Sequence record: MT701590.1
DNA length: 64,000 nucleotides
From: Klebsiella phage Miami
Direction: 5' to 3' (one strand)
Shown here: positions 1 through 64,000 of the stretch, one piece after another
Layout of the letters: each line of letters starts with the position of its first letter
Numbering within the stretch: position 1 is the first letter of the stretch
Made by a program: the position numbers and the translations under genes
Notes under the pieces: model-generated
The model's database searches: none
Told to the model about the DNA's origin: nothing
Seen by the model: the letters and a program-made list of their open reading frames with translations, nothing else

Positions 1-2
1 TC

Positions 3-122
3 TGGGATGCGCAGTTAGCCACAGTCACTGCGTTAAGGGCTGGTGTCAGCACTGCTATCTCTTTGGCGAGCACCGATACGTTAATTATCGGTAGTCGTGC
101 AGGTGGTGCGGATATTCCCTGA
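3..122 (+). CDS. 3' end of an upstream gene, truncated by the window edge
   Basis: Frame 3 is open from the window start to TGA at 120-122 and ends in a Gly/Ala-rich ...IIGSRAGGADIP; a GNRA-loop hairpin (ggggaag-gaaa-cttcccc, 131-148) follows. Confidence 0.3.
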   Translation, partial: WDAQLATVTALRAGVSTAISLASTDTLIIGSRAGGADIP

Positions 123-164
123 TGCGTTTTAGGGGAAGGAAACTTCCCCATTGGGAGAATTTTT

Positions 165-422
165 ATGGGCGTTAACACTTCGTCAATTAAAAATTCTAAT
201 AATAGACAACATAATAATTACAGCGATTCATCCTCCGCTCCGATTCAGTTGGATCGTTCGGGGGAAATTGTCGACGCCAGAACTAAGCTAACAGTTACTG
301 GTGAAATTCCTCTTCGAAAGTTACCCACTTTCTCAAACCCACCGCAAAGAACAATAAGAGACGATAAAAAACCTTCATCACTCTGGGGGATGGTTAGAGC
401 TCTGTTCTTTGTATTCATGTGA
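165..422 (+). CDS. hypothetical protein (85 aa)
   Basis: ORF with an upstream gggaga Shine-Dalgarno (SD) sequence, followed by a terminator hairpin; composition not distinctive. Confidence 0.3.
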   Translation: MGVNTSSIKNSNNRQHNNYSDSSSAPIQLDRSGEIVDARTKLTVTGEIPLRKLPTFSNPPQRTIRDDKKPSSLWGMVRALFFVFM

Positions 423-426
423 TACT

Positions 427-454
427 ATTCCTCTACCCACGTGGGTAGAGGAAT
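427..454 (+). terminator. rho-independent terminator of the CTCCTAC..GTAGGAG stem family
   Basis: attcctctaccc-acgt-gggtagaggaat followed by a T-rich tract. Confidence 0.5.
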
Positions 455-490
455 AATAATACTTTTTTATTTTTTAAGGTTATCTCACTC

Positions 491-1078
491 ATGGCTAAAA
501 TTTATTTCTACTTCTCTTCGATGAATTCCGGGAAGACTACCGGTTTGTTACAATCAGCCTACAACTACACTGAAAGAGGGATGTCCGTCTTACTTCTTAA
601 GCCTAAACTTGATAATAGAGAAGGAGAAGACGCGATAATTAAATCAAGGATAGGATTAGAAAGCGAATGTGTTTTCATTCCTGATAACGACGATGAATTA
701 GTCGATCTTATTCATAATAACAAAGGTGTTTCGGCTATATTTATCGACGAGGTTCAATTCGTCTCCCCGCATACACTGGCCGGACTAATGACCTTGTGCG
801 ATAATTACGACATTCCTCTTCTCTGCTATGGTCTCCGGAACGCCTATGACGGAAAAGGGTTCCCGGGCTCTGATTTCTTATTGCGTCACGCTGATAAACT
901 GGTTGAATGCAAATCGATTTGTTGGTGTGGTAAAAAGGCGACCCACAACATGATGGTTGTCGATGGGAAGGTGGTAAGGGAAACCACGTCAGGGGGAAAT
1001 ATGGTTGTCGGCGGTAATGAACTGTATCACGCCGTTTGCAGGTATCATTTCTTCGAAGGCAAATACAAAGAAGATTAA
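491..1078 (+). CDS. tdk: thymidine kinase
   Basis: N-terminal P-loop FSSMNSGKTTGLLQ, DEVQF motif and a C-terminal Cys cluster (CWCG...CRYH), co-linear with E. coli Tdk. Confidence 0.9.
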   Translation: MAKIYFYFSSMNSGKTTGLLQSAYNYTERGMSVLLLKPKLDNREGEDAIIKSRIGLESECVFIPDNDDELVDLIHNNKGVSAIFIDEVQFVSPHTLAGLMTLCDNYDIPLLCYGLRNAYDGKGFPGSDFLLRHADKLVECKSICWCGKKATHNMMVVDGKVVRETTSGGNMVVGGNELYHAVCRYHFFEGKYKED

Positions 1079-1156
1079 CTTATATTTATTTTGAGATCTA
1101 CATTATCATGGTGTAAGCATAGTACGTTTTTATTTTCCTTTTTAGGAGCTAACATC

Positions 1157-1651
1157 ATGATGAGTCAACTTGTAAATATTCTGAGTGAGCACAGATCAGC
1201 GTTTATTTGGCCTTCCAACATCCTGCAGTTAGAAGATGAATACTTCTATCTCTCGGTCAAGATTACGGAGAGTGGTGTGGTCAAATGTATCTTCCGGAAC
1301 AAACTCACCAAAGACGTCCGTAAGTTCGACTTCTCTGACATCATTTTTGATAAAGAGGGGTTATGGGATTACTTCAATGCGATCGGCAAAGAAGTCTACG
1401 CCATTGGGATTGACTACGGTAAAGGGTTCCAGCTGAAGATGTTGTTTGAGCCGATTAAGGCGATGATCACCGATAAGGCGCATAAGCCTTATAATGGGCA
1501 TCTTCCAAGAGACGTAAGAGCACCACTGTTTTCCCCGGTTAACGCCCGCAGTATTTATCTCGACGAAAACGGCGAAGTCACACTCGATGGCTTCGAATGG
1601 GCTTCTCGTGGATTGCAATTAAAAATCATCGAAGAGCTCTTAATTAGCTAA
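1157..1651 (+). CDS. hypothetical protein
   Basis: ORF table lists 1091; start refined to ATG 1157, which follows an aggag SD (MMSQLVNIL...). Confidence 0.5.
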   Translation: MMSQLVNILSEHRSAFIWPSNILQLEDEYFYLSVKITESGVVKCIFRNKLTKDVRKFDFSDIIFDKEGLWDYFNAIGKEVYAIGIDYGKGFQLKMLFEPIKAMITDKAHKPYNGHLPRDVRAPLFSPVNARSIYLDENGEVTLDGFEWASRGLQLKIIEELLIS

Positions 1652-1694
1652 TTAATGTTATGCTAATTAGCTCATCACTGTAAAGAGGATTAAG

Positions 1695-2171
1695 ATGAAA
1701 AACCTGCTCGATTTAGTGCTCAAATTTTTCATTGGGCTTAACCCAGGCCTGGCCGTACTGATGGAAGGTGGTTCGATCGTCAATGTGGTTGAAAAACCAG
1801 AAATCGATCGTTACGCCGGTGATATCATGCGTCCGGACGGCACAACCAAGCTTCTGTCGGTAACCTGGAAACCGGGTACATTTAAAGGCGTGTTCGGCCT
1901 CGATCCAGCCTTTGCTCCCGTCACGCAGGATGAAGCAGGCACAACCGAAGGTATCTTCCTGAAGACCGACGGCACGCCTTACTTTGCGTTGACGGCTGAA
2001 AATGCTACCGAAGCCAAAATCGAAGAAATCCTCGGATATGCTTTCGAAGAAGGCACGGTCGCAGTAGACACCGAAACCAAAAAGGTCAGCTTCGCAACGT
2101 CTACTATCGTTGCTGAAGTCGATCTGGTCGTTATCGAAGCGGCTCCGGTGGCCGACGGCCAACTGCCGTAA
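1695..2171 (+). CDS. hypothetical protein (158 aa)
   Basis: SD aagagga upstream; terminator hairpin 9 nt after the stop. Preferred over the overlapping minus ORF 1713..2261. Confidence 0.5.
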   Translation: MKNLLDLVLKFFIGLNPGLAVLMEGGSIVNVVEKPEIDRYAGDIMRPDGTTKLLSVTWKPGTFKGVFGLDPAFAPVTQDEAGTTEGIFLKTDGTPYFALTAENATEAKIEEILGYAFEEGTVAVDTETKKVSFATSTIVAEVDLVVIEAAPVADGQLP

Positions 2172-2179
2172 TAAGTAAC

Positions 2180-2213
2180 CTACTCCTACGCCCTTAACGG
2201 GGCGTAGGAGTAG
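2180..2213 (+). terminator. terminator hairpin (CTCCTAC family)
   Basis: ctactcctacgccc-ttaac-ggggcgtaggagtag; the T tract is weak. Confidence 0.4.
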
Positions 2214-2276
2214 TTCGTTAATTATAACTGACTTTTTTAATATATAACCACCAACGTTCATTTAGGACATAACACC

Positions 2277-2483
2277 ATGTTGTATGACGCAATTGAAGTT
2301 TGTTTTATCGTAATTTCCATTCTTTCCTTTATCTGGGTAATGAAGAAGAAAGGAACCGGGGCGATGTTAATTATTGCGTTTTCTATTGTTGTCGTGGCAG
2401 GATGTCGTTATCAAGATAACGCCGATACCGAACAAGCTTTAGAACATCCAAAATATACCAAATCTAACTGCGGCTGCTTATAA
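2277..2483 (+). CDS. small membrane protein, possible lipoprotein
   Basis: Hydrophobic N-terminus; an internal MKKKGTGAMLIIAFSIVVVAG|C reads as a lipoprotein signal peptide with lipobox VAGC. Confidence 0.4.
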   Translation: MLYDAIEVCFIVISILSFIWVMKKKGTGAMLIIAFSIVVVAGCRYQDNADTEQALEHPKYTKSNCGCL

Positions 2484-2495
2484 GAGGAACTGATT

Positions 2496-2789
2496 ATGTT
2501 TTATGATTTAGTCAAGGTTTGCAAGGAACTCGTATTCTCCCACACTTTCAACGAAAGCAATCCTGACAAGGGTTACTTCGATACCTGGAAGTGGCGTAAG
2601 TTACTCATTAACGTGGTAAGCGTAACGTATCACACCCCTAAGCTTGCCGCGCTCAGTCCGCTCTTAAAGGCCATTTCCAGTAAAGTAGACGGACTGACGA
2701 TTTCCCCGCAAACTGACAGCCAAGGACGGGTCACGCGAATCACTGTGACACACAATAATAAATCGGTAGGTTTCAGATTCAAACGTTAA
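2496..2789 (+). CDS. hypothetical protein
   Basis: ORF with an upstream aggaac SD, tightly packed in a same-strand array. Confidence 0.45.
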   Translation: MFYDLVKVCKELVFSHTFNESNPDKGYFDTWKWRKLLINVVSVTYHTPKLAALSPLLKAISSKVDGLTISPQTDSQGRVTRITVTHNNKSVGFRFKR

Positions 2790-2802
2790 AGGAATAAAGA
2801 CC

Positions 2803-3375
2803 ATGGGATACATCGAGCTTAAACACGGAACTGATAAAGACTACGTTCCCTATCGCACCAACGACATCTACGAGTTAGATGAAGATATCACCGTCTTAAC
2901 CGACGACACTCGGGTTATTGACGAAAATAAAGAAACCTACTTTTTTGTGCCAGGGGTGGACGCAGAAAACATCAAGGTTAAGGTCGGTGACGTGAACCAG
3001 TTTTTACTATTCTGGTCTGTAAAGGAAGGTGTCGAGGTCAGACTCGTTTCGTTTGGAACTGGGAGAAAAACCACAAAGGTGGTTGGTTTCCTCATGACTG
3101 AATTCCATCACCATTCCATTTACGCCTGCGTGTTCTCGGCTCTGTTACATCGAGAATCGAAAATGAATCTCCGTAGCAATAAGTTAGCGACGGGGATCAT
3201 GTGTAAATTACTTCATCGTTGTCTCAAAAGTTTTAAGCTCCAGCATCCTTCGCTTGGACGGATCTGTCTCGATATCGTATCTGATAATGGCGTTATCAAG
3301 TACGTTAACCAACACGGTAATTTCAGTGGATTGTATTATCGATTCAATCCAGGGTTTAAACCAGAATTACGCTAG
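2803..3375 (+). CDS. hypothetical protein
   Basis: ORF with an aggaataaagacc SD context; 13-nt gap to the previous gene. Confidence 0.5.
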   Translation: MGYIELKHGTDKDYVPYRTNDIYELDEDITVLTDDTRVIDENKETYFFVPGVDAENIKVKVGDVNQFLLFWSVKEGVEVRLVSFGTGRKTTKVVGFLMTEFHHHSIYACVFSALLHRESKMNLRSNKLATGIMCKLLHRCLKSFKLQHPSLGRICLDIVSDNGVIKYVNQHGNFSGLYYRFNPGFKPELR

Positions 3376-3383
3376 GAAAAAAC

Positions 3384-3926
3384 ATGTCGGAAATCATCAG
3401 TTACAATAAAGCGCAGCTGGTTAATGGGTTCGAACTCGTTTGCCATCATCGCACCATTCACCTGTTCGAAGATGTTTTCGAAAAGGGCAGGTACAATAAA
3501 GAGTTCGTTGCTAAATTTGACGAACTGGAAGTATTTTTGGATGTTCGTTACGCGATCATCTTAGGGAGAAAAGATAAAGACCTCACACTGCATCTAATTC
3601 GCAGTAATGCGGCTCGTGAGATCGTCAGCTGGGATTATCATTACAAATCTAACGATAACAACCCCGACAATTGGAAGATGGAAGCCATCGGACAGTTTAT
3701 CATCAGTGATATGGAGCAGGGATATTTCTCCCTCTCCCCTGGCTATCGAAGCGACATTAATGATCTTCTGACTTACATTGGCGGTCAAGAGAAAGAGGTC
3801 AATATTCGCAATACCGAAATCAGCGTCAGCGAAGGTAAATTTAACTTCGTCGGTCGGAACGGCCAGCTCGGCCCGGGTTTGTTGTCAGAGACTAAACCAG
3901 TTAACCTCATACAGCTATGGGCGTAA
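3384..3926 (+). CDS. hypothetical protein
   Basis: ORF with an aggaaaaaac SD context; ends at the bidirectional terminator. Confidence 0.5.
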   Translation: MSEIISYNKAQLVNGFELVCHHRTIHLFEDVFEKGRYNKEFVAKFDELEVFLDVRYAIILGRKDKDLTLHLIRSNAAREIVSWDYHYKSNDNNPDNWKMEAIGQFIISDMEQGYFSLSPGYRSDINDLLTYIGGQEKEVNIRNTEISVSEGKFNFVGRNGQLGPGLLSETKPVNLIQLWA

Positions 3927-3927
3927 T

Positions 3928-3963
3928 AATACTCCTACTCCCGTATCGGGAGTAGGAGTATTA
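3928..3963. terminator. bidirectional terminator (CTCCTAC family) between convergent genes
   Basis: aatactcctactcccg-tat-cgggagtaggagtatt followed by agctttttgtttttt. Confidence 0.6.
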
Positions 3964-3975
3964 GCTTTTTGTTTT

Positions 3976-6030
3976 TTAGAAAAGGTCTAAAACCGAAGAT
4001 GCAGATTTAGGAAGCGGCAAGGTAGGTAATTCGAGATCCATTAACTCCAATGCCTCTTCTCCACCGATAGCCCTCAATGAAGGATTATTCAGTGTACTCT
4101 GAGATAACAGCTCTTCAACGTTGTCCCTCGACCACTGTAGAATATCGATGGACCGGGTCATGATATTGATTTCTTTACCGGTGTCCAACTCGATCATCCA
4201 GAAGAAGCAAGGTTTATCCTGACCTTGTCTGAAGATACGCGCCTTGGTCTGTTTCAGCTCGTAATCCCTCCAAGGAGCATCCATGAGAATCTCCTGGTTA
4301 GCCACGACCATGTGCGCGGATTCTCTCAAGGATCTGAAGGTGGTAACCGCTGGGTTCAAATCAGGTTCCGTATCAAACCGTTTGATCAGGATGTCTTTAG
4401 ACTGATCGGCATCACCGTAAATCAATAGCGGTTTAAACCCTTCCTTGTTAAGCACACTATAGACTTCATTCAGCACATCCACATAAGACGTAAAGATCAG
4501 TGTTTTCTTCTCTACGTTGTTTATCATGGATGGAAGTCCTGCATGCGCAACAACGGCCCTTACGGCTTCTATACGGGCCTTACCCAACACATTACCTAAA
4601 GCCTCCCCTCTTATCTTCAAGCCAACGTACTTAACGGCCGATTTGATATTGCGGAACTGTTTCAGCTGTTCTCCACGTAATCTAGCTTCAATGTCGATTT
4701 CGACGTTCTTAGCGTACTGGGAATCAGCTGAGTCAGTAAAGTTGTTATAACCGTGAGTTCTGAACCGATTCACGATCTGTTTGTATTTAACCAGTTCGCC
4801 CAACTTACCGTTGTCATCTTTAACGTAGCTTTCGTAATCGTCTAAAACGTGATTAAAGAAAGCCAAAAACATCGGCATGTTTTGTTCGTAGAACTTGACT
4901 CGGTTCTGTATGTAAGAAAGCATTTCGAGTCTAATGGCTTTCAACGTGAATCGTTCGCCATTAGGAACGGTAACCGGAACCATTTCTACCGGTGGCTCCT
5001 CACCCATATCAAAGAGAGAATCAATGACGTAACGTGTTCTACCCAACCGATGGGCCAGAAGGGTGTTAAGTTTATCCCTGGATAGCCCGTAAGACTTCAT
5101 GAAACGCTCTCTGGCGTTACCTTTAAAGAAAGGATCTATCAGTGCAAAGATCGAATATGCTTCCCTTGCCATGGCTTTTAGCGGTGTTCCTGACATAGGA
5201 AGAGCATCGTTAAACGGATAGTGATCAGCAGCTTTAATGATATTCTGAGTTTGTTTAGAACTCAGCTCGTTAAAGTTGTGGGATTCGTCTACAACGAGAG
5301 AAACTCCGCCTTTACCAGCCGCTTCGAAAACTTGGTCAAGGATCTTAAAGAAATCAGGGTTTCTTGTATAATCAATGTGAATAAGGAAGTATTCGCAAGA
5401 AGGATCAAACGGTTTATTTTGACGGGTACTCCAATACTTAGGAGGATCAACAAAAACCTTCTCTTCCATATGCAGCTTCCAGACGGTATTGATGCCTGCG
5501 TCTGGGCAAATGATAATGTGTTTTTTATTTCCCGTCAGTCGGGTCCACATAAGGCTAGTGAAAGTCTTTCCGCTTCCGGCCTTGGCATCCAGCAAAAGTC
5601 CTTTAAGATGGTGCGACTTTTTAACCATTTTGTAAGTGGATAAAAAACCCCATTGAGTGTCATAAGGTTTTATTTTAAACTGTTTTAAAAAAGAAGCTTT
5701 GTCTATCGGATAAGCTGTAGGGGTAACAGTATCCTTTATCCAGGTATCCGTTCTGAGTTTTATTTGGAGTTCGTTAAGGTTCTTACGACTACTCCAAGTA
5801 TTTCTCGACTGGAGGATCTTTGTTATTAGATGATCCAACTCCAATAAGAAAAAGTTATCCGTAACGAACTTATTGGACCCAACACGTCTGAACATATAAC
5901 GACCTGGCGTGCTTGTGCCATACGCGGTCTGTATGTCGTCATTAAAGTTACGGAAGTTAACATGATTGATTTCCGTAATAGTCGGTCCTTGTTTAACATC
6001 AGGCCCAAAGATATAGTTTAACATCACCAA
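3976..6030 (-). CDS. SF2 (DExH/SNF2-like) helicase
   Basis: Motif I DAKAGSGKTFTS, motif II VVDESHN, motif III SGTP and motif VI RIFRQGQDKP. Confidence 0.8.
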   Translation of the reverse strand: MVMLNYIFGPDVKQGPTITEINHVNFRNFNDDIQTAYGTSTPGRYMFRRVGSNKFVTDNFFLLELDHLITKILQSRNTWSSRKNLNELQIKLRTDTWIKDTVTPTAYPIDKASFLKQFKIKPYDTQWGFLSTYKMVKKSHHLKGLLLDAKAGSGKTFTSLMWTRLTGNKKHIIICPDAGINTVWKLHMEEKVFVDPPKYWSTRQNKPFDPSCEYFLIHIDYTRNPDFFKILDQVFEAAGKGGVSLVVDESHNFNELSSKQTQNIIKAADHYPFNDALPMSGTPLKAMAREAYSIFALIDPFFKGNARERFMKSYGLSRDKLNTLLAHRLGRTRYVIDSLFDMGEEPPVEMVPVTVPNGERFTLKAIRLEMLSYIQNRVKFYEQNMPMFLAFFNHVLDDYESYVKDDNGKLGELVKYKQIVNRFRTHGYNNFTDSADSQYAKNVEIDIEARLRGEQLKQFRNIKSAVKYVGLKIRGEALGNVLGKARIEAVRAVVAHAGLPSMINNVEKKTLIFTSYVDVLNEVYSVLNKEGFKPLLIYGDADQSKDILIKRFDTEPDLNPAVTTFRSLRESAHMVVANQEILMDAPWRDYELKQTKARIFRQGQDKPCFFWMIELDTGKEINIMTRSIDILQWSRDNVEELLSQSTLNNPSLRAIGGEEALELMDLELPTLPLPKSASSVLDLF

Positions 6031-6054
6031 TCACCCGTTATTAGGAGTAGTAAA

Positions 6055-7332
6055 ATGAATTCTGTCGACATCAACACCTATAAGAAGTTCTTCTCTGCTG
6101 TTGCCGCTGAACTGTTCAGTAATCTGGAAGATCTCAAAATCGTTTCCCATCGTCACGCGCTGTTAAATATTCTGTTTATCGACGGGATCAAAATCAGTAC
6201 GGGTGAACGTCGCCGCTATGCCTTCCACGAAAAGCATCTGAAGGCGGTCAAAGAACGCATTAACCTGGGCGACTTCTCTTTCCTCGATGAGCAGGTTCGG
6301 GATAAAGATTTCCAGCCGCGACAGTATAAAGGCGTCGAAATCGATCACGCTTACGGCTATGTGGTCAGCGCGGTCCCGGTCTTCACTTCCATGGAACAGC
6401 GCGGCACCGGCGATAAGGAATTCGACAACATGACCACCGGCCAACTGGCACGCGTCGATCAGTGGTTCACCGACTACTCTAAGAAAGAAACCGACCAGCT
6501 GAAAACCATCGCTGACTTGACCGAAGCCTGGGGTAAATTCACCACGACGGTCAAGGATCACGATCTCTACTTCGGATTCGACATCGAAGATCATAAAATC
6601 AGTCTGACGCTGGATAAAGCGCCTCCTATCGCTGATGAGATCAAGATCCTTCGTCAGCCGGTTACCCTGGAGCAACTCGCTGAGTTCTCTGAAGATGACC
6701 AGAAACACATTGCTGGTGTTCAGGCTGCCATCGACAAGATGAACGAACTCACTTCAGGGTTCTTCGGCATCGAGCTGGGTAACAAATACCTCACCCAATT
6801 CCGTGAGCGTATTTGGGAGCAGAACTTCTCCATGCCGCTTCAGTACCAGACCAACATCGTCTATGAGTTCACCGATAACACGCCTGAAACTCGTGCCCTC
6901 GTAGAGGAACAAGTCGAAAAGGTTATCAGTCTGCTGAAAGATAAAGAAGCCGAGCTGGGTAATCGCGTCTACCTCGACACTAACTCGCTGGCGACCTTCG
7001 TTATTAACGAAGAAGGCGCTAACGAATACTACGATTACCCAGTGGTCCGTGAGATGTGGTCGAAGTTCGTTCGTTCGTTCGGTAAAGCGATCCTCAACCT
7101 GATGAACCAGACCGAATCGGTTTACTTCAAACCCTACATCTCTAAGGTAACCAAAGTGGAAACCGAAGAAACTGTAGCGGCGCCGGCTCGTGGCGAAACG
7201 CCGCATCTGGTTGCAGTGGATGAACCGGCTTTTGTAGACGGTGATGCAGAAGTGGTAGTTGAGGACGATTCTGCCCAGGATGAAACCTATGCGCTCGAAG
7301 GCAACGCTCAGGCTCCTAGCCAAACCGTTTAA
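6055..7332 (+). CDS. hypothetical protein with a strongly acidic C-terminus
   Basis: 425-aa ORF with an aggagtag SD; the C-terminal 60 aa are rich in D/E. Confidence 0.55.
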   Translation: MNSVDINTYKKFFSAVAAELFSNLEDLKIVSHRHALLNILFIDGIKISTGERRRYAFHEKHLKAVKERINLGDFSFLDEQVRDKDFQPRQYKGVEIDHAYGYVVSAVPVFTSMEQRGTGDKEFDNMTTGQLARVDQWFTDYSKKETDQLKTIADLTEAWGKFTTTVKDHDLYFGFDIEDHKISLTLDKAPPIADEIKILRQPVTLEQLAEFSEDDQKHIAGVQAAIDKMNELTSGFFGIELGNKYLTQFRERIWEQNFSMPLQYQTNIVYEFTDNTPETRALVEEQVEKVISLLKDKEAELGNRVYLDTNSLATFVINEEGANEYYDYPVVREMWSKFVRSFGKAILNLMNQTESVYFKPYISKVTKVETEETVAAPARGETPHLVAVDEPAFVDGDAEVVVEDDSAQDETYALEGNAQAPSQTV

Positions 7333-7350
7333 TCGATAACACAAAGAAAC

Positions 7351-7382
7351 TATTCCTCCTACCCTTACGGGTAGGAGGAATA
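7351..7382. terminator. bidirectional terminator (CTCCTAC family)
   Basis: tattcctcctaccc-ttac-gggtaggaggaata followed by a T-rich tract. Confidence 0.6.
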
Positions 7383-7398
7383 TATTTCTGTTATTTTT

Positions 7399-8058
7399 TT
7401 ACGGCGTTTGTTCATTCTTAGCGGCTATTAACGCAGCCTCTAATTCCTGAATGTACAATTGTTGTTTGGTTATGGTTTCGGCTTGCTTAGCAAGTTTGAT
7501 TTGATCCGTCTCAGCATTAGCGATGGCGTTAAGCCGAGTAGATTCAAATATTTCCGCATCTTCTTTCGAGACATAAGCCCTGGTAGGAATACTACCAATG
7601 TAGCTCTTCGCGTTGACAAGTCCGAAGTTAGTTTTCGCGTAATCTTGGAAGTGATCGATCAACGTGTTAATTTTATCCGCCATCTGAGGAGGGCACGCTC
7701 CCAGGTCGGTGTAAACAACAAATCTTTCAAAGATCACCCCGTCAATTAGGGGAAAGGATTTGATATAGGTGCTGGGAATATAAACCGGAGATCCGTTTTT
7801 AGAGGTCAGGGTGATGATCGCCCCGTTATTCTCTTCTACCAGATCTAAGATACTTTCATAAGCATCTTCTGATATCCCCACTGGTTCGAACATCAATCCC
7901 CAAACATCAATATTCCTGTTTCGGAACTGTGCCGCTGTACAGACGTCTTCCACTTTATAAAAGATGGACTCGTCGACCACTGTTGTAAAAGGTGTGATCG
8001 CGGTAAATTGTCCCGCGGCATAGAGTGAAGGAATGACGTTTTTATCAGTGTCTGCCAT
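7399..8058 (-). CDS. hypothetical protein
   Basis: 219-aa ORF forming an operon with 8069..9406. Confidence 0.5.
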   Translation of the reverse strand: MADTDKNVIPSLYAAGQFTAITPFTTVVDESIFYKVEDVCTAAQFRNRNIDVWGLMFEPVGISEDAYESILDLVEENNGAIITLTSKNGSPVYIPSTYIKSFPLIDGVIFERFVVYTDLGACPPQMADKINTLIDHFQDYAKTNFGLVNAKSYIGSIPTRAYVSKEDAEIFESTRLNAIANAETDQIKLAKQAETITKQQLYIQELEAALIAAKNEQTP

Positions 8059-8068
8059 GGACTAACCT

Positions 8069-9406
8069 CTATTCGGTAATAATCCCGTCTTTAATAAACT
8101 GGGCCTTGGTCACCATTTGGAATCGGGTGGATCCCACTTGAATGGTTGCGAAGAGAATATTGTCCTTGACCAGACGTTTGATCCCTGCCGGCACCAGACC
8201 GTCTTCAGTTAACACTTCTGCTCCGCTGATCAGTGTTTGCATGGCGGTGATGAAGTCGGTTGTGGCCGTAGACATCCATGCGAACTGGGAATCGGTAGAA
8301 GGGATGAGCTGATAATCAGGGTAGAGTTCTTTGATTTTAGTAACTCCGTTAAAGTTCGTCGGTTTACCGGCGAAACAGACTTTAGCGGATTTATAAAGGA
8401 AAGGAACAACCTGCGCTGATTTTATGATATTATCTGACGTAAAACCTATGAGGTATTTCGTCGGATTTGTTAAAAGTGTTTCGTAGCTGGCAATCGGAGA
8501 GTACAGCGAACTTCCATCTGTTTTATTCTCCAGGCCTAATTCATCCCAATAAGGGATCGCAACAAACTGCGTCGGGTTAAAAAGATCAGGGATGGCGTTC
8601 TCCCAATCCTCTTCACTTTCAGACGTTAATGCCAAAATGGCATTCGCTATCTCGGTGTAGATCTGATCTTCCTGATCGTCAGCGTTACCGTAAACCAACA
8701 CAGTGAAATAAACGGTGTTGTAATTCGCGGTGTTTACCAGATCATAGACTTTGAACGGATAGACGAAACGAGAACTGTATCGGTATTCGCCATCATTGGT
8801 TGCTGCTAAGACGCGTTGCTCGATCACGCTAGGGGTTTCTTGAGCAAGTCTGGTAGCAAGCTGCTGATAATTCAGTGTGACGAGTTTATCGATTTCGTCA
8901 TCTGGAAGCACCAGGATAGGGACGATTTCGCAATAAGGATATTCCGCTTCAAAGTAAGCATTAGCGAACCAGATTTTAAAATAAACGGTATCCCCGTTAG
9001 TCAGCGTCTGGGTACCCTCAATATGAGAAGGAAGATAAATGACACTATTCGTGACCATCGTTCCTACACCGCTGAATACTACCCCGGCGGTAAATTGTGC
9101 TTGCACTAACTGCAAGCATGCTGTACTATCGTTAGTTAATACTCCGGCCACCGCTTGCTGATAAAGCCACTGAGCGATGTCCAGCTGTTTGTTTTTTGTT
9201 TCGTCCGGCATGATTTCGGCAACATCATCCTTCACGCCATAAAAATTAATTAAGGTGGGGATGTGATCATCGCTGCGATAGAAACCCGGATCTTTCGAAT
9301 ACGCTCTCGTTTTGCTAGACAGCTCCCCTAACGGGGAAACCACTTTCTCGTGGTTATCACTTAGCGCCGCAATAGCACTAAATGAAAGGTATGAATATTT
9401 GCTCAT
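8069..9406 (-). CDS. hypothetical protein (445 aa), possibly structural
   Basis: Long ORF with coding-like composition; no recognisable motif. Confidence 0.55.
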   Translation of the reverse strand: MSKYSYLSFSAIAALSDNHEKVVSPLGELSSKTRAYSKDPGFYRSDDHIPTLINFYGVKDDVAEIMPDETKNKQLDIAQWLYQQAVAGVLTNDSTACLQLVQAQFTAGVVFSGVGTMVTNSVIYLPSHIEGTQTLTNGDTVYFKIWFANAYFEAEYPYCEIVPILVLPDDEIDKLVTLNYQQLATRLAQETPSVIEQRVLAATNDGEYRYSSRFVYPFKVYDLVNTANYNTVYFTVLVYGNADDQEDQIYTEIANAILALTSESEEDWENAIPDLFNPTQFVAIPYWDELGLENKTDGSSLYSPIASYETLLTNPTKYLIGFTSDNIIKSAQVVPFLYKSAKVCFAGKPTNFNGVTKIKELYPDYQLIPSTDSQFAWMSTATTDFITAMQTLISGAEVLTEDGLVPAGIKRLVKDNILFATIQVGSTRFQMVTKAQFIKDGIITE

Positions 9407-9426
9407 AATGTCGTCCGTTAAGGAAA

Positions 9427-9840
9427 GTGAAAATGTTTCCCATAGCCAAAGAACTGGTGGATAGGTTCATAGAATGGCTCCTCAGGCGCGCGTCTGGAGA
9501 GACTTTAGAAGAAAAACAGAACTCGGCTATTCGGTATATTTCCTACGTTGCCGGGGGATTATTGTGGGCGGTTTTGACCCTCGTCGTCATCGATATTAAT
9601 TTATCTTTACGTATACACGCAACTGAAGGCGCTGCGGCAGCGGTTAACAAAATGTTCTCTACGGATAGGAACCCTATAGATGAACTGATTAAAATCAACC
9701 GCACGTTAAGCGACAGGGTAGAATCGCTCAGGGAAGAAAATATTCTTTTAATCAAAGATAACTTGCGTCTATTGGATCAAACTAAAGTCATGGAAGATGT
9801 TGTAAAAACCTGCAAAAGACCGTCAACCAAAAAACAGTAA
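9427..9840 (+). CDS. membrane-anchored coiled-coil protein
   Basis: One transmembrane segment (LLWAVLTLVVIDI) followed by a heptad-rich region (LSDRVESLREENILLIKDNLRLLDQ). Confidence 0.45.
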   Translation: MKMFPIAKELVDRFIEWLLRRASGETLEEKQNSAIRYISYVAGGLLWAVLTLVVIDINLSLRIHATEGAAAAVNKMFSTDRNPIDELIKINRTLSDRVESLREENILLIKDNLRLLDQTKVMEDVVKTCKRPSTKKQ

Positions 9841-9848
9841 TATTTTTA

Positions 9849-9881
9849 TACTAGGGATCCCAAATATGGGATCCCTAGTAT
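9849..9881 (+). terminator. palindromic hairpin with a different stem, possible terminator
   Basis: tactagggatccc-aaat-atgggatccctagta; no T tract on the plus strand. Confidence 0.35.
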
Positions 9882-9906
9882 TACACAATGACAAAGGCCT
9901 TGAACT

Positions 9907-11397
9907 ATGTCTGAGATTAATCTCGTTTATTATTTAGTGAGTCGAAAAGTAGAAGGTAAGAAAACAGAAAGGGCTTGCGCAGGCGCTTTCGGTTATTCTT
10001 ACGATGTATCCGTGGTGGGTAAGAAGAAGTTACAGAAAGACGTTCCGACTACGGTAGGGTATTATGTCGGGAATACAACGAGCAACGGAACTGTAGTAGA
10101 ACCGATCGATTCTCTTTCTGTGGTTGTTTCGGATAGGGCTCTGGAAATAGAAGCTCAACTGGACTTACTCAAAGTTATTCTGGAGGACGCTGTAGAACAT
10201 GAGGATGTTAAGAACATCGGGTTAATTGGGAAATACCCATTGCTCGAAAAGCTTCTTACAGTGGACCCTTCCAAAATCGTAGAAAAGGAATATAAGTTAG
10301 GTAAAACGGAATTTAATAAAGAGGCAGTTAAATCTCTTACAGATATCCAAGCTCTTATGGATAAACTAAAGGGAAGAAGTAAACTCGTCTTTAACTTCAC
10401 ACTAAGTGTTGAAGGTGGGATGGGCCCTAAGATGGCGTGGCAGTCGGCTGGTATCGCCGAGGTTGAAACGGTTTGGGGAATGGAACCCATCGCGGTTTTA
10501 TACCGTCAACCGATGAAAACTTTCCTTAATCCGGAGAGCGACTTTAACCGCATCATTTGTGGCAGCCGGTGGTATTTTAACACTGGCGAAGGTAACGACT
10601 TCTACGAGCTAAAAGAAGGATACCGCCGGTATGGTTTCGGTAAAGTCGAGAAAGATAAGAAGTATTACGGTAAGCTCACCCCAGATGTGACTTATTCCTC
10701 TTTCTACACACAGACACCGATAGCACTGTTGGATAAGCTTTACGACTATACCGAGAAAAGGACACATAACCCTAAAGGGTTGATGCTCGCCGGGAACATG
10801 CAGTTCGTCAGATCTAAGGAAATAGCCAGGCTTATCGATAACTGCCCTGGGGTAGTGAGAGAAAAGGACTTGATTGTTCCTTTTAGAATGGGTTCTCAGG
10901 ACGAACCTACTTTGGTGGAGCTGATTGACCCGCCTGGACTCACTTACCGGATTTCTGATGTCATGGAAGAACATGACATTATCTTACACAGTTTCTTAAA
11001 TAAAGACGAGTTCAATAAATTCGGGCAATATCAAAAGTTCTACGATATAACGAATGTCATTTTTGAGAAGATCCCAAATAAAAAAGGGGAGATCAAGTTA
11101 AAGCTTCAACCGGACTTCACCCAAAATACCCAAACGTTTAAAGTCAACGTAGAACACCGCAAAGCGGTTAAAGCAGTACCTATAACGTTGAGCGTCGGAT
11201 ACGATTTACCAGAGCGAAATGCGTTTAACTCAGTAAAGGATCCCGATGTTCAAGTTTGGGTTAACATTGACGAAGCCAACGACGGATGTTTGATCTACCG
11301 CATCATTGTTAAAGCGGAAGACTGGATTTACATACATGCGTCCGGATGCGCTAATGTAAGGGTCTTGAATAAAGCCGAGCTAGGTAGAAAAGATTAA
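9907..11397 (+). CDS. hypothetical protein (496 aa)
   Basis: Long ORF preceded by aaaggcc...; no recognisable motif. Confidence 0.55.
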   Translation: MSEINLVYYLVSRKVEGKKTERACAGAFGYSYDVSVVGKKKLQKDVPTTVGYYVGNTTSNGTVVEPIDSLSVVVSDRALEIEAQLDLLKVILEDAVEHEDVKNIGLIGKYPLLEKLLTVDPSKIVEKEYKLGKTEFNKEAVKSLTDIQALMDKLKGRSKLVFNFTLSVEGGMGPKMAWQSAGIAEVETVWGMEPIAVLYRQPMKTFLNPESDFNRIICGSRWYFNTGEGNDFYELKEGYRRYGFGKVEKDKKYYGKLTPDVTYSSFYTQTPIALLDKLYDYTEKRTHNPKGLMLAGNMQFVRSKEIARLIDNCPGVVREKDLIVPFRMGSQDEPTLVELIDPPGLTYRISDVMEEHDIILHSFLNKDEFNKFGQYQKFYDITNVIFEKIPNKKGEIKLKLQPDFTQNTQTFKVNVEHRKAVKAVPITLSVGYDLPERNAFNSVKDPDVQVWVNIDEANDGCLIYRIIVKAEDWIYIHASGCANVRVLNKAELGRKD

Positions 11398-11407
11398 CTT
11401 GGTTGAA

Positions 11408-11443
11408 TATAACAGTTAGGGTCGTGAGACCCTAACTGTTATA
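11408..11443. terminator. bidirectional hairpin between convergent genes
   Basis: tataacagttagggtc-gtga-gaccctaactgttata. Confidence 0.5.
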
Positions 11444-11447
11444 CTAT

Positions 11448-12245
11448 TTACTTTAATTTACCCAGTTCTGCTGTTTGAGATTCAAAAACAGCAGTCAGCT
11501 CATTTAAGAGAACCAACCCAGCGCCAGTAACATTAATCAACGTGTTGTACGTATTAATGGTATCCTGGAGTGTTTTTAAACTATCCTTGTCGAAGACCAA
11601 CTGGGACGTTTTGATCTTGTCGACGATGATATTCCCCAGGTGATAAACTTCGTCAATACGATCAGCGAGGGAACGAATGTCCGAGGACTTAATACCCGAT
11701 ACCGCTCCATTGAAATGTTCGACAGTATCGTAGAAGGATTTGAACGAATCGTAAAACTGATTAAGCCGATGGTGGGTATTGCGAGAAGACTGAATCCCTT
11801 CCATAAAGGACTGCAGGTCGTTGGCCAGCGTATCCGTCTTGGTGACGCTGAACCAGAACGAAGAACCGACTGTCCCCGTCTTAGCAACGTCTTTCAGCCA
11901 CTTGTAAATGCGACCGGATTCCGTTAACGCGGTAGAAAGCAGCAGCGCAGTGGAAGAAACCATTTTAACATAATAGCTCCATTCTGTTTTCTCCGGATCA
12001 AAATAAGCCGGACCGGTCAAAGGAACCATTGTATGTTTAAAGTAATTTACTGTGGCGAGGTGTTTGGCTGTCTTGCCGTAATCGATGGTGTGGGCCGATG
12101 ATTTAAGTTGACGAAACGCCTCTTTAAATCCACGTGATATTTCGGTCATTTTAAGTGAAAGAGACTCACCGACAGAAAGTTTTTCAGAACCGTCTATACC
12201 GAAAATAACAGGTTGCTTAACCTGTTCGATAAAACTGTTATTCAT
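11448..12245 (-). CDS. hypothetical protein
   Basis: 265-aa ORF; nested ORFs in other frames are ignored. Confidence 0.5.
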   Translation of the reverse strand: MNNSFIEQVKQPVIFGIDGSEKLSVGESLSLKMTEISRGFKEAFRQLKSSAHTIDYGKTAKHLATVNYFKHTMVPLTGPAYFDPEKTEWSYYVKMVSSTALLLSTALTESGRIYKWLKDVAKTGTVGSSFWFSVTKTDTLANDLQSFMEGIQSSRNTHHRLNQFYDSFKSFYDTVEHFNGAVSGIKSSDIRSLADRIDEVYHLGNIIVDKIKTSQLVFDKDSLKTLQDTINTYNTLINVTGAGLVLLNELTAVFESQTAELGKLK

Positions 12246-12304
12246 TACTGGCGCTCCGTATTATTAGGTCAATAGCGTTTTTCATAGAATCCAAGAGGTA
12301 AACG

Positions 12305-13759
12305 ATGAGTACCCCTTTTCAATTTTTACAAAATGTAAAAAGCAGCCCGATGGTTCACATCGGTTTTAACTATAGTCCGCTTTTTGATATGATCAATGGC
12401 CGATTCTTTAAGGGATACGACGAACAGTATTACCTGAACGGTGGGATCATGGACAACAACGCCACAGTAGGAGGAAGCAACACGCAGAAAACCGGACAGT
12501 TGGTATTTGCCTGCCGTCGTTTCCTGCAGCGATTCCCTATGGGGGTAATCATCTATGTTGACAGCGAGTCCACGTTAGATATTGGGCGATTGGCTGATGC
12601 TGTCGATGCTGATTTCGGCATCCCTGGGTACTTCTACGATGAGATCTTCGACAAACGGTTCATCTATAAAACGAGTAAAGATGAATTCGATGGTACCGCT
12701 TTCCACAATCTCATCAAAGACGCTTACAACAACTTCAAGGACAACAAAGATAACCCGGACATGTATGTCCAAACTCCGTTCCTGGATAAAGAAAATAAAC
12801 GGATCAAATGTATTGCGCCGATCATGGTTATCTGTGATTCTTTAAGCGACCTTCGTTTCACCGAGGCTTCCGCCAAATTCACAGAAGGTGACGTGGACGA
12901 GGGTGGTAAGAAACGTACTCGTGATATGGAGTTCGGTAACCTCAAACGCGTTGTCTTTGAAGACTCCAGCAACCTGGGTGGCATCGCCGGCCTCAGACTG
13001 TGGTGGGTGGGTCAGATCGCCGACATGATTAATATGGACGGGAAGCCGATGGAGAAACAGTCCACCTTCATCCGTCCAGGTAAGAAAATCGCCAAGTGCC
13101 CTAAAGCAATTCTCCAGTTACCGAGTATCGGTTATGAGATCATTAAAGGTAGTGGGTTGAAAGTCGATCAAGAATGGATGTACCCGAATCCATTCGGTCG
13201 CGATGTTGTTATCGACGCCGACGCCAGAGAAAACCCGGATTTATTACTTTACAGCTTTACAATGTATCGTAATAAAGGCGGGAGTTCCGGACTACAATGT
13301 TCGTTCATCGGTTCTCAGTCAGACGGGATCCAGGAAGGACTGAGCATGTATCACACCATTAAAACCGACGGTTATTTCGGTTTAAGTGTGGGTAGTAAAG
13401 TCAGCCACGCTTGTGACCTCATGCCGGACCTTAAGGTTGGTCGAACCACCATTCGTAAAATCGTCAATGAGAACCACCAATTCTACAGGGCGATTACTAT
13501 CTGTTACCAGATGTGGTTCATGCAGAACTATTGGATGCGTTTGGATCACAAATACCGCATGACGCCAGCCGAATTATATGCGAAGGTGGCTGAAGCCGGT
13601 TACGACTGGACAGAACTATTGGAAAACTCCGTCGATTACTGGCATCTCAACCCGGACATCAAGAAACATACTCTGACCACCATGCAGCTGTTGGCTGTTG
13701 CGTGCGGAGAAGGTTCTATTCCGTGGGCTTCTAATCGTTTATTAAAGCAAGCGGCATAA
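12305..13759 (+). CDS. hypothetical protein (484 aa)
   Basis: Long ORF with an upstream agaggtaaacg SD. Confidence 0.55.
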   Translation: MSTPFQFLQNVKSSPMVHIGFNYSPLFDMINGRFFKGYDEQYYLNGGIMDNNATVGGSNTQKTGQLVFACRRFLQRFPMGVIIYVDSESTLDIGRLADAVDADFGIPGYFYDEIFDKRFIYKTSKDEFDGTAFHNLIKDAYNNFKDNKDNPDMYVQTPFLDKENKRIKCIAPIMVICDSLSDLRFTEASAKFTEGDVDEGGKKRTRDMEFGNLKRVVFEDSSNLGGIAGLRLWWVGQIADMINMDGKPMEKQSTFIRPGKKIAKCPKAILQLPSIGYEIIKGSGLKVDQEWMYPNPFGRDVVIDADARENPDLLLYSFTMYRNKGGSSGLQCSFIGSQSDGIQEGLSMYHTIKTDGYFGLSVGSKVSHACDLMPDLKVGRTTIRKIVNENHQFYRAITICYQMWFMQNYWMRLDHKYRMTPAELYAKVAEAGYDWTELLENSVDYWHLNPDIKKHTLTTMQLLAVACGEGSIPWASNRLLKQAA

Positions 13760-13765
13760 TTTGAA

Positions 13766-13783
13766 GGGGAGGGAGACCTCCCC
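13766..13783 (+). terminator. short GC hairpin terminator
   Basis: ggggagg-gaga-cctcccc followed by ctacttttattattt. Confidence 0.4.
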
Positions 13784-13814
13784 CTACTTTTATTATTTAA
13801 GGATTATTAGGGTT

Positions 13815-14183
13815 ATGATTAAACCAGAACTAACCATTTTGATTGTCTCGGATTCTAACTTTAAGAATCTTTGTGATGACCCGACGAGTTATGTCGAAAA
13901 GCTCTACGGGATCTTAAACAATCGGTATAAGGTTCCTATCAAGATCATTACGGTCAGTGGCCGTTACGGACTCAGCGCAATCGATAGTAACATTGAGACG
14001 CTCGATGTTGAAGATCGCAATAAGACGCTGTTCACCCAAACTATCGAGAACCACGCAGCGGTATTTGACGAACTGCAGATCATTTCTTTAAGTAACATCG
14101 TGGATCCCTTTATAGAAGGTGTAGCGGACACCATGAGTGCGTTACAAAAGAACATTACTCGTTATTCGTACAAACGTAAGTAG
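13815..14183 (+). CDS. hypothetical protein
   Basis: Table start 13761 lies inside the hairpin; start refined to ATG 13815, which follows aagga (MIKPELTIL...). Confidence 0.45.
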   Translation: MIKPELTILIVSDSNFKNLCDDPTSYVEKLYGILNNRYKVPIKIITVSGRYGLSAIDSNIETLDVEDRNKTLFTQTIENHAAVFDELQIISLSNIVDPFIEGVADTMSALQKNITRYSYKRK

Positions 14184-14189
14184 GTTAAC

Positions 14190-14864
14190 ATGGGTAACAG
14201 AAAAGCTGCCGAAGACGTTATTTTGGATTTCGTGGGTAAACTCACTAAAGGTGGGTTTAACCTGAAGGTCTATACCGACCTTTTTAAAAACATGAACGAC
14301 GCTCAGTTTGAACAGTTCATCGATAAGATCGATAAACAAGGCGGTATGCCGCTATGGACGTCCAACTGGGATAAGAACGAGCACATCGAATACGACACTG
14401 TCCTCGGACTAGCCAAAGAATACGGGGTAGAACTCGAGACCCAACTCATTATCACCGATGAAGACACTGGTGTAGAACTCATTACACCAGAAACTTATTT
14501 GGTCGGGATAGCCGAGATCCGTAAACAGCGTCAGATGCTCGTCAAAAAGTTTGGGGCCGCTAAAGACGATACCAGCACCGACGACTTAACGGGTCAGGTT
14601 GTTGGGGATAGCCGAGGGACAGGTATTTCCTCCCCAGAGATTAAGATCCTTATGGCGCTCGGACTCAACACCGTGGCAAAAGAGATCTACGATGTCAAAG
14701 GCGGTGATGAAAAGGCATTGGACGTTTACAGAACAGAACTCATGGAGACTGGATCAACTAACGTTAACAACGCCTTGAAGCGGGGCAGTGGTGTCAAATC
14801 CCTTCAGACCACCCACTATCTGTTTAACGCCAGACACATCGAAAACAATATCGATAAGAGGTAA
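14190..14864 (+). CDS. hypothetical protein
   Basis: ORF with a taggttaac SD; packed in an array. Confidence 0.5.
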   Translation: MGNRKAAEDVILDFVGKLTKGGFNLKVYTDLFKNMNDAQFEQFIDKIDKQGGMPLWTSNWDKNEHIEYDTVLGLAKEYGVELETQLIITDEDTGVELITPETYLVGIAEIRKQRQMLVKKFGAAKDDTSTDDLTGQVVGDSRGTGISSPEIKILMALGLNTVAKEIYDVKGGDEKALDVYRTELMETGSTNVNNALKRGSGVKSLQTTHYLFNARHIENNIDKR

Positions 14865-14866
14865 CG

Positions 14867-15295
14867 ATGGAACACATCAATCGAGCCGTAGAGGTCTGGG
14901 CTCAAGAATTTGCAACGCTGGCAGAAATCGACGAACTCAAAGTTCTGCAAGATGCGATCAGTAATGCGATCATTACGAAGAGCATCCTTTCTTTTGATGA
15001 AGGCGTTTCTGAGCTCGAGCAAAGTTTATCCGCCCAGCCTGAATACTACGATCAAATCCATGGTGTGATCTTCCGGCTATTGGCTGAGGTTCCTTTGGAT
15101 AAGCTTAAAGCTGAACTTAACGAGATCGTTACGGAAATGAATGAAACCGGGTATTTCAAACACTTACGCCCCACTCTGGATACTCCGATGGATGTTTTCT
15201 GTTTCGTTTTAAAGATCTACTACAAACAGATCATTGCGGAGCTGGGTCGACACATTCAAATCCCTACGAAGAAAACTCGCCCTACCAACGTGTAA
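14867..15295 (+). CDS. hypothetical protein
   Basis: ORF starting 2 nt after the previous stop. Confidence 0.5.
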   Translation: MEHINRAVEVWAQEFATLAEIDELKVLQDAISNAIITKSILSFDEGVSELEQSLSAQPEYYDQIHGVIFRLLAEVPLDKLKAELNEIVTEMNETGYFKHLRPTLDTPMDVFCFVLKIYYKQIIAELGRHIQIPTKKTRPTNV

Positions 15296-15304
15296 AGGAT
15301 TCTC

Positions 15305-16003
15305 ATGAACACGCTTAACGTTTACACCGAACTCGATTCACTTTTTGATTCCCGGCGTGCGACTTTGGAATCACTCCTCCCTAGTAATGAAACCTGGGAA
15401 GGTGTTTACGCCAAGCAGTATAAAGAACGTAAGCTGGATCTATTCGAACGAAAAGAACTCGGGATAACCCAATCCATTTACGAACAGGCTTATGACAAAA
15501 GAGACCTGTCTTTGTTCACCAACATCAAACCGACTCAAGTACTGAGCAAGCTCCTGCTGTTAGTACTGGATAGCGAACAACTGGTCGGTAAACCAATCGC
15601 TTTAAACGTCGTCAACATCACCATTAATCTTTATCCCTACGATCTTGACGAAGATTTGGTTAACGAGTTAGAAAAGAATATCAAACAAGCTTTGGTTTTC
15701 AAAAATGAACTCACTTTTGTTTCCAAACCTCCTACCGAACTCGATGCGAAATATTTTAAAAACTTTGATAACGTTTTTAAATACGACATCCTGATCGGTA
15801 AAGATTCTAAAACGTTCATGGAATCCTTAGCGAAAACTCCTATTAAAGACACGAAGTTCTTCGTACCGGATCTTTACGTTAAACAACCGGATAACGGGAT
15901 CGTTTGCTCCCCTGAAGAACTTGTTGAAAGTTTTAGTTTAGTGCTTGCGCCAGCGCTTACATTACTTTGCGTCCGACATAGCGTTTATGATTACATGGAA
16001 TAA
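15305..16003 (+). CDS. hypothetical protein
   Basis: ORF with an aaaggattctc SD. Confidence 0.5.
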   Translation: MNTLNVYTELDSLFDSRRATLESLLPSNETWEGVYAKQYKERKLDLFERKELGITQSIYEQAYDKRDLSLFTNIKPTQVLSKLLLLVLDSEQLVGKPIALNVVNITINLYPYDLDEDLVNELEKNIKQALVFKNELTFVSKPPTELDAKYFKNFDNVFKYDILIGKDSKTFMESLAKTPIKDTKFFVPDLYVKQPDNGIVCSPEELVESFSLVLAPALTLLCVRHSVYDYME

Positions 16004-16034
16004 CAGGAGAGAGGGCAATGCCCTCTCTCCCATT

Positions 16035-16529
16035 TTATACTGATGGCTTAACAATTTCACCTTCAAAGTCAACTGATATGGCGCCCATATCAAGTTCTTT
16101 GTCTTTGATCCTGCCGATATCGGCAAGTTGTGAAAGAGGAACATTAGGATCCAGGAAGGTAGGTTGACCTGGCGCGAAACTAGGAAGTTTTAATTCACCG
16201 GTGCTTAATGACTGAAGTGCGTCGACCATTTGTTTGAATGAAACTTTGTTGTCTTCATTCTCTTTTTTCTTCGCACGTTCTTTTCGATCATCCCTTACTG
16301 ATTTTTCAAGTTGGGTCAGCAAGGAGGAGATCGCTTCCAGTAGTTTAGGATCACCTGGTTTATTGGAGTAAGCCATAGAGGCGATGTCCAGTATCATACT
16401 ACGGTGCGACTGCACTGCCTGAATGAGCTGAGTCTGTTCAATATCTTCGTCAGTCGGATGGAGAGCAGCATTGATTGCAGACATCACCTTTTCTATCCGT
16501 ATCTGAACGGGTGCTTTTTCGTCCATCAT
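16035..16529 (-). CDS. hypothetical protein
   Basis: 164-aa ORF convergent with 15305..16003. Confidence 0.5.
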   Translation of the reverse strand: MMDEKAPVQIRIEKVMSAINAALHPTDEDIEQTQLIQAVQSHRSMILDIASMAYSNKPGDPKLLEAISSLLTQLEKSVRDDRKERAKKKENEDNKVSFKQMVDALQSLSTGELKLPSFAPGQPTFLDPNVPLSQLADIGRIKDKELDMGAISVDFEGEIVKPSV

Positions 16530-16599
16530 AATTTTTTAAACCTACATTATCTGAGTAGTGGAATAAATAAAATGTTTTTAGCCCTTAGGGAACGTTAAC

Positions 16600-17193
16600 A
16601 TGCTTAAGAAATTTTTCAACTGGCTGGGGTTTAAAAGCAAATCGATAGGTAAGGCAGATACCCCGTTAGACGTCATAGAACGCATCAGGGAAGGCTTTCT
16701 TCCTAAGAACATGCGAAGCTTAGATAAACCTTTGTCTCTTCTATACGATTTAATTAAGACGCTTCCTGAGCTGGAATACAATGATTATAAAAAGTTACAG
16801 CGTAACACAGTTAAGGTTAGATCGCTGAGTTCGTTAGACATGTTCCATCTTTTAAAATCATCGGTTTTATCCAGCCAAGCAGAATATATGGATGCGGTGC
16901 AACGTTTAAATAGTGTCGCTACCGAAAGGCCCTTTCTTCATTGGTACTCTGGAGAGGAAAGCGCTGTCGCACTTAACGAATTGTTTTTAAAACTTCTACC
17001 TAAAATAATCCTTTTCCACCAACTTAACAACCAGAGTACATTTCAGCAGAATGAAGACATGGGTGGATTTACGAATATCGAAATCCGGTTCTTTAGTTCT
17101 GTTCAGCTAAGATATATGGTCGAAGACTATATTAGCATGTTGGAAGTGTTACTCTCACATCATTTTGGAGGCTCGGTTGAAGAAGCCCACTAA
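16600..17193 (+). CDS. hypothetical protein
   Basis: ORF with an agggaacg SD. Confidence 0.5.
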   Translation: MLKKFFNWLGFKSKSIGKADTPLDVIERIREGFLPKNMRSLDKPLSLLYDLIKTLPELEYNDYKKLQRNTVKVRSLSSLDMFHLLKSSVLSSQAEYMDAVQRLNSVATERPFLHWYSGEESAVALNELFLKLLPKIILFHQLNNQSTFQQNEDMGGFTNIEIRFFSSVQLRYMVEDYISMLEVLLSHHFGGSVEEAH

Positions 17194-17593
17194 ACATCCT
17201 GTAGAACTTGAAATCTCTAAGTTGTCCAATAACTCATGTGCCGACAGTGATCTGGCCGACGAGCCCGCAAGGTTATTCCGTAAGCTTTTACGTAAACTTA
17301 ACATGAATGTTGACAAGCTCTGTTTGCTTATGAACGAATATGTTAAGTGGACCGTGACGGGAGAGGACGAGGCTGAAATCAGAAAAAGACGTTCCTACAC
17401 AATGGGGAATATTAAAGACACTTACTTTAAGAACCCCACACTGACTTTCAGCAAACTTATCGAGGGATTAAGTATCCTGAGAATGAGCAAAGTGGAAGTT
17501 ATTCTACGGGTCTACGATAAGAAAGGTAACATGACCGAGGTTTCAGAAACTGTGAGAATCATCAGTAGCCCCGACGACAAAAAAGACGATTAA
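17165..17593 (+). CDS. hypothetical protein
   Basis: ORF overlapping the previous 3' end; the true start may be downstream. Confidence 0.4.
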   Translation: MEARLKKPTKHPVELEISKLSNNSCADSDLADEPARLFRKLLRKLNMNVDKLCLLMNEYVKWTVTGEDEAEIRKRRSYTMGNIKDTYFKNPTLTFSKLIEGLSILRMSKVEVILRVYDKKGNMTEVSETVRIISSPDDKKDD

Positions 17594-17605
17594 TCTTATA
17601 GCCCG

Positions 17606-17633
17606 AATACTCCTACCTTAGGGTAGGAGTATT
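17606..17633 (+). terminator. terminator (CTCCTAC family)
   Basis: aatactcctacc-ttag-ggtaggagtatt followed by a T-rich stretch. Confidence 0.55.
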
Positions 17634-17665
17634 TAACCCTATTATTTATTTTTTAGGATATCGTC

Positions 17666-18784
17666 ATGGACTTAAATCCCAGCACTATTTTCGACAATAT
17701 CAATTTTAATTCTCCAGTAGAAGACATCAAAAAAGAAGCGGATACTAAACTCGCTGATTTAAAAGGTAGCGTTCTTAACCCTATCAGCTCTAGTACCGCA
17801 AGGATTAAAGACGGGATCGCCCTGTTAAACAACATGGACACTAAGTTTAAGCAAGCGGTGACGGAATTTAAATCTGACGTCATGGGCGTTGCCAACAGTA
17901 TTATCGGTACCCTTCAAGATGGGTACTTCACCATTAATGAATTAGTAAGTATGGTCATAGGTGCTTATACCAGCCTGACTAATCTTGCTAACATTGGGGA
18001 CGATCTAAAATCCATACTGGGGACTAACGTCAGCAATATCGACGGGTTCTTAGATCGGTTCAGCAACATCTTCGTCAACAGCATTAACACGAAGGTAAGA
18101 GCTAGCGGGTACAAATCCAACACGGTTAGTAAAGGTGGCGAATTCCTCACCATCACTCAGAGTAATAACAATCCGTCTTCTCAAGCCATCATCGCAGCGT
18201 TGGGCAAGCTGTCAGTAGGTGATCTTCAGGATTCTTACGATAGTTCAGTTTCTACCGCGGTATACAGCACCCTCTTAGCACAAGCCGTTTCCAGTGGATT
18301 GACTTCTTCCTACGCCGATCTTTATAACAAGATCACGGATAAAACCGAAGCCGATAAGGCAGTTGTCTCAGCAATAGGTAACGCCCTTGCTAACGGCGAT
18401 CTGACTTCAATTGAAAATCTCTTAGCGTTGATTACTAACAGCGGAGCGAAACTCACTATTGGTTCCACCTATCCCAATGCTGCCGAAACCCTGTTAAGTA
18501 AATATAAACCTCTGGATTCTCAAGATGTTTCAGATTACCCGGCTATCTCCGAACAGCTGAAAACTATCTTGGTTCTCTTTGGGGGAGTGAATTGGTGGAA
18601 GGTTTACACCGCGTTAGGTTGGGTTCCTAATTTACTTATCGCTTCTAAGCTCTCAAGTAGCGTCAGAGATATTTGGATGGAAGACTCTGAACTCTTTGCA
18701 TTAGTGGCTTGCAAAGGTTTCTTTAAAGAGATGACCGCACGTAAAGCCTTCTTAACCAACTTTCCACAAACCCCGATAAGTTAA
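17666..18784 (+). CDS. hypothetical protein, possibly structural
   Basis: 372-aa ORF with an aggatatcgtc SD; rich in Ser/Thr/Asn like virion proteins. Confidence 0.5.
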   Translation: MDLNPSTIFDNINFNSPVEDIKKEADTKLADLKGSVLNPISSSTARIKDGIALLNNMDTKFKQAVTEFKSDVMGVANSIIGTLQDGYFTINELVSMVIGAYTSLTNLANIGDDLKSILGTNVSNIDGFLDRFSNIFVNSINTKVRASGYKSNTVSKGGEFLTITQSNNNPSSQAIIAALGKLSVGDLQDSYDSSVSTAVYSTLLAQAVSSGLTSSYADLYNKITDKTEADKAVVSAIGNALANGDLTSIENLLALITNSGAKLTIGSTYPNAAETLLSKYKPLDSQDVSDYPAISEQLKTILVLFGGVNWWKVYTALGWVPNLLIASKLSSSVRDIWMEDSELFALVACKGFFKEMTARKAFLTNFPQTPIS

Positions 18785-18819
18785 ATAACTACCGTCTCCC
18801 AAAGGGAGACGGTAGTTAT
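18785..18819. terminator. bidirectional terminator between convergent genes
   Basis: ataactaccgtctccc-aaa-gggagacggtagttat followed by a T9 run nearby. Confidence 0.55.
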
Positions 18820-18837
18820 AATTAGATCATTTTTTTT

Positions 18838-20988
18838 TTATCTTGGGAATTGTTGGTGGAAAAGGCGTCCGACATCATTTAGGATCGAGTCGTTCACGAT
18901 ACCCGCGATATTACCCGCAGAAACAGACTGACTTATCGAGTTCTTAGCCGTGGTTAATCTCCTTGATAATTTGTTCCATCTTAAAACGGTATCAAGGTAA
19001 TCCGACCCGGATAATCTCGTAATGTAGTCGGTATATTTCCCGGTATCGATCAACATCCTGTTAACCGCTTCAGCAGGGTTCGTCATATCGAGTAAAGAGA
19101 CTGCCCTGGAGATAGGAAGCGAGACATGTTTCTCTAAATCGACAAAGGAGATATCAACGGTACAGTTCAACGGTTTACGGTCTTTCTTCCAACCACCAAC
19201 ACCTTGTCCAAAGGAGATCGTTGCGGAATCGACCATACACGTTCTCATGATGGCACGACTCTTAGAAAAGATCTTACACAGGAAGGGCGATGTGTGAGCT
19301 GAAGGACCCGCGCTTAACGGCAGAATGATCGGCATCAATAATGATAGCGGAACCCAGATATTCATCAGTTGCGAATAAGGGTGTGCGTAAGTCGCCTCAA
19401 AATAGAAACGATAAGTTTCTTTATGTAGGTTCGCTGACGATTCGGCCCAGTGATCCGGAATGTTGATATAAGAGTTGTTCATTAACGCCATGGGAATGTT
19501 AGCGATCCCTATAGAGTTAATCCCACCCATAGCGACTTCTTTCAATCCACTAATAACGCCGTCAACAACACCTACACCTGTCATGCCTCCGGCTAGATCA
19601 AAACGAAGATCGTTAGCCGCCTTTGACATACTGTTGAATTTATCCGCTACGGCTGACTGAGTGGCAGAGCTAGAGAAGTTATCCGTTACCTCACCTAAAT
19701 GTTCTACTCGCCAAGTAATAGCATCTAACCCGCCGTACCAGGAAGTCTTAACGAGATCAGCAACCTGTCCCGCCCACGAAGAGTCAGTGACGTTATCCGT
19801 AGCCGCGGTTAATCTCGCTGTAACGGATTCCAGACTCTCCGAAGCAGAGGAGAACTCACCTTGCCCAGAAGAGGCCGTGGTGGTCGTTCCGCTTCCGTCA
19901 GTATTCATTGACGAAGCATCAGATGGTGCGGTAGTCGCTGTCCCTGTCCCGGTCGTATCCGTGGTAATTGCTTGCGGGAGTATGCTCGTGTAAGCATCTT
20001 GATCGGTAAACGCCGAGGCTTTCTCCGGGTAATACCCTTCTTCTTTAGCACGATATTTACCGGTGGTGTTCAATTCCTTTTGCATCAACTCATTGACACC
20101 ATACTGTTTCCCAGAGAGAGTTTCGGCATTGAACTGGATGTTTTTGGCAATATCTGCCATCGCATCGTATTTTTCCTGAGCGGAGTTAATGATGCGTTCG
20201 TTGAGCTTCTCAATTTCGGATAAGAACTTCCGATATTTCCTCGTCCCTAGTGAGACCAGTCGAATAACGTCTATTGTTCCGTCGTCGTTAATACAGTCCG
20301 GAAATAATGCGTTTAATCGCGCTATTTCATTATAGTAATTCCCGGCTTCTTCTGGGTCAACACCATTGATAGGTGCTCCTGGCGGTTTCTTAATAGCAAG
20401 AACGGGTTTTATAAATCCTTGAGCTGTAGCAACGTCGTTTAAGAAGTTATTAGCTGCAGTCAGGTACATCCCCATGCTAGGCTTCACGTAATAATACTGA
20501 TTGCGCGGGGTATCCATGAGGAAGTCTAAGAACGTCATCCCGATACTGATCAGCTGGATGGGCCAGAATGCCAAAGTCCCTAACCCCTGACCGAAGTAGA
20601 AAGCCAGGCTGGGGCTACGACCTTTATTAGCCTGAATAGCCGCTACTGGGTCGAACATGCGTTCTAAGAAAGTCAGTATCCCTGTGAATTCCGGAACCCC
20701 AACAGTGATAGTAAGAAGAGACGCATTATCGTCATAGATCTTCTTATACTGTGTTCCCATCCCGCCGTATGAGGAAGACAAAAATTGGGAATAACGCGGG
20801 TCTGTTGCCGGTCCAAATTGAGGGACTGGGTTGATGTACCGATTATCCCCAATCGCACTACTGAAAAAGTTGTAATAAAGGTCTTTGTTAAGGTGATCTC
20901 GGATAGTGACGTTATCTATCCCAGTGCACATTAATTTGAAAGACTTAGCGATGAGATTTCTATCTCGTAAAGATATGCTGTTAGCCAC
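18838..20988 (-). CDS. hypothetical virion protein (716 aa)
   Basis: Long ORF immediately downstream (minus strand) of the giant virion gene; contains a low-complexity T/G/S linker (TGTGTATTAPSDASS...). Confidence 0.55.
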   Translation of the reverse strand: MANSISLRDRNLIAKSFKLMCTGIDNVTIRDHLNKDLYYNFFSSAIGDNRYINPVPQFGPATDPRYSQFLSSSYGGMGTQYKKIYDDNASLLTITVGVPEFTGILTFLERMFDPVAAIQANKGRSPSLAFYFGQGLGTLAFWPIQLISIGMTFLDFLMDTPRNQYYYVKPSMGMYLTAANNFLNDVATAQGFIKPVLAIKKPPGAPINGVDPEEAGNYYNEIARLNALFPDCINDDGTIDVIRLVSLGTRKYRKFLSEIEKLNERIINSAQEKYDAMADIAKNIQFNAETLSGKQYGVNELMQKELNTTGKYRAKEEGYYPEKASAFTDQDAYTSILPQAITTDTTGTGTATTAPSDASSMNTDGSGTTTTASSGQGEFSSASESLESVTARLTAATDNVTDSSWAGQVADLVKTSWYGGLDAITWRVEHLGEVTDNFSSSATQSAVADKFNSMSKAANDLRFDLAGGMTGVGVVDGVISGLKEVAMGGINSIGIANIPMALMNNSYINIPDHWAESSANLHKETYRFYFEATYAHPYSQLMNIWVPLSLLMPIILPLSAGPSAHTSPFLCKIFSKSRAIMRTCMVDSATISFGQGVGGWKKDRKPLNCTVDISFVDLEKHVSLPISRAVSLLDMTNPAEAVNRMLIDTGKYTDYITRLSGSDYLDTVLRWNKLSRRLTTAKNSISQSVSAGNIAGIVNDSILNDVGRLFHQQFPR

Positions 20989-21030
20989 GCCGTGTCTCCT
21001 GATTGGTGGGGCTTTCGCCCCACCGTATGG

Positions 21031-24000
21031 TTATTTGCTCGTATACCCCATCCTAGGATCTGGAGCTTTCTGGTTCTGGATTTCTTTAAGCAATTGAGCG
21101 AGTAAATCGTTAGTTCTTCCTTGGGCTTGAACTTGAGCCGTTGCGACCGGATCGGGTTGCTGAACCGGTTTAGCCAACGGAGTTGGCGGCGCAGAAGTAC
21201 TTTGCTCGGTCGGGACCTTAACACGATTAAGTGGGTTAGCCGGATCGGATTTGTACGCGACCGATCCCTCACTCACCGGGGTAGAAGGCACAGCTCCGAT
21301 AGGTTTAGGTCCTTGATTAACCGACGGAGTAGTAATCGCTGAAACTGCCGCGACACTGTTAGCTGTTCCTACGTTTTCCGATTTCATCGTAGGCGGTTTG
21401 GCGTCAGGGCTGACAGAGGAAACCGAACTCGGAGGAGTTTCCCCAGAAGAGGAAGGCGTCGCTCCAGCATTAGGATCCACCGTCAACTCATTGGAAGTCA
21501 AACGTTTCATATACTGCTGATAAAGTCTTGTCCTCGCCGGCATATCAGGCAAGCCGTTGGGGTTAAGTCCTTGAGCTGCATATTCAAACGAGTTGTTCTT
21601 CACAATGGACTGAAGTCGTTTACCGTTACTGCCGTTGGAGAGATACCAGATCAAGGTTTTCGCCATGACTTCTGGATCAGTGGAAACCAACTCTGGATTC
21701 TTAACAAGGTCTTTCCCCACATACTGAGAGGCAGCTCTGAAGTTATCCTTACCCGTAAGCTGAATGAACCCACGGCCTCTGTAAAGCCATCCGTCGTTAG
21801 GACCACTGTTACCCATCCTACCACCATAAACCGCGTTAGCGATGGCCTGAGGGCCCCCAGCTACGATCTGCTGAGCCTGCGCCATGGACTTCACTCTACC
21901 TGGGAAAATTTCCAACAACCGACCTGGCTTGTAGTTCATGCCTTCCGCGGTATTTTTAAATCCTCCGCTTTCAAAGTTAGCCAGAGCCAACATTTCAGCA
22001 ATAAGACGAGGATCCGTGAAGCCGGCCTTAATCATCTCCTTCATGATTAATTGCTCTGCGGCTTTCTGGGGAACGCTAACACCTTTGTCTCCACCTCCCG
22101 ACCCGCCTACCGGAGTGACACCAGAAAGATCAACTGTCGACGTATCGGTATTACCCGTAATAGGTTTATAGTTGATAACTGGCTGACCACCCGCGATGAC
22201 GTTATCACTCGTTGCAGCAGTCGCAACAGCCTGATTTAATCCACCCTCACCCATTGAGTGAGCCGAAGTATACGGAACGACTTCTTTAGCTCCAGAAGCT
22301 TTAACTTCTTTGTCACCAAAATTCAATTTCGCATTCTTCGCGGCGGTATCGAGGTTATTAACGATTGCTTTAACCTGAGGTGTGATCGACCCAGAAGTCG
22401 TATTAGTGAATGGCGACCATTTAACCTCCCAAACGGAAGTCGGGGTTTTACCGATATTCACTTTGAGCCCTAAAAGCTCTTTTGCGAAATCAAAAGCGTT
22501 AGTGGCAGTCATGGACTTCCAACCCGCGCTTGGTTTCACCCCCCTCATGATCCTCACGTATTTCACCCACGCCATGCAGACTGGGAGGAAACGATCCCTG
22601 AACCACGTACACCATTGGTTAGCTTGGTCGTCAGTTATTCTGAATGAGTTCTTAAAGAGGTTATACACCGCACCTGTGGTAGAAGTAAATCTTGCATCGT
22701 TACCGATTACGCTGATGTAATCCTCGCAATACCGTTCTAACTTCAACACAGCTTCAACACGCCATGGGATGTGTTCCGTATCACCGTAGGCTGCTAATCT
22801 TAATGCGGTTATCCCGGCCAGAGGTTTATCGCCTCCTGGTAAAAGATCGGTGATGTTGATTTCCATGACCGATTTTGTTACCGGATAACGTTTATTGATC
22901 TCTTCAATATCAGAACGATCCTCGTACGTCCCACCCATTCTCATTTTAAGACTAGACCACCAACCTGCCTTCTCAGATTTTTCAACCTGTTCGGCGGAGG
23001 TCTTCATGGTCACGACGCCTTCTTTCTCTATCCCCTCAGCTGTTCTTCCGTGTCTTTCGTTAAAGCTTTTCAGTTCGTCCAAATACAACCTAACCTGATT
23101 AATGGTTTGGTCTTTACCCATTATAGGCGTGGCTTCATCGAACTGAGCGGCTATCTGATAAGGATAAGGATTGATGGTACCGATCCTGTCGTTGATGGTG
23201 GAGACAGTAGAGTACAATTTAGCGTCGGTCGATTTATCGAACGTCTCAAAATCCCTGTACCCCGCGGTATCGATCGCAGAAGCGTAAGTCAGGAAAATAG
23301 GTTTGAAACGAAGATTAAACCAAGTGAAGTAAGCCTGCTGCTGGCCCTTGTCATTGGCTTGAGGTATGAAGCTTTGGAATATCTGTTCGAGAGGGGCTGA
23401 TTTAGCTATTGAAGCCACCCCAGCGGTTACGACGACATATTCGCGTAAAGCTTCTTCAGCAGATCTGATCTTAGCGGCTAAATCTGACTCGACGTCCTTG
23501 ATACCATATTGAGCCATACGAAGTTTGAACTGCGACCCTTTGCCTTTGGCGTAATACTTATAGATCAAATACCCGGCACCTGCAACTGCCCCAATCCCCA
23601 ACGTTACTGGATTAAATAACAGAGGAGCGACGGCAGTAGCCAAAGCACCTGTGCCCGATACAATAGCTGACCCGGCAGCACTCGCACCAGAAGCAATAGC
23701 TGATCCGATCCCGAGGTTAATCCCCATAGCCGACATGGCGCTAGAACCCAAAGATACCGCCGAAGCCGCAGTAAGCGTGTTGCTCGCTACATCCTTCCAG
23801 TTAGTCCCTTCGTGCTCTTCATTGGTGGCGTCGAGGTACATTCCTAATCCAGCGGTAGCCAAACCAGCTAAGCCGAATTTAAATGCCCTTCCTCTACCTA
23901 CCCTACCGCCTCTGGTTCTTCTTCCTCTACGTCTCCCTGAAGCCCCTCCTGCGGCATCAACGATATCGTCAACACCATCGGATGCCCTACGACCCAGCAG

Positions 24001-27000
24001 ACCAACAGTAAGGATCTTAGCTAACGACGTTAACCCACCTACAATAGCGGGCAGAGTAGTAATACCGAGAGTTAAGAATTTGGAGAGTTTAGCGCCAAGT
24101 CCGACGACTCCGCCCAAAATTGTTCCCATGGGGTTCTTAACAAGACCCAGAAGTCCATTAAGGAATCCGCCTTCTTTCTTCTCCCCATCTCGAGAACCAG
24201 AACCTCTCTCTCCCTCTCCATGACCGGCAAGATCGATAATAGCGTCTTGATACCGTGATTCACGTTCAGCTTTCGCTTTACGTTCCTTATCTTCTAAGGA
24301 GTTTAGGCGGACATCATCCGTGTTTCCCATTCGGCTTGTTTCATTAACAATATCAGCCTTGATATCCGGCATGTCGTTAATGTCATAACCAAACTTACGG
24401 CAAAGCAGAGCGTAAATACGATCGACCGAATTGGTAATAGGCGTATAGTCCGCGGTTACAAGATCATTGATCTTATCTCCAGCTCGCTTACCGTAACCTT
24501 TAGCTCGATCACCCAGTTTCCTACCCAGGTCAAGAAGTTTACCACCCATTACTCCCGTCATACGTTTGAGGGATTCTATTTTCATCCCCCCAGATGTAAT
24601 GAGCCCATCCTCGTATTCGGCTTGGGTAATAATGACGTCGCCGTTCTCATCATACACCGGTCCGTCGATATCTCTCCAACCCTTTACAGGAACAACGCTA
24701 CCATTCAAACGTTTGAAGTATTTACCGTTCTCAAAACCCTTCCTTGTCAGAACAGGGGAATCCTCTCCGACTCGATAAACATCCATTTGGGTTATTCGAT
24801 TGGCGATACCCTGACCCATCCCTTTCAATCGGTTAAGAGGATCTAACCAGTTAAAGAGTTTTAATCCGGCTGATTTCACCGCGTTTAAGCCACGAAGCAC
24901 GACGGCCTTGCCTTCGGCACTGAACAGTTTACCCGAAAGACGTTTAGCGGAGATCACGACCTTGGTTCCGAGATCAACGATCGATCCTTTGATCTCTTTC
25001 CAGCTGGTGATAATTTTCTTTAACACTTTGTCGTAATACTGACGGGCTCTGAGTTTACGCGCTTCGAGTATCGGATCTTCACTCTCCCCATCGTAAATGT
25101 CTTCATCGTCACTGACGTCTCTGGCGTCCGCCATACTACGAACTTTGGTATATAACGCCCAGGCTGCAGCACCGCCACCGATCAACGCCGCTGTTTTAGG
25201 ATCGTGAATCGCCAATCCCGCTAACCCACCTAACATCCCACCCAGCATCAGTGGTTCGTGAGCCAGCAGTTTATCCATGCCAGCACTGAAAATATCCTTA
25301 ATCCCACCAAGACTTTTAATGCGGTCGAGGATGGTTTTCTTCTGTGCGGTATCAGCGGCATCTTCAGCATCAGTTTTGGGCTTATTCACCTCGGCTGGCT
25401 GACGAGAAAGGATTTGTTTCAGGACTTCCAATTGTTCCTGATTAATATCCCTTATTCCCATTACAGAATCCGTTAAAGATTTAACTTGCTCTGGGCTTAA
25501 TGCATTTCCGTCTTGTCTACCAGGAATCCCGAGTTTAAGCTGCTCGGTGAGTTCCGATAGCGCGGTAACTAATTTACCGGAATCCTTCCCGGACAACCCG
25601 CGACGGTTATTGATAATGGTTTTCGAATTACCCCCACCCATTCCACCACGAGTAGGGAGAGGACCTACGTCATCCTCTTCGATAAGGCCTTCGTTACCAT
25701 TAAGCTCTGATTTTAATCGATCCCATATCGCATCGGTGTTAAAGAAATCTGACCCGTTTTCACTATTAATCAAATTCATTTCTCTTAATAGTGGATCGTA
25801 ACCAGCGTTTCGTAACAAATCGATTTGCTGAGAAATATTAGGGAGATAACCTTTGAGGTTTTTGGCTCGCAGACTAAGATCGGCCGCCAAACGTTTACTT
25901 TTAGCGGTCGGCATGTTCAACTGAGCTTTAATACCAGCCAGCCCAGATTTTTTAGCCGCTTCAATATGCTGGTCGGTTAGTCTGAACGACCCCCGCATCA
26001 CTTGTTCAATTTCTTTACGAATCGATGGGGTTAGACCGTCTTCGTCTTCCATCCCGAAATAGTTGAACGGGTTAAACCCTTTATCTTGGTCGACGTCTCT
26101 CGCCAAACGATAAGATAAGAAACGTTTAGCCTCTGGTGACAACGTTCCATTTTTGTCAATCGCAGAAACCATGTCGGACGTACCTGAGGCCAGTCCGCTA
26201 AATTCTCTACCGTTCAACAGATTACGTTTAACGGCATTTTGAGTTTGTTTATGACTTAAGAACTTCCCGCTACGGTAATCGAAACGTTCTTCTTTCAGGT
26301 TATCGTTACCCGTACGAATTTTTTCCAGGCTCAGATGAAGCTTAGCGAACCACCCAGGAATGATTTCATTTAACGTACGATCGGATTGACTGCTCCAGTA
26401 GCTGGGCTGAGTCAAATCCATCAAGTTACGTTTCTTGAGTTCGTACTGTTTACCACGGGAATCGTTGATATTAAAAGAAAGATCGTTTAATCTATTTCCC
26501 AGGAAATTTTTACCTGTTTGTTTTAAACGCCACGCTCTTTCACTTAACCGTTTTTCACCGGGAGCAAGTGAGTCAAGGTAATCGTCGTAGGTGGAAAAGT
26601 CTTCTTCGTAGTTAGCGTTATTGCGGAGAATGGTTCCTGCTAAACCAGCCGCGTTAGTTCCGGCGTATGACAGAACACTACCCAACTGTTCCAACTTGCG
26701 GTATTGCCGGCGGATGTTTTTGGCTTCTTTTGGATAGAGGGTCGCAAGTTTATTAATAAGCTTAGCGCCCTGCCCAGATTTAAAGAAAGCCGGTCCTCTC
26801 TCAATGACCTCGTTAGCTAGCATCTGCCCGATAATGGTTCCCATATTGAGACCCATTCCTTCGGACATCTCCATCCCCATTCTACCAGCGCCAACCATTC
26901 CGCTTAAACTAGAAAGCATCCCCTCTCTGGCTTCTTTACCGAACGTCTCGGACAGATAACCCATCACCCCACCGGACCTACGTCCAATTGTGGAGAAGAT

Positions 27001-27837
27001 AGAATCGCGTAATCTGCCTTTAGCCGCCATGGCCAGGGAAGTTTTCTCGTAATCGCTCTTACCTGAATTAAGAGTGATCTTTTTAAGCTCGTCAATCTGA
27101 CGATGCATCGAGGCTTCCATGAACTTGTAGTATTTAGCGTTGGTTAAATGCATCCGAGCCAATAAGTTGATTTTAACCGCATCGTTCTTAGCCTGGATTT
27201 TATTCTGGTAACGCAAAATGCCTTGAAGGGTGGTTGAGATTCCGCCTAACAGCGAATTGGTTGCTTGTTGCTGAGCTAATTGACGACCGCCAACTACCGC
27301 GGTCATGTTGTTGATAGCCCGCCCAATACCCACCATCGTTCCTGTCTGCTGGGCCGTAACTCCGCTTATAAAACCGGCTAAGCCATCTTCATCGACTTCT
27401 CCCATACTTGGATCAGAAGGTGTGTATCCTCCTTGATCCCAATGGCTAAAGTCCTTATTACTGAAGGTCTCCAACCCCTGGGCAATTTTATTAGGAACCT
27501 TGTCGCCGTGGCGGTCTAAGGTCATCTGAGCAATTGCCTGGAGATCTTCCACCATATCTTTTGATCCGGCTTTGACCTCACTTAGGATCTCCTGCTTCTT
27601 CCAATCAAACTCTCTTTTTAAATCAAAGACAGTCCCAAATGATTTTGGGAGGAGCATTTTAGCCGTTCTCAACCTACCTTCTGAACTTCCTATCGTACCG
27701 CTGTGGAGCTCACTGAGAAAACCACTCCCCATGCTCGCAAAGAAACCTTTTTTAGGTGCGTTATCGAAGTCGAAGTCGAAATCTATATCGCCGGCGAACG
27801 GGTCGTCTCCCCAATCGTCGAAATCATCTTTAGCCAT
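21031..27837 (-). CDS. giant virion protein (2268 aa) with a C-terminal lytic transglycosylase domain, phiKZ gp181-like
   Basis: Uninterrupted 6.8-kb ORF with an acidic DFDFDFD N-terminus and long Gly/Ala-rich segments. SLT motif ...ALANFESGGF...GWLYRGRGFIQLTG... lies about 230 aa from the C-terminus, matching the phiKZ gp181 (2237 aa) architecture. Confidence 0.85.
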   Translation of the reverse strand: MAKDDFDDWGDDPFAGDIDFDFDFDNAPKKGFFASMGSGFLSELHSGTIGSSEGRLRTAKMLLPKSFGTVFDLKREFDWKKQEILSEVKAGSKDMVEDLQAIAQMTLDRHGDKVPNKIAQGLETFSNKDFSHWDQGGYTPSDPSMGEVDEDGLAGFISGVTAQQTGTMVGIGRAINNMTAVVGGRQLAQQQATNSLLGGISTTLQGILRYQNKIQAKNDAVKINLLARMHLTNAKYYKFMEASMHRQIDELKKITLNSGKSDYEKTSLAMAAKGRLRDSIFSTIGRRSGGVMGYLSETFGKEAREGMLSSLSGMVGAGRMGMEMSEGMGLNMGTIIGQMLANEVIERGPAFFKSGQGAKLINKLATLYPKEAKNIRRQYRKLEQLGSVLSYAGTNAAGLAGTILRNNANYEEDFSTYDDYLDSLAPGEKRLSERAWRLKQTGKNFLGNRLNDLSFNINDSRGKQYELKKRNLMDLTQPSYWSSQSDRTLNEIIPGWFAKLHLSLEKIRTGNDNLKEERFDYRSGKFLSHKQTQNAVKRNLLNGREFSGLASGTSDMVSAIDKNGTLSPEAKRFLSYRLARDVDQDKGFNPFNYFGMEDEDGLTPSIRKEIEQVMRGSFRLTDQHIEAAKKSGLAGIKAQLNMPTAKSKRLAADLSLRAKNLKGYLPNISQQIDLLRNAGYDPLLREMNLINSENGSDFFNTDAIWDRLKSELNGNEGLIEEDDVGPLPTRGGMGGGNSKTIINNRRGLSGKDSGKLVTALSELTEQLKLGIPGRQDGNALSPEQVKSLTDSVMGIRDINQEQLEVLKQILSRQPAEVNKPKTDAEDAADTAQKKTILDRIKSLGGIKDIFSAGMDKLLAHEPLMLGGMLGGLAGLAIHDPKTAALIGGGAAAWALYTKVRSMADARDVSDDEDIYDGESEDPILEARKLRARQYYDKVLKKIITSWKEIKGSIVDLGTKVVISAKRLSGKLFSAEGKAVVLRGLNAVKSAGLKLFNWLDPLNRLKGMGQGIANRITQMDVYRVGEDSPVLTRKGFENGKYFKRLNGSVVPVKGWRDIDGPVYDENGDVIITQAEYEDGLITSGGMKIESLKRMTGVMGGKLLDLGRKLGDRAKGYGKRAGDKINDLVTADYTPITNSVDRIYALLCRKFGYDINDMPDIKADIVNETSRMGNTDDVRLNSLEDKERKAKAERESRYQDAIIDLAGHGEGERGSGSRDGEKKEGGFLNGLLGLVKNPMGTILGGVVGLGAKLSKFLTLGITTLPAIVGGLTSLAKILTVGLLGRRASDGVDDIVDAAGGASGRRRGRRTRGGRVGRGRAFKFGLAGLATAGLGMYLDATNEEHEGTNWKDVASNTLTAASAVSLGSSAMSAMGINLGIGSAIASGASAAGSAIVSGTGALATAVAPLLFNPVTLGIGAVAGAGYLIYKYYAKGKGSQFKLRMAQYGIKDVESDLAAKIRSAEEALREYVVVTAGVASIAKSAPLEQIFQSFIPQANDKGQQQAYFTWFNLRFKPIFLTYASAIDTAGYRDFETFDKSTDAKLYSTVSTINDRIGTINPYPYQIAAQFDEATPIMGKDQTINQVRLYLDELKSFNERHGRTAEGIEKEGVVTMKTSAEQVEKSEKAGWWSSLKMRMGGTYEDRSDIEEINKRYPVTKSVMEINITDLLPGGDKPLAGITALRLAAYGDTEHIPWRVEAVLKLERYCEDYISVIGNDARFTSTTGAVYNLFKNSFRITDDQANQWCTWFRDRFLPVCMAWVKYVRIMRGVKPSAGWKSMTATNAFDFAKELLGLKVNIGKTPTSVWEVKWSPFTNTTSGSITPQVKAIVNNLDTAAKNAKLNFGDKEVKASGAKEVVPYTSAHSMGEGGLNQAVATAATSDNVIAGGQPVINYKPITGNTDTSTVDLSGVTPVGGSGGGDKGVSVPQKAAEQLIMKEMIKAGFTDPRLIAEMLALANFESGGFKNTAEGMNYKPGRLLEIFPGRVKSMAQAQQIVAGGPQAIANAVYGGRMGNSGPNDGWLYRGRGFIQLTGKDNFRAASQYVGKDLVKNPELVSTDPEVMAKTLIWYLSNGSNGKRLQSIVKNNSFEYAAQGLNPNGLPDMPARTRLYQQYMKRLTSNELTVDPNAGATPSSSGETPPSSVSSVSPDAKPPTMKSENVGTANSVAAVSAITTPSVNQGPKPIGAVPSTPVSEGSVAYKSDPANPLNRVKVPTEQSTSAPPTPLAKPVQQPDPVATAQVQAQGRTNDLLAQLLKEIQNQKAPDPRMGYTSK

Positions 27838-27857
27838 TTTAACCTCGTGGTGCGAAT

Positions 27858-29471
27858 ATGCAACCTACTAATATTACGTTATTGAACCCAAACAAAGTGG
27901 CTTGGGCTCTCATGAAAGCCGTGACGTCAACAGACGTCCATGAGGGGATGACCAACAACCTTCATGAAGATGGTTTATACTCTCCAACAATCTTCGGTCG
28001 TGTCGGTACCGACCAACGAGATAAAACTCAATCTTACATCAATGTTAAGATTCCTGTCTTCAACCCGACTTATTTTAAGGCTTTGATTGGGTTAAAGGGT
28101 TTGTATCTCGGAATAATCAAAGGGACGGAATACGCCCTTTGGGACGCATCAGAACGCGACTTCATAAAATCAAACCTCCTGGAAGGAGAAACCGGCTACG
28201 GTTTCTTTATGCGTCACTTTTACGACTTAGAACCTAAGTTAAACGAAAGTTATAAACGCAAACAGCGCGTAGAACTCTTTAATAAATTTAAAGACATCGC
28301 GTTGACTAAAAACATCATTGTGCTGCCGGCTGGTATTCGTGATATCCAGGTTGAACCCAACGGCCAGATCGTGGAACCTGAAATAAATGATTTCTATCGT
28401 AAACTGATCTTCCGTAGTCGCAGCGTGGTTATCCAGGAAGGTGAAGAAGATAACCCGATTTACGATAACATCCGTTGGGCGATTCAAAGCGTGTTCAACG
28501 ATATCGACGATTATATCTTCCGGCTGATGGAAGGTAAGCGTGGATTCTTACAGCGCCGAGTCTCAACTCGTGGTGTTGTTGGGGGTACTCGTAACGTTAT
28601 TACCGCTCGTAAAGTTTCTGTTGCTGATGCGGATGATGATAATGGGGTTGACGTTAACACCACAGATATCGGGATGTATCAAGCGCTGTTGGGTTTCCAA
28701 TACGTTGCACGATATGCGTTACTTAAAGGTTTCTTAAGCCGCGTGTTTACGGTAGGGTCAAGTACGGCTAAACTCGTCGACCCCAGAACCTTCGAATATC
28801 AATACGTTGAAGTTGAGAGCAACATTGTTGACAAATGGTTGTCGGCCGATGGACTCACCGCTCTGTTCAACGGATTCGGAACGAGGCACTTGCGTCATAA
28901 ACCGATCAAAATTAATGGCTATTACATGGGCCTGACCTATGATGACGGTAAATATGTCAAGTTACTCGGTGACGTAACCGAACTTCCTCCTGGGTTTGAT
29001 AAGAAGTTCTGCAAACCATTGACTTACATGGAACTCTTCTATTTAAGTTGTGTCGAAGAAATAGAAAAGAGAATGCTTCAGGTTACCCGCTATCCGATCA
29101 CCGGGATGGGTTCTATCTATCCCAGCCTCATCAAAATCAAAACGACAACTAACGCCGAAAAAAGAATCATCTTAGATGATTACTGGGAAGAAGGTTATCG
29201 TTGCACATACTACCCAGTCCGAGAAACTAAACCGGATTATTTCGACGCCATGAGTGTCGATGGCAGTCGGTTAGGTTTATTGGGTGGGGACTTCGATGGC
29301 GACCAACTTAACAGTAACTCCATCAACGGAGAGGATGCTATTGCTGAAGCTAAAGCTTTAATGGGCAGACGCGATTACTATATCACCGGCACGGGGCAGT
29401 TCCTTTACAGTCCAACGGTGGAACCTCACGAATTCTTATTCCGAAATCTCAGTAACGGACTCAACCTATGA
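27858..29471 (+). CDS. virion RNA polymerase, beta-prime subunit N-terminal fragment (split multisubunit RNAP)
   Basis: 537-aa ORF with LGGDFDGDQLN (the beta-prime Mg-binding NADFDGD motif) near its C-terminal end, as in the phiKZ beta-prime N-terminal fragment gp180. It sits next to the gp181-like giant gene as in phiKZ. Confidence 0.6.
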   Translation: MQPTNITLLNPNKVAWALMKAVTSTDVHEGMTNNLHEDGLYSPTIFGRVGTDQRDKTQSYINVKIPVFNPTYFKALIGLKGLYLGIIKGTEYALWDASERDFIKSNLLEGETGYGFFMRHFYDLEPKLNESYKRKQRVELFNKFKDIALTKNIIVLPAGIRDIQVEPNGQIVEPEINDFYRKLIFRSRSVVIQEGEEDNPIYDNIRWAIQSVFNDIDDYIFRLMEGKRGFLQRRVSTRGVVGGTRNVITARKVSVADADDDNGVDVNTTDIGMYQALLGFQYVARYALLKGFLSRVFTVGSSTAKLVDPRTFEYQYVEVESNIVDKWLSADGLTALFNGFGTRHLRHKPIKINGYYMGLTYDDGKYVKLLGDVTELPPGFDKKFCKPLTYMELFYLSCVEEIEKRMLQVTRYPITGMGSIYPSLIKIKTTTNAEKRIILDDYWEEGYRCTYYPVRETKPDYFDAMSVDGSRLGLLGGDFDGDQLNSNSINGEDAIAEAKALMGRRDYYITGTGQFLYSPTVEPHEFLFRNLSNGLNL

Positions 29472-32400
29472 GCGTATTATACCAACAGTTCTTCCGCAAT
29501 TTTGTTCTTAGGAAAAAACAAGAAATTACAAATCCTAAGTTTCACCATCTGACGGATATGGTGTTGCCGAGAGAATCGGTAATGATGTATCTACCGAAGA
29601 CGCAAGAAGATATCGGCCCGAGTACCGAGGAGCCCTTAATAGGGACTTACCCTGATGGGGTTAACATTTATTTCAACAGTCTTTATATAACCCCCATCGG
29701 AAGAACTCGACCCGTTCCCTTTAACGAAAAGCAATCTATACAGCTTTATCGTAAAAGCCATTTCAAATACAACTGGGCGAGGACGTTGTCCAACTACCTG
29801 AGTCGTCGTCAGGAACTGTTGGTAAACAACATAGCGATGGGACCTCATCGTCACCGTTATGTCTTTACTCGCTTTGTTCAGTTCGAACGAGCTTACAACC
29901 AACTGGCTTCTGGGATTGAAGCGGTTAAACAAATGAGTAAGGAAACGACCCGCCATCAATACTGGCGAATAGAACTTCCTCCAGCCATCCCCGATTATCG
30001 TCAGCTACTGGTAGCAGTCGATCATTATAAGAAGGCGTTCAAAGACGGCGTTTATACCACGACTGACAATCAGGCGGTACTCCCGTTTAAGGGTTACGGT
30101 TCTTATTGGATCATGGACTGGTATCTCTTCTTGATAGGCGAAAAGAACTACAGTCTGTTTAATCGCTTAGATAAAGAAGAAATGGATAAACTCCACATCA
30201 TCTTTAGTCATAATGGACTCAGCTGGGTAGTTAACCTTGGTATCGTCTCTCAATGGATGGAAGAACTTAACGACAAGCACGGCAATCCCACCAGTATGCG
30301 TGTTAACGCGGCTAAACGGTTCCTGCTTGGATTTAGGGCTCTGATAGCGGGCGGCACGCTAAGTGAAACCATAGAGGAGAAACCTCATGCCGCAGAGAAT
30401 GTCGGATTGGGTACTGGAACGCCAGAAGAGGAAAGAAGAAGCCAGGAAGTTAATAAGGAATCAGAAGAAGAACCGCTGGATCTCGATGAGTCTGAAGAGA
30501 TTACTGATCAGTCTGTTACTATGCTTGATCTTTTCATGGGCAGCAAAAAGGCTGATACAGAATCTGATGATGACCAAGGAGGAGAGGATTCAGGAGGAGC
30601 TGATGAGAATCACGGAGAAGAGTGGGCTGCAGCGGTCGACGATGAATTACTTTATAACGCCGAAACAGAAGGACTAGGGGAAACCAAGAAAGTTATTTTC
30701 AGTACCCCGGAATCTGGCATCCTGAGAGCCTTAGAGCAAAGAGCCAAGGCCGGGACATTAACTGTTGCGGAACAACGTTATTACACTAATCTCGCGCAAT
30801 CATACAAAACAATCAAAATGCCTAACGGTGAAAGTCTTGAAAGTTTTGTTAAGATCGATCAGGCCAAACTCCGCCACCTTCCTGCTAAAATTGCTCCTGA
30901 GATGAGAGGGATCATCGACCCTTCTCAGCTACAAAGTAGAGCGACAAATCTTAAAACGAAATACTCTGAAGAATTCCTTAACCGGGATATCGCCGGGATG
31001 ATTCTTAACATTCAGAACGCCGGTATCGTTTTAACCGACCTGAAACGTGAACGTATCGTCAATGCGGAATCGGCTTACGACGTTTATACCATGAACGTTC
31101 ATCCTGTTGGCGGATCGCCTAAGACCGCAATGTTCCGTATCCCCAAAATTGACAAAGACGGAACCTTCACTGTCGATGGGGTAAAACAACATCTTCAACT
31201 TCAGCGTATGGAAATACCGATTCGTAAGATAAACTCGGAGCAGGTTGCTTTGACGAGTTATTATGACCGCAAGATCATGATGTCTCGTTCTACCAAGGTC
31301 GCCGACGATTACGGATTGTGGCTGAACAAGCAGCTTATTCTGTTGGGCGAAGCCGGTAAAGTATCCGGGGTGTTGGGCGATGTCTATAATCGTAGTTACG
31401 CTGTTCCTCGTACTTATTCTGCGTTAGCCAAACGGTATCGGTCATTAAAGGCGGGTGGGATTGAATTCAACTTCGATCTTTCTAGTCTTGTTGGATCAGA
31501 GAAAGAAATCAATAAGCTGATTTCTCCTAACTGGGTTCCGGTGGCTAAAGAAGGTGACGACTTCATCTTTATGGATGATGGCGGTAACCTTTATAAAGAT
31601 AAGACACACATTGGTTCTTTCGAAAGCCGCTGTGGAATTGACACGACGAAAGCCCCAGTCGATATCGTTACGGTGAATGTAAACGGATACGCCTTCCCTA
31701 TCGGGGTAGTGCTGGCTTACTACTTCGGATTCGACGAACTTCTTAAAGCACTCAATGCTGACTATCGGACCGTTCCGGCCGGTGAGAAAGTTCGGATGGG
31801 TCAGGACGAATACGCGATAACCTTTAACGATGAAACGCTCATTTTCAACAGACGGGATAGTTTAACCGCACTCATTATGGGTGGGTTCCGGAAGTTAGCG
31901 AATTTGAGTAACTTCTCTCGTTATGACCTAAACACGAAAGGTGTGTGGGTGCCGGCTATCGGGGATAAGAAAGTCAAACCGGGTCATTTTGATGAAATGC
32001 GTTTGATGTTCGAAATGTTCATCGATCCTATCACCAAATCTGAACTGGTTAAAAGGGGTTATCCGACCGAGCTTCATTATCTCATGATCGAAGGCGTCAA
32101 AATGCTGAACACCGATCGGACTGCTCACGAGATAGAATTAACTGAGCAACGTTTCGTTGGGTATGAACGTTTCGCCGGTCGGGTCTATAACGAAATTGTT
32201 AAGTCGACTCGTCAATTCAGGAATAAAGGTAATGACAAACGTTTCACCTTCGATATGAACCCTGAAGCGGTTATCATGAGTATCATCACCGATACAAGTG
32301 TAAACCTAGTCGAAGAGGTTAACCCCATCCACGAAATCAAAGAACAGGAAGTTGTTACCTTTGGTGGTACTGGTGGGCGAAGTGAAACGACAATGGTCAG

Positions 32401-33724
32401 ACGTACACGTGGTCAGCAAGAGAACTATGCTGGGGTTATCTCCGAGGCTGGTAAAGACTCCGGTAAAGTTGGGTTCGTGAGTTACTTAACGAGCAACCCT
32501 AAGATCGCCGATTTCCGTGGTAACGTCGACCTAAGCATGCCTGACACTCTGAGCGGCAGACTGTCGGTAACATCCAACCTTTTAGCTCACTCGACCTCCG
32601 ATGACCCCAAACGTGCTCTGTTCTCCGGGGTACAGCAAAGCCAGGGGGTATCTGCGACTAACTATCAGACCAACTGGTTACGCACAGGGGATGAGCTGGT
32701 TATCGCACACCGGACATCTGAGCTTTATTCTAAACCGGCTAAACTCGACGGTAAAGTAATAAAGCTTACCAAAGAAGGTTTAGTGGTCGAATACAAGGAT
32801 GGAACGACGGACAGCTATCCGTTAGGCTTGACTATCGGTAGTGCGTCTGGTGAATTCCACAGACACACAAGGGTTACCGATTTAAAAGTCGGCGATAGTT
32901 TCAACGCCGGAGACATTATCGGTTGGGATGAAATGTACTTTGAAAGGGATTTGGCTAACCCTAATCAGGTCGCGTGGAAATGCGGGGTAATGGTGAGGAT
33001 TGCCTTTGTTGAGAATCAGTTCACGTTTGAAGACTCCATTGAGGTTTCTAAAGACTTCGCTGAGCAGACGAAAACGCCTTATTTGAAGTTGAAAGAATTC
33101 TCTTTAGACTTCGAACAAACTCTCGTCCCTCACGTAGAAGTCGGGTCGGAAGTCGACATGGACGCGATTTTATGCTCGATAGAGGATCCCCACGTAAGTG
33201 GTCTGGACGATTCTGATGACACTTTCTCAGGATTAGAGCGTTTAGGGGTTAAACAAATTCGGTCTAACCATCATGGCCGTGTTGTTAAAATTGAGTGTGT
33301 TTATAACGGTTCAATTGAAGACATGTCAGATAGCCTGAAAGGGTTTGTGACTAAGTTAGATAAAGAACGTCAACAGCTCAATAAGGTCACTCATACCGGG
33401 ATCGTTAACGGTAACGTTGGGGGAAACACGTATGTTAAGAAAGCCAGTGTTGAACCTAATCGGGTTACGGTTAAAATCTTTATTGAGGATCTCAATAGCT
33501 CCGAAACCGCCGATAAATTTGTAGTCGGTAACCAGATGAAAGGCACCGTGGGGAATATCGTGAACTACACAATGCGCACACTGGATGGCCGTATTGTCAA
33601 GATTCGATTCTCATTTAAATCGATGTTCAACCGTATGGTTCTGAGCTTACGAGATAAAATGGGTATCAATGAAGTTAACGCCAACCGCACTTCGGCAGCA
33701 GTTAAAGCTTTCAGAGGAAAATAA
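29468..33724 (+). CDS. large protein (1418 aa) translationally coupled to the beta-prime N-terminal fragment; possibly another virion RNAP subunit
   Basis: ATGA overlap with the upstream gene. Long ORF with an acidic insertion (EEEPLDLDESEE...); no canonical beta or beta-prime motif recognised by eye, so the function is inferred from context. Confidence 0.5.
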   Translation: MSVLYQQFFRNFVLRKKQEITNPKFHHLTDMVLPRESVMMYLPKTQEDIGPSTEEPLIGTYPDGVNIYFNSLYITPIGRTRPVPFNEKQSIQLYRKSHFKYNWARTLSNYLSRRQELLVNNIAMGPHRHRYVFTRFVQFERAYNQLASGIEAVKQMSKETTRHQYWRIELPPAIPDYRQLLVAVDHYKKAFKDGVYTTTDNQAVLPFKGYGSYWIMDWYLFLIGEKNYSLFNRLDKEEMDKLHIIFSHNGLSWVVNLGIVSQWMEELNDKHGNPTSMRVNAAKRFLLGFRALIAGGTLSETIEEKPHAAENVGLGTGTPEEERRSQEVNKESEEEPLDLDESEEITDQSVTMLDLFMGSKKADTESDDDQGGEDSGGADENHGEEWAAAVDDELLYNAETEGLGETKKVIFSTPESGILRALEQRAKAGTLTVAEQRYYTNLAQSYKTIKMPNGESLESFVKIDQAKLRHLPAKIAPEMRGIIDPSQLQSRATNLKTKYSEEFLNRDIAGMILNIQNAGIVLTDLKRERIVNAESAYDVYTMNVHPVGGSPKTAMFRIPKIDKDGTFTVDGVKQHLQLQRMEIPIRKINSEQVALTSYYDRKIMMSRSTKVADDYGLWLNKQLILLGEAGKVSGVLGDVYNRSYAVPRTYSALAKRYRSLKAGGIEFNFDLSSLVGSEKEINKLISPNWVPVAKEGDDFIFMDDGGNLYKDKTHIGSFESRCGIDTTKAPVDIVTVNVNGYAFPIGVVLAYYFGFDELLKALNADYRTVPAGEKVRMGQDEYAITFNDETLIFNRRDSLTALIMGGFRKLANLSNFSRYDLNTKGVWVPAIGDKKVKPGHFDEMRLMFEMFIDPITKSELVKRGYPTELHYLMIEGVKMLNTDRTAHEIELTEQRFVGYERFAGRVYNEIVKSTRQFRNKGNDKRFTFDMNPEAVIMSIITDTSVNLVEEVNPIHEIKEQEVVTFGGTGGRSETTMVRRTRGQQENYAGVISEAGKDSGKVGFVSYLTSNPKIADFRGNVDLSMPDTLSGRLSVTSNLLAHSTSDDPKRALFSGVQQSQGVSATNYQTNWLRTGDELVIAHRTSELYSKPAKLDGKVIKLTKEGLVVEYKDGTTDSYPLGLTIGSASGEFHRHTRVTDLKVGDSFNAGDIIGWDEMYFERDLANPNQVAWKCGVMVRIAFVENQFTFEDSIEVSKDFAEQTKTPYLKLKEFSLDFEQTLVPHVEVGSEVDMDAILCSIEDPHVSGLDDSDDTFSGLERLGVKQIRSNHHGRVVKIECVYNGSIEDMSDSLKGFVTKLDKERQQLNKVTHTGIVNGNVGGNTYVKKASVEPNRVTVKIFIEDLNSSETADKFVVGNQMKGTVGNIVNYTMRTLDGRIVKIRFSFKSMFNRMVLSLRDKMGINEVNANRTSAAVKAFRGK

Positions 33725-33725
33725 A

Positions 33726-34586
33726 ATGTCTATCGCCCTAACCAAAGCGATTAAAGATATCCAGGTATCTTTAAAAGAGGTGGGGCTTTATCCTTCTAAG
33801 ATCGATGGTGTGTGGGGGGATGGAAGTTCGACTGGCTTCCTTACCCTCATCAACTATTATGCGTCTAAAGAAGGTAAAGCGTCTCAAGTTAAAATCGGTC
33901 CTAAGGTCGGCAACGAAGTAGCCTTTAAAACAGTTCAGCAACAACTCCAAAACGTCGGGCTTTACGGCGGTACGATCGACGGACTTTGGGGTAACGGAAC
34001 CAAAACCGCTTTGGCAACTCTGAACAGCGTCTTCCGTTTAGGTTATCAACTACCTAAATACAGCGCATGCTGGAGTAAGAAGGTTGAACCGGCATTCGTT
34101 GCCCGTTGTAAGAAATGGGTGGACGACGAAGCTCTGGTTCCTGAATGCCTTGATTTCGTCATGGCGATTATGTGTTTCGAATCAGGCGGTACCTTCCGAC
34201 CAGATATTCAGAATCGCGCCGGCGCCAACTATTGGGGTTTAATCCAATTCGGTACTGCGGCCGCAACCGATCTGGGTACTACTCTTGACAAACTCAAGAA
34301 GATGACTCAGATGGAGCAACTGGAGTATGTGTTTAAATACTTCAAGATGCGGATGAAATCGTATAAACTGAAAAGTCTGGAAGATTTCTATATGTCCGTA
34401 TTTTACCCGGCCGCAATAGGTAAATCTCCTGACACCATGATCTTCGCCAATGGTTCTGTTGGTTATCGCCAGAATAACTTACTGGACGTTGACAAAGACG
34501 GTAAGATTACCGTTGGAGAAATCAGCGTTAAAATCTATCAAACTTACTACGACGGGATGCTACCCGTTAATCGGAGAATTGTCTAA
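33726..34586 (+). CDS. endolysin: two N-terminal peptidoglycan-binding repeats plus a C-terminal lytic transglycosylase domain (KZ144-like)
   Basis: Two PG_binding_1-like repeats (LKEVGLYPSKIDGVWGDGSSTGFLTL and LQNVGLYGGTIDGLWGNGTKTALATL), then FESGGTF...YWGLIQF with the catalytic Glu-Ser pair. Start refined to ATG 33726, which follows gaggaaaataaa. Confidence 0.8.
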   Translation: MSIALTKAIKDIQVSLKEVGLYPSKIDGVWGDGSSTGFLTLINYYASKEGKASQVKIGPKVGNEVAFKTVQQQLQNVGLYGGTIDGLWGNGTKTALATLNSVFRLGYQLPKYSACWSKKVEPAFVARCKKWVDDEALVPECLDFVMAIMCFESGGTFRPDIQNRAGANYWGLIQFGTAAATDLGTTLDKLKKMTQMEQLEYVFKYFKMRMKSYKLKSLEDFYMSVFYPAAIGKSPDTMIFANGSVGYRQNNLLDVDKDGKITVGEISVKIYQTYYDGMLPVNRRIV

Positions 34587-34747
34587 TGGACGATACCATT
34601 AAAGAAGCGGTCGCTATCGCCAATTTGTTTGAATTGGTTAAAGCAACAACCGGGAAAGTCGGACTTGAATATATGGCCCCCATTGATGATTCTCGTGCCG
34701 ACGAAATTATCAGCGGTGCTATCAACGCGGCAGTAAAAGGACAATAA
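34586..34747 (+). CDS. small ORF (53 aa) overlapping the endolysin stop
   Basis: TAATG overlap at 34584-34588; MDDTIKEAVAIANLFELVKATTGKV...; absent from the ORF table because it is shorter than 60 aa; ends 2 nt before the next start. Confidence 0.3.
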   Translation: MDDTIKEAVAIANLFELVKATTGKVGLEYMAPIDDSRADEIISGAINAAVKGQ

Positions 34748-34749
34748 CA

Positions 34750-36249
34750 ATGATCAAGCAATCTTCCGTTTTCATTGCGTTGCCTATCGCAGAAAGTTTG
34801 GTTGGTGTTAACAAAACCTTTGCTGATAAAAGCCATCCGCTCATCAAAGGCCTAAGCGAATGCAGCTATGGATTGGTTCCCTATACCCTCGATAACCTTC
34901 CTTTGACTTTACCGGAAGTTACTCACGAGGAAATGGAACACGGTTTGCTGCTGGATGAAGCCAGTACAACACTCGCTGAATCTGTTCGTAAGAGTTTCCA
35001 GCAAATCAGCCATTACCTCAAACCTTTCGCGAAAAATCTCATCGAAGAAATTTACAAGGCGACAGATATTGATGAAGACGCTACACGTCAGATTTTTGAC
35101 CGTCTTCAGATTGAATACCGTAAGCTCGATTACAGCTTCTTCGATAGCCCGTTTTACCCGAAAGAGATTGACGGCTCTATCGACTACAGCAAGATCCCTC
35201 TGAAAGATCTGATGTTGCCGGATAACGCAGTTGATAAAGACTTCGGCGGGTTCGCCGATTATATCCAGGCGCCTAACGCAGAGATCAAAGAGATCTTTGA
35301 AGCTTATCAGCCGGGTTGGGCGTTCGATAAATTTATTGGGAACAACAACTGGGCCGACGTCTTCAATATTTTCAACGGTAATGTTGATCTGACAACGGCC
35401 GGTTACAAAGACCCGGCACCTCTGTTCAGTCTGTACGTGCTGTTTACGAAAATGAAAGCGGATGAAAATCCGGCTCCATTCGTAAAAAATATCGAACTCC
35501 ATCAGTATCGTGGTTACGTCAACCGGATGCATAACTTCCTGACCGTAGCGCTTGTTTTTTGTTCTCGCTACTATCAGGGTTTGAAACTCACTCCAATGCC
35601 TGTTTTATCTTTGGTGGGCAAAATGGAAATGGATCGTGGGATTAACCTCCTGCGCGGTAAAATCGTCGTAGGTCTTACCAAAAAAGGTCTTGATCTTTAC
35701 GCAGCGGCGGCACCTGAAGGTTCTGTGAGTGAAGCTCTGGCCGGTAAGGCAGTGGCCATGATCGCAACCAAGTCCGATAAAGCTGGTTTGAACATCGTTG
35801 CAGGCGCAGAGTACTTCCAGGAAGTATTCCGCAATTACCTGGCTGGCGTAACGGGATCTCTGAACGCTAAGATCACTGAATCCTGTCGGGACGCAGTTGA
35901 GAATGCGCTGATCAAGTTCCAGAACGAACACGCGGAACTCAAAGATACCGTGATGGGTCTCAATGACAAAATTGAATTCCGTCGTCTGAGCCACGCTCTG
36001 CAGTCTGACGTGGATGCGTTCGTTGGTGGTTATAAATCGCAAGTTGTCGCTAACGGCGTTCCGCTGGATAAATACGTCATGGGTTCTGATCTCGTTGCCT
36101 CTCTGGGTAACCTGATGGGTATGACGTTCGCGGCGGATGTACTGCGCACCAGTGCTCGCTTGATCGGTTCAGGTGAGATCACCGATGTTCAGAAACGCGA
36201 AGCGCTGACCGAAGCGGTTGTAAAATCTTTAGTTAAACATCTTGTCTAA
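34750..36249 (+). CDS. hypothetical protein (499 aa)
   Basis: Long ORF with an aaaggacaataacaATG context. Confidence 0.55.
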   Translation: MIKQSSVFIALPIAESLVGVNKTFADKSHPLIKGLSECSYGLVPYTLDNLPLTLPEVTHEEMEHGLLLDEASTTLAESVRKSFQQISHYLKPFAKNLIEEIYKATDIDEDATRQIFDRLQIEYRKLDYSFFDSPFYPKEIDGSIDYSKIPLKDLMLPDNAVDKDFGGFADYIQAPNAEIKEIFEAYQPGWAFDKFIGNNNWADVFNIFNGNVDLTTAGYKDPAPLFSLYVLFTKMKADENPAPFVKNIELHQYRGYVNRMHNFLTVALVFCSRYYQGLKLTPMPVLSLVGKMEMDRGINLLRGKIVVGLTKKGLDLYAAAAPEGSVSEALAGKAVAMIATKSDKAGLNIVAGAEYFQEVFRNYLAGVTGSLNAKITESCRDAVENALIKFQNEHAELKDTVMGLNDKIEFRRLSHALQSDVDAFVGGYKSQVVANGVPLDKYVMGSDLVASLGNLMGMTFAADVLRTSARLIGSGEITDVQKREALTEAVVKSLVKHLV

Positions 36250-36264
36250 TCGGGAATTTAATCC

Positions 36265-36990
36265 ATGAACTATTCGGCTCTAACGAGAAATAAGGATCGG
36301 GTCTTTAAAGCATTAAAAGAGTTAGAGGGCCATTCGGTTATCGCTCTGGAGCCGTTAGAGGTTCATATCCCCAAACGCTTTATCGAGCGATCACTAGCCG
36401 ATATCGGTGATAAGGTTGAAACGATCGGTGTTCTGGGGATCGTCATTCCCGATGTCGCTTATTGCTGCATGTATCGCGTGGCTACTGTAACACTGTCACC
36501 AAGTAACATCAGGGAAATCACAATAGACGGCGTAAGATATGTCGTATTGGATTTCGAGAAGGGCGATACAGTCTTTAACAACATCGAGGTCGTTAAAGAC
36601 GAACATCTCAACTATTCTTATTACATGGAGTTCGGGTATTTCGCAAGGGTTCCTTGGTACGTCGATGTAACGATGGCACCTAAGCTTTTCGATTACGCCG
36701 GGCTGATCACCGGTAAGAAAGTAGGGACGAGTCCTCAGGTATTCAGGGTGCTTTACGGATTATCATATCGAGATCCCGATAACTACGAGATCGCTTATCG
36801 TTACGGCCCAGGAATTAAGGCCGGGAAGAAACCTCACCTGGTGGGGCTCAATAACGGCAGCATGTTGATAGATGGAACATTCAACCGCCTCATGGGCGGA
36901 TATCTGGCCGACAACACCATTGCGGCTATTCTTAATCCTGATACCAAAGTCACTGATTCAGAAAAAGTGATGAAGGGATCGCCAGAATAA
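36265..36990 (+). CDS. hypothetical protein
   Basis: 241-aa ORF in a tight array. Confidence 0.5.
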   Translation: MNYSALTRNKDRVFKALKELEGHSVIALEPLEVHIPKRFIERSLADIGDKVETIGVLGIVIPDVAYCCMYRVATVTLSPSNIREITIDGVRYVVLDFEKGDTVFNNIEVVKDEHLNYSYYMEFGYFARVPWYVDVTMAPKLFDYAGLITGKKVGTSPQVFRVLYGLSYRDPDNYEIAYRYGPGIKAGKKPHLVGLNNGSMLIDGTFNRLMGGYLADNTIAAILNPDTKVTDSEKVMKGSPE

Positions 36991-37004
36991 AATAAGGGTA
37001 AACC

Positions 37005-37868
37005 GTGAGTCAGTTTTCTTTCGGCAACATTATTCTTGCCAGCAACGGTAAGAAAGGACTACTAAAGCCGATCGATGATTCTGGTTACTATCTGCTTAAC
37101 GCGGGGGGATTTAACGTCCCTAACCGTAACGGGATTAAATATACTGCCAATCAGTATATTCAAGAGTGTATGTCCGAGGACTCCGATCTCATGCGTCGTA
37201 TTAAACGCGGTGAGGTTTATGGGGAATGCGGACATCCTCCTATGTTCTTTTACGAACGCGTCAACGGTGTGATAGTAAGAACCAAGATCACCGATCTGTA
37301 TCAATGGATCATGCGTCTTAAAACTATCGACATGGACAGGGCGGCTTTCCACATTCGCAATATCCATTTTGATACTGATGCATGGACCCCTAACAACAAC
37401 GGCCCGATCTATAACAGTATCGAAGTTAAACCTTACCTTTCAACGGTGTTTGGTAAGATGTTTGAAGAGAATCTGTTAACACCTGATATGAACACTTCTG
37501 TGTCTATCAGGACGGTCACCGCTCCTCAGCAATTCGGTCATAAGACTCGTGAGGTCGAATACTTCACTGGTTACGATTGGGTTTATGAAGCGGGCATGGA
37601 TTGGGCTAACAAACACATGACTGCCGGATGCGAAGCCTTCCTGCAAGAAATGGTGTTTGACGAAAAACAATCCATGACGTTGGATACCGATACCGCCATT
37701 CAGCTGATCGAAGCAGGACTGGAGAAGGTTGACGATATTCGTAGCGTTGAAGGGGTAGAAGCCTTTGAATCCATCAAAGGACTGCTCGGGTCTCTTAAAC
37801 GTCACAACGAAGACCGTAAACAGAAACACACCATTTCCTACGCTTCTAACTGCCTGGATTTATTCTGA
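37005..37868 (+). CDS. hypothetical protein
   Basis: 287-aa ORF (GTG/ATG context taagggtaaaccGTG); terminator follows. Confidence 0.5.
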   Translation: MSQFSFGNIILASNGKKGLLKPIDDSGYYLLNAGGFNVPNRNGIKYTANQYIQECMSEDSDLMRRIKRGEVYGECGHPPMFFYERVNGVIVRTKITDLYQWIMRLKTIDMDRAAFHIRNIHFDTDAWTPNNNGPIYNSIEVKPYLSTVFGKMFEENLLTPDMNTSVSIRTVTAPQQFGHKTREVEYFTGYDWVYEAGMDWANKHMTAGCEAFLQEMVFDEKQSMTLDTDTAIQLIEAGLEKVDDIRSVEGVEAFESIKGLLGSLKRHNEDRKQKHTISYASNCLDLF

Positions 37869-37870
37869 TA

Positions 37871-37906
37871 ATAACTGGAGGGGGAAACCCCTCCAGTTAT
37901 TTTTTA
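37871..37906 (+). terminator. rho-independent terminator
   Basis: ataactggaggggg-aaa-cccctccagttat followed immediately by tttttt. Confidence 0.65.
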
Positions 37907-37954
37907 CTCACATCCTATTTTTATGTCGACATAACACAATAAGCGAGTTTAACC

Positions 37955-38605
37955 ATGTTTAAGAAAGATCTCTCACTCACTCAACTCAATGATCTGGCGG
38001 CGATCAATTTTCTGGTAACTGTTCCTCTGGAAGTTAAATTGATCAGCAATCTTTACGGCGAGATGGAACGTATTTGGGGTCAGATGCGCGATCAATATGG
38101 TGAGCATCTCATCGAACGTAATCTCGGTGGCGGTGTCAAATCCGACGGCGTAAGAGATTATGCCGAGAAACTCACCGTTCTCGTTTTTAACTCCATCGGG
38201 TCGTTCCAGCGCGGCTTGTCGAAGAAAACCATCAGTGATAAGAATGATGAGGCGACAACGCTCATTCGTCGCGTACCGGCGTACACCGATCTGACAAACG
38301 AAAAACTTTTCAAGATCTTCATGATCAACCTCTTCGGTTACGACGAAGATCTTATCGCAATCTCTTTTGCGACTAACGATAAAGATCGTAGCAAACTGCT
38401 CTTCCGCTACATCCTCAATCGTTTTGACATCGTTCGTAACAATCCTGAGTCCGAAGAACTTATGGAAGGTTTCTATCCTGATAACTTCTTCGAGATCGTT
38501 GCCGAAAGACCAAGCGACGTTTATCAGGAATGTTTCGCGTACATCGTAGAACAGGGTTATCCGGTCATGAAAGCGCTGCAGTACTACGCGTCCTCATTAC
38601 GCTAA
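37955..38605 (+). CDS. hypothetical protein
   Basis: 216-aa ORF. Confidence 0.5.
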   Translation: MFKKDLSLTQLNDLAAINFLVTVPLEVKLISNLYGEMERIWGQMRDQYGEHLIERNLGGGVKSDGVRDYAEKLTVLVFNSIGSFQRGLSKKTISDKNDEATTLIRRVPAYTDLTNEKLFKIFMINLFGYDEDLIAISFATNDKDRSKLLFRYILNRFDIVRNNPESEELMEGFYPDNFFEIVAERPSDVYQECFAYIVEQGYPVMKALQYYASSLR

Positions 38606-38738
38606 AAGTTTTAAGACCTATATAACTAAGGTGAGGCAAACACAGACAAGACAGTCTGGGTGATGTTGTAACATCATCTTTTTGTTTCCTCATCTTTCTT
38701 ATTTTTTTAACATCCAATTTATTATCGAGGACCGAAGA

Positions 38739-39182
38739 GTGAGCAAACTTAACAAAACTTATGCTGAATCCCAAACTGCCGCTATTGCCAATCTGACCGA
38801 ACACGCGAGCTACGACAAAGCAACGGCGCACACTACCTTTTCAGCAGAAAAGTTTTCTTTGCCTGAAGGGGTAACCCCTGAAAGTATTAAGACGCACAAA
38901 GATCTCTTCATTGACATCACCGGTGCAATCGAAGAAGCTACCGCGCAACAAACGCTGGCTGCTCATAAAGCCGATGAAAAAATTCTCACCACCACAGGTT
39001 CTCTGGAACTGGGCGGGGTCGTCTTTACCTCTCAGCACCACCTGAAACAAAAAGTAGGCGAACACGATCTGTTCGGCGGGAGCGTGACCAGCGTCGATTA
39101 TATCTATTCTCCTGAAGCGACCGAATGGGCGGCAAGCATGCGCGCCAATAACGCGAGTATCGCCGAAGATCTTTTTAAATAA
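38739..39182 (+). CDS. hypothetical protein, likely highly expressed
   Basis: Table start 38682; refined to GTG 38739, which follows gagga at 8-nt spacing (SKLNKTYAESQ...); Ala/Thr-rich; strong terminator after the stop. Confidence 0.45.
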   Translation: MSKLNKTYAESQTAAIANLTEHASYDKATAHTTFSAEKFSLPEGVTPESIKTHKDLFIDITGAIEEATAQQTLAAHKADEKILTTTGSLELGGVVFTSQHHLKQKVGEHDLFGGSVTSVDYIYSPEATEWAASMRANNASIAEDLFK

Positions 39183-39189
39183 GGCATTC

Positions 39190-39216
39190 TTACTCCTGCC
39201 CTTAGGGCAGGAGTAA
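39190..39216 (+). terminator. terminator (CTCCTAC-like family)
   Basis: ttactcctgccc-tta-gggcaggagtaa followed by ggcgttttattttttt. Confidence 0.6.
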
Positions 39217-39252
39217 ATAAGGCGTTTTATTTTTTTAGGGGAAGAAAGTAGA

Positions 39253-39531
39253 ATGGCTTCTAAGTCAACCACAAGAATCTACGAACTTGCTGATGGTGGG
39301 ATTCGGATTGGGTTTGTGAGAAATGAAGGATCGATCAAGGTTAAGGTAGAGCAGTTTGACCGAGAGCGCAAACTCATGAATCTGTATGGCGCAACCATCC
39401 ATATTTTAGAAAAAGCGGGCGCCATCACTGAACTAAGAAAAGTATTAGGTAAACAATTTCCGCGTTGGGGATTCGACATGAATCCCGAAGCAAAGGAAGA
39501 CATCGTGCTTACTTTTATCAAATTGTTCTAG
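39253..39531 (+). CDS. hypothetical protein (92 aa)
   Basis: ORF with a gggaagaaagtagaATG SD. Confidence 0.45.
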   Translation: MASKSTTRIYELADGGIRIGFVRNEGSIKVKVEQFDRERKLMNLYGATIHILEKAGAITELRKVLGKQFPRWGFDMNPEAKEDIVLTFIKLF

Positions 39532-39650
39532 TATTTTATGGTAGGGGTGCTTTAGGCACTCCTACTGGACTCATCGTGCATTTTAATTCAACACACAAAA
39601 AGAATGAGACCTGTACTATTTAAGTAAGAACAATGATAGGAGTTGCTTTC

Positions 39651-40334
39651 ATGGATTCAATAAGCTGGTACGGAAAATTTAAAGCAGTAACCGAGGATTT
39701 GATTCCGGTTGATCTTTTACGGTACTGCTTATGGTCGATCACCTTTAATGACAAAGCGCATGATTTGAATCACGTTTATCATGTTTGTAAACAAGGGAAC
39801 GATCTTGCATTATTACAAGATTACGATGACCACTGGCGAAGCCTAGTATTGGCGGGTTGTCTGCTTCACGACATTGGGTGTCGTTACGATCGTAAAACCC
39901 ATCATCTCATAGCGTATGGGTTGGTCTTCGACTTAACCCATCGTTATTGCACTGGACACTATTCGCCGGAAGAGACATTGATCATTGCGAAAAGTTGTCT
40001 GGAGCACAGAGCAAGCTGGGAAGGTGATTTCAGTCATCCTATTTCAGAAACGGTTGCTCTGGCCGACAGAGGTATTCCTGATTTCGAGTTATACTGCAAA
40101 CGAGCCGTTCAGTTCAGGTTAGATCAAAACCTGACTGAAGATGTTTTGGTAGAAGAAGTTCGCGTTCACATGTTAGACAAGTTCCTACCTAAGACGGGAT
40201 ACGTTTGGAAAAACTATCCTGAATTAGGATTGTCTTTATATGAACAAGAATGGAAAGTGTTCCACGATAAACTTAAAGACGAAGTTGTCTTTAGAGAGGC
40301 TGTACTAGAAGCGTACCGTAAATTAAAATCTTAA
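39651..40334 (+). CDS. HD-domain phosphohydrolase
   Basis: H..HD signature: NHVYHVCKQG ... LAGCLLHDIGCRYDRKTHH. Start refined to ATG 39651, which follows taggag. Confidence 0.55.
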   Translation: MDSISWYGKFKAVTEDLIPVDLLRYCLWSITFNDKAHDLNHVYHVCKQGNDLALLQDYDDHWRSLVLAGCLLHDIGCRYDRKTHHLIAYGLVFDLTHRYCTGHYSPEETLIIAKSCLEHRASWEGDFSHPISETVALADRGIPDFELYCKRAVQFRLDQNLTEDVLVEEVRVHMLDKFLPKTGYVWKNYPELGLSLYEQEWKVFHDKLKDEVVFREAVLEAYRKLKS

Positions 40335-40391
40335 TCTATATTGTTAACGTCCTCATAAGGGGCGTTAACAATAACCTACGAGGAAATCATC

Positions 40392-40886
40392 ATGATTATT
40401 TTACTTGCTGTTTTTGCTATTATCCTTTGTATTGGTTTTTGTTATAAAAAGATCAATATCAAAAACGACATCGGAATCAAGGTTAACAACGCCACAAAGA
40501 TGGTTATCGACATCAACCTTGGTAAAATTAAAGGGGAGTTCAAGATCGTTAAACACAGTCGGTGTTTCAAACCCAGGGTCTCTCCTGGATTAAACGGATT
40601 GGTTTACACCGTTCCTGTGTTTTGTACGTTATCTGAATTCATCACCGGCTTATATTCTGAAGAAATAAGACCTTACGACAAACAAAAAGATAAACACCTC
40701 TTAGACGTCGTCAGAGCCATCGTAGGGGTCGAATTAAAGGACGATGGTATGATTGCCTTATTCGACGACACGACCCTTTGTGAGACCGTAGAGAGAGCCA
40801 GAGAGTCATTTGTGATGAATAAGGATTATTTCTTCTCCGAGAAGGGGTGGAACCGAGGCAATGTTATTGCACCTATCAACCTTTAA
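40392..40886 (+). CDS. membrane protein (N-terminal transmembrane segment)
   Basis: MIILLAVFAIILCIGFCY hydrophobic N-terminus; SD aggaaatcatcATG. Confidence 0.45.
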   Translation: MIILLAVFAIILCIGFCYKKINIKNDIGIKVNNATKMVIDINLGKIKGEFKIVKHSRCFKPRVSPGLNGLVYTVPVFCTLSEFITGLYSEEIRPYDKQKDKHLLDVVRAIVGVELKDDGMIALFDDTTLCETVERARESFVMNKDYFFSEKGWNRGNVIAPINL

Positions 40887-40900
40887 TTAAGGATTTTAAA

Positions 40901-41041
40901 ATGTCTGACATGTTTGACGTGGATCAACTCAACAACCTGAACCTGGAAGCGGTTGAAGAGAAAGTCGAATCTCTTCGTGATGGTGGCGGTGAAGTTGTCG
41001 AGGCTTCCGATGAATGTGAAGGCGGCGCCTGCAAAATTTAA
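40901..41041 (+). CDS. small acidic protein (46 aa)
   Basis: ATG follows aagga; MSDMFDVDQLNNLNLEAVEEK...; C-terminal Cys pair. Confidence 0.3.
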   Translation: MSDMFDVDQLNNLNLEAVEEKVESLRDGGGEVVEASDECEGGACKI

Positions 41042-41050
41042 AACGCATAA

Positions 41051-41084
41051 TAACTCCTACTCCCCATACGGGGAGTAGGAGTTA
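41051..41084. terminator. bidirectional terminator (CTCCTAC family) between convergent genes
   Basis: taactcctactcccc-atac-ggggagtaggagtta, with tttttttttttt at 41094-41105. Confidence 0.65.
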
Positions 41085-41105
41085 GCAGTACTTATTTTTT
41101 TTTTC

Positions 41106-42002
41106 TTACAGCATGTATTCAGGAGCGGTAACTTTAGCCGCTTCACGAGTCATCGCAGCAAGAGTACCAGAATCAGTAAGACTCTGGAGAATCGCCGTAG
41201 GCTGCAGGAATCCGGATTCGGCACCGCGACCAGCTGGGTTATACATCGGGAGTTTGCTCAGGAAAGAACGAGCAATCTCTTTAGCGGCCTGGGTATCGAA
41301 ATCGATCAGACCGGTGTATTCCATGTTGATGTCACGCATCTGACCAGCTTCGTCTTTGTTACGACGCATCTGGATTTCAACGGTGTTACGCGGCATGATA
41401 CCTACTGCAAGAGCAGCATGGGCAACATCACGCATATTACGCGTCGGTTCCAGATAAATGTTCGCACAAGAGATTTGGTCGATCAGGAGATCGCCTGGAT
41501 CATCGAGGATAACTGCACGAGGATGGCCCAGATCCGGATCGTTCAAACCATACAGAGACCAGGAACGATGGAGGTTAGTATAAACCTCACCTTCGATATC
41601 CACGCCAGCATGGTTGATAACACCGAGGGTACGAGTACCGCCCGACGGTACGGAGAATACACGGCCAGAGAAACGCTGTTCTGCGAATTCGGTCTCGATA
41701 CGTTCAGAGAGACCGGTGATTTCACGACTACGCGTTTCAAACCAGGATTTCGCCAGTGAGTGGAGGATGTTACCTGCCGGCATACGGCTAAACAACGCAG
41801 GGGTGCTGATACAGAAGCACCAGGTCTGCTGTTGAATATGCGGATGCTCGGAGACCATGTTGGCGATATTGGGAGCCCAGCCATACTGGCCCCCTTGAGG
41901 GCCATTCAGAACAGGACGGTCGCCCACGCCGAACGCAGAGTACCATTCAGAACTCCCAGGTACCAGCGTGCTTGTGTTCCTAAACGGAGTGTTGCTTGAC
42001 AT
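41106..42002 (-). CDS. structural protein (298 aa), candidate tail tube
   Basis: Starts 15 nt downstream of the 719-aa gene on the same strand and shares its terminator; sheath-then-tube order is typical of myoviruses. The size fits the large phiKZ tube protein; not verified by sequence. Confidence 0.4.
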   Translation of the reverse strand: MSSNTPFRNTSTLVPGSSEWYSAFGVGDRPVLNGPQGGQYGWAPNIANMVSEHPHIQQQTWCFCISTPALFSRMPAGNILHSLAKSWFETRSREITGLSERIETEFAEQRFSGRVFSVPSGGTRTLGVINHAGVDIEGEVYTNLHRSWSLYGLNDPDLGHPRAVILDDPGDLLIDQISCANIYLEPTRNMRDVAHAALAVGIMPRNTVEIQMRRNKDEAGQMRDINMEYTGLIDFDTQAAKEIARSFLSKLPMYNPAGRGAESGFLQPTAILQSLTDSGTLAAMTREAAKVTAPEYML

Positions 42003-42017
42003 TTAGAGTCACCTTAC

Positions 42018-44177
42018 TTAGGAGTTAGTGGTATCGAGATCTTCTTCGTTATACGCAGCAAGACTCATGTTCATCATGTACTTACCTTTACGGAACCAGA
42101 CGTTACCAACGCTGTTCAGAACAGCTCGGCTACCAGCACCGGTTTCGTTGTAAGTGCAATCAACCCGGAGGTCTTTGAACATGGTACCCATACGACGACG
42201 GATAGCTGCTTCAGAAGTATCTTTGACGGTTGATGCATAGGTCGCAGCATCAATAGTCGTATCACCGGATACCAGCGTCCACGCGTCAGCGATAACCTTC
42301 TCAATACAAACCGCAGTGAAGTTAGTGATCAGGTCCTTCAACACGGCGTCGTTATCGTCATACACGGTTGGAAGCGCAGGACGGTAATACTGAGATGTGT
42401 TGTAAGGACGAAGACTGATACCACCTTCATCGAAGTTATTCGCAGCGGCGTCATCACCTTCGAAGTCCATGGTCGGAGAATGCATCTGGGTCAGAATGCG
42501 GTTATCGCCATGATCCGGAGAATTCACCGAGCTCAGGTTACCGGAGCTATTACCGCCAAGACGAGCGAAGAAGTAAGCCAGGTCCAGCGTTTGCGGGAAT
42601 TCAAGGCCGGTGCTTTCGTCGATGATCTTAGCATCCCACAGGGAGATAGCTGCACGGGACGCCGGAGTGCCGTAAAGCGAAGATTCCGGATACAGACGAA
42701 TCTTAGTCGCCAGAGACTGCATCATGGAATAACGCTGGGCGATGGTATTGTCTTCCAGCCATTCGGAAGCCTGCAGGATCAGAATCTGATCTTTACGGGT
42801 GTTCCAGAGCTCGATCAGCGCGTTCTTAATATCCAGGTTATAACCCACATCCCAGATAACAGATTGGCGGTTGCGCGTCCAATCGTTAACAGTGGACGAT
42901 TGGGCATAAGCCTGAATATCAGCCAGATACAGAGACTGGGCTACAGTCCAAGCGTCTTTGATACTCAGCTGGTCAATATGACCGTTGTTGGTCGCCGGGT
43001 CGAAGTTGTAAGTCCCTTCAACCGGAACCGGTGTAGTCCGATCCTCTTTCAGGAACGGAGAGATACCGCCAGCAGCGTCGATATAACCGGAGTTAGCGAA
43101 CGGGTTAGCGTCATCCACCAACATACACGCATAATACGGAACGTTGGTATGGTTGGTCAGAGTGAACGGGTTCATCTGACGAATTGGGTTGACACCCGTT
43201 ACGTTAACAAGCGCCGATTTACCGGCAGCCAGTTCTGCTGCATACAACGCCGCACAAACTTCCTGGATGTTCTGATCGTAGACCTTGACTTCGTAGAACG
43301 GAGCAGGGCGCAGAGTCACCTGACGGTTGACGTTAGCGTTGGTGAAGTCACCTACTGCGGTCGCCAGGCTGTAACGAACATCGTACTTGTCTTTGGTGTT
43401 GAACAGCGTGTACGTTGCCGATTCACCGCCATTAACGTTGGAGAAGAAAGTCGGGACGCCCGTAGAAGATTTTACGTACATTCTCATTGAGAACGGGAAC
43501 ACGCCGTATTCTTCAACGAAATCTGACACTGAATCCCAATCCGTGGAAGCATTGAGGCCCATGGTCAAACCGTGCAGGTTATATGCGTCACCAACACCAG
43601 CCGGGAGTTCGAAGAACGGATACTGAGTAAACGTAACTTCTTCCCCATTCACCGTTTCGGTGAACGTCGATTTTACGAGCTTGCCGTATTCTGGCGTGGT
43701 CGGCGAGGTAACGTCGAGCTTAACCAGTTTAACGTAAACGCCCGGCACCGCGGTACCACCGGTAACAGGGATCAGTTCACCATCGTCGTCGAAAAGATAG
43801 CTGCCGTCAGTCGCACGCTGATACTGAGGAATAGATGTACCGTTCCCGATAGCGATAGCGTAAGCAACACGAGCTACTACGGTGTTGGCAGAAACACGGC
43901 GTACGCCAAAACCACCCTGACCGCCGGAGGTGATCATCGAGATCAGCTGAGATACCGGGGAGTAGTAAGGGGTATCAACATCCAGGATATCGCCGTAAAG
44001 ATTGGTAAAGTCATTCGAGTTTATGAAACTCTGCCCGAGTTCACCCTTGGGGGTGACCACGGAAATAACCGGATAATGACAAGGATACGTAGGCAGAGAC
44101 GTTACCGGGTTTAAGCGGCTCTTATCGTCCATACCGTTATTGATGACTTGTCCCGGAATGATTTTTGTAAAGCTCAT
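42018..44177 (-). CDS. major structural protein (719 aa): tail sheath, or alternatively major capsid protein
   Basis: Size is in the range of both phiKZ-like sheath (about 695 aa) and capsid (about 750 aa) proteins; high-expression codon bias; strong SD; the 298-aa gene directly downstream favours sheath. Confidence 0.45.
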   Translation of the reverse strand: MSFTKIIPGQVINNGMDDKSRLNPVTSLPTYPCHYPVISVVTPKGELGQSFINSNDFTNLYGDILDVDTPYYSPVSQLISMITSGGQGGFGVRRVSANTVVARVAYAIAIGNGTSIPQYQRATDGSYLFDDDGELIPVTGGTAVPGVYVKLVKLDVTSPTTPEYGKLVKSTFTETVNGEEVTFTQYPFFELPAGVGDAYNLHGLTMGLNASTDWDSVSDFVEEYGVFPFSMRMYVKSSTGVPTFFSNVNGGESATYTLFNTKDKYDVRYSLATAVGDFTNANVNRQVTLRPAPFYEVKVYDQNIQEVCAALYAAELAAGKSALVNVTGVNPIRQMNPFTLTNHTNVPYYACMLVDDANPFANSGYIDAAGGISPFLKEDRTTPVPVEGTYNFDPATNNGHIDQLSIKDAWTVAQSLYLADIQAYAQSSTVNDWTRNRQSVIWDVGYNLDIKNALIELWNTRKDQILILQASEWLEDNTIAQRYSMMQSLATKIRLYPESSLYGTPASRAAISLWDAKIIDESTGLEFPQTLDLAYFFARLGGNSSGNLSSVNSPDHGDNRILTQMHSPTMDFEGDDAAANNFDEGGISLRPYNTSQYYRPALPTVYDDNDAVLKDLITNFTAVCIEKVIADAWTLVSGDTTIDAATYASTVKDTSEAAIRRRMGTMFKDLRVDCTYNETGAGSRAVLNSVGNVWFRKGKYMMNMSLAAYNEEDLDTTNS

Positions 44178-44335
44178 GCTCTAAGCCTCATATTCGGAAA
44201 ACGTTTTATTAAGATATTTTTTTGATCAAAAAAATATAGATGGCCGGCAATCGTATGTCTAGAGTCACCATAAGTTACTCTCGTTTAATTTAACCGAACC
44301 CGGCACATAACATTCAACATAAGGAGCGGGGAGTC

Positions 44336-45214
44336 ATGCTTCTCAACGCATACGAAACCACAGTTGGCAAACCCTTTGCGATCATGGATAAAGTCCAGGG
44401 CGTCCTAAAATCGTTAGCGACGATGGATGACTTAGACCATTCCAGTAAAGAAGGGGTTTATTTCATTACTTATGAAAACGGCAGCCAACTTCCTCTTTTT
44501 ATTTTCCCTTTAAGTTTATTGGATCATCAGCGTCGTAAAATCACCGTTGTTGACAAGCGCCCCTTCTCCAATAAAAAAGACATCATCATTAGTCCTGTGG
44601 AATTTATCGGGCAATTCACCGCAGCGTGCATTCAGCAAGATGTGTTTGAAGGAAACTTAAACACCATCAAAAATTCTCGTTATCTGACGACTCGCGGATA
44701 CGCCAAATCTCTCAGCAATCGCATTGGCCGTCAGAGCGGGCTAGATCCAAGAGAAATGATTGAACTCGCCATCATTCTCGGTCACTTCTTTGTGTGTCTC
44801 ACAGAGAAGCAAAACGACGATTACCAGTTCGTTAGCGCCAACGTACTGAAAAATGCGTTGCAATTAGATCAGAGTATGACTCAGCCTATTATTGAAGAGA
44901 TGGGGTTCATTTCAACCATCCCTGAGCTGACCAAATATATCGCTGATCGTCCTGGCTTTTTCAAACTGAAGAATTTCACTCAAAAAGATTTTATCGGGTT
45001 GGGCAGCAACATCATCTTCAGTAACCTCGGCAAACAGGTTGTCGGAGCAGCATTGGAACACCCTCCATTATTTACCGGATTGTGTTTTATGGCGCTGAAG
45101 AACAGAATGTACCTTCAGACTGTTTTGGGTCAGCAAATCGATCCTAAGTACAACGAAAGATTAACCGATAGCTTTGTTAAAATGATCAACGGGAATTATC
45201 CCGTCCAACTTTAA
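44336..45214 (+). CDS. hypothetical protein
   Basis: 292-aa ORF with a ggagcggggagtcATG SD. Confidence 0.5.
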   Translation: MLLNAYETTVGKPFAIMDKVQGVLKSLATMDDLDHSSKEGVYFITYENGSQLPLFIFPLSLLDHQRRKITVVDKRPFSNKKDIIISPVEFIGQFTAACIQQDVFEGNLNTIKNSRYLTTRGYAKSLSNRIGRQSGLDPREMIELAIILGHFFVCLTEKQNDDYQFVSANVLKNALQLDQSMTQPIIEEMGFISTIPELTKYIADRPGFFKLKNFTQKDFIGLGSNIIFSNLGKQVVGAALEHPPLFTGLCFMALKNRMYLQTVLGQQIDPKYNERLTDSFVKMINGNYPVQL

Positions 45215-45225
45215 AAGGAATGGAC

Positions 45226-47823
45226 ATGAGTGTGTCGTTGGTTCAACCAAGAACTGACTTGATACGTTACGCCGAGTCCAATATGTGGTCGTCTCCCTAT
45301 AACGATCAACAATTCAGGCTGGAGCTACAACGTATCAGTCCCCCAGTAGGGTTGGTCAATACCTTTACGTATATGGGTAAAGGGAGAGGATTACCTGATT
45401 CTACTACCCCTCATCACGTCTATACTCTTAGTGGTACCTCGCTAGGGTACTGGAACTTCATCAACAAAAATATAAAAACTAATCCAGTTGATACCTGGGT
45501 GAGAGTTGATTGGCTCAGCCATCAGCGTGGTGTTTATATTGAACTTTATCGCCCGGACGGCAGAATCTATCCAAGAGATTGCGCGTGGATCATGCGGACT
45601 TATGACGGTGCACACCTTCTTTGTGTGGAACGTTTAACCAACTACCCGCTGCCATTAAACGATAACTTCTATCTACGGTGTTATACCCCTGATTGGGATA
45701 TTTATCGTGGGGTAGAAGGAACCGACGAAAATAACGGGTTTCAGTATACCAGTTTTGTCGGTCCAACTCAGGCTAATCTCACGGCGCTCCAAACCCAACT
45801 CAATACGTGGAGTGGTTTAGGTGGATTATCGTCCATTTATGTCGATGGAATAAAATGTCCGTCTCTTCCTACGGTGTCAGCTGTTACGCTGAACACTATC
45901 GTAGAGATTTTCTACGATCCGACCGTTTATAGAGTCGATAACTACGACTTGAAAACTCTGCCGGACTTCTATTCTGATTTGGATAGCAAGCGCAAATACA
46001 TCGTTCACCCTCCTAAGGTTGAAGGTGACTGGGCGTTCCGGTACTTCGACGATTGCGACATCTACATCACGACACCGGCCGGGAAAGGGTTATATTTCAA
46101 TATCAATAGCCCTGATGCATTGCGTCAACTCACTCACGCTGACTACAGTGTGAGCGCTGATTACATCGCGACCCTTATTGATACCCTGGCCGATCTTAAG
46201 AATCGAGACGATCTGAAACTGCAGGTGATTTATCGCAGCACGAACTGGAGTCACGATCTCGTATGGGAAGCCAATCGAATCAGGTACCTTTACCGTCTTG
46301 ATGATAATGGAATAATCAACGCAATGACTGCGGTTCACTCCACGTTGCCTGAATGGACAGCCAGTGGTTTGGAAAATTCTTATTCCATGCTGATCAACAG
46401 ACAGAAATGGGGAGAGCTGACCGATGAGAATATCGTTAAAGCGTTAGGGTTTAATGCCCTGACACAAGCTTTAGCGTCATCACCGGTATCAATGCCCTAC
46501 GTGGAAGGATACGCCGGTTACGACGTTCCTGTTAGCTTCCAGGAAGCTTGCGTGGCTTTTGAGTACGATGCCGATGGATTGCTCATCAACAATTATCCGT
46601 TGACTAACGCACTGAAATACGCTCCTAATAATCCAACCTGCGCCATGGTGGAGTTCATCGCTGGTAGTCCGGCTATCACCAGACATCAAGTGATTGGGAG
46701 TGATCCGGTTACACTGTTGAGTAACTGGTCTTATTTAGCATTGCAATCCGGCCGGTTAGTTTCCACTGGGGAATCTGACGGGAAATGGGTACCTGCGGTA
46801 TTGGGGACTGACTATACCGTTACCAATGGTGTTCTTACCTGGATCCATGATTCAACAAACCGGATAGGTAGAGTTATCTTTAACGATGTTTTCCTTTACA
46901 AGGATTTCACGCTATCACATCTCGACAACTCTATTTATTTCGCCATTACCGAAATATGGGAAGGCGGCGGGATAGCTGCGGACATCGCGCCGGCCAACAT
47001 CTATATTTGGATGAACGGTCATCCCCTCATTCTTAACGTCGATTACGTGATGGATTACCCTAGAGTGTTCATCAATAACAAGATGTATTTGAATGAGAGC
47101 GGAGAAAACGATTTTGTCGTGGCTGCGTTCGGGATAAGTACGAGTTTAACTCAGCCGGTAGAAGAATCTGAATTAGGTTATATCGTCGGCGGAACCATCG
47201 GGGTTAACGGGCGTTACAATATCCGGGACGGAAGGGATACGAGGCTTATCGCCGCAGGTCGGTTATTCCCATCTGATGGTATTGACGATTCAGAGCAACA
47301 CGCCCCTCAGAACGCCGGCTATTCTCTCAACGGTTACCCGTATCAGGTTAAGCACGTCTATCAGACCGTTCAAAAAGCGGTGGATTTTAATAACTATCCT
47401 CGGTACGCCGAAGACAGGGATTTGGATAATCGCATCTGTACTTACCTGACGACGTATTGTGAGAAACCAGGACCTATTGTTTGGCCTAACATCTCCGATA
47501 AATACAGATTGTTTAGTCCTTTCCTGAATCAGATCGTAAATGCAATATTGCTGAAAATCATTACCATCCCTGCACCAACCACAGGTGGGGTATTCAGCAA
47601 ACAGGTAATCAATGAGCTAACCAAAGATTATCAATGGTTGCTTGATTACGATCCGGCTTTCTTGAAATACGACTTGCGGTATTACACGATCAATCCGTTT
47701 TCCATGGCGGGTATGCAAACTGTAACAACCGCCCAGTTACTCTTCATCACTCAGGTTAACGAAATCTATCTCAATAGCGCGTGCGGCATAGAGGGATATT
47801 TTGAGGTAAATAATAATGTTTGA
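45226..47823 (+). CDS. large hypothetical structural protein (865 aa)
   Basis: Table start 45220 has zero SD spacing; the second ATG at 45226 has aagga at 6 nt. Long ORF between the sheath/tube pair and the terminase. Confidence 0.55.
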   Translation: MSVSLVQPRTDLIRYAESNMWSSPYNDQQFRLELQRISPPVGLVNTFTYMGKGRGLPDSTTPHHVYTLSGTSLGYWNFINKNIKTNPVDTWVRVDWLSHQRGVYIELYRPDGRIYPRDCAWIMRTYDGAHLLCVERLTNYPLPLNDNFYLRCYTPDWDIYRGVEGTDENNGFQYTSFVGPTQANLTALQTQLNTWSGLGGLSSIYVDGIKCPSLPTVSAVTLNTIVEIFYDPTVYRVDNYDLKTLPDFYSDLDSKRKYIVHPPKVEGDWAFRYFDDCDIYITTPAGKGLYFNINSPDALRQLTHADYSVSADYIATLIDTLADLKNRDDLKLQVIYRSTNWSHDLVWEANRIRYLYRLDDNGIINAMTAVHSTLPEWTASGLENSYSMLINRQKWGELTDENIVKALGFNALTQALASSPVSMPYVEGYAGYDVPVSFQEACVAFEYDADGLLINNYPLTNALKYAPNNPTCAMVEFIAGSPAITRHQVIGSDPVTLLSNWSYLALQSGRLVSTGESDGKWVPAVLGTDYTVTNGVLTWIHDSTNRIGRVIFNDVFLYKDFTLSHLDNSIYFAITEIWEGGGIAADIAPANIYIWMNGHPLILNVDYVMDYPRVFINNKMYLNESGENDFVVAAFGISTSLTQPVEESELGYIVGGTIGVNGRYNIRDGRDTRLIAAGRLFPSDGIDDSEQHAPQNAGYSLNGYPYQVKHVYQTVQKAVDFNNYPRYAEDRDLDNRICTYLTTYCEKPGPIVWPNISDKYRLFSPFLNQIVNAILLKIITIPAPTTGGVFSKQVINELTKDYQWLLDYDPAFLKYDLRYYTINPFSMAGMQTVTTAQLLFITQVNEIYLNSACGIEGYFEVNNNV

Positions 47824-49531
47824 TACCAGCACCACATCGACCACATCAAGTACGAGTGTTGCGGCGACGGGTCCTCAGTTACCTAACTCGAATGATCTAC
47901 TCACCCCACTCGATATTTCCAACCTTTACGATCCGGATACGGTAGCCGATTCTGATGCGTCAAAATACATCGTTGGTCGTGAAGGCCAAACGGTCATAGA
48001 CGGATTGAACCAACGAGCTTACGTCATTACTCACGTTGGGACTGAAGATGCGAAATACAAATCAACGTTAAAACGGATAGGGTTTGTTACGGATAGCGAC
48101 GACAACTCCAGTGACATCATCGGTTTACCGGGACGCTTTGCCGGCAATGGTGTTTTGGGAATCGACTACAGTGTCAGACCTCCTCGGGCTGTCATCGATG
48201 GTCGTGTATGGGCTCCTGATGCGGCCTACGGTTTGCTTTATAAAGGCGTGGTTATCGGTGATAGCGGTCAGGTCATTTCTGTTCAATACGCAACTAATGG
48301 TGATTTGATTTCTAATCAGGTCCCGACTAAATTAGCTGCGGTTAACAACATGACCAACCACAGTATTTTCACCACTACTGCTTTTTCGGTGACTCAAACG
48401 GCTGACGAACTCCCGGACGGAAGTTTGTGCACGCTGGTGTTCTTCGATGCGGCCGGTAACATGATTCCCGAACCTTATGAACTTGGCGTGATGCACACTG
48501 CGTTGCTGAGAGATCATCAGATCGGGATCAAGTATGTTTCGGCTATTGAACTGATATCTCCTTGGTTCACCGATACGACCGATCCTACTACGCTGAACAT
48601 TCCTATCAACGTTGCGATGAGCTCGGTTCAATTCTCTGCGCGCATCCATTATAACGATGGATCAACCAAAGAGCAATTGATTGACGGGACCAAATGTGCG
48701 ATCATCGGGCTCAATGAATACAAACCTACTACGGTAGGTCAGCGTGCTTCGATCGTACTTCGGTATTCGTTCGATGAGGATGAACAGGCTTTAATTGCTA
48801 CACCTAATTATCCAGACATGATCACCCAGGCTTATCAGATCGTTTGTACTCAGGTTAACGGCGCTTACTCTCCAAAACTCTACACTTATCCGGTGTGGAA
48901 CGGAACAGGGTATTCGCTCAAACATTACCTGTACGATCTTACCCGCGGATATGCAACTGACGTTACTCAGCATGTTACACTCAACGACACGTCGCCAGCC
49001 TTCCAGCCGGCTAACTATGGCGTTCAGCAAGACATGGTGTTTAACCTGACGCTGTCAGACGTATCTTCGACGTTTAAAGCGTGGACGCTGGTACAGCATA
49101 CTTCTATTACGTTGTATAAAGCGAATACCGGGACGGGTCGTCGTTGGGCTATCCAGTACTCTTCTGCGAATAACCCTTACGTCGCTTATAACGTCGGGTA
49201 TACCGAAGCCAATGGTGTTCAGTCCATTAACCTGGCTGGCTCCATCCTCACGATTTCTGATTGGTTGAATCGACTCTACTATCCGGTAGAACCATTGATC
49301 GATACCACGAAAGAATCGGCGGCTCTGGTTCCTAACTATATCCGGTTGGTTGACACTAACGGGGTTACTCACGACCTTGAAATCAACGATTGGAATAAAC
49401 CTCAAGCGCTCACTTCTCCTGTTGCAAGTGGTCAAACCCTCTTCCTGCAATGGATTCAGAAATCAGAGAACGGGGCCGAACTCCAATTGGCGACCACGGG
49501 TGTTGTTGTAGACGTCGCTCCGAGCAATTAA
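47816..49531 (+). CDS. hypothetical structural protein (571 aa)
   Basis: Start overlaps the upstream stop (ATGTTTGA); Ser/Thr-rich N-terminus. Confidence 0.55.
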   Translation: MFDTSTTSTTSSTSVAATGPQLPNSNDLLTPLDISNLYDPDTVADSDASKYIVGREGQTVIDGLNQRAYVITHVGTEDAKYKSTLKRIGFVTDSDDNSSDIIGLPGRFAGNGVLGIDYSVRPPRAVIDGRVWAPDAAYGLLYKGVVIGDSGQVISVQYATNGDLISNQVPTKLAAVNNMTNHSIFTTTAFSVTQTADELPDGSLCTLVFFDAAGNMIPEPYELGVMHTALLRDHQIGIKYVSAIELISPWFTDTTDPTTLNIPINVAMSSVQFSARIHYNDGSTKEQLIDGTKCAIIGLNEYKPTTVGQRASIVLRYSFDEDEQALIATPNYPDMITQAYQIVCTQVNGAYSPKLYTYPVWNGTGYSLKHYLYDLTRGYATDVTQHVTLNDTSPAFQPANYGVQQDMVFNLTLSDVSSTFKAWTLVQHTSITLYKANTGTGRRWAIQYSSANNPYVAYNVGYTEANGVQSINLAGSILTISDWLNRLYYPVEPLIDTTKESAALVPNYIRLVDTNGVTHDLEINDWNKPQALTSPVASGQTLFLQWIQKSENGAELQLATTGVVVDVAPSN

Positions 49532-49543
49532 GATTCGTTATCC

Positions 49544-49573
49544 TAACTACCGGTCTGAAAAGACCGGTAGTTA
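49544..49573 (+). terminator. hairpin after the 571-aa gene
   Basis: taactaccggtc-tgaaaa-gaccggtagtta. Confidence 0.45.
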
Positions 49574-49614
49574 TATTTTATATCGAGACCGAGACAAACC
49601 GACAGGATAAAAAC

Positions 49615-52600
49615 ATGTTTGCAAGTAAAGACGAATTAGAACTACATCTTGCAAGAGAAAAACTTGCTATGATAGGCGCGACAGAAAGTCAGCTCCCCGA
49701 ATACCTGCTCGATGACGACACAGAAGCGCTTCCCATCAGGACCCCAGAAGAGTTGCTTCTAGCCCATTATCGAGAAGATACGTTAAGCGCGATCAAAACG
49801 GTCAGGTTCTTAAAGGACTTCGAACGTTATAACGCTAAACCGGATCTGACGACGAAGAACATCTCTTTCTTAAAGGTTGCTGAAATCTTTAGACTGATGG
49901 GGATAAAGAATTACTATTTCTGCCTCCAGCTCAACAATCCGTTGCTGATAGGGGTGGATCCTTACGACCCCAACCTGACAGATGAACAAAAATTCATGAT
50001 CCTCCAGGAGTGCCGTGAAAACTTCTGGTATTTCCTCCGTGAAGTACTTCATCTGAGCGGTGGTATTCAGTTCCAGGCAAACAGAGCAAACATCTGTTTC
50101 TTATGGTGTTATTTGTGCCACGTCAACACCATGCTAATCATTCCAAGGCAATTCGGGAAAAATTCTAAATTAGATTCTCTTGTAAAAATACCCAATGGCT
50201 GGAAGAAAATGGGGGATATGCGCAAGGGTGACGTAGTATCCACTCCTGATGGTAAAACGGCTAAAGTTACTGGAGTTTATCCCCAAGGTGTCACGCCTTT
50301 ATATAAAGTTACTTTTAAAGACGGAAGAGAATCTTACGTTGGGTCTGATCATTATTGGACAGTATGGGATCCGGGTAAGGGCGATGGCGGGGTCTGGCGA
50401 ACACTGACCACACTCGAGTGCCAACAACGCATGACCGAGATGAAGAAAGCGCATAACTATCTTTCCGTTCCTTTGGTTCAGCCTGATAATGATCCAGATA
50501 AGAAACTTGCCATTCATCCTTATGTTCTAGGTGTTTTACTGGGTGACGGATGCATCTCTAATAAAAGCGTTGTTGTAGCTAAACCAGATAAAGAGATGTT
50601 CGATAAGGTTACAGGGCTCATCCCTGAGTCACTGGAAACCTCATGGGTTGATGATAAGAGCTTTATCATCAGACGTAAGCCGACTAACATAACCCAGAAC
50701 AATCAACTTAAAGATGATTTAACCAATCTCGATTTATTCGGATTGCGGTCCTGGGAGAAATTTGTTCCTACCGATTACTTAAATGGTTCTTATCGCCAGC
50801 GTTTAGAGTTGCTACAGGGTTTACTTGATACTGATGGTCACGCAGGTACCGGTGGTAACATTGAGTACTGTACAACATCTCCTAAACTTGCTAAAGATTT
50901 CGTTTACCTCGCTCGTAGCATCGGGGCAATATGTTCTTGTAAAGAACGCCACACGTATTACACACATAATGGCGAGAGACGCCAGGGGAGATTATCTTAT
51001 CGCATTAGTGTTCGACACACACAGCCTTGGGAACTCTTCACGTTAAGTCGTAAACGAGATCGTTTAGTTGACAAAACACGAGGGTTAAAATTTAACAGCC
51101 GTCTAACCATGCGTTCCATCGAGTATGTAGGGGAAGAAGAGACTCAGTGCATTGAAGTGGACCATCCTGATCATCTTTACATCATGGATGATTTCGTCGT
51201 CACTCACAACACGGTTTCTGCCCAGAGCATTATGTTCTGGTTAACTTACCTAACCGGGCAGTCTTATGAGTCCCACTTAATCACCCTGAAAGACGATAAC
51301 CGTAGTCAGTTCGTAGAGGCGTTAAAGGGTATTCGTAACAACATCCCGAGTTACTTAACCAACGTAGGGTGGCGAGATAAGGATAGCGGTAACTCGTTAA
51401 CCTATAGTGCGTTTGGGGATGATAAGAAGAACATCTTCCGTATTAGCGTCCCGCAAATCGGTAGAGAAGCCGCTCGTAACGTTGGTCGTGGTTTGACTAT
51501 CAAAACCCGTATGATCGACGAACCGGCATATATCAACTTCATGGAAGAGATACTTAACGGTGCAGGTCCTAGTACGCTAACGGCTCGTGCTAACGCCAGA
51601 AGAATAGGCGAACCCTATGGGACGGGATTCATTACCACGCCTGCGAGTAAAACGACGGCAAGCGGCGAATACATGTACAACATGTTGATGGATGCGACCG
51701 AGTGGCGAGAAACGTTCTTCGACAGTTTTAACGAGAGTCATCTGTACCAGCGTTTGATTAAAGCGAGTCCTGTGGAGGGAATCACCAGCCCTACAGTAGG
51801 AATGGTTTTCAACTACTTGCAGCTGGGTAGGAATAAGGACTGGGTTAAGAAAACCATAGACGAGTTAAAGTTAAGTTTAGCCGAAGCGAAGATCGACTTA
51901 CTGTTAATGTGGGACGACGCAAGTAAAGGTAAACTTTTCGACGACTTAACCCGAGAAGCGTTAAACGAGGGTAAACGAGGGATACTCTGGAGTCAGGAAG
52001 TAGGGAGCACGGGTTTGTTTATCGACTGGTTTATTACGCCAGAAGAACACACCCGGATCATAACTGGCAACAGTCAGACCTTTTACGTCGTTGGATGCGA
52101 TACCTCTGCTGCGCAAAACCGAGATGCCTGTACAGTAGTGATAAGGGATGTCATGGATGGTAAAGTCGTTGGGGTGGGTCGTTATCCGATAGCCTACTTA
52201 ATGGACGTTGGTGAGGTACTACAAACGATCCTGTTAGAGATTAAGAACAGCTTACTGATCATCGAGCGTAACTTCGCGCATCACATGATCGACCAACTGC
52301 TCGTTAGTCTTCCTGCATTGGGGATCGATCCCTTTAAACGTATCTTTAATCAGATCATACAAGATCCGGTTAAGTACGAAAAAGAAATGATCGAGTTTAA
52401 ACAACGTAATTTCGCTAACAGAGACAGTCACTTCTATCTGAGGTTCAAACACCTGTTTGGGTTCGTTACCAATGCCAAAACGCGTGACGAAGTATATAGT
52501 TTTATCCAAGAAGCGGTAGGAACCACTGGAGATAAAATTTATTATACTAAACTCATCGACGAACTGGTTAACCTCAAAGAGAAAGGCGGGAGGATCGACC

Positions 52601-53013
52601 ACGAAAACAATAAACACGATGACCTGGTTATCGCTTGGTTGTTAGGATTCTGGTTCTTGAAACTGGGTAACAATAAAAGTGAATACGGAATTCCTCCAGG
52701 CATTAGTTTGAGTAAAATCAGCTTAATGCGTGTTGGGGACGATAAGAATGAGGAAACCAACAGTGCGCACAATGAAGCGATGGTTGCACTTTATCGTCGT
52801 AAAGTTGAAGAGCTGAGTGACAGACTTATTAAAACCACCGACAATACCGTAGCTCAAAGGATAGAGTACATGATTGACAAACTCAGCAGCATGATCCCTC
52901 AGGATAAGCGTAAGAGTTTGACCATCGATGAAATCGTTAGGAAAGCCAAGGAGGAAAGAAGTCGTCGAGTATTGGAAGCACGTAAGTTACGCAGTCGTTA
53001 CGCATACATGTAA
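49615..53013 (+). CDS. terL: terminase large subunit interrupted by an intein
   Basis: Walker A PRQFGK...T split by an insertion. Table start 49450 overlaps the upstream gene; refined to ATG 49615, which follows agga and lies after the hairpin. Confidence 0.8.
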   Translation: MFASKDELELHLAREKLAMIGATESQLPEYLLDDDTEALPIRTPEELLLAHYREDTLSAIKTVRFLKDFERYNAKPDLTTKNISFLKVAEIFRLMGIKNYYFCLQLNNPLLIGVDPYDPNLTDEQKFMILQECRENFWYFLREVLHLSGGIQFQANRANICFLWCYLCHVNTMLIIPRQFGKNSKLDSLVKIPNGWKKMGDMRKGDVVSTPDGKTAKVTGVYPQGVTPLYKVTFKDGRESYVGSDHYWTVWDPGKGDGGVWRTLTTLECQQRMTEMKKAHNYLSVPLVQPDNDPDKKLAIHPYVLGVLLGDGCISNKSVVVAKPDKEMFDKVTGLIPESLETSWVDDKSFIIRRKPTNITQNNQLKDDLTNLDLFGLRSWEKFVPTDYLNGSYRQRLELLQGLLDTDGHAGTGGNIEYCTTSPKLAKDFVYLARSIGAICSCKERHTYYTHNGERRQGRLSYRISVRHTQPWELFTLSRKRDRLVDKTRGLKFNSRLTMRSIEYVGEEETQCIEVDHPDHLYIMDDFVVTHNTVSAQSIMFWLTYLTGQSYESHLITLKDDNRSQFVEALKGIRNNIPSYLTNVGWRDKDSGNSLTYSAFGDDKKNIFRISVPQIGREAARNVGRGLTIKTRMIDEPAYINFMEEILNGAGPSTLTARANARRIGEPYGTGFITTPASKTTASGEYMYNMLMDATEWRETFFDSFNESHLYQRLIKASPVEGITSPTVGMVFNYLQLGRNKDWVKKTIDELKLSLAEAKIDLLLMWDDASKGKLFDDLTREALNEGKRGILWSQEVGSTGLFIDWFITPEEHTRIITGNSQTFYVVGCDTSAAQNRDACTVVIRDVMDGKVVGVGRYPIAYLMDVGEVLQTILLEIKNSLLIIERNFAHHMIDQLLVSLPALGIDPFKRIFNQIIQDPVKYEKEMIEFKQRNFANRDSHFYLRFKHLFGFVTNAKTRDEVYSFIQEAVGTTGDKIYYTKLIDELVNLKEKGGRIDHENNKHDDLVIAWLLGFWFLKLGNNKSEYGIPPGISLSKISLMRVGDDKNEETNSAHNEAMVALYRRKVEELSDRLIKTTDNTVAQRIEYMIDKLSSMIPQDKRKSLTIDEIVRKAKEERSRRVLEARKLRSRYAYM
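50161..51210 (+). mobile_element. intein (about 350 aa) with a LAGLIDADG homing endonuclease, inserted in the terminase P-loop
   Basis: Block A-like NSKLDSLVKIPNG, two LAGLIDADG motifs (LLGVLLGDGCIS and LQGLLDTDGHAG), and C-terminal block G DDFVVTHN followed by a +1 Thr. Removing it gives RQFGK-TVSAQS (GKT Walker A). Confidence 0.65.
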
Positions 53014-53021
53014 ATTTTTAT

Positions 53022-53031
53022 AAGTCTATAT
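53022..53031 (+). promoter_or_regulatory. candidate phage early-type promoter motif (TATATTACC)
   Basis: ctatattacc lies 40-50 nt upstream of the first gene of the plus-strand small-gene cluster. It resembles the AT-rich early promoter consensus recalled for phiKZ; I am not sure of that recollection. Confidence 0.2.
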
Positions 53032-53074
53032 TACCATGATGTAAACCTCAAATAAACTTTTAGGAGTGAACATC

Positions 53075-53290
53075 ATGAATAAATACAACGTTACCTTTAT
53101 CCGTCACGACGATACTCTGGTAGCCAACGTTCCTTGTGTCAACGAGGAAAAGGATGTGTTACTCGGAGGTGGGTTGGTCGATTCTCGTTTAGGTCATCTC
53201 GAAGTCGATATCAAAACGGGAACTCTCGTTCTCAGATCCAATTGCGCTAACGATTCACTTACGGCGGAATGTCGGCTGCATTACATTTAA
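53075..53290 (+). CDS. small hypothetical protein (71 aa)
   Basis: Table start GTG 53066; ATG 53075 preferred, following taggag at 8 nt. Confidence 0.4.
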   Translation: MNKYNVTFIRHDDTLVANVPCVNEEKDVLLGGGLVDSRLGHLEVDIKTGTLVLRSNCANDSLTAECRLHYI

Positions 53291-53294
53291 CATT

Positions 53295-53328
53295 ATACCC
53301 CTACGGCGATTACGCCGTAGGGGTATAG
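53295..53328. terminator. bidirectional terminator between convergent genes
   Basis: tatacccctacggcg-atta-cgccgtaggggtata followed by gtttttatttagttttt. Confidence 0.6.
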
Positions 53329-53335
53329 TTTTTAT

Positions 53336-53941
53336 TTAGTTTTTAATGTAATCCACCAACGCTTCAAAATCACCGTCGTAAAAATACGGTTTAATTTTGA
53401 TTAAAGAACAAGCCGCCGACAGAGCATTTTCGTAACGATGAACGAATCGCTCAAAATACTCTCGGTTGAGAAGACGGGTTTCTTGATCATCTAAAATCGA
53501 TCTGGATCCCGCTCTTTGTAAAAACGTATCGTGATCGATTTTTACAAAGATAAGTTTATCGGGGTACATTTGGGTGTTGAATATTTTTAAAGCCTTTACG
53601 TTGCGTTCTATAACACTGTAAAGACCTATTCGACCATTACCCTGATAAACCGCAGTAGAAATAAAACAGCGATCGGAGATAACTGTCTTCCCTTGATTTA
53701 AAGCAGGAACAACAACTTTATCTCCTAACTCTATTCGCTGAGCAATAGCGAGATAAAGTTTTGCTTCTTCACAAATCCCGTTATCGATAATGAGATTACG
53801 GATGGTTAACAAAGAGTCCGGAGACTTAGCCGGTTCTTCCACTTGAAGAACGTCGTAATTATCGGCCTTCAATCTCTCTGTTAACTGTTTAGTTAATGTT
53901 GACTTACCCGCTAAGTCCATGCCTTCGAGAACAATGTACAT
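53336..53941 (-). CDS. tmk: thymidylate (dTMP) kinase
   Basis: MYIVLEGMDLAGKSTLTKQL P-loop and DRCFISTAVYQG, the LID/DRY-region equivalent of Tmk. Confidence 0.85.
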   Translation of the reverse strand: MYIVLEGMDLAGKSTLTKQLTERLKADNYDVLQVEEPAKSPDSLLTIRNLIIDNGICEEAKLYLAIAQRIELGDKVVVPALNQGKTVISDRCFISTAVYQGNGRIGLYSVIERNVKALKIFNTQMYPDKLIFVKIDHDTFLQRAGSRSILDDQETRLLNREYFERFVHRYENALSAACSLIKIKPYFYDGDFEALVDYIKN

Positions 53942-54011
53942 AGTGAATTTCTCCTGTAGATTTTTATCACTATAACTTATTTATAACCGTTTTAATTTAG
54001 GAGTTAGTATC

Positions 54012-54377
54012 ATGACCGAAGAAGAGTTTGATGATGAAGTCGAACAAACAGCGAATCTTCATAACCTCACAATTCCTTATGCCGAATATATCGTTATTAA
54101 AAAACTAGTTGGCCCTGAGTTAACATTTGGATTACTTCAGCATCTCGAACATCGGAACGTCCTTCACACCAAAGAAATAAAAAGTTTAAAATTATACATC
54201 TTCGATTATTACAACAATCTTAAACCGGGGATGGTTTTCGCTTATAATCAAGAAGAAGCGATCGCCATGATCAAAGAAGCGGGAATTACGGGTCAACCAG
54301 ATAAGTTCTATTCTTCGGTTAAAGAGATTGAAATTCCTGTCGATCCTATTTATATTCGTTACGCCGCTGGAGAATAA
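54012..54377 (+). CDS. small hypothetical protein, early-type cluster
   Basis: ORF with a taggagttagtatcATG SD. Confidence 0.45.
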   Translation: MTEEEFDDEVEQTANLHNLTIPYAEYIVIKKLVGPELTFGLLQHLEHRNVLHTKEIKSLKLYIFDYYNNLKPGMVFAYNQEEAIAMIKEAGITGQPDKFYSSVKEIEIPVDPIYIRYAAGE

Positions 54378-54380
54378 ATA

Positions 54381-54827
54381 ATGTCCAATTCACAATATTC
54401 CATTTATGGTTTAAATAATATCTCCGGTGGTATTCGACGCGGAGAAACGATGGTGATAGGGGTACATACATCGTCTAAAACTTCCATGCTGAATCAGGTC
54501 ATTGACGACATCATTCTGAATTGTGGATCAAATAATGTCATGTCGGATGAAGAGGCTTTAACCCAGATCGATAAGCTGAAGAAATTTATTGCTCTTAAGC
54601 CTGTTGATTTTGTTAGCGTTACCGCGCTCAATCTTTGCGTTCAACGTAGTGACAGCACCGATGTACTGATCAGTTTTAAGAAAATGATTGAGTCAGGCAA
54701 TAGTGTTCGGGTAGACGTTATTAAGTCAAGACACGAAGTGGGTTCCGATGAGGACGCCCCTGAAATTTTTCCTCCTCACCCAGGGTGTAAACCGTTGGTC
54801 TTAATGGATCCAGAATCCGGAGAATAA
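54381..54827 (+). CDS. small protein with a degenerate RecA/DnaB-like P-loop region
   Basis: YGLNNISGGIRRGETMVIGVHTSSKTS resembles the DnaB/RecA H1 arrangement (Gly-rich, hydrophobic strand, then GxxxxGK[ST]) but has S in place of G. Confidence 0.4.
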   Translation: MSNSQYSIYGLNNISGGIRRGETMVIGVHTSSKTSMLNQVIDDIILNCGSNNVMSDEEALTQIDKLKKFIALKPVDFVSVTALNLCVQRSDSTDVLISFKKMIESGNSVRVDVIKSRHEVGSDEDAPEIFPPHPGCKPLVLMDPESGE

Positions 54828-54830
54828 AAA

Positions 54831-55781
54831 ATGGAAAAGAAAAAAGAACCGTCTTTATCTGAATCAGACTCGTCTAAAAATATGCTAAGAACCCCGTTTG
54901 ATCTTGTTGACGATTATCAAGAAAATCAAAAGGGTGTTATCGATACAAACCCCCCAAAACTTATTCCTCGGATTACTGGTGTCAGATGTTCCCTTTTTAG
55001 AAGAGAGGATCTTGTTAAAGCCATGCGGGTCATCTCATCGCCTTTCAGGCCAGCAGAGTCGTCAGAGAACGATGCCGCGCAACAGCAACAAAGAATTGAA
55101 ATTCTGGCTAAAAAGATAGCGGGGACATTTGATTGTTCTAGGGAGCAAGCCGAACGGATTGTAAGAGGAGCGCTAGTCCAAAAAGGTATTAATGAAGCAC
55201 TTGACAATATGTTTGATAATCTTAGTGAGTTTCAGGAAATTGGTGAAATAAAAGACGGGCGCCTTACGCTGATTCCATCTAATGAAAAGGGCGTGATTAA
55301 ACTCGCCTTACCTAACGATCAACTCCCTACAGATGTGCTTGGTCAGAAACCAGATTTGGCATGGGATGGAGAACCGGCTTTTAGAAGAGAAGATTTGTTT
55401 AAAGATATTCCTGATGTTGACCTAGAAGAGGCGTATCCGGGTACCCGTAAAACAAATCCTGAACTATACCGGACTTCACCTTATCCGACTCCCGAAGAGA
55501 TGATTACTTCTCAGAACATCGGGATGGGTAAGTTGGTACACGTTACCGACAAATGGTTCTTCTATCGTCATCACCAATTCCACAACATTCATCACAAACG
55601 TCGTAGAGCACACTTCGATGAAATCAGTCTTATGCTGATGCGTTTTAACTGGGCTCGGCACAAAGAAGAGCTGCATAAGAAGAAATATCATATCTTCGAT
55701 AAGACCCCTCGGGCTAAGGCTGAACGTTTAGCACTTAAACGTTCGAGAGAAAAGATTAAATCGACTTTGATGATTAGCTGA
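54831..55781 (+). CDS. hypothetical protein (316 aa)
   Basis: ORF in the array; basic C-terminus. Confidence 0.5.
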   Translation: MEKKKEPSLSESDSSKNMLRTPFDLVDDYQENQKGVIDTNPPKLIPRITGVRCSLFRREDLVKAMRVISSPFRPAESSENDAAQQQQRIEILAKKIAGTFDCSREQAERIVRGALVQKGINEALDNMFDNLSEFQEIGEIKDGRLTLIPSNEKGVIKLALPNDQLPTDVLGQKPDLAWDGEPAFRREDLFKDIPDVDLEEAYPGTRKTNPELYRTSPYPTPEEMITSQNIGMGKLVHVTDKWFFYRHHQFHNIHHKRRRAHFDEISLMLMRFNWARHKEELHKKKYHIFDKTPRAKAERLALKRSREKIKSTLMIS

Positions 55782-55789
55782 GGTTAGAC

Positions 55790-56089
55790 ATGGAGATTCC
55801 ATTAGTAAGTTCAGGAATCGGGATACACGACAAGTATTACGAGATAATCAGATATGGTTTTAACGAGTGCTTAAACGGCTTGGACGATGAAAACAACCAA
55901 GCTAGCTACAAAGATTATCACGGCAATATTTTTACGGTATGTCGACTAAAACCTAATGATGGGTCTATTCCTATTTATTCTTTCCGGGTAGGGGAGCGGA
56001 CCCTGTTAACAGGGGTAACTGATCCGAGTACGGTTGACCTGACGGAATACCGTAATCTTTTTAGGTTTATTAAAATCAAAGGTTATTGA
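55790..56089 (+). CDS. small hypothetical protein
   Basis: ORF with a gaggttagacATG SD. Confidence 0.45.
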   Translation: MEIPLVSSGIGIHDKYYEIIRYGFNECLNGLDDENNQASYKDYHGNIFTVCRLKPNDGSIPIYSFRVGERTLLTGVTDPSTVDLTEYRNLFRFIKIKGY

Positions 56090-56523
56090 CGATGAATGAA
56101 CAAACCACTTATAAATCAGGTTATCTCCCCATCCAACTCGAAGGGTGTTCTAAAGAACAACTCATCGACATCAACGACCAGTTATTCAGCAGGCTTAAAG
56201 AACTTCGTAAAACCTATCTTCCGGGAGATTACGAAATCACCCTCATCACCGATATTCTGAAAGGCAAGGAGCCCGAAAAGAATAGTTTCTTTTACAGTCT
56301 GACCTGTGTCAGGAATAACTGCTTAATGGAAAACCCTGTTTCAGAACTTAAAATCAAATTAAATTCTGTGGCGATTTTCCCTTACTCTTGGGTTATCAGG
56401 GGTCATAAAGCCAGAAACGATAAAGATCCCGAAATTAAAAGATTGAAGAAACACCTCTTTCGGATTTATAAACACAATCTTCATAAGCGGTCTAAATTCC
56501 ATAAATTAAGGAAAGGTCAATGA
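56086..56523 (+). CDS. small hypothetical protein
   Basis: ATGA overlap with the previous gene (coupled). Confidence 0.45.
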   Translation: MTMNEQTTYKSGYLPIQLEGCSKEQLIDINDQLFSRLKELRKTYLPGDYEITLITDILKGKEPEKNSFFYSLTCVRNNCLMENPVSELKIKLNSVAIFPYSWVIRGHKARNDKDPEIKRLKKHLFRIYKHNLHKRSKFHKLRKGQ

Positions 56524-56840
56524 GATCTTTTAAGCAACCCTTTACGATACATCGATACCCTAGTGTCGATAAGTTAATAAAGGAACCCGGGAACAAATCT
56601 CTGTTGTTATTGAGCTTCTTCAACTTAGAGATCAAAATCAAGAACGCAGAGCTTAGGGCTGTTAACAATCCATTTCCAGGAGATGTGTTCTTTACTGAGG
56701 AAGTCGGTGACGATAAAATTCTCTTAGTTGTCCGGTTTAACCTCGGTACCGGGGAACGTTACTACCAACTCAATAATCTGGAATGGGTTGTTTGCACTAA
56801 CTCTCTCACCGTGAGAGAACTCACTTTACTTTTAGGATAA
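56520..56840 (+). CDS. small hypothetical protein
   Basis: ATGA overlap with the previous gene. Confidence 0.45.
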   Translation: MRSFKQPFTIHRYPSVDKLIKEPGNKSLLLLSFFNLEIKIKNAELRAVNNPFPGDVFFTEEVGDDKILLVVRFNLGTGERYYQLNNLEWVVCTNSLTVRELTLLLG

Positions 56841-56845
56841 TCATT

Positions 56846-57352
56846 ATGAACAATATTAAAGTTATCGGTCAAACAGAACAACGCGTCATCGACAAAGCAC
56901 GCGCCTACAATAACCTCGTCAATGAAACCGATTTCGGAGACGGTAAAATCAAAACGGTTAACGAAGCTATCGTGCAGTGTCTGCTCTGTGAAGCAGAGGA
57001 GCTCGGTTTAGATATCGATCAAGAGCCGTTTGCTTCTCTGGGGAATCGCCAATTCACATTCTACCGCGTCCCGGAAGACGCTCATCTCATTCCATGGCAC
57101 AACCATGTTTTCAACATCTGTCAAGTGGAAGACAAACTTCAGGCGCTTGGCGCCAAAATCGTCGCGATGAGATTGAACGAGTTTGACTATCAGATAGACG
57201 TTGATCCGGAACGAGGAACTCGGACCTACTACCTTAACGGTCAACGTATTTGCGATTGCACCGGTACTCCGACGTTACAAGATTTCAAAGATCTCTTCTC
57301 CGAAGAACGTCGTCGTTATTTCCAACAATTAGAGCAGACCCTTCGGGGTTAG
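56846..57352 (+). CDS. hypothetical protein (168 aa)
   Basis: ORF with a taggataatcattATG SD. Confidence 0.5.
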   Translation: MNNIKVIGQTEQRVIDKARAYNNLVNETDFGDGKIKTVNEAIVQCLLCEAEELGLDIDQEPFASLGNRQFTFYRVPEDAHLIPWHNHVFNICQVEDKLQALGAKIVAMRLNEFDYQIDVDPERGTRTYYLNGQRICDCTGTPTLQDFKDLFSEERRRYFQQLEQTLRG

Positions 57353-57360
57353 GAGTGAAC

Positions 57361-57852
57361 ATGGATAAGAAAGGCCAAGGTTCTCTTTACGGCAAAATTA
57401 TTTGTACTGGTTTCAATATCGATAAAGCTACAGAAGAAGGGTTTGATCTCCTCAGTCTCGTATGGGGAAGAACACCCGGTGAACTTTCGAACTCTGAAAT
57501 ACCTGGGGTGTATTTAGAACCATTCTCGCTCAAAGTAGAGAGAGTGGAACTGAAGGTGGCCGAAGAAATAATTAGCGCAGGATGTACGGTAAACTATTCT
57601 GGTATAGCGGAAGATCACAAAAGCCACGTTTATCACGTCCGAGCGGAGACCTATGGAAGGGGACATTGTCACTTCGGATTAATTTATAATCACGAAACTG
57701 AGAAACTCCATTTCATTGAACGCGGCGATGTCGACGTCAAAGAAAGCGATGGGTTTCAACAAGCCACTGTTGAAAAACTCATACTTTCCTACGACGTGGT
57801 AAAATTCGAAGGTAGTCCGCAAGAATATATCGAATTTATGAAAACTCGTTAA
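57361..57852 (+). CDS. hypothetical protein (163 aa)
   Basis: Table start 57250 overlaps the previous gene; ATG 57361 preferred, following aggagtgaac (MDKKGQGSLYGK...). Confidence 0.5.
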   Translation: MDKKGQGSLYGKIICTGFNIDKATEEGFDLLSLVWGRTPGELSNSEIPGVYLEPFSLKVERVELKVAEEIISAGCTVNYSGIAEDHKSHVYHVRAETYGRGHCHFGLIYNHETEKLHFIERGDVDVKESDGFQQATVEKLILSYDVVKFEGSPQEYIEFMKTR

Positions 57853-57859
57853 AACCAAC

Positions 57860-57894
57860 TATACTCTCCTCCCCGATAAGGGGAGGAGAGTATA
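57860..57894. terminator. strong bidirectional terminator
   Basis: tatactctcctcccc-gataa-ggggaggagagtata followed by acttatttttttttt. Confidence 0.65.
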
Positions 57895-57910
57895 ACTTAT
57901 TTTTTTTTTC

Positions 57911-59401
57911 TTACCGGTAGGCGTCTTTAGTCAGCGTTCGTAAAACAATATACAACATCAGACTCGTTCTTAATGAACTTACTGTAATTCGGGTTTTTAT
58001 CCCCGTCAGTTGTCTGACAATGTCATCGCCTTCATCTCGCATCTTAAAGACACTTTGGTTCTGACTGCGGCTACTGAGATACGCACCCCGCATTCGACGT
58101 AACACCTCTCTCAGGTCGTTAGCCCGAATACCGTTTTCCGTTAAGTATTCGAACAGGTGGGTGGTAACTTCGTCGACGAACTCTCTGTACTTAGCTCCCT
58201 TCGGCGAGTTATACTGATCGGGGAATACCCGGATAATTCGCTCCAGCTTATCCCTGGGAGAGTTGTCAATGGCTTCCGCGGCGTAACCTACCAGCTCGTC
58301 CTTGTAAAAGCCTGCAGAAGAACTGAGGACGTTTTGGATGTAGTTTTTATACTGGGTAACGTTCTTCGTCACCTCTCGTACACTTACTCCGTCTTCCAGC
58401 GTGACCATCCCGCCGTCCAATCTGACGATATTGGTTTTCGATTTCACTTCATGGAAAACTTTGTTAATGTCGTTGATCACGCCTCTGAGTCGATCCTGGA
58501 TATCACCGACCATGTAAATGATTTTCTTATCATCATCCATGGTGGTAAACGTTTTATAGTGAATCCCTGTTTTGGGATCTAAAATAAACTCGGCTCTAGC
58601 TCGAATTAACGCCATCCAGCTACCGTAACGTTTGATATCATAACGCATACTTAAACGGTTATAGGTTTCCATGGCGATCTCTTTCTTCGCCAGGTACTTA
58701 TAATCGTTCGCCATAATACTCGTCAAACATTTGTAATGGTACATCGCTAAGATGTTAACCATCGCATTATGTTTAACACGATCATGGAGATCGCTATGAA
58801 ACGTCCGGTACAGCAGGTAAACGATGCTTAGGTTAAATACGTCACCGGTCACTTTCCAGGTCGCATTGATCAGTTTACAGGCGTGGAGGTTTTCTCGTAA
58901 TTCTTCTTCGTCGACATCGAAGATTTCAGTGAACCAGCGGTTTCTGTCTTCTGATGTGAAAACGATTCGGTGGATGCCCAAATAGGGATTTCCGAAGAAT
59001 TCCACGTACTGTTCGTTCTTGGTGGTAAACCCAATGACATACCGAGTTAATCTATCGGCCCAACGGTTATCTATTTCTAAATCGTGTCCGAAGGCGTTAA
59101 ACACGCCGAGTATCGCGTGATCGGTATTGAAATTGTAATTGGGTAGCAGAGCTTCAAAACCAGATATCCCAAATGTTTTTTGGAGGAGTTTTTCGATTCC
59201 CTTATCGGGAGTGATCTCTTCAAACATTTTGACTTCGGGTTCGGCGTCGTACATCCCATCTTCGACCAACATCGGATCTCCGCTTAAAATCCCACTGGGA
59301 TCAAATACCGGTAATCCAGAAAGCTTATCGAACCATTGACGGTCGTCATTCTGAAAATAACTCTCAGAGCCATTGAGACGATCTGCGTATTGATTAAACA
59401 T
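57911..59401 (-). CDS. hypothetical protein (496 aa)
   Basis: Long ORF, second gene of a minus-strand operon transcribed from the long intergenic region. Confidence 0.55.
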   Translation of the reverse strand: MFNQYADRLNGSESYFQNDDRQWFDKLSGLPVFDPSGILSGDPMLVEDGMYDAEPEVKMFEEITPDKGIEKLLQKTFGISGFEALLPNYNFNTDHAILGVFNAFGHDLEIDNRWADRLTRYVIGFTTKNEQYVEFFGNPYLGIHRIVFTSEDRNRWFTEIFDVDEEELRENLHACKLINATWKVTGDVFNLSIVYLLYRTFHSDLHDRVKHNAMVNILAMYHYKCLTSIMANDYKYLAKKEIAMETYNRLSMRYDIKRYGSWMALIRARAEFILDPKTGIHYKTFTTMDDDKKIIYMVGDIQDRLRGVINDINKVFHEVKSKTNIVRLDGGMVTLEDGVSVREVTKNVTQYKNYIQNVLSSSAGFYKDELVGYAAEAIDNSPRDKLERIIRVFPDQYNSPKGAKYREFVDEVTTHLFEYLTENGIRANDLREVLRRMRGAYLSSRSQNQSVFKMRDEGDDIVRQLTGIKTRITVSSLRTSLMLYIVLRTLTKDAYR

Positions 59402-59409
59402 ATCGTCTC

Positions 59410-60270
59410 CTAGATCCGACTTGGGACAGCGTTTCTGATGGCGTTGTATCTCCGATCCGGGTCAGAATACGTCATGAGTTTTATCCAGCGAGTTTTAAAC
59501 AATTCCTCGTACTGGTTAAGACTATCACGGTATTCGGCGATATCGTCACGGATAATATCAACCTGAACACCAGAACGAGCTACGCCTTCGTCGACTTTGT
59601 ACCGAACAGTTTTCCAAATGTAGTTCTTGGTCATCAGGATAACTAAGTCGCCGAACAGATCGTAAGCTCTTCGATGGATCGTGGATAAACCATCGTCGTA
59701 ACTCAGGATAAGTTTACCTGTCAGGGAGAACACCCCACTCGGCGCTCCATGAATCACAAACGAGTTATTCCCGACGAGGGTTATGTTCGTGAACGTCTGG
59801 GGGATTTCTCGGTTGGGTAACATCCCGTTGATCATGGAGTTCAGTGCGTCGTTGACAGTACCTACCCCGCAGGAGTCGGCATTGCCAAGTACGCTCATGA
59901 TCCCACTGGAGGAATTCATCGCCCCCTGATAAACTTCCACAACCGAAATAATTTTCCGGCCGCCCGTCAGGAAATCAGGGACGTTAACCAGCTCCATCCC
60001 TTGGCCGAGATGTTCAATCCGAGATCCGGTTAAATCAATCAGCTCCGTCACCCCACCCTGGACATTACACCGGGGTAGGATGATCGCATGTATAATTTTT
60101 TCTCGAATGCCTTGCTGAACGGTGGTCTGCGCGTACTGGTTATACCAGTTCCCGGTCAGATTCCCGTTAGGGTTCGAGAACGCAAGCTCCAACAGGTACT
60201 CAGGGATGTCACTCCCGTTGAGAACTTTGTTGATCGCGTAGTCCACGCAGTTCATAATCAACTCCCACAC
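59410..60270 (-). CDS. hypothetical protein (286 aa)
   Basis: ORF 8 nt upstream of 57911..59401 on the same strand. Confidence 0.55.
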   Translation of the reverse strand: MWELIMNCVDYAINKVLNGSDIPEYLLELAFSNPNGNLTGNWYNQYAQTTVQQGIREKIIHAIILPRCNVQGGVTELIDLTGSRIEHLGQGMELVNVPDFLTGGRKIISVVEVYQGAMNSSSGIMSVLGNADSCGVGTVNDALNSMINGMLPNREIPQTFTNITLVGNNSFVIHGAPSGVFSLTGKLILSYDDGLSTIHRRAYDLFGDLVILMTKNYIWKTVRYKVDEGVARSGVQVDIIRDDIAEYRDSLNQYEELFKTRWIKLMTYSDPDRRYNAIRNAVPSRI

Positions 60271-60788
60271 TGAGTTTCGGGACTGGAGAAATTTCCGTCT
60301 CGATAAAAATTCAACTGAGAATTTTTACTCTGGGGTTTTCGGCGGTTATAATATTTCACTGCGGGAATTTAAAAACTCAACGGGTTTACGATCCCGTATG
60401 TTTTTGAGTTTTATTTCCCGTATAAAATACTCCGTGCCGTAAGACAACACCCCACAGAAAAAACCTCGCCTCCGGAAAAAATTCCTCGAAGGCGAGTTGC
60501 CATGATCTCACTCGAGCAAGAATCAATCCGACATACAATCCCAAGTGCTCCGATTTTTTTCTTCGGAATTTTGGTCGTTGGTAAATTTTTACATACAAAT
60601 CTATTTTATATTTGTATTTTTCGCGTGCGCGGATATTCTAAATTTTCAAAGATAATCTAAAACCGATTCCGGTTCTGGGTTTTTATTTTTTCTGTGTTTT
60701 GATTTTCCAAATCCAATTTTCAAAAATCTAAATCTAAAAAATCTAAAATTTTAATACTCAAAAATCCAATTTTCCTAGGGGTCCTTAT

Positions 60789-60814
60789 TACGCGTGCGTA
60801 CGCCCGCACGCATA
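60789..60814. repeat. GC-rich alternating purine-pyrimidine palindrome (left flank of the AT island)
   Basis: tacgcgtgcg-tacgcc-cgcacgcata; the stem gcgtgcg/cgcacgc is shared with the right-flank element. Confidence 0.6.
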
Positions 60815-60970
60815 TAAAAAATAAATATAATACGTAGTATTATATTTTCATTTGGTTTTATATTTTTAATTTATTAAAAATATATTAATATAAATTATTA
60901 TAAATATTTTTATTAGTTTGTTTTTATAAAATATATATAAATATATATTTATATATATTTATATTCATTA
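60815..60970. repeat. AT island (about 155 bp, at least 95% A+T) with TATA/ATAT micro-repeats
   Basis: Seen directly: ...taaatatttttattagtttgtttttataaaatatatataaatatatatttatatatatttatattcatta. The rest of the window is about 45% GC. Confidence 0.6.
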
Positions 60971-61015
60971 GGCGCGCGCCAGCGCGTGTGTGCATGTGCG
61001 TGCGCGCACGCGTAA
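60971..61015. repeat. GC-rich palindromes with Z-DNA-prone alternating tracts (right flank of the AT island)
   Basis: ggcgcgcgcc is a perfect 10-bp palindrome, gcgtgcgcgcacgc a perfect 14-bp palindrome, and gtgtgtgcatgtgcgtg is an alternating purine-pyrimidine tract. Confidence 0.6.
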
Positions 61016-61418
61016 TAGAGAAGGGGTTATAAAAATACAAGATTGACCCTGAGAGATTATCCAGAAAAAATCACACAGAGTAAAAATATTAACCGGAATG
61101 ATTTTGAGAAGATTTAATACTCAACCTAGGAATTCGTATCAGTCGGATGAAAAAACGTTTTAGAAATCGATACAGGAATTTTTAGAGGGTATCCCGATCG
61201 AGTTCTCAGGAAAGATTATTCGGAGAATAAAAATATTTTAATCAAGATAATTAATTTTTACGGTAAGTTAGATTTATCGAGACGAGAAGATTTAATCACA
61301 AAGTAATTTCTTACGGAGTAAATAATCTTCTGAACAGGACCGAGATCTCGAATAGCCAGATGGAAATTATCCATCCATTCGAAAGTTAACCTGAATTATC
61401 CCTAAGAGGCGATATCCT

Positions 61419-62153
61419 ATGCAACCAGCTAACCCATGGAAAAACAACAAGCACGTTAAATCACAAGACTCAGCAAGTGTTGATCGTTACGAATCCCTGT
61501 TACAAGAATTACCTGATGCGTTGAATGCAACCCCTCGAGATCCCGGATATCTTATAGCGACTAAAAAGATTTTATTAGTCCTGGAAATGTCTGAAGGAAC
61601 CCGACTGACCGTTCGCAACGTGATGGAAAATCCAGACATGATTCGTAAGGTCCACGAGTTGCTGGTGGAGTTAGGCTGGAAGCAAGCGATTAGCCGAGGG
61701 ACTCAGGTTTTCGTCACTCACCAGGATTTAATTAAACCGAGTATCTACCGCTTAATCGACCTCGACGCTAATGGGATTGGTTACGCTAACGAACTGCTGA
61801 ATAATATTTTATTAGACCGTCGGTTCAGTGCTCGGGTAGACAATAACGATATTCGAATCCTCCCAGGAGACCGCAGCGCAAGTAACCCCTTTAGCCTGCT
61901 GTCGTCTAACGTCGTCAGTGGTTGGCGTAAAGCCATACGGGATTACGACAAAAACGTGACGGGTAATCTTATTGGACACATGACGGTTGTCGGCGAAGAC
62001 AATACGAATATCCCGCTTGATTTAAAACTGGTTTTCGCTCTGCTGGATTACATCGGGTGGCCAGAAATGTATTTTACTGGCGAACAGATTTTATTGAGTA
62101 ACCCCATTGGGGATTATCAGACCCTTGAGGTGAATTTCATCGACCCTGAGTAA
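61419..62153 (+). CDS. hypothetical protein (244 aa)
   Basis: ORF with an agagg SD upstream; preceded by a 400-nt leader containing an imperfect hairpin at 61348-61385. Confidence 0.5.
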   Translation: MQPANPWKNNKHVKSQDSASVDRYESLLQELPDALNATPRDPGYLIATKKILLVLEMSEGTRLTVRNVMENPDMIRKVHELLVELGWKQAISRGTQVFVTHQDLIKPSIYRLIDLDANGIGYANELLNNILLDRRFSARVDNNDIRILPGDRSASNPFSLLSSNVVSGWRKAIRDYDKNVTGNLIGHMTVVGEDNTNIPLDLKLVFALLDYIGWPEMYFTGEQILLSNPIGDYQTLEVNFIDPE

Positions 62154-63143
62154 TTCCTAACGACAGAGTGATGTTATTAGTAAAGATCTTTGGACTCCCT
62201 GTTGATTAACTAGCGACCCAACCTCATCTCTTTGAACCTCCTTACCACGAGCGAGATAGCCAAAGTAGCTAGAGATTTTCAGGGGGTTCAATCCCCATTA
62301 TTCGTTAATCTTATTAGACCCATTGTCCTTAGCCATGTAGCGACGGCCATTCTCCTGTGACAGACAAGTTTTTGTTCAATGGGATAGATTAACGTTTTTC
62401 TTCACGTCGTGTTATCTGATGAGTCTTCGACGCTAAACAAGACGAAACCTAATGAATCTATTTTATTAGGTCATAATTCAACCTAAGCGTTGAACGGGCA
62501 GTTAGGGGCAATGGTCCCCGAGGTCTTCAGCTTCTTCGCCTGCCCGCACTAAAAAAGTTCTTTCATGATTAGGAGTGCCGCACTCTACGAGCGGACAATA
62601 AGCAACCGAAAGTGGGAGAGAAAGAAGCGTGTCTGGTCGCTTGCCGGAAAGTTGGTTCAGGCGGGTTTCTTCCCAACCCAAACGACGCTGCCCAAGATAG
62701 GGCTGCAAGTCGTATTAGCGAATTATACCGGTATGCGGGGTTTCCGCGATAAACCGGGTTAGCTACGGGTAAGAAACCGGCCGGAGTAATCAGCCTTTCG
62801 TATTCGGGTAACGTGAGTTATTGTAGAGATATCTCTGAGGGTTAGGCCAACCCCCGACGTTCTCCGAGTCCGAAGGGAAGCTTGCTCAGCTTCGTAGGAA
62901 CTCCAAAATCTCAGACGGTCACACCTCGCAATCTTACGGCAGTATGATTGCCTATTCGTCCTTTGTCGCTCACCAAGGGGCGAGTAGGAAACCTCTGCCA
63001 CGGCGTTTCGTTTGCCTTTTACCATTGCTTTTGTTATAACCTCTCTGTTTGAGTTGAGTGTTAACTTCCCCAAGAGTATAACCTGTTATCTCTCTCTTCG
63101 TGAGGAGTCGGAGATAATGGGGTAAATTCTTAGGAGGTTCGTT
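62154..63143. ncRNA. ORF-poor, GC-elevated region of about 1 kb; candidate structured non-coding RNA or a decayed gene
   Basis: Only short, Arg-rich, mutually overlapping ORFs in any frame. Local GC is visibly above the flanks. Numerous GC stems and GAAA/GNRA-like loops (e.g. gggcag...ggggcaatggtcccc...ctgccc at 62502-62550; gccggaaag; ccgaaag). Confidence 0.3.
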
Positions 63144-63332
63144 ATGTACACATACCAGTATACCGTGCGATACCGAATACCTAATTCTGTGTTTACGACT
63201 TACAGCGGAGAAATTACTTCTGACTGTTTGCTCACTAACGCTAATCGCATCTTTGACGTTTTGCGCACTGAGGTTCATAAAGCTACTAACGTTAACTCGT
63301 TTAGCATTACGAACTTTAAGCTGAAAGAATAA
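63144..63332 (+). CDS. small hypothetical protein (62 aa)
   Basis: Strong SD: aggaggttcgttATG. Confidence 0.45.
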   Translation: MYTYQYTVRYRIPNSVFTTYSGEITSDCLLTNANRIFDVLRTEVHKATNVNSFSITNFKLKE

Positions 63333-63491
63333 GTCGAGCTACGCGCTCAACCTACCTTAGGGCCGGAAGTAGTTACGACTTAGGGGGAAAGAAGAGTCGT
63401 GCCTTTAAGTACCCCAACCCCATTCGTGTGGTGATCTTTCACATCATCCCATGAATATCGCCACATCATCATTAAAGTTCTACCATGAATT

Positions 63492-63514
63492 TTTATTCCT
63501 TCCAGTAGGGTTCG
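63492..63514 (+). terminator. rho-independent terminator
   Basis: ccagtaggg-ttcg-gccctactgg followed by acttttttcgcgtttttt. Confidence 0.6.
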
Positions 63515-63663
63515 GCCCTACTGGACTTTTTTCGCGTTTTTTAAATCGGCAGTTGTTTAATTATGTCAGAACTAGATTTTTTCAGTTCTAAATTATTACA
63601 ATGTAAAGCAAAAGATAATGCTTTCCATTCCAACTATCATAATTTCTTTTAGGAGCTAGATCA

Positions 63664-64000
63664 ATGAGTACATTACGTGTTTACGCGTGCGGCGGTACTG
63701 GTATTAATATTGCGTCTAAATGGATTGCCACCGGTGCGAATACGCTTATTCGTAAAGCCCAGTTCATTGGACTGGATAGCAGTGAAAACAACAAACCGTA
63801 TAACGACGCCTTTAAGGTCGAACGTCCTGAAGGAACTCGTGGCGGTGGCAAAGAACGTAAGCTGATCGGTAAAATCGCTGCTGGGTTTATTGACAGTATT
63901 TTGACCAAACATAAACCGGGCGATTTCAACCTGATCATCATGAACGCGGCTGGCGCTACCGGGAGTACATTCGGCCCGACTCTGATCAACCGTCTTCTCT
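63664..64000 (+). CDS. phuZ: PhuZ-like phage tubulin, N-terminal 112 aa, truncated by the window end
   Basis: ATG 63664 follows aggagctagatca; frame open to the window end, and not in the ORF table because no stop is reached. MSTLRVYACGGTGINIASKW (tubulin/FtsZ T1 loop, compare PhuZ ...IFAGGTGMNVATK...), PEGTRGGGKERK, and NAAGATGSTFGP (T4 signature-like). Confidence 0.6.
   Translation, partial: MSTLRVYACGGTGINIASKWIATGANTLIRKAQFIGLDSSENNKPYNDAFKVERPEGTRGGGKERKLIGKIAAGFIDSILTKHKPGDFNLIIMNAAGATGSTFGPTLINRLL

Follow-up and report, generated by a model that had tools for sequence, protein, structure and literature searches.

Gene-end hairpins of a Klebsiella jumbo phage share a stem word that is probably a lineage version of the phiKZ-type terminator motif

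Introduction

Chimalliviruses (phiKZ type) are jumbo phages that build a nucleus-like shell in their host. In two of them terminators have been mapped by RNA 3' ends (PMC10914365; PMC11512511): the 61 mapped terminators of phiKZ share BCCYCCCCHWWDGGGRRGGBYTTATKYYGT (Putzeys et al., 2024, PMC10914365), and motif A of 201phi2-1 (n = 59) is similar to the phiKZ motif, motif A+B forming a longer stem (PMC11512511). The annotated terminators of phage Goslar have the form CCTCC..GGAGG followed by TTAT.

Here we analysed a window of 64,000 nucleotides from Klebsiella phage Miami (MT701590.1), a chimallivirus of ~252 kb and a phiKZ-like jumbo phage. The window encodes split RNAP beta subunits (phrog_2986, phrog_3148) and a phiKZ gp29-like sheath, and is 97% identical to the Klebsiella phages YC1 and KPN8, the latter of which encodes a nuclear-shell protein and homologues of PhuZ and nvRNAP-beta. 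Judged from the RNAP genes of the window and these KPN8 homologues, the phage belongs to the jumbo phages that form a nucleus and encode multisubunit RNAPs of their own. As in phiKZ and 201phi2-1, which are likewise chimalliviruses with RNAPs of their own, dozens of gene-end hairpins per genome carry a shared motif, and KPN8 has many such hairpins with one motif in common.

Results

A first-pass annotation had listed seven intergenic hairpins in the window, and each is indeed a perfect inverted repeat that begins 0-18 nt after a stop codon; the folding energies of their RNAs are -22 to -31.5 kcal/mol (z = -3.2 to -8.3). The core stem ascribed to all of them, CTCCTAC..GTAGGAG, is exact in five of the seven, the other two (426 and 39190) being one-off variants. 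Shuffles predict 0.01 exact-word hairpins in the window where five are observed, and the 7-mer CTCCTAC occurs 13 times on both strands against an expectation of 5.3 ± 2.2. Ten of these copies lie in the five exact hairpins, one in an imperfect hairpin at 39540-39566, and only two (12467 and 15729) in coding sequence; the 7-mer is therefore not equally frequent in coding DNA, as would have told against a motif specific to gene ends. The T tract said to follow the hairpins is present, but it is usually not adjacent, starting 2-19 nt past the stem.

On the + strand, the hairpin at 426-455 (TATTCCTCTACCC-acgt-GGGTAGAGGAATA) has the variant word CCTCTAC in the arms CCTCTACCC/GGGTAGAGG. It lies 3 nt past the stop of the ORF at 165-422, ahead of the co-directional gene tk (491), folds at -22.1 kcal/mol (z -5.8), is identical in five relatives and is followed 7 nt on by the + strand T-run TTTTTTATTTTTT (463-475). 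Also on the + strand, the hairpin at 2180-2213 (CTACTCCTACGCCC-ttaacg-GGGCGTAGGAGTAG; 14 bp stem, 6-nt loop) lies 8 nt past the stop of the ORF at 1695-2171, and one of its pairs is U.G on that strand in five relatives; the hairpin at 17606-17633 (AATACTCCTACC-ttag-GGTAGGAGTATT; 12 bp stem, 4-nt loop) lies 12 nt past the stop of the ORF at 17165-17593, with a T-run at 17642-17654 and the next gene from 17666. The + strand hairpin at 39190-39216 (TTACTCCTGCCC-tta-GGGCAGGAGTAA) carries the word variant CTCCTGCCC/GGGCAGGAG, in which A>G in one arm is matched by T>C in the other; it lies 7 nt past the stop of the ORF at 38682-39182, with a T-run at 39225-39236.

Three of the seven, assigned to neither strand, lie between convergent genes, an arrangement that had been called frequent. 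The hairpin at 3927-3963 (TAATACTCCTACTCCCG-tat-CGGGAGTAGGAGTATTA; 17 bp stem, 3-nt loop) separates the genes at 3384-3926 (+) and 3976-6030 (-), with a T-run at 3966-3977, and among relatives shows a paired A/T indel and a loop flip (GATAA/TTATC). That at 7351-7382 (TATTCCTCCTACCC-ttac-GGGTAGGAGGAATA; 14 bp stem, 4-nt loop) separates the genes at 6055-7332 (+) and 7399-8058 (-), with a T-run at 7391-7400; its score is terminator-like on both strands, and its loop flips among strains (TTAC/GTAA). That at 41051-41084 (TAACTCCTACTCCCC-atac-GGGGAGTAGGAGTTA; 15 bp stem, 4-nt loop) lies between a + strand gene and the convergent gene at 41106-42002 (-), with a T-run at 41092-41104 and a loop that flips among strains (GCAT/ATGC).

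Beyond the seven, the window holds three more relatives of the family, at 39540, 53294 and 57860. The imperfect + strand hairpin at 39540-39566, missed in the earlier annotation, has its arms in the opposite order, purine-rich before pyrimidine-rich, with the word on the 3' side (GGTAGGGGTGC..GCACTCCTAC); it lies 8 nt past the stop of the ORF at 39253-39531, and the stretch 39520-39600 folds at -19.6 kcal/mol. Of the other terminators that had been described as having unrelated stems, two, 53294 (CCCCTAC) and 57860 (ACTCTCCTCCCC), are diverged relatives. The former, at 53294-53327 (TATACCCCTACGGCG-atta-CGCCGTAGGGGTATA), precedes the convergent gene at 53336-53941 (-), with a T-run at 53329-53337, and the latter, at 57860-57894 (TATACTCTCCTCCCC-gataa-GGGGAGGAGAGTATA), precedes the convergent gene at 57911-59401 (-), with a T-run at 57897-57909 and a loop that is inverted (ttatc) in KPN8; neither is assigned to a strand. 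Of the same functional class, the hairpin at 18785-18819, again assigned to neither strand, has a different stem word (ATAACTACCGTCTCCC), whose family recurs at 49544-49573, and a loop that flips among strains (AAA/TTT). The + strand hairpin at 37870-37901 (AATAACTGGAGGGG-gaaa-CCCCTCCAGTTATT), also of this class, begins with its purine-rich arm, and TTTT follows the stem without a gap. Beside CTCCTAC there is a second word family (TAACTACCG).

A census of hairpins with stems of at least 10 bp in KPN8 gave 52 in the genome, compared with 0-4 in shuffles. They occupy 16 of the 18 convergent junctions, 30 of the 251 co-directional ones and none of the 17 divergent ones, at a median of 6 nt past the stop codon. 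A T-run of at least four lies within 30 nt downstream of 83% of them, against 13% of random windows, and its median start is +10.5 nt for hairpins that open with the pyrimidine-rich arm and +3 nt for those that open with the purine-rich one (p = 0.004). Of the 50 copies of the 7-mer in KPN8, 33 fall in the intergenic 5.8% of the genome, a density ~32-fold that in coding DNA, and word-bearing hairpins are spread across the whole genome.

Intergenic hairpins have 12 non-Watson-Crick positions, of which 11 are sense-strand G.U and not one A.C, whereas chance hairpins inside genes show sense-strand G.U at 8 of 54 (Fisher p = 7e-7). Since the mismatches are nearly all sense-strand G.U, selection acts on RNA. 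Compensatory changes among relatives occur at 3927 and 37870, the latter being a G>A / C>T pair in VB_ZK_P1. Junction placement in KPN8, T-runs and sense-strand G.U together argue well, from context, for the terminator or 3'-end role proposed at first pass.

The word itself is conserved. The exact 7-mer is common to 13 of 47 KPN8 intergenic hairpins, with about ten near-copies beside them, whereas 2000 shuffles of the arms never gave more than 5, in keeping with the earlier remark that structure alone does not need this sequence. Other jumbo-phage contigs, mostly of 220-285 kb, contain at least 50 stretches with CTCCTAC-bearing hairpins, and 44 of 53 such hairpins there abut the end of a long ORF; sequence, and not structure alone, is therefore conserved. 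The same word is found in Vibrio and Photobacterium jumbo phages that have almost no nucleotide identity to the window. Because it is kept in such distant genera, selection probably acts on the stem sequence itself, the most plausible agent being the machinery with which the phage transcribes or handles RNA. The word is carried by only about a quarter to half of the 3' hairpins of the phage, so a 3' hairpin as such can do without it.

Outright inversion affects at least five loops (3927, 7351, 18785, 41051 and 57860) across six genomes of 93-97% identity, in a pattern discordant with phylogeny. The suggestion of a recombination hotspot holds in part: loops invert between strains, but inversion is confined to them. 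In KPN8, the HNH endonuclease gene by hairpin 426 has its insertion point at the start of the tk coding sequence rather than in the hairpin, and inserted genes carry their own hairpins. A REP-like dispersed element, which had also been suggested, finds no support at these sites: similarity ends at the stem and the hairpins lie only at gene 3' ends. A REP/MITE-like repeat, whose copies would have a common unit reaching past the stem and would lie in intergenic DNA of any kind, was rejected, as flanks, loops and stem lengths differ and none of the 17 divergent junctions of KPN8 is occupied.

Discussion

We consider it likely that these elements are RNA 3'-end hairpins or transcription terminators, bidirectional at convergent junctions, and that their word is a lineage version of the phiKZ-type motif. 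In our model, the phage genome is transcribed by multisubunit RNA polymerases of its own. Each unit runs from the stop codon through a spacer of ~6 nt and a perfect 12-17 bp palindrome to a TTAT-T(5-10) run ~10 nt on. The palindrome consists of an A/T-rich base (TAWWA/TWWTA), a pyrimidine-rich 5' arm with (A)CTCCTAC(Y)CC, a purine-rich 3' arm with GG(R)GTAGGAG(T) and a variable loop of 3-6 nt. The nascent RNA would fold into the hairpin, the polymerase would release in the U/A-rich stretch beyond it (the UAUU of the stem base followed by the U-run), and the highly stable hairpin would then shield the RNA 3' end. The sequences themselves show this anatomy, the placement in the genome, selection at the RNA level and conservation across the lineage; termination itself, from context and analogy, and any reader of the word are what we infer. 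Coupled transcription-translation in E. coli probably needs a stop-to-stem distance longer than 6 nt; a distance of 6 nt would suit transcription in a phage nucleus that is free of ribosomes.

A tentative extension of this explanation, rather than an alternative to it, is that a dedicated phage factor binds the word, which would then mark a subclass of transcripts. Such a factor might act in termination or antitermination, process or stabilise 3' ends, or serve as an adaptor for mRNA export from the phage nucleus, and would read either the 5' arm while this is still single-stranded RNA or the folded hairpin. It would account for the same word in hairpins that are not orthologous, in phages of different host genera with almost no nucleotide identity, for a sharing of the word that exceeds composition, and for its confinement to a subset of hairpins, as fits a class label. 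The route of mRNA export in chimalliviruses is still unsettled, and ChmC/Imp6, an RNA-binding protein whose gene lies near the RNAP genes in chimalliviruses (PMC13282480), also counts in its favour. However, the factor is hypothetical, the word-bearing hairpins are spread over the whole KPN8 genome, and the constraint could come from the polymerase itself. With loops that flip freely and with stems and loops of varying size, most of the structure would have to be disregarded by any reader. A perfect RNA duplex is, mechanistically, difficult to read by its sequence, which counts against the explanation that we prefer.

It is unlikely that the word has no sequence-specific function and that these are ordinary terminators, alike by descent, cassette duplication, or ectopic recombination or gene conversion between palindromes. 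The off-phylogeny loop inversions show palindromes that are active at the DNA level, inserted genes come with their own hairpins and a second word family is present, all of which speak for it. Yet with homogenisation alone each lineage should drift to its own word, whereas phages of Klebsiella, Vibrio and Photobacterium keep ACTCCTACTCC, and the flanks show no homology.

That the elements act as DNA, as cruciform or hairpin palindromes for replication, recombination or packaging, or as sites of a polymerase-blocking DNA-binding protein, we regard as very improbable. The palindromes are perfect, loop inversion needs strand exchange or template switching at the DNA level, and the word would be easier to read in double-stranded DNA than in double-stranded RNA; but imperfections confined to sense-strand G.U, and never A.C, form an asymmetry that is meaningful for RNA alone, the elements lie at gene 3' ends only and have a T-run that is specific to the strand, and the two word copies are separated by a variable 6 to 14 bp, which is at odds with a dimeric binder of duplex DNA. 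N4 hairpin promoters have a 5-7 bp stem and a 3-nt loop and lie upstream of early genes. A promoter module for the downstream gene, in the style of N4 virion-RNAP or T4-type stem-loop cassettes, is barely credible even though the T-run ends 9-15 nt ahead of the next start codon at co-directional sites, and the N4 type was rejected, since the stems here are 12-17 bp, the same hairpin and T-run lie downstream of stop codons and at 16 of 18 convergent junctions, with no downstream gene on that strand, and at 0 of 17 divergent ones, and sigma-70-like promoter matches show no enrichment (31 found, 33 expected).

The promoter-plus-stem-loop (PeSL) cassettes of T4-type phages, like the hairpin promoters of N4, are dispersed, promoter-linked intergenic stem-loops of conserved sequence in large virulent phages. 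The hairpins described here are similarly dispersed, intergenic and conserved in sequence, and inserted gene cassettes bring their own copy; they differ in lying at 3' ends, including convergent junctions, without a sigma-70-type promoter. Minute hairpin-loop inversions are also known from chloroplast non-coding DNA, where, as here, a loop between short perfect repeats flips recurrently among close relatives and off the phylogeny. The biological system is different, and in the phage the flips are a side-effect at terminator palindromes.

Like canonical Rho-independent terminators, the elements are stable G+C-containing RNA hairpins (-22 to -31.5 kcal/mol) just after genes and at nearly every convergent junction (16/18), and some, such as that at 7351, have the A-rich/T-rich flank pair of bidirectional terminators. 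Unlike those, they have a stem sequence common to many sites and a U-tract that is usually off the stem, at a median of +10.5 nt in the CTCCTAC-type class rather than the canonical 0-2 nt; to our knowledge, a canonical bacterial terminator does not tolerate a U-run displaced this far, which weighs against the explanation that we prefer. Among the seven, only 3927 and 7351 pass as canonical terminators on the + strand, and 2180 does so on the - strand only.

The hairpins also resemble those of phiKZ and 201phi2-1: a pyrimidine-rich 5' arm (CTCC/TCCC) and a purine-rich 3' arm (GGAG/GGGA) are followed by TTAT and a T-rich stretch, an upstream ATAA is able to pair with TTAT and extend the stem, and some hairpins are bidirectional at convergent genes. 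Most GTAGGAG copies here are followed by TATT, TTATTA, TTA or GAATA, a stretch that pairs with the upstream ATAA. Compared with the published stem CCYCCCC / GGGRRGG and its ~4-nt loop, polarity is alike and several apices are CTCCC..GGGAG, but the conserved word is different. Our census recovered GCCCTCCC-ttcg-GGGAGGGC-TTTAT in phiKZ, whose hairpins lack CTCCTAC(Y)CC (1+1 copies in 50 kb, no enrichment) and have stems of 7-10 bp, unlike the perfect palindromes of 12-17 bp found here. By analogy, we read the shared word as the form that the published terminator motif of phiKZ-type phages takes in this lineage. A shared terminator motif was already known in phiKZ and 201phi2-1; the hairpins described here stand apart in their stem word, in the length of their perfect palindromes and in a T-run displaced ~10 nt from the stem.

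The hairpin family and the phage that carries it

The window belongs to a chimallivirus (a nucleus-forming jumbo phage, phiKZ-like and equipped with RNA polymerases of its own), since it encodes two RNAP beta-type subunits (27858-33724) and a phiKZ gp29-type sheath, and since KPN8, a close Klebsiella relative, encodes PhuZ and carries a nuclear-shell protein gene just upstream of its nvRNAP-beta homologue. Over its first 20 kb the window is 97% identical to the Klebsiella phages YC1 and KPN8 and 93-97% identical to three further phages of about 252-257 kb; against Vibrio, Photobacterium, Aeromonas and Edwardsiella jumbo phages there is only about 500 bp at 74-75% identity, or fragments of about 58 bp. 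The RNAP beta genes are intact in the window, and in the equivalent regions of phages phiKp_32 (31667-39347) and VB_ZK_P1 (31618-40655) they are split into several ORFs interspersed with additional genes, probably introns or homing-endonuclease insertions.

Three other regions of the window deserve mention. On the minus strand, 21031-27837 holds a 2268-aa ORF that joins a giant tail-fibre-like family (phrog_3201) to an endolysin domain at about residues 1931-2143; its product is probably a virion-associated cell-wall-degrading protein. On the plus strand, the 1187-aa ORF at 49450-53013 has an internal LAGLIDADG_3 domain (residues 450-504), suggesting either an intein or a homing endonuclease embedded in it; because the hairpin at 49544-49573 lies within this ORF as called, the true start may be downstream. 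About 1.1 kb at approximately 60300-61420 lacks long ORFs and resembles a region for replication origin, packaging or early promoters; at 60823-60964 it contains extremely A/T-rich nested palindromes between alternating purine/pyrimidine G+C blocks, for example GGCGCGCGCCAGCGCGTGTGTGCATGTGCGTGCGCGCACGCGT.

A perfect inverted-repeat scan confirmed that all seven hairpins reported in the first-pass annotation as sharing a stem are perfect hairpins, with stems of 12-17 bp and loops of 3-6 nt, and their RNA folds at -22 to -31.5 kcal/mol (z = -3.2 to -8.3). Five of them match CTCCTAC N(2-20) GTAGGAG exactly (pattern positions 2183, 3932, 7356, 17610 and 41054), where 0.01 matches were expected. 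The other two carry variants: 426-455 has CCTCTACCC, and at 39190-39216 both arms differ from the shared word (CTCCTGCCC/GGGCAGGAG). The bare 7-mer CTCCTAC occurs 13 times on both strands of the window (5.3 +/- 2.2 expected); ten copies lie within the five hairpins, two are coding, and one falls within an imperfect hairpin at 39540-39566 that had been overlooked. ACTCCTAC is also part of a universal 16S primer. The remaining terminator-like stems had been called unrelated, which is true of 37870, 49544 and 63501, but 53294 (TATACCCCTACGGCG) and 57860 (TATACTCTCCTCCCC) are diverged members of the family. Stems of a different word are found at 9848, 11408, 16006 and 18785 as well as at those three sites. 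A second, smaller word family, (A)TAACTACCG, is present at 18785-18819 and 49544-49573 and at 6590-6620 of phiKp_32; one copy accompanies a gene inserted in phiKp_32 right after the 3927-type hairpin. No Rfam family matched anywhere in the window.

Placement at gene ends

The assembled KPN8 genome, with 298 annotated genes, allowed a genome-wide census. Of 50 copies of CTCCTAC on both strands, 33 are intergenic, in the 5.8% of the genome that lies between genes, a density about 32-fold that of coding DNA. Perfect G+C-containing hairpins of at least 10 bp number 52, compared with 0-4 in shuffled genomes. Hairpins occupy 16 of the 18 convergent junctions, 30 of the 251 co-directional (+ +) and 1 of the 11 co-directional (- -) junctions, and none of the 17 divergent ones. 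The median distance from stop codon to stem is 6 nt, and a T-run of at least four follows within 30 nt in 83% of cases, compared with 13% of random windows; only 39% have an A-run upstream. The exact 7-mer is present in 13 of the 47 intergenic hairpins and CCTAC in 19; when each arm was shuffled, the maximum was 5 in 2000 trials. Taken together, density, junction placement, flanks and word sharing mark these hairpins as a 3'-end element whose copies have a stem word in common.

Where the pyrimidine-rich arm comes first the T-run starts at a median of +10.5 nt, and where the purine-rich arm comes first at +3 (p = 0.004), which suggests two mechanistic classes of 3' hairpin within one genome. 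Hairpins with the purine-rich arm first (GGAG..CTCC), such as that at 37870-37901 of the window, have a canonical look, with the T-run directly after the stem.

Conservation of the word across jumbo phages

Scanning viral contigs for the exact pattern CTCCTACYCC N(3-7) GGRGTAGGAG gave at least 50 matching stretches, most of them on contigs of 220-285 kb. Among the matches listed, two contigs are putatively Photobacterium phage PDCC-1 (237,509 bp) and Vibrio phage Aphrodite1 (237,722 bp), the hairpin consensus is TAWWACTCCTACTCCC-loop-GGGAGTAGGAGTWWTA, and 44 of 53 word-bearing hairpins adjoin the end of a long ORF, 32 of them between convergent ORFs. Since the matched phages have almost no nucleotide identity to the window, the word has been kept at many non-orthologous sites across genera.

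What keeps the word constant may be a requirement of the non-canonical RNA polymerases themselves or a dedicated RNA-binding factor, and we consider both to be candidates. Pure concerted evolution is less likely; judged by the sequences compared, retention across genera would not be predicted by simple drift plus homogenisation. A sequence-specific reader is thus far a plausible reading of the sequence pattern. ChmC/Imp6 has been described as a candidate RNA binder in the context of phage mRNA export (PMC13282480). We think it rather unlikely, though worth stating, that ACUCCUAC(Y)CC serves throughout the lineage as a tag, recognised by a dedicated phage protein or by either phage RNAP, that singles out a subset of transcripts for regulated termination, 3'-end protection or nuclear export; if it were, it would be the first defined cis-acting RNA signal in chimallivirus mRNA handling.

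Selection on the RNA and alternative readings

Among KPN8 intergenic hairpins in which one or two positions are non-complementary, the sense-strand mismatches comprise 11 G.T/T.G, one G.A and no A.C, whereas chance intragenic hairpins show all mismatch types, with G.T/T.G in 8 of 54 (Fisher p = 7e-7). As a G.U on one strand is an A.C on the other, it is the sense-strand RNA that is under selection and not a DNA cruciform. Similarly, the two word copies are separated by anything from 6 to 14 nt, and the bases in between pair perfectly, which favours a hairpin over the site of a dimeric duplex-DNA binder. Across six genomes the flanks vary and the stems are almost invariant, apart from a paired A/T indel at 3927, a G>A/C>T pair at 37870 and a U.G wobble at 2180.

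The loops, in turn, are exactly inverted among phage genomes that are 93-97% identical: GATAA/TTATC at 3927-3963, TTAC/GTAA at 7351-7382, AAA/TTT at 18785-18819, GCAT/ATGC at 41051-41084 and gataa/ttatc at 57860-57894. At 16006-16030 and 39190-39216 inversion is ambiguous, as a single substitution gives the same outcome. Strain groupings conflict between sites, implying recurrent flipping or recombination among strains. The flips fit an exchange of strands, or template switching, between the two arms of the palindrome, a process that would also help to maintain perfect arm complementarity, and loop orientation is evidently neutral.

The proposal that the hairpins are a REP-like dispersed element fails, as does a MITE, because homology is confined to the stem. 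A promoter role was rejected given the absence of hairpins from divergent junctions and sigma-70-like matches at chance level, and a Shine-Dalgarno role for the AGGAG of the 3' arm was dropped because about 33-36 nt separate the start codons from the stem. Nor is hairpin 426 linked to an HNH endonuclease: the KPN8 HNH gene next to it (148330-149412, equivalent to window 491) interrupts the thymidine kinase gene, tk, within its first codons and does not lie in the hairpin. A recoded duplicate of the tk start follows it; the insertion is absent from the window and YC1, and phiKp_32, VB_ZK_P1 and BUCTxx100 have a gene at that site.

Proposed function and comparison with known terminators

The terminator role first assigned to these hairpins is well supported by context, namely gene-end placement and strand-specific T-runs in KPN8, and by analogy with the terminators mapped in phiKZ and 201phi2-1; our literature and data search found no transcriptome for this phage lineage. 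We propose that the phage RNAPs would terminate after the hairpin, either at the stem base, where UAUU lies, or further on in the displaced U-run, and that the very stable hairpin would protect the 3' end. Perfect palindromy would make one element usable on both strands at convergent junctions. A stop-to-stem distance of 6 nt would normally expose a terminator to interference by the terminating ribosome through transcription-translation coupling; transcription in a ribosome-free phage nucleus would remove this constraint. The motif provides a rule for annotating where transcription units of these phages end, and the hairpins are compact, possibly bidirectional insulator parts for engineered therapeutic Klebsiella jumbo phages.

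ONT-cappable-seq mapped 133 termination regions in phiKZ (PMC10914365). In 201phi2-1, 132 termination sites were mapped and eight terminators tested in vivo; its motif A (n = 59) is similar to that of phiKZ, and motif A+B has a longer stem (PMC11512511). As a positive control, our census of 50 kb of phiKZ recovered GCCCTCCC-ttcg-GGGAGGGC with TTTAT(T)n after it; often a CATAA able to pair with the TTATG lies upstream. Annotated terminators of the chimallivirus Goslar are of the form CCTCCTTCCC..GGGGAAGGAGG-attat and similar. Common to the chimalliviruses are an A/T base, a pyrimidine-rich 5' arm (CTCC), a purine-rich 3' arm (GGAG), TTAT and T-rich sequence. The window family differs from the mapped terminators in its long perfect palindromic stems and, where the pyrimidine-rich arm is first, in its displaced T-run. 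Its word also differs from that of phiKZ, where CTCCTAC is not enriched (1+1 copies in 50 kb). In the first 50 kb of Goslar, perfect hairpins of 8 bp or more are all but absent and only imperfect CCTCC..GGAGG ones occur, so the perfect-palindrome habit is not universal in chimalliviruses but lineage-specific. The conserved terminator motif of phiKZ and 201phi2-1 is thereby extended to a distinct lineage, comprising jumbo phages of Klebsiella, Vibrio and Photobacterium and related ones, in which the stem word is different and more sharply defined. That three chimallivirus lineages share the pyrimidine-rich/purine-rich/TTAT design, each with its own word, suggests that the phage transcription machinery constrains terminator sequence, which bears on how non-canonical phage RNAPs terminate.

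Follow-up and report, generated by a model that had tools for sequence, protein, structure and literature searches.

The large terminase (TerL) precursor of Klebsiella phage Miami, a phiKZ-like jumbo phage, is very probably interrupted at RQFGK/T (a slash marks a junction or insertion point throughout) by a mobile intein composed of a HINT splicing domain and a LAGLIDADG endonuclease, and spliced by the class 3 pathway. Elements of this sort are well documented, and the Miami TerL intein is a clear but unexceptional case. Class 3 inteins were reported from terminase P-loops in 2010, many phiKZ-like phages, including EL (whose record is of the 2005 era), have an intein at the same site, and the orthologue in phage YC1 is already annotated (record note: 'Phage terminase, large subunit @ intein-containing'), so that the novelty implied by the initial annotation was overstated. 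The current understanding of inteins is unchanged. For annotation, the gene is predicted to yield a terminase of 782 aa and, released from it, an endonuclease of 350 aa as its true products, and intein-bearing orthologues carry public labels such as "hypothetical protein", "ATP-dependent DNA helicase", "DarB-like antirestriction" and even "gyrA". DNA packaging in Miami is also predicted to require that the terminase first be spliced after its translation, through an internal cysteine. Coordinates below refer to the window, the whole 64,000-nt stretch of Miami DNA that was analyzed.

The TerL gene and the insertion point

The mechanically listed ORF spans 49450..53013. We reassigned its start to the downstream ATG at 49615, because a terminator-like hairpin lies between this codon and the upstream ATG at 49450; the hairpin ends ~40 nt 5' of ATG 49615, and homologues begin at the Met which this codon encodes. 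Counted from there the ORF has the 1132 residues stated in the initial annotation. At least one public record puts the TerL start at the upstream ATG, overlapping the preceding gene. The gene and its parts are as follows.

49544..49573, + strand: terminator-like hairpin, 13-bp stem then a T-run, 3' of the preceding virion-protein gene
49604..49607, + strand: AGGA, resembling a ribosome-binding site, 7 nt 5' of ATG 49615
49615..53013, + strand: large terminase (TerL) precursor gene, 1132 aa plus stop
49615..50160, + strand: N-extein, aa 1-182, its C-terminal end being the first half of Walker A, PRQFGK (50143-50160)
50161..51210, + strand: intein, 350 aa, Asn1 to Asn350 (precursor aa 183-532)
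51211..53010, + strand: C-extein, aa 533-1132
51499-51525, + strand: Walker B with the catalytic Glu, IKTRMIDEP, in the C-extein
51628-51645, + strand: TTP motif, in the C-extein
52090-52110, + strand: nuclease-domain motif VGCDTSA, in the C-extein
52591-52623, + strand: nuclease-domain motif RIDHENNKHDD, in the C-extein

The probable assignment of the interrupted protein as the terminase ATPase rests on PHROG models and on a weak hhalign match to T4 gp17. The PHROG model phrog_2 ('terminase large subunit') matches the gene with E = 2.4e-43, and homologues, many of them annotated as TerL, occur in 313 phage records, both of which bear out the proposal that the gene encodes the large terminase. 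The motifs RQxGK-T, DE, TTP, DTS and RIDH..HDD are invariant in this family. When T4 gp17 was aligned with the TerL family, PRQQGKTV fell on SRQLGKTT and IDE on YIDE in register, although the match as a whole was weak (E = 0.023, probability 2%). Neither Pfam nor NCBIfam reported a terminase family in any of three queries (precursor, intein, spliced extein), and the extein had no match in the PDB by sequence search or by a six-sequence profile search.

Miami TerL is 62.5% identical to that of pTD1 (Gorgonvirinae, Chimalliviridae), the window encodes phiKZ-type split RNA polymerase beta subunits, and proteins of the window match the solved phiKZ proteins PHIKZ182 and PHIKZ027; this relatedness, judged from sequence, suggests that Miami is a nucleus-forming phage. 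Two large ORFs considered as chimallin candidates matched phiKZ-type virion proteins in the PDB instead.

The insert (precursor aa 183-532, DNA 50161-51210) separates Lys182 and Thr533, adjacent residues of the P-loop (PRQFGK/T), and its placement in Walker A and its length of 350 aa were correctly given in the initial annotation. Intein-free Vibrio phage pTD1 and Pseudomonas phage OBP read PRQ[QS]GK/TV with no gap, VP4B and others likewise read PRQxGK/TV ungapped at the insertion point, and removal of the insert in silico made the Miami protein co-linear with such homologues, in agreement with the claim that excision would restore RQFGKT. The insert occurs at the identical point in six other phiKZ-like TerLs, with THN/T at its C-terminal end in all. 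Among 28 TerL loci from IMG/VR, 19 have the insert and 8 an empty K/T site; the remaining locus is divergent, reads GK/S, and no intein was found in it. An in-frame insertion that homologues lack, with flanks that become co-linear upon its removal, is one of the marks of an intein. The initial annotation had named relatives co-linear across the region as evidence against one; related terminases instead lack the region, and its presence is patchy. A group I intron or a frameshift is ruled out by the continuous reading frame.

Architecture and fold of the intein

The intein contains the following conserved elements.

50161..50199, + strand: block A, NSKLDSLVKIPNG; residue 1 is Asn, a non-nucleophile
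50323..50364, + strand: block B, GRESYVGSDHYWTV; His64 (B:10, 50350-50352) and Trp66 (B:12, 50356-50358)
50518..50553, + strand: first LAGLIDADG motif, PYVLGVLLGDGC; intein aa 120-131, catalytic Asp129
50806..50841, + strand: second LAGLIDADG motif, ELLQGLLDTDGH; intein aa 216-227, catalytic Asp225
51139..51183, + strand: block F, ETQCIEVDHPDHLYI; putative class 3 nucleophile Cys330 (F:4, 51148-51150)
51190..51213, + strand: block G (DFVVTHN) and Thr+1; Thr348 (G:5), His349 and Asn350

Thr+1 is Thr533 of the C-extein and completes GKT. The motifs quoted in the initial annotation were largely accurate: both junction strings (PRQFGK/NSKLDSLVKIPNG and DDFVVTHN/TVSAQS) and LQGLLDTDGHAG are present, but the first LAGLIDADG motif is VLGVLLGDGCIS and not LLGVLLGDGCIS.

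The HINT splicing domain is predicted to consist of intein aa ~1-105 and ~313-350, with the two-motif LAGLIDADG endonuclease nested within it, and this call rests on PDB sequence matches, the predicted fold and the conserved blocks. The AlphaFold model of the intein (pLDDT 94.3, pTM 0.93) had TliVMA, PI-SceI and PI-PfuI as its top Foldseek matches (E = 1e-17 to 1e-11); class 3 DnaB-1 mini-inteins covered the HINT part (target TM 0.78-0.83), Hedgehog and BIL domains were also matched, and the LAGLIDADG part matched the fold of PI-SceI, PI-PfuI and I-DmoI. In a phmmer search of the PDB the intein matched MsmDnaB-1 (6bs8, E = 1.2e-8) and MchDnaB-1 (6rix), both of class 3, with the alignment in register from residue 4 and the W, C and T residues aligned. 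[quoted passage not shown] The two LAGLIDADG motifs, each with its catalytic Asp (D129, D225), and the predicted fold are those of a double-motif endonuclease, an alpha-beta-beta-alpha-beta-beta-alpha pseudo-dimer. Pfam LAGLIDADG_3 matched intein aa 213-267 at 31-35 bits relative to a cut-off of 22.5, and this match, the PDB matches, the model and the Foldseek results together uphold the earlier reading of an intein with a LAGLIDADG endonuclease.

A search for the Pfam Hint family had been recommended as a check. Neither Pfam nor NCBIfam detected a Hint or intein-splicing domain in the precursor, the intein or the spliced extein, the only other returns being a sub-threshold Hom_end match and weak matches to intein-bearing NCBIfam models, and the check therefore fails as a test although a HINT domain is present by the evidence above. 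A profile of 52 relatives, which included the Miami intein itself, scored 445 bits (E = 5e-135) on the TerL ORF and found no further intein of the same family elsewhere in the window. With the LAGLIDADG_3, PDB and profile matches and the co-linearity after removal of the insert, the identification goes far beyond chance.

Class 3 signature, proposed splicing and alternatives

The features that define class 3 inteins have been set out by Tori et al. (2010, PMC2807308) and Kelley et al. (2016, PMC5050341), and the corresponding residues in the Miami intein are Asn1, His64, Trp66, Cys330, Thr348, His349-Asn350 and Thr+1. The Trp/Cys/Thr (WCT) triplet and His B:10 align with those of the class 3 DnaB-1 inteins, which supports the class 3-like mechanism suggested in the initial annotation. 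Block F residues that matter in the DnaB intein of MP-Be (Cys, Ile+1, Asp+4 and an aromatic residue at +10) correspond to C330, I331, D334 and Y340. Biochemically, what sets the class apart is that the Cys of block F is indispensable as nucleophile and that the branched intermediate forms at this block (Tori et al., 2010, PMC2807308).

H64, W66, C330, T348, H349 and N350 are kept by every one of 21 distinct TerL inteins from phiKZ-like phages (WCT triplet, 21/21), whereas residue 1 is of ten kinds (N/E/Y/F/L/P/Q/A/D/M) and never C/S/T. In 103 metagenomic relatives, H64, C330, T348, H349 and N350 are likewise invariant, W66 is found in 102/103 and the +1 residue is Thr or Ser in 102/103; residue 1 is Ala in 93/103 and Asn in none, and it may be that Asn1 has a slowing effect on splicing. 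Even near-identical sister phages of Miami differ here, as they carry two diverged intein alleles, an Asn1 type (NSKL) and a Leu1 type (LSKL), in exteins that are 99% identical between the Asn1-type phage and its Leu1 sisters.

The splicing that we infer would begin with an attack by Cys330 (F:4) on the peptide bond between Lys182 and Asn183, giving a branched thioester; His64 would activate the cysteine, and Trp66 and Thr348 would position it. The N-extein would then be transferred to the hydroxyl of Thr+1, cyclization of Asn350 would free the intein, and an O-to-N shift would join GK to T by an ordinary peptide bond and so make the P-loop whole. Residue 1 would have no chemical role in this pathway, which would explain its free variation among relatives.

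The initial annotation had also raised a shifted junction. If the boundary were displaced by one residue, the element would be a class 1 intein with Ser184 as its nucleophile and Asn183 would be left in the mature protein (GKN-T). Ser1 inteins exist and Ser is at position 2 in both alleles; elsewhere in the family, however, position 2 is Gln, Leu or Val, so that there is no conserved nucleophile at this position, and the residue left inside Walker A would be Asn or Leu among near-identical sisters, when every intein-free homologue reads GK-T. Asn183 moreover aligns with residue 1 of the class 3 DnaB-1 inteins and the WCT triplet is conserved, and we regard a shifted class 1 junction as very unlikely. 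Equally little credence can be given to a class 2 (KlbA-like) pathway, in which Thr+1 would attack the N-terminal junction directly, with no block F thioester. Such a pathway would agree with the non-nucleophilic residue 1 and with Thr at +1, but class 2 inteins by definition lack the WCT triplet (PMC2807308), which is conserved in the Miami intein family, and the nearest solved relatives of the Miami intein are of class 3.

That the insertion is domesticated or dead, such that it does not splice and the terminase either works with the insert in place or is a non-functional gene copy, is an explanation we consider extremely improbable. Parts of such elements do degenerate, as the decayed endonuclease motifs in the TerL inteins of most other phiKZ-like phages attest. 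The splicing residues are nonetheless invariant in the 21 TerL inteins, even in those with a decayed endonuclease, a pattern to be expected only under a continuing need for splicing. The insert also parts the adjacent Lys and Thr of the P-loop, and purifying selection is strong on the exteins (dN/dS about 0.02) and on the intein (0.01-0.19).

Mobility and comparison with known inteins

Both intein alleles are under purifying selection. Between Miami and KPN8 there are 1 nonsynonymous and 28 synonymous differences in the intein, of which 0 and 12, respectively, fall in the endonuclease part; dN/dS for one allele against the other is 0.12-0.19, and both LAGLIDADG Asp residues are intact in Miami. 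The GC3 of the intein is 0.39 vs. 0.51-0.53 for the exteins. The freed intein is predicted to be a site-specific endonuclease that would cut intein-less terminase alleles of co-infecting phages, with repair then copying the intein into the cut allele (homing). Among close relatives the distribution of inteins at this site is patchy: the exteins of intein-free pTD1 and intein-bearing Aphrodite1 are 89.6% identical. A related intein occurs in 828 phage records, and inteins 35-42% identical over their full length were found at GK/T or GK/S sites of PhoH, DnaB, SNF2 and other ATPases in a homologue search that returned proteins of at most 613 aa; as the known TerL precursors of 1100 aa were absent from its output, it was of no use as a survey of terminases. 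A neighbor-joining tree, drawn with long branches and no support values, suggests that the TerL inteins are not a single clade, but we place no reliance on it. All six close relatives of Miami have the intein, so that no empty target site for the endonuclease is known in this lineage, and the occurrence of two alleles in phages that are nearly the same in other respects marks recombination among jumbo phages during co-infection.

That the intein is more than a passenger is a doubtful but conceivable suggestion. An intact, selected endonuclease and allele shuffling with no known empty site would fit interference competition through cutting of the terminase gene of co-infecting relatives that lack the intein, and the intein would in that case reach DNA inside the phage nucleus carried on the terminase precursor. 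The intron-encoded endonuclease of the nucleus-forming phage PhiPA3 reportedly acts in such competition. A related possibility is that a redox-sensitive catalytic Cys330 could make terminase maturation conditional, with splicing then setting the time at which packaging begins; the DnaB-1 intein of M. smegmatis, also of class 3, has been described as an oxidative stress sensor (PMC6195587).

Among inteins of solved structure, the class 3 DnaB-1 inteins (6bs8, 6rix) are nearest in sequence to that of Miami. Residue 1 is a non-nucleophile in Miami as in the DnaB inteins of mycobacteriophage Bethlehem (the class 3 prototype), 6bs8 and 6rix (PMC2807308, PMC7664689), and these inteins share with Miami His B:10, Trp B:12, Cys F:4, Thr G:5, the His-Asn pair, Thr+1 and insertion directly after the P-loop Lys of an ATPase. 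They differ in host (DnaB vs. a phiKZ-type terminase) and in residue 1 (Ala vs. Asn). Identity between DnaB-1 and Miami is low, the match comprising about 65 residues at the N-terminal end and about 25 at the C-terminal end, and the solved DnaB-1 inteins are mini-inteins with no endonuclease, whereas Miami and MP-Be DnaB have a full LAGLIDADG domain. The top structural matches, PI-SceI, PI-PfuI and TliVMA, share the two-domain architecture of the Miami intein but are class 1 (Cys1) inteins of V-ATPase or ribonucleotide reductase, have extra DNA-recognition regions and are only 13-16% identical to it.

TerL inteins of mycobacteriophages and actinobacteriophages are concentrated in the TerL ATPase domain, as in Miami (PMC5050341; bioRxiv 10.1101/2025.01.02.630785). 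Their carriers contrast with the Gram-negative jumbo phages of the Miami group, and the Miami terminase, which is of phiKZ type and has no Pfam terminase match, belongs to a family unlike theirs. The class 3 TerL inteins of mycobacteriophages are at sites c, d and e, and the class of the K/T-site intein (TerL1-a) is not given (PMC5050341); in Miami it is the K/T site that is occupied by a putative class 3 intein.

Same-site TerL inteins are found in Pseudomonas phage EL (ORF011), Erwinia RisingSun, Vibrio Aphrodite1, Klebsiella N1M2, Aeromonas D3 and Shewanella FishSpeaker, as well as in the orthologue of Klebsiella phage YC1. The EL record names the intein-bearing gene ORF011, and InBase lists a 'PhiEL ORF11' intein. 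A literature search for inteins in the terminases of Chimalliviridae, phiKZ-like phages or phage EL found no paper discussing one; its matches concerned other genes (MIJ3 PolB, MarsHill GyrA and RaK2 terminase). The same-site inteins share with Miami the insertion point, the class 3 residues and the THN/T end, and are 28-43% identical to the Miami intein (81% for the YC1-type allele). The catalytic LAGLIDADG Asp has been lost in most of them but is kept in Miami, N1M2 and the YC1-type. Residue 1 differs in nearly every lineage, and the phiKZ-like terminases represent a natural class 3 series, with at least ten identities at residue 1 and fixed catalytic residues, that could help in studying the role of position 1 and in engineering inteins that tolerate any N-terminal residue.

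The terminase gene and its Walker A loop

In the six-frame listing of the window the terminase reading frame is open from 49450 to 53013 on the plus strand, and its first 55 codons, upstream of 49615, overlap the preceding virion-protein gene. The local features bearing on the start are:

49544-49573: terminator-like hairpin with a 13-bp stem
49615: ATG, with AGGA 7 nt 5' of it

The equivalent methionine is the start in all homologues. Based on the overlap, the hairpin, the AGGA and the homologues' methionine, we place the gene at 49615-53013 (1132 codons plus stop), in agreement with the initial annotation. In phage KPN8 the CDS is annotated from the more distal ATG, the counterpart of 49450, and overlaps the gene before it. 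The linear record of Raoultella phage VB_ZK_P1 (PV662128.1; terminase loci L014 and L015) was opened mid-terminase: its first annotated CDS (48-2852) is a truncated TerL, and joining the record's end to its start gives an intact 1132-aa precursor.

The product's assignment as the large terminase, TerL, made originally from sequence alone, holds on the basis of PHROG matches, homologue annotation and motif order. The protein matches phrog_2 ("terminase large subunit", E = 2.4e-43) and several further TerL PHROGs, and a tblastn search with the insert-less protein returned 313 phage records, nearly all of phiKZ-type jumbo phages, in which many of the matched genes carry a terminase large subunit annotation. 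An alignment of nine sequences shows several invariant motifs: a hydrophobic-D-E Walker B (IKTRMIDEP), TTP and, of nuclease type, DTS and RIDH...HDD. When a profile of six intein-free homologues was compared with T4 gp17, PRQQGKTV fell on SRQLGKTT and RG...IDE on RGNSFAMIYIDE; these are the gp17 Walker A and B motifs, matched in register but with weak statistics (E = 0.023, probability 2%). No Pfam model recognises the phiKZ-type terminase family to which this TerL belongs, and sequence and profile searches of the PDB with the terminase found nothing.

The insert, aa 183-532 (DNA 50161-51210), separates PRQFGK from TVSAQS by exactly 350 residues. The flanks of the insertion site are ATTCCAAGGCAATTCGGGAAA and ACGGTTTCTGCCCAGAGCATT, and the predicted excision would leave the junction peptide ...QFGK-TVSAQSIMFWLTYLTGQSYESHLITLK. 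In the nine-sequence alignment P177, R178, Q179, G181, K182 and T533 are invariant, and the intein-free proteins of pTD1 (a Vibrio phage) and OBP (a Pseudomonas phage) read PRQ[QS]GK-TV uninterrupted, bearing out the proposal that the insert splits the Walker A P-loop. The sequence strings quoted with that proposal are present in the protein, with the exception of the first LAGLIDADG motif, which is actually VLGVLLGDGCIS.

The insert as a class 3 intein

We consider it very probable that the Walker A loop of the terminase is interrupted by a class 3 intein bearing a LAGLIDADG endonuclease. Run against the PDB with the 350 residues as query, phmmer matched the DnaB-1 inteins of M. smegmatis (6bs8, E = 1.2e-8) and M. 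chimaera (6rix, 6riy) and the gp41-1 intein, in alignments that cover both ends of the query and leave the middle 250 residues without a match. The middle is Pfam LAGLIDADG_3 (35 bits against a cut-off of 22.5), in accord with the endonuclease proposed earlier. An AlphaFold model of the insert, with 52 input sequences (mean pLDDT 94.3, pTM 0.93), has an intein fold, consistent with the original recognition of the insert as an intein. Foldseek of this model against the PDB returned TliVMA, PI-SceI and PI-PfuI (E = 1e-17 to 1e-11), inteins of the same architecture with nested LAGLIDADG endonucleases, while for the splicing domain alone the best matches were class 3 DnaB-1 mini-inteins (target TM 0.78-0.83). 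I-DmoI stood lower in the Foldseek list, followed by Hedgehog and BIL domains. Searching the window with the family profile revealed no second copy of the intein.

Class 3 inteins are defined by a position 1 without Cys, Ser or Thr and by a co-varying triplet of Trp B:12, Cys F:4 and Thr G:5, in which the Cys of block F acts as obligate first nucleophile; the +1 residue is usually Thr or Ser (Tori et al., 2010, PMC2807308; Kelley et al., 2016, PMC5050341). The intein in the window carries Asn1, His64 (B:10), Trp66, Cys330, Thr348, His349, Asn350 and Thr+1, and the corresponding residues of class 3 DnaB-1 inteins align with this set in the PDB alignments. Among 103 full-length metagenomic relatives, His B:10, Cys F:4, Thr G:5, His G:6 and Asn G:7 are each present in all 103 and Trp B:12 in 102; the -1 residue is Lys in 90 and Arg in 11, and the +1 residue Thr in 74 and Ser in 28. 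The six catalytic residues are likewise invariant in 21 of 21 distinct inteins from the same terminase site (GenBank phages and 19 IMG/VR contigs); residue 1 of these inteins varies among N, E, Y, F, L, P, Q, A, D and M, none of them a nucleophile. Asn1 occurs in none of the 103 metagenomic relatives (93 have Ala1) and is unusual, yet position 1 is unconstrained within the terminase lineage.

The initial annotation had offered either class 3-like splicing or a shifted junction. The former stands, as the signature is complete and conserved, and the latter does not. The sharpest evidence against a shifted junction is the split among the closest relatives: six phages, including that of the window, have exteins 98-99.6% identical, and two carry Asn1 (the window and KPN8) and four Leu1 (YC1, phiKp_32, BUCTxx100 and VB_ZK_P1). 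Were this a class 1 intein beginning at Ser184, the variable Asn/Leu residue would stay inside GK-T, and the position of the supposed nucleophile is not conserved across the family, being mostly Gln; we reject the shifted junction on these two grounds. We also reject a class 2 mechanism, because class 2 inteins lack the Trp/Cys/Thr triplet present here.

If the class 3 intein follows the established order of steps, the 129-kDa precursor would fold first and Cys330 would attack the Lys182-Asn183 bond to give a branched thioester. The N-extein would then move to Thr533, Asn350 would cyclise, and an acyl shift would remake the peptide bond, yielding an 89-kDa terminase of 782 aa, its RQFGKT loop whole, and releasing the 350-aa, 40-kDa intein. 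Packaging should depend on splicing, because in the unspliced protein 350 residues part two adjacent P-loop residues; consistent with this, the splicing residues are strictly kept even where the endonuclease has decayed.

Endonuclease, alleles and mobility

Both LAGLIDADG motifs (GDG, DTDG) keep their catalytic Asp in the window/KPN8 allele, the YC1-type allele and Klebsiella phage N1M2. At least one of the two motifs is degenerate in EL, RisingSun, Aphrodite1, FishSpeaker, D3 and all IMG/VR inteins, which are also shorter by 30-55 residues. The window and KPN8 inteins differ by one nonsynonymous and 28 synonymous changes, and their endonuclease parts by none and 12, respectively, which indicates that purifying selection acts on the endonuclease. 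Unlike in most relatives, the endonuclease thus looks alive in the window.

The Asn1 and Leu1 alleles, two versions of the intein at the same TerL site, share 81% identity at the protein level and 77% at the DNA level (window 50161-51210 against the terminase loci L011 of YC1, 3546-4595; L012; L013 of BUCTxx100; and L015 joined to L014, of VB_ZK_P1). Their dS is ~1, saturated over the first 100 codons, and that of the surrounding exteins ~0.1-0.25; the window and YC1 differ at 236 of 1050 intein bases versus 65 of 2346 extein bases (Fisher p = 2e-71). Divergence is patchy, with residues 1-63, 131-193 and 259-288 divergent and the intervening segments near-identical, synonymous sites included. 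This pattern is the mark left when two old alleles of the intein recombined in co-infecting phages, and not one of fast local evolution. The endonuclease's divergent patches fall, in the AlphaFold model, on the stretches of predicted beta-strand that follow each LAGLIDADG helix; in LAGLIDADG endonucleases such segments touch DNA. The N-extein of BUCTxx100 TerL (L013 101-646) has a dS of ~0.6-0.7 to the other phages, which are at ~0.1 among themselves, and is a second mosaic patch in the terminase gene. The recorded host of BUCTxx100 is Stenotrophomonas, and its DNA is ~91% identical to that of the Klebsiella phages.

Among relatives the presence of the intein is patchy: exteins are 89.6% identical between pTD1 (without intein) and Aphrodite1 (with), and 79.9% between OBP (without) and N1M2 (with). 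Third-position GC is 0.39 in the intein versus 0.51-0.53 in both exteins and their codon frequencies correlate at only 0.45, which suggests a different origin of the intein or different selection on its codon use.

A related intein is present in 828 phage records. The nearest relatives outside the phiKZ-like group are 35-42% identical over their full length and occupy GK-T/S sites of PhoH, DnaB, SNF2-type and other ATPases. A protein database search with the intein gave only matches of at most 613 aa, with neither the ~1100-aa GenBank terminase precursors nor the 99.7%-identical KPN8 protein, and long proteins appear to be missed by or absent from it. In a PhoH-like subset (P0057, P0061, P0063, P0076, P0085, P0088, P0091, P0097, P0107, P0109, P0115 and P0116) class 3 inteins lie after a conserved M/L-R-G-R (M-R-G-K in P0116) and are followed by T or S. 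This site differs from the GK-T P-loop, so the intein family has a second, non-P-loop insertion site.

Genomic setting and related systems

The TerL of the window shares 62.5% identity with its pTD1 counterpart; NCBI classifies pTD1 in Gorgonvirinae, Chimalliviridae. Further features of the window are:

27858-29471 and 29468-33724, plus strand: split multisubunit RNA polymerase beta subunit genes with a 4-base overlap (phage "RNA polymerase beta subunit" PHROGs)
21031-27837, minus strand: 2268-aa ORF, end-to-end match to PHROG 3201 ("tail fiber protein")
53066-53290, plus strand: small ORF, convergent with the thymidylate-kinase-like gene across the hairpin
53292-53329: strong hairpin, 17-bp stem with 9 G-C pairs, then a T-run
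53336-53941, minus strand: thymidylate-kinase-like gene

The two adjacent RNA polymerase genes are the split enzyme typical of phiKZ-like phages, and further window proteins match solved phiKZ proteins. By sequence the phage is clearly phiKZ-like, and we infer that phage Miami would form a nucleus. An endolysin-like segment at aa 1931-2143 of the 2268-aa ORF suggests that this is a giant cell-wall hydrolase associated with the virion. The hairpin at 53292-53329 is likely a bidirectional terminator; the kinase gene also adjoins TerL in pTD1, Aphrodite1, N1M2, Sureiya and pEt-SU. Public records name intein-bearing TerL orthologues "hypothetical protein", "putative ATP-dependent DNA helicase", "DarB-like antirestriction" or "gyrA: DNA gyrase subunit A", probably because the intein resembles inteins in those proteins.

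Our literature search found no paper discussing inteins in Chimalliviridae terminases, so three details may be undescribed: the assignment to class 3, the series of residue-1 identities and the mosaic of two alleles. The same-site intein is common in phiKZ-like phages (19 of 28 IMG/VR loci, and phage EL ORF011), and the record of the YC1 orthologue bears the automatic note "intein-containing". In mycobacteriophage TerL, Kelley et al. (2016, PMC5050341) described a "classic" insertion between the P-loop Lys and Thr, and class 3 inteins at other sites. A 2025 survey (bioRxiv 10.1101/2025.01.02.630785) put the number of class 3 inteins in actinobacteriophages at 287, largely in terminases, and takes up nucleotide-binding sites as a path from one host protein to another. 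Beside these systems the window element is a case of textbook quality, accompanied by some useful side observations, that will not surprise a specialist.

What the first reader, a model, noticed from the sequence alone, without database searches (positions are those of the whole stretch)
60271..61418. Origin-like element: AT island flanked by alternating-GC palindromes, plus iteron-like repeats
The phage is otherwise tightly packed, with gaps of 2-60 nt. A 1.15-kb gene-free region between two divergent transcription units is exceptional. It contains, in order: (a) several long hairpins (60371-60413, 60465-60500); (b) a cluster of direct AAATCYAA/AATCTAAA repeats (60700-60780); (c) a palindrome gcgtgcg-N6-cgcacgc (60789-60814); (d) a near-pure A+T island of about 155 bp with TATA/ATAT micro-repeats (60815-60970); (e) ggcgcgcgcc plus gcgtgcgcgcacgc palindromes and a (GT)n-like tract (60971-61015) that are Z-DNA-prone. 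Iterons, an AT-rich DNA-unwinding element and flanking GC clamps are the classic layout of a replication origin. No origin is well defined for phiKZ-like nucleus-forming phages. Alternatives are a packaging or terminal-repeat boundary, or a very strong divergent early promoter region for the injected vRNAP.
Basis: partly seen in the sequence, partly recalled or inferred. Interest (0 to 1): 0.78.

Follow-up and report, generated by a model that had tools for sequence, protein, structure and literature searches.

The report
Conserved AT island with Z-DNA-prone clamps
A 1.15-kb gene-free stretch of a giant nucleus-forming Klebsiella phage holds the genome's most easily melted DNA, bracketed by GC-rich inverted repeats and conserved across related phages, which makes it the best available candidate for these phages' unknown replication origin, although this is not proven.

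Summary

**What the element is**
- Window 60271-61418 is non-coding. It is the longest ORF-free gap in the 256.6-kb genome of the relative KPN8.
- Its AT island is a unique outlier: 6.7% GC against 23% for the next-lowest window.
- The island is bracketed by a perfect 13-nt inverted repeat and by the longest alternating purine/pyrimidine run in the genome.
- Among close relatives the region is 2-15 times more conserved than 4-fold sites of the flanking genes.

**How far it is conserved**
- The same architecture recurs in four more lineages, with the left neighbour gene down to 51% identical. It comprises a GC box, an A/T arm, a GC clamp, the AT island with a perfect AT palindrome, and a second GC clamp.
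- Most of the sequence has changed between lineages. Only short boxes survive.
- In phage EL, a different genus, the genome-wide GC minimum lies in the syntenic gap.
- phiKZ has no equivalent.

**Interpretation**
- The clade's early-type promoter motif has 26 sites, all on the + strand, and none in the element. A vRNAP early-promoter hub is therefore not supported.
- Breaks in database records at this site are assembly artefacts, not genome ends.
- My best reading is a replication origin that unwinds under supercoiling or transcription (confidence 0.4). It is not iteron-type.
- The main rival is a middle/late divergent control region.

The parts
59410..60270 (-). Left flanking gene, a homologue of phiKZ gp42 (DUF7484, phrog_3179). 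It is the conserved anchor of the element in all lineages.
60344..60354 (-). Promoter-like box ATATTATAACC, about 75 nt upstream of the gp42 homologue. Related boxes (GATTATATAAC, TATTATATAAC, TTATAACC) sit at the same place in lineages B, C and D.
   Evidence: read from the sequence; function inferred
60371..60413 (.). Hairpin 1, which looks like a terminator on both strands. It is dispensable: deleted in VB_ZK_P1 and one metagenomic relative, expanded in another.
60458..60502 (-). Strong intrinsic terminator for leftward transcription: hairpin dG -20 followed by a T-run. An equivalent '-' strand terminator (dG -15 to -18) lies between the left arm and the gp42 homologue in lineages B, C and D.
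60503..60546 (-). Highly conserved block, about 40 of 42 nt identical between lineages A and B, directly upstream of the terminator on the '-' strand. Possibly the 3' part of a small non-coding RNA.
   Evidence: pi 0.022
60622..60632 (.). Outer GC box CGCGTGCGCGG. A GC box lies at the equivalent position in every lineage.
60633..60773 (+). A/T-rich left arm with TCTAA at 60637, 60656, 60727, 60733 and 60742, all in one orientation. A-tract phasing is weak. Repeat number varies among close relatives.
60774..60814 (.). CCTAGGGGTCC plus the left GC clamp. TATTACGCGTGCG (60786-60798) is the left arm of the 13-nt inverted repeat. The hairpin GCGTGCG-N6-CGCACGC lies at 60792-60811. Forty of 40 nt are identical in lineage B, and the core T..T.CGCGTG is invariant in five lineages.
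60815..60970 (.). AT island, the candidate DNA-unwinding element. It holds the small palindrome ATAATAC-GTA-GTATTAT (60827-60843) and a perfect 16+16-nt AT palindrome (60929-60960).
60971..61017 (.). Right GC clamp. It comprises GGCGCGCGCC (60971-60980), a 33-nt alternating purine/pyrimidine run (60982-61014) whose GT/GC part varies in length, and CGCACGCGTAATA (61005-61017), the right arm of the inverted repeat.
61018..61418 (+). Right arm, either an untranslated leader or a control region. Blocks conserved in lineage B: AATAGAGAAGG, CTAGGAATTCGTAT (61126-61139), TACAGGAAnTTTTAGAGGGTAT (61171-61192) and TTCGAAAGTTAA (61378-61389). An internal imperfect duplication is present (GAGAAGATTTAAT twice).
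61419..62153 (+). Right flanking gene, 244 aa. It evolves fast, has no family or fold assignment, and occurs only in lineages A and B. It is therefore not an obligatory partner of the element.

Best explanation
The element is a conserved cis-acting DNA site whose core is built to change structure under negative supercoiling. The core is an extreme AT island holding a perfect AT palindrome, bracketed by GC-rich inverted repeats with Z-DNA-type alternating purine/pyrimidine sequence.

I think it is most likely the origin of replication of this branch of nucleus-forming (Chimalliviridae) phages.

**Proposed mechanism (inferred, not shown)**
1. Phage RNA polymerases transcribe outward on both sides: leftward towards the gp42 homologue, rightward towards the PhuZ / DNA polymerase block.
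2. This drives negative supercoils into the core.
3. The island melts or extrudes a cruciform while the GC clamps confine the opening. The clamps may also be bound at the conserved TATTACGCGTG / CGCGTAATA boxes by a phage protein not yet identified.
4. A transcript or the opened strands then prime DNA synthesis, as at T4 oriF/oriG or the T7 primary origin.

**Shown here:** uniqueness, selective constraint, conserved architecture, conserved position, strong dyad symmetry.

**Inferred:** any unwinding in vivo, any protein binding, any initiation of replication.
For: 1. **Unique in the genome.**
   - It holds the lowest-GC window by a wide margin.
   - It is the longest ORF-free gap.
   - It holds the longest alternating purine/pyrimidine run.
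2. **Under purifying selection within the clade.** Nucleotide diversity (pi) is 0.012-0.11 across the element, 0.027 in the island and 0.026 in the left clamp. At 4-fold sites of the flanking genes it is 0.17-0.34.
3. **Architecture conserved while sequence turns over.** The left neighbour gene is 79, 66, 63 and 51% identical in lineages B, C, D and E.
   - Each keeps a GC box, an A/T arm, a clamp, an island and a second clamp.
   - Alternating runs reach 33, 47 and 13-15 nt in lineages B, C and D; lineage E carries a 16-nt alternating palindrome in the gap.
   - In lineages A-D, where it was tested, each island holds a perfect AT inverted repeat with 14-16-nt arms (P<=0.004 each).
   - The small palindrome changes on both arms together in lineage B.
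4. **Strong dyad symmetry.** Folded as single-stranded DNA, the core gives z = -7.3, -6.4 and -4.8 in lineages A, C and D. In A and C the left clamp pairs with the right clamp.
5. **Position conserved beyond sequence homology.**
   - In phage EL the genome-wide GC minimum (21% against 30% for the next; mean 49%) lies in the syntenic gp14|gp15 gap.
   - It is also the minimum of the 21-kb locus in two further relatives.
6. **Genomic context.** The element lies between divergent units at the head of the PhuZ, SH3DP + family-B DNA polymerase, and RNA polymerase block.
7. **Not explained by the common promoter class.** There is no canonical site in the element.
8. **Transcription crosses the left arm.** A conserved '-' strand terminator lies at the end of that arm in all four lineages.
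Against: - There is no direct evidence that replication starts here.
- Cumulative GC skew rises steadily with the + strand gene bias and does not turn at the element.
- There are no regular iterons, and no conserved initiator gene lies next to the element.
- phiKZ, Aphrodite1 and one metagenomic relative lack an outlier island at the syntenic site. phiKZ has no comparable outlier anywhere in its genome. The element therefore cannot be a family-wide origin in this form.
- The purine-skew switch across the island occurs only in lineages A and B.
- The many conserved blocks in the arms, the terminators and the promoter-like boxes fit a transcriptional control region equally well.
Confidence: 0.4

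Rival explanations
1. It is a divergent control region for middle or late transcription, plus non-coding RNAs, and not an origin. Non-virion RNA polymerase promoters sit in or beside the island. The GC hairpins become stabilising 5' stem-loops or act as insulators or terminators. The arms are long leaders or small RNAs.
For: - A '-' strand terminator lies at the end of the left arm in all four lineages.
- A conserved block directly precedes that terminator, as in a small RNA.
- In lineages C and D the left clamp is followed by a T-run on the '-' strand.
- Promoter-like TTATATAACC boxes lie outside the clamps, with four copies in the right arm of lineage C.
- The arms are purine-rich on the outward-reading strand in lineages A and B.
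- The A-rich run followed by TAC(T) at the left edge of the island resembles the published description of the phiKZ middle-promoter motif (PMC8244752).
Against: - Middle and late promoters of these phages cannot be recognised from sequence (PMC7598289), so this reading cannot be tested here.
- It does not explain why selection keeps 31-47-nt alternating purine/pyrimidine runs, a perfect AT palindrome, and a composition outlier unique in the genome. Twenty-six ordinary promoters in the same genome need none of these.
- The gene to the right is not conserved between lineages.
Confidence: 0.27
2. It is a packaging-initiation (pac) site or a programmed break site. The cruciform or Z-DNA-prone core is recognised or cut by the terminase or by a phage hairpin nuclease. 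The cut makes the first end for headful packaging or for recombination-dependent replication.
For: - The element is unique in the genome, bent and A-tract-rich, and dyad-symmetric.
- A 1187-aa ORF syntenic with the EL 'terminase large subunit' lies about 7 kb to the left.
- EL and phiKZ records annotate an SbcD-like palindrome-specific nuclease.
Against: - Record ends do not agree on this site. The one record that ends here is an assembly break with adapter sequence.
- phiKZ is reported to be circularly permuted with arbitrary ends (PMC12676376).
- The KPN8 counterpart of the nuclease gene gave no Pfam match.
- The terminase candidate is not adjacent to the element.
Confidence: 0.1
3. It is a centromere-like or anchoring site that links the phage genome to the PhuZ tubulin spindle or to the nuclear shell. 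This would be analogous to tubC in TubZRC partition systems.
For: - Short direct repeats lie upstream of a block that contains the tubulin PhuZ.
- It is a single-copy cis site.
Against: - PhuZ lies 2.7 kb away, behind non-conserved genes and a non-coding stretch, and has its own canonical promoter at 63589.
- No TubR-like protein was found. The 244-aa neighbour has no fold assignment and is absent from lineages C and D.
- The repeats are irregular.
Confidence: 0.05
4. It is a cluster of strong early promoters for the injected virion RNA polymerase.
For: - The composition is AT-rich.
- TATATTA and TATAATAC heptamers occur in the island, and lineage B has TATATTAC on both strands.
Against: - The clade's promoter matrix gives 26 sites of at least 12 bits in KPN8, all on the + strand.
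- The five hits in the window score 28-34 bits.
- The element's best score is 9.8 bits, within pure A+T where such scores are expected from composition alone. Its '-' strand reaches at most 6.1 bits.
Confidence: 0.05
5. It has no function: low-complexity junk, a recent insertion, or a relic of a mobile element with terminal inverted repeats.
For: - A 13-nt inverted repeat brackets an AT-rich interior, as in a miniature transposable element.
- Repeat numbers vary.
Against: - It is single-copy, and the three bases flanking the inverted repeat differ on the two sides, so there is no evident target-site duplication.
- It is 2-15 times more conserved than 4-fold sites.
- The architecture is kept across five lineages.
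Confidence: 0.02

Closest known systems
Transcription-primed phage origins (T4 oriF/oriG; T7 primary origin), from my own knowledge
   Same: - An AT-rich unwinding element lies next to phage-polymerase transcription.
- No iterons are needed.
- The site is close to replication genes.
- The phage does not depend on host initiators.
   Different: - No promoter could be placed next to the island.
- The island is far more extreme and is bracketed by GC inverted repeats and Z-DNA-type tracts, which those origins lack.
- R-loop formation is untested.
Herpes simplex virus oriS/oriL (from my own knowledge): an AT-rich centre flanked by inverted binding boxes for the origin-binding protein, between divergent genes, and hard to clone or sequence
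   Same: - The centre is AT-rich and palindromic.
- GC-containing boxes flank it in inverted orientation.
- It lies between divergent transcription units.
- It repeatedly causes assembly failures.
- The virus replicates in a nucleus-like compartment.
   Different: - No origin-binding protein is known here.
- There is no sequence relationship.
- The spacing between the boxes is about 200 nt rather than about 20-50 nt.
- This is an analogy only.
Iteron-type origins (lambda ori, plasmid oriV) (own knowledge)
   Same: Direct repeats are followed by an AT-rich region and then a GC-rich palindrome.
   Different: - The repeats are 5-9 nt, irregularly spaced and variable in number, not 17-22-nt iterons.
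- There is no conserved adjacent initiator gene.
Telomere-resolvase target sites of N15, phiKO2 and similar phages (own knowledge)
   Same: TA-rich sequence adjoins alternating CGCG, for example ATTATACGCG in lineage C.
   Different: - It is not a single compact perfect palindrome.
- I looked for no protelomerase and know of none in these phages.
- The resemblance rests on memory and was not tested.

Membership tests
Iteron-type theta origin | Three or more direct repeats of about 17-22 bp at helical-phase spacing | tested here: not met
   The units are TCTAA / AAATCTAAA at spacings of 6-71 nt, and their number varies among close relatives. Phasing is only weak.
Iteron-type theta origin | Adjacent gene for the initiator (Rep) protein | tested here: not met
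Iteron-type theta origin | AT-rich DNA-unwinding element next to the repeats | tested here: met
   The island at 60815-60970 is the genome-wide GC minimum.
Transcription-primed origin (T4 oriF/oriG, T7 type) | Phage-polymerase promoter directly upstream of the unwinding element | tested here: inconclusive
   No site of the one recognisable promoter class is present; the best score is 9.8 bits. Middle and late promoters cannot be predicted from sequence (PMC7598289).
Transcription-primed origin (T4 oriF/oriG, T7 type) | Persistent R-loop or RNA primer at the unwinding element | not testable with these tools
   This needs DRIP-seq or nascent-strand mapping.
Palindromic viral origin (HSV oriS/oriL type) | AT-rich centre flanked by inverted boxes, between divergent genes | tested here: met
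   A perfect 13-nt inverted repeat lies at 60786-98 / 61005-17. The fold gives z = -7.3. The flanking genes are divergent.
Palindromic viral origin (HSV oriS/oriL type) | A dedicated origin-binding helicase binds the boxes | not tested
   No candidate protein was identified.
pac site / genome terminus | Virion DNA ends or a coverage step at the site | not testable with these tools
   Only record ends are available, and they disagree. The phiKp_32 end is an assembly break with adapter sequence.
Virion-RNA-polymerase early promoter | T-rich block followed by C-TATATTA-c/t at fixed spacing, as at 26 other sites in the genome | tested here: not met
Z-DNA-forming tract | Alternating purine/pyrimidine, GC-rich, 12 bp or longer | tested here: met
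   The run is 33 nt in the window and 31 nt in KPN8 (next longest in that genome is 17). It is 33, 47 and 13-15 nt in lineages B, C and D. Formation of Z-DNA in vivo cannot be tested here.
TubZRC-type centromere (tubC) | Iterons directly upstream of a tubR-tubZ operon | tested here: not met
   PhuZ is 2.7 kb away with its own promoter, and no TubR-like gene is present.
Known RNA family (Rfam 15) | A match at the gathering score | tested here: not met
   There is no match in the element.

The most novel reading that the evidence does not exclude
A branch of nucleus-forming jumbo phages starts replication at an origin with no dedicated initiator protein, built entirely from DNA that leaves the normal double helix under torsional stress. 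The modules are Z-DNA-prone GC clamps, a cruciform-prone AT island and bent A-tract arms. The site is fired by supercoiling that the phage's own divergent transcription generates inside the phage nucleus. Selection acts on the physical property (purine/pyrimidine alternation, palindromy, AT content) rather than on the sequence. The position is inherited: it is the same gap upstream of the gp42 homologue as in phage EL.
Probability: 0.25. Interest if true: 0.85.

Novelty: new variant of a known kind. Interest (0 to 1): 0.62.

Why it matters
None of my literature searches found an origin of replication described for Chimalliviridae. These phages replicate inside a protein shell that excludes host factors, so how they start replication is an open question.

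This element gives a single, sharply bounded and conserved candidate. The core is about 230 bp, at 60786-61017. It can be deleted, moved or cloned.

A comparative rule also follows for finding counterparts in related phages. Look for the genome-wide GC minimum in the divergent gap upstream of the gp42 homologue. The rule holds in EL and fails in phiKZ.

If the element is not an origin, it is still unusual. Non-B-DNA potential is conserved here while the sequence turns over.

There is also a practical consequence. The site breaks short-read assemblies and is missing from at least one deposited 'complete' genome.

Tried and rejected
- **Rfam.** Scans of the element and of the whole window found nothing relevant.
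- **tRNAs.** None were found.
- **Sigma-70 promoter and terminator scan.** The counts are not above the shuffles.
- **Cumulative GC/AT skew of KPN8.** It rises steadily and gives no origin signal.
- **Collection scans.** Exact conserved 18- and 21-mers, and the gp42 homologue, found nothing in the IMG/VR and JGI metagenome collections.
- **Distant blastn against phages.** It returned only the five close relatives.
- **The 244-aa neighbour as initiator.**
  - It has no family.
  - The AlphaFold model reaches pLDDT 67.
  - It has no homologue in lineages C and D.
- **DnaA-box-like TTATCCAGA at 61056-61064.** It is conserved only within the close clade and absent from lineage B, so I dropped it.
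- **Small ORFs inside the gap.** Their frames are broken among relatives.
- **SbcD-like nuclease in KPN8.** It gave no Pfam hit, so the claim rests on annotations in the EL and phiKZ records only.
- **Purine-skew switch as a general feature.** It occurs only in lineages A and B.
- **phiKZ as a test of generality.** phiKZ has no outlier island, and its syntenic gap is ordinary at 34% GC.

Full report
**Identity of the window.** The region matches five jumbo phages of 251-257 kb at 89-97% identity: Klebsiella phages YC1, KPN8 and phiKp_32, 'Stenotrophomonas' phage BUCTxx100, and Raoultella phage VB_ZK_P1. KPN8 annotates a tubulin-like gene about 2 kb to the right. The left flanking gene (59410-60270, '-') is a DUF7484 / phrog_3179 protein homologous to phiKZ gp42. 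The block on the right holds PhuZ, an SH3DP domain protein, a divergent family-B DNA polymerase and an RNA polymerase subunit. This is a phiKZ-like, nucleus-forming phage.

**The observation.** I fetched the whole KPN8 genome to ask how unusual the region is.
- The AT island is the lowest 150-nt GC window: 6.7% against 23.3% for the next; genome mean 44.1%, sd 5.0.
- The gap is the longest ORF-free stretch.
- The alternating purine/pyrimidine run in the right clamp is the longest in the genome, 31 nt against 17 for the next.
- Five of the 14 genomic copies of GCGTGCG lie within about 400 nt here.
- A perfect 13-nt inverted repeat, TATTACGCGTGCG / CGCACGCGTAATA, brackets the island.
- Folded as single-stranded DNA, the core pairs clamp with clamp, at -52 kcal/mol and z = -7.3.
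- ORFs inside the gap have frame-breaking length differences among close relatives.
- Rfam finds nothing in the element.

**Selection.** I compared seven close relatives. Nucleotide diversity (pi) is 0.17, 0.20 and 0.34 at 4-fold sites of the three flanking genes. It is 0.012-0.11 across the element, 0.027 in the island and 0.026 in the left clamp. Change is confined to repeat number in the A-rich arm, the length of the GT/GC tract, and hairpin 1, which is deleted or expanded in some relatives. KPN8 carries an inversion of the 3-nt spacer of the small palindrome, GTA to TAC. That is the kind of change a hairpin-mediated template switch would produce.

**Distant relatives.** Protein searches with the two flanking genes gave metagenomic lineages whose gp42 homologue is 79% (B), 66% (C), 63% (D) and 51% (E) identical.

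All keep the same order of parts:
- the gp42 homologue;
- a '-' strand terminator (lineages A-D, where it was scanned);
- a GC box;
- an A/T arm;
- a GC clamp beginning TAYTACGCGTG;
- an AT island of 77-139 nt (about 85 nt and less extreme in lineage E);
- a second GC clamp;
- a right arm and the next gene.

What is and is not conserved:
- The clamps keep alternating purine/pyrimidine runs of 33 nt (B), 47 nt (C) and 13-15 nt (D), with different sequences. Lineage E has a 16-nt alternating palindrome in the gap.
- In lineages A-D, the ones tested, each island holds a perfect AT-only inverted repeat with 14-16-nt arms (P<=0.004 in each).
- The only invariant sequence across five lineages is the left-box core T..T.CGCGTG.
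- In lineage B the 40 nt CCTAGGGG...CGCACGCAT are identical to the window, although the neighbouring protein is only 39% identical.

Physical properties are therefore conserved more than sequence.

**Position beyond sequence homology.**
- In Pseudomonas phage EL the genome-wide GC minimum (21.3% against 30% for the next; mean 49.3%, sd 4.5) lies inside the syntenic gp14|gp15 gap. That gap heads PhuZ, DNA polymerase, the nuclear shell protein and RNA polymerase.
- In two further relatives it is the minimum of the 21-kb locus.
- It is not the minimum in Aphrodite1 or in one other relative.
- phiKZ has no outlier island at all, and its syntenic gap is ordinary.

**Promoters.** Sequences enriched in intergenic regions led to a clade-wide motif, TA.A.tTTTttAGatC-TATATTA-tc. 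It matches the published description of phiKZ early promoters: a T-rich block plus an extended -10 (PMC8244752; PMC7598289).
- A position weight matrix finds 26 sites of at least 12 bits in KPN8, all on the + strand.
- It finds five sites in the window, at 1099, 16543, 38619, 53027 and 63589. The last lies just upstream of PhuZ.
- The element scores at most 9.8 bits, inside pure A+T. Its '-' strand reaches at most 6.1 bits.

A virion-polymerase early-promoter hub is therefore not supported. Transcription does cross the arms, however. A strong '-' strand terminator closes the left arm in all four lineages. Promoter-like TTATATAAC(C) boxes lie outside the clamps.

**Termini.** The phiKp_32 record stops 13 nt into the island and restarts with Illumina adapter followed by GGCGCGCGCC, so the island is simply missing. 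Several metagenomic contigs break in the island or the clamps. Contigs L020 and L017 overlap by 27 nt across the left clamp. Three other contigs read through. These are assembly failures caused by AT content and palindromes, not physical ends.

**Interpretation.** Six observations point to a cis-acting DNA site whose function depends on unwinding or structural transition:
- it is unique in the genome;
- it is under strong constraint;
- AT content, palindromy and purine/pyrimidine alternation are conserved while the sequence changes;
- its position at the head of the replication/nucleus gene block is conserved;
- it lies between divergent transcription units;
- it does not belong to the ordinary promoter class.

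A replication origin activated by transcription-generated supercoiling is the reading that accounts for most of these, and I give it 0.4.

It is not an iteron origin. The repeats are short and irregular, and the neighbouring 244-aa protein has no family or fold assignment and is missing from lineages C and D.

The main rival, at 0.27, is a middle/late divergent control region with non-coding RNAs. It cannot be excluded because such promoters cannot be recognised from sequence.

Packaging or programmed breakage (0.1), a centromere-like role (0.05), an early-promoter hub (0.05) and no function (0.02) follow.

GC skew gives no support to any origin. No literature search found an origin described for this family.

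Noticed in passing
window 62405-62484 (+); also L017 ~1575-1650 and L022 ~3805-3892 (-): A probable hammerhead ribozyme.
- It has the complete core: CUGAUGA, GAAA, and a GUC cleavage site (GUA in lineage C).
- Rfam scores are below the gathering thresholds: Hammerhead_3 23.7 bits, RAGATH-1-hammerhead 19 bits.
- It is conserved in lineages A, B and C.
- 93% of cells pair, against 32-55% when the partners are slid.
- Compensatory changes occur in stems II and III.
   Followed up: partly
window 62154-63143 and 63333-63664: A second stretch free of CDS, about 1 kb at 45-54% GC, between the 244-aa gene and a 62-aa ORF / PhuZ. It contains the hammerhead candidate. Equivalent gaps exist in lineage C (L022 3332-4266) and Aphrodite1 (1.66 kb). 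It looks like a long structured RNA. No Rfam family matches it.
   Followed up: partly
L004 1-72 and L001 end (GenBank LC768500.1, phiKp_32): The deposited 'complete genome' begins with Illumina adapter sequence and lacks the AT island. The record was linearised at an assembly break inside the element.
   Followed up: yes
window 1099, 16543, 38619, 53027, 63589 (+): Clade-wide promoter motif TA.A.tTTTttAGatC-TATATTA-tc, scoring 28-34 bits at these window sites. KPN8 has 26 sites, all on the + strand. It resembles the published phiKZ early-promoter description, and one site lies just upstream of PhuZ.
   Followed up: yes
window 60458-60546 (-): A 44-nt block, about 40 of 42 nt identical between lineages A and B, directly followed by a strong terminator on the '-' strand. 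This layout suggests a small non-coding RNA. Its start is unknown; a conserved ATAAAATAG lies at about 60600-60610.
   Followed up: partly
L003 ~4445 (KPN8), equivalent to window 60834-60836: The 3-nt spacer of the small palindrome is inverted in KPN8 (GTA to TAC, all three bases changed) while the arms are intact. This looks like a hairpin template-switch event.
   Followed up: no
window 49450-53013 (+): A 1187-aa ORF with an internal LAGLIDADG domain, syntenic with the EL gene annotated as terminase large subunit. It is possibly a terminase carrying an intein-like or homing-endonuclease insertion. The lineage C homologue shows the same domain.
   Followed up: no
GenBank OR529409.1 (BUCTxx100): This record is labelled a Stenotrophomonas maltophilia phage, yet it is 96.7% identical over this region to Klebsiella phages. 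The host label may deserve checking.
   Followed up: no
phiKZ NC_004629.1 266486-266957 (L041): In phiKZ the lowest-GC 150-nt window (15.3%, not a strong outlier) and the longest alternating purine/pyrimidine run (18 nt) lie within about 320 nt of each other, in the tRNA region where the strand blocks meet. This is a weak lead for an analogous site.
   Followed up: no
L020, L023, L024, L026 contig ends: Short-read metagenomic assemblies of four relatives break in or beside the island and clamps. Such elements are probably under-represented in assembled jumbo-phage genomes.
   Followed up: partly
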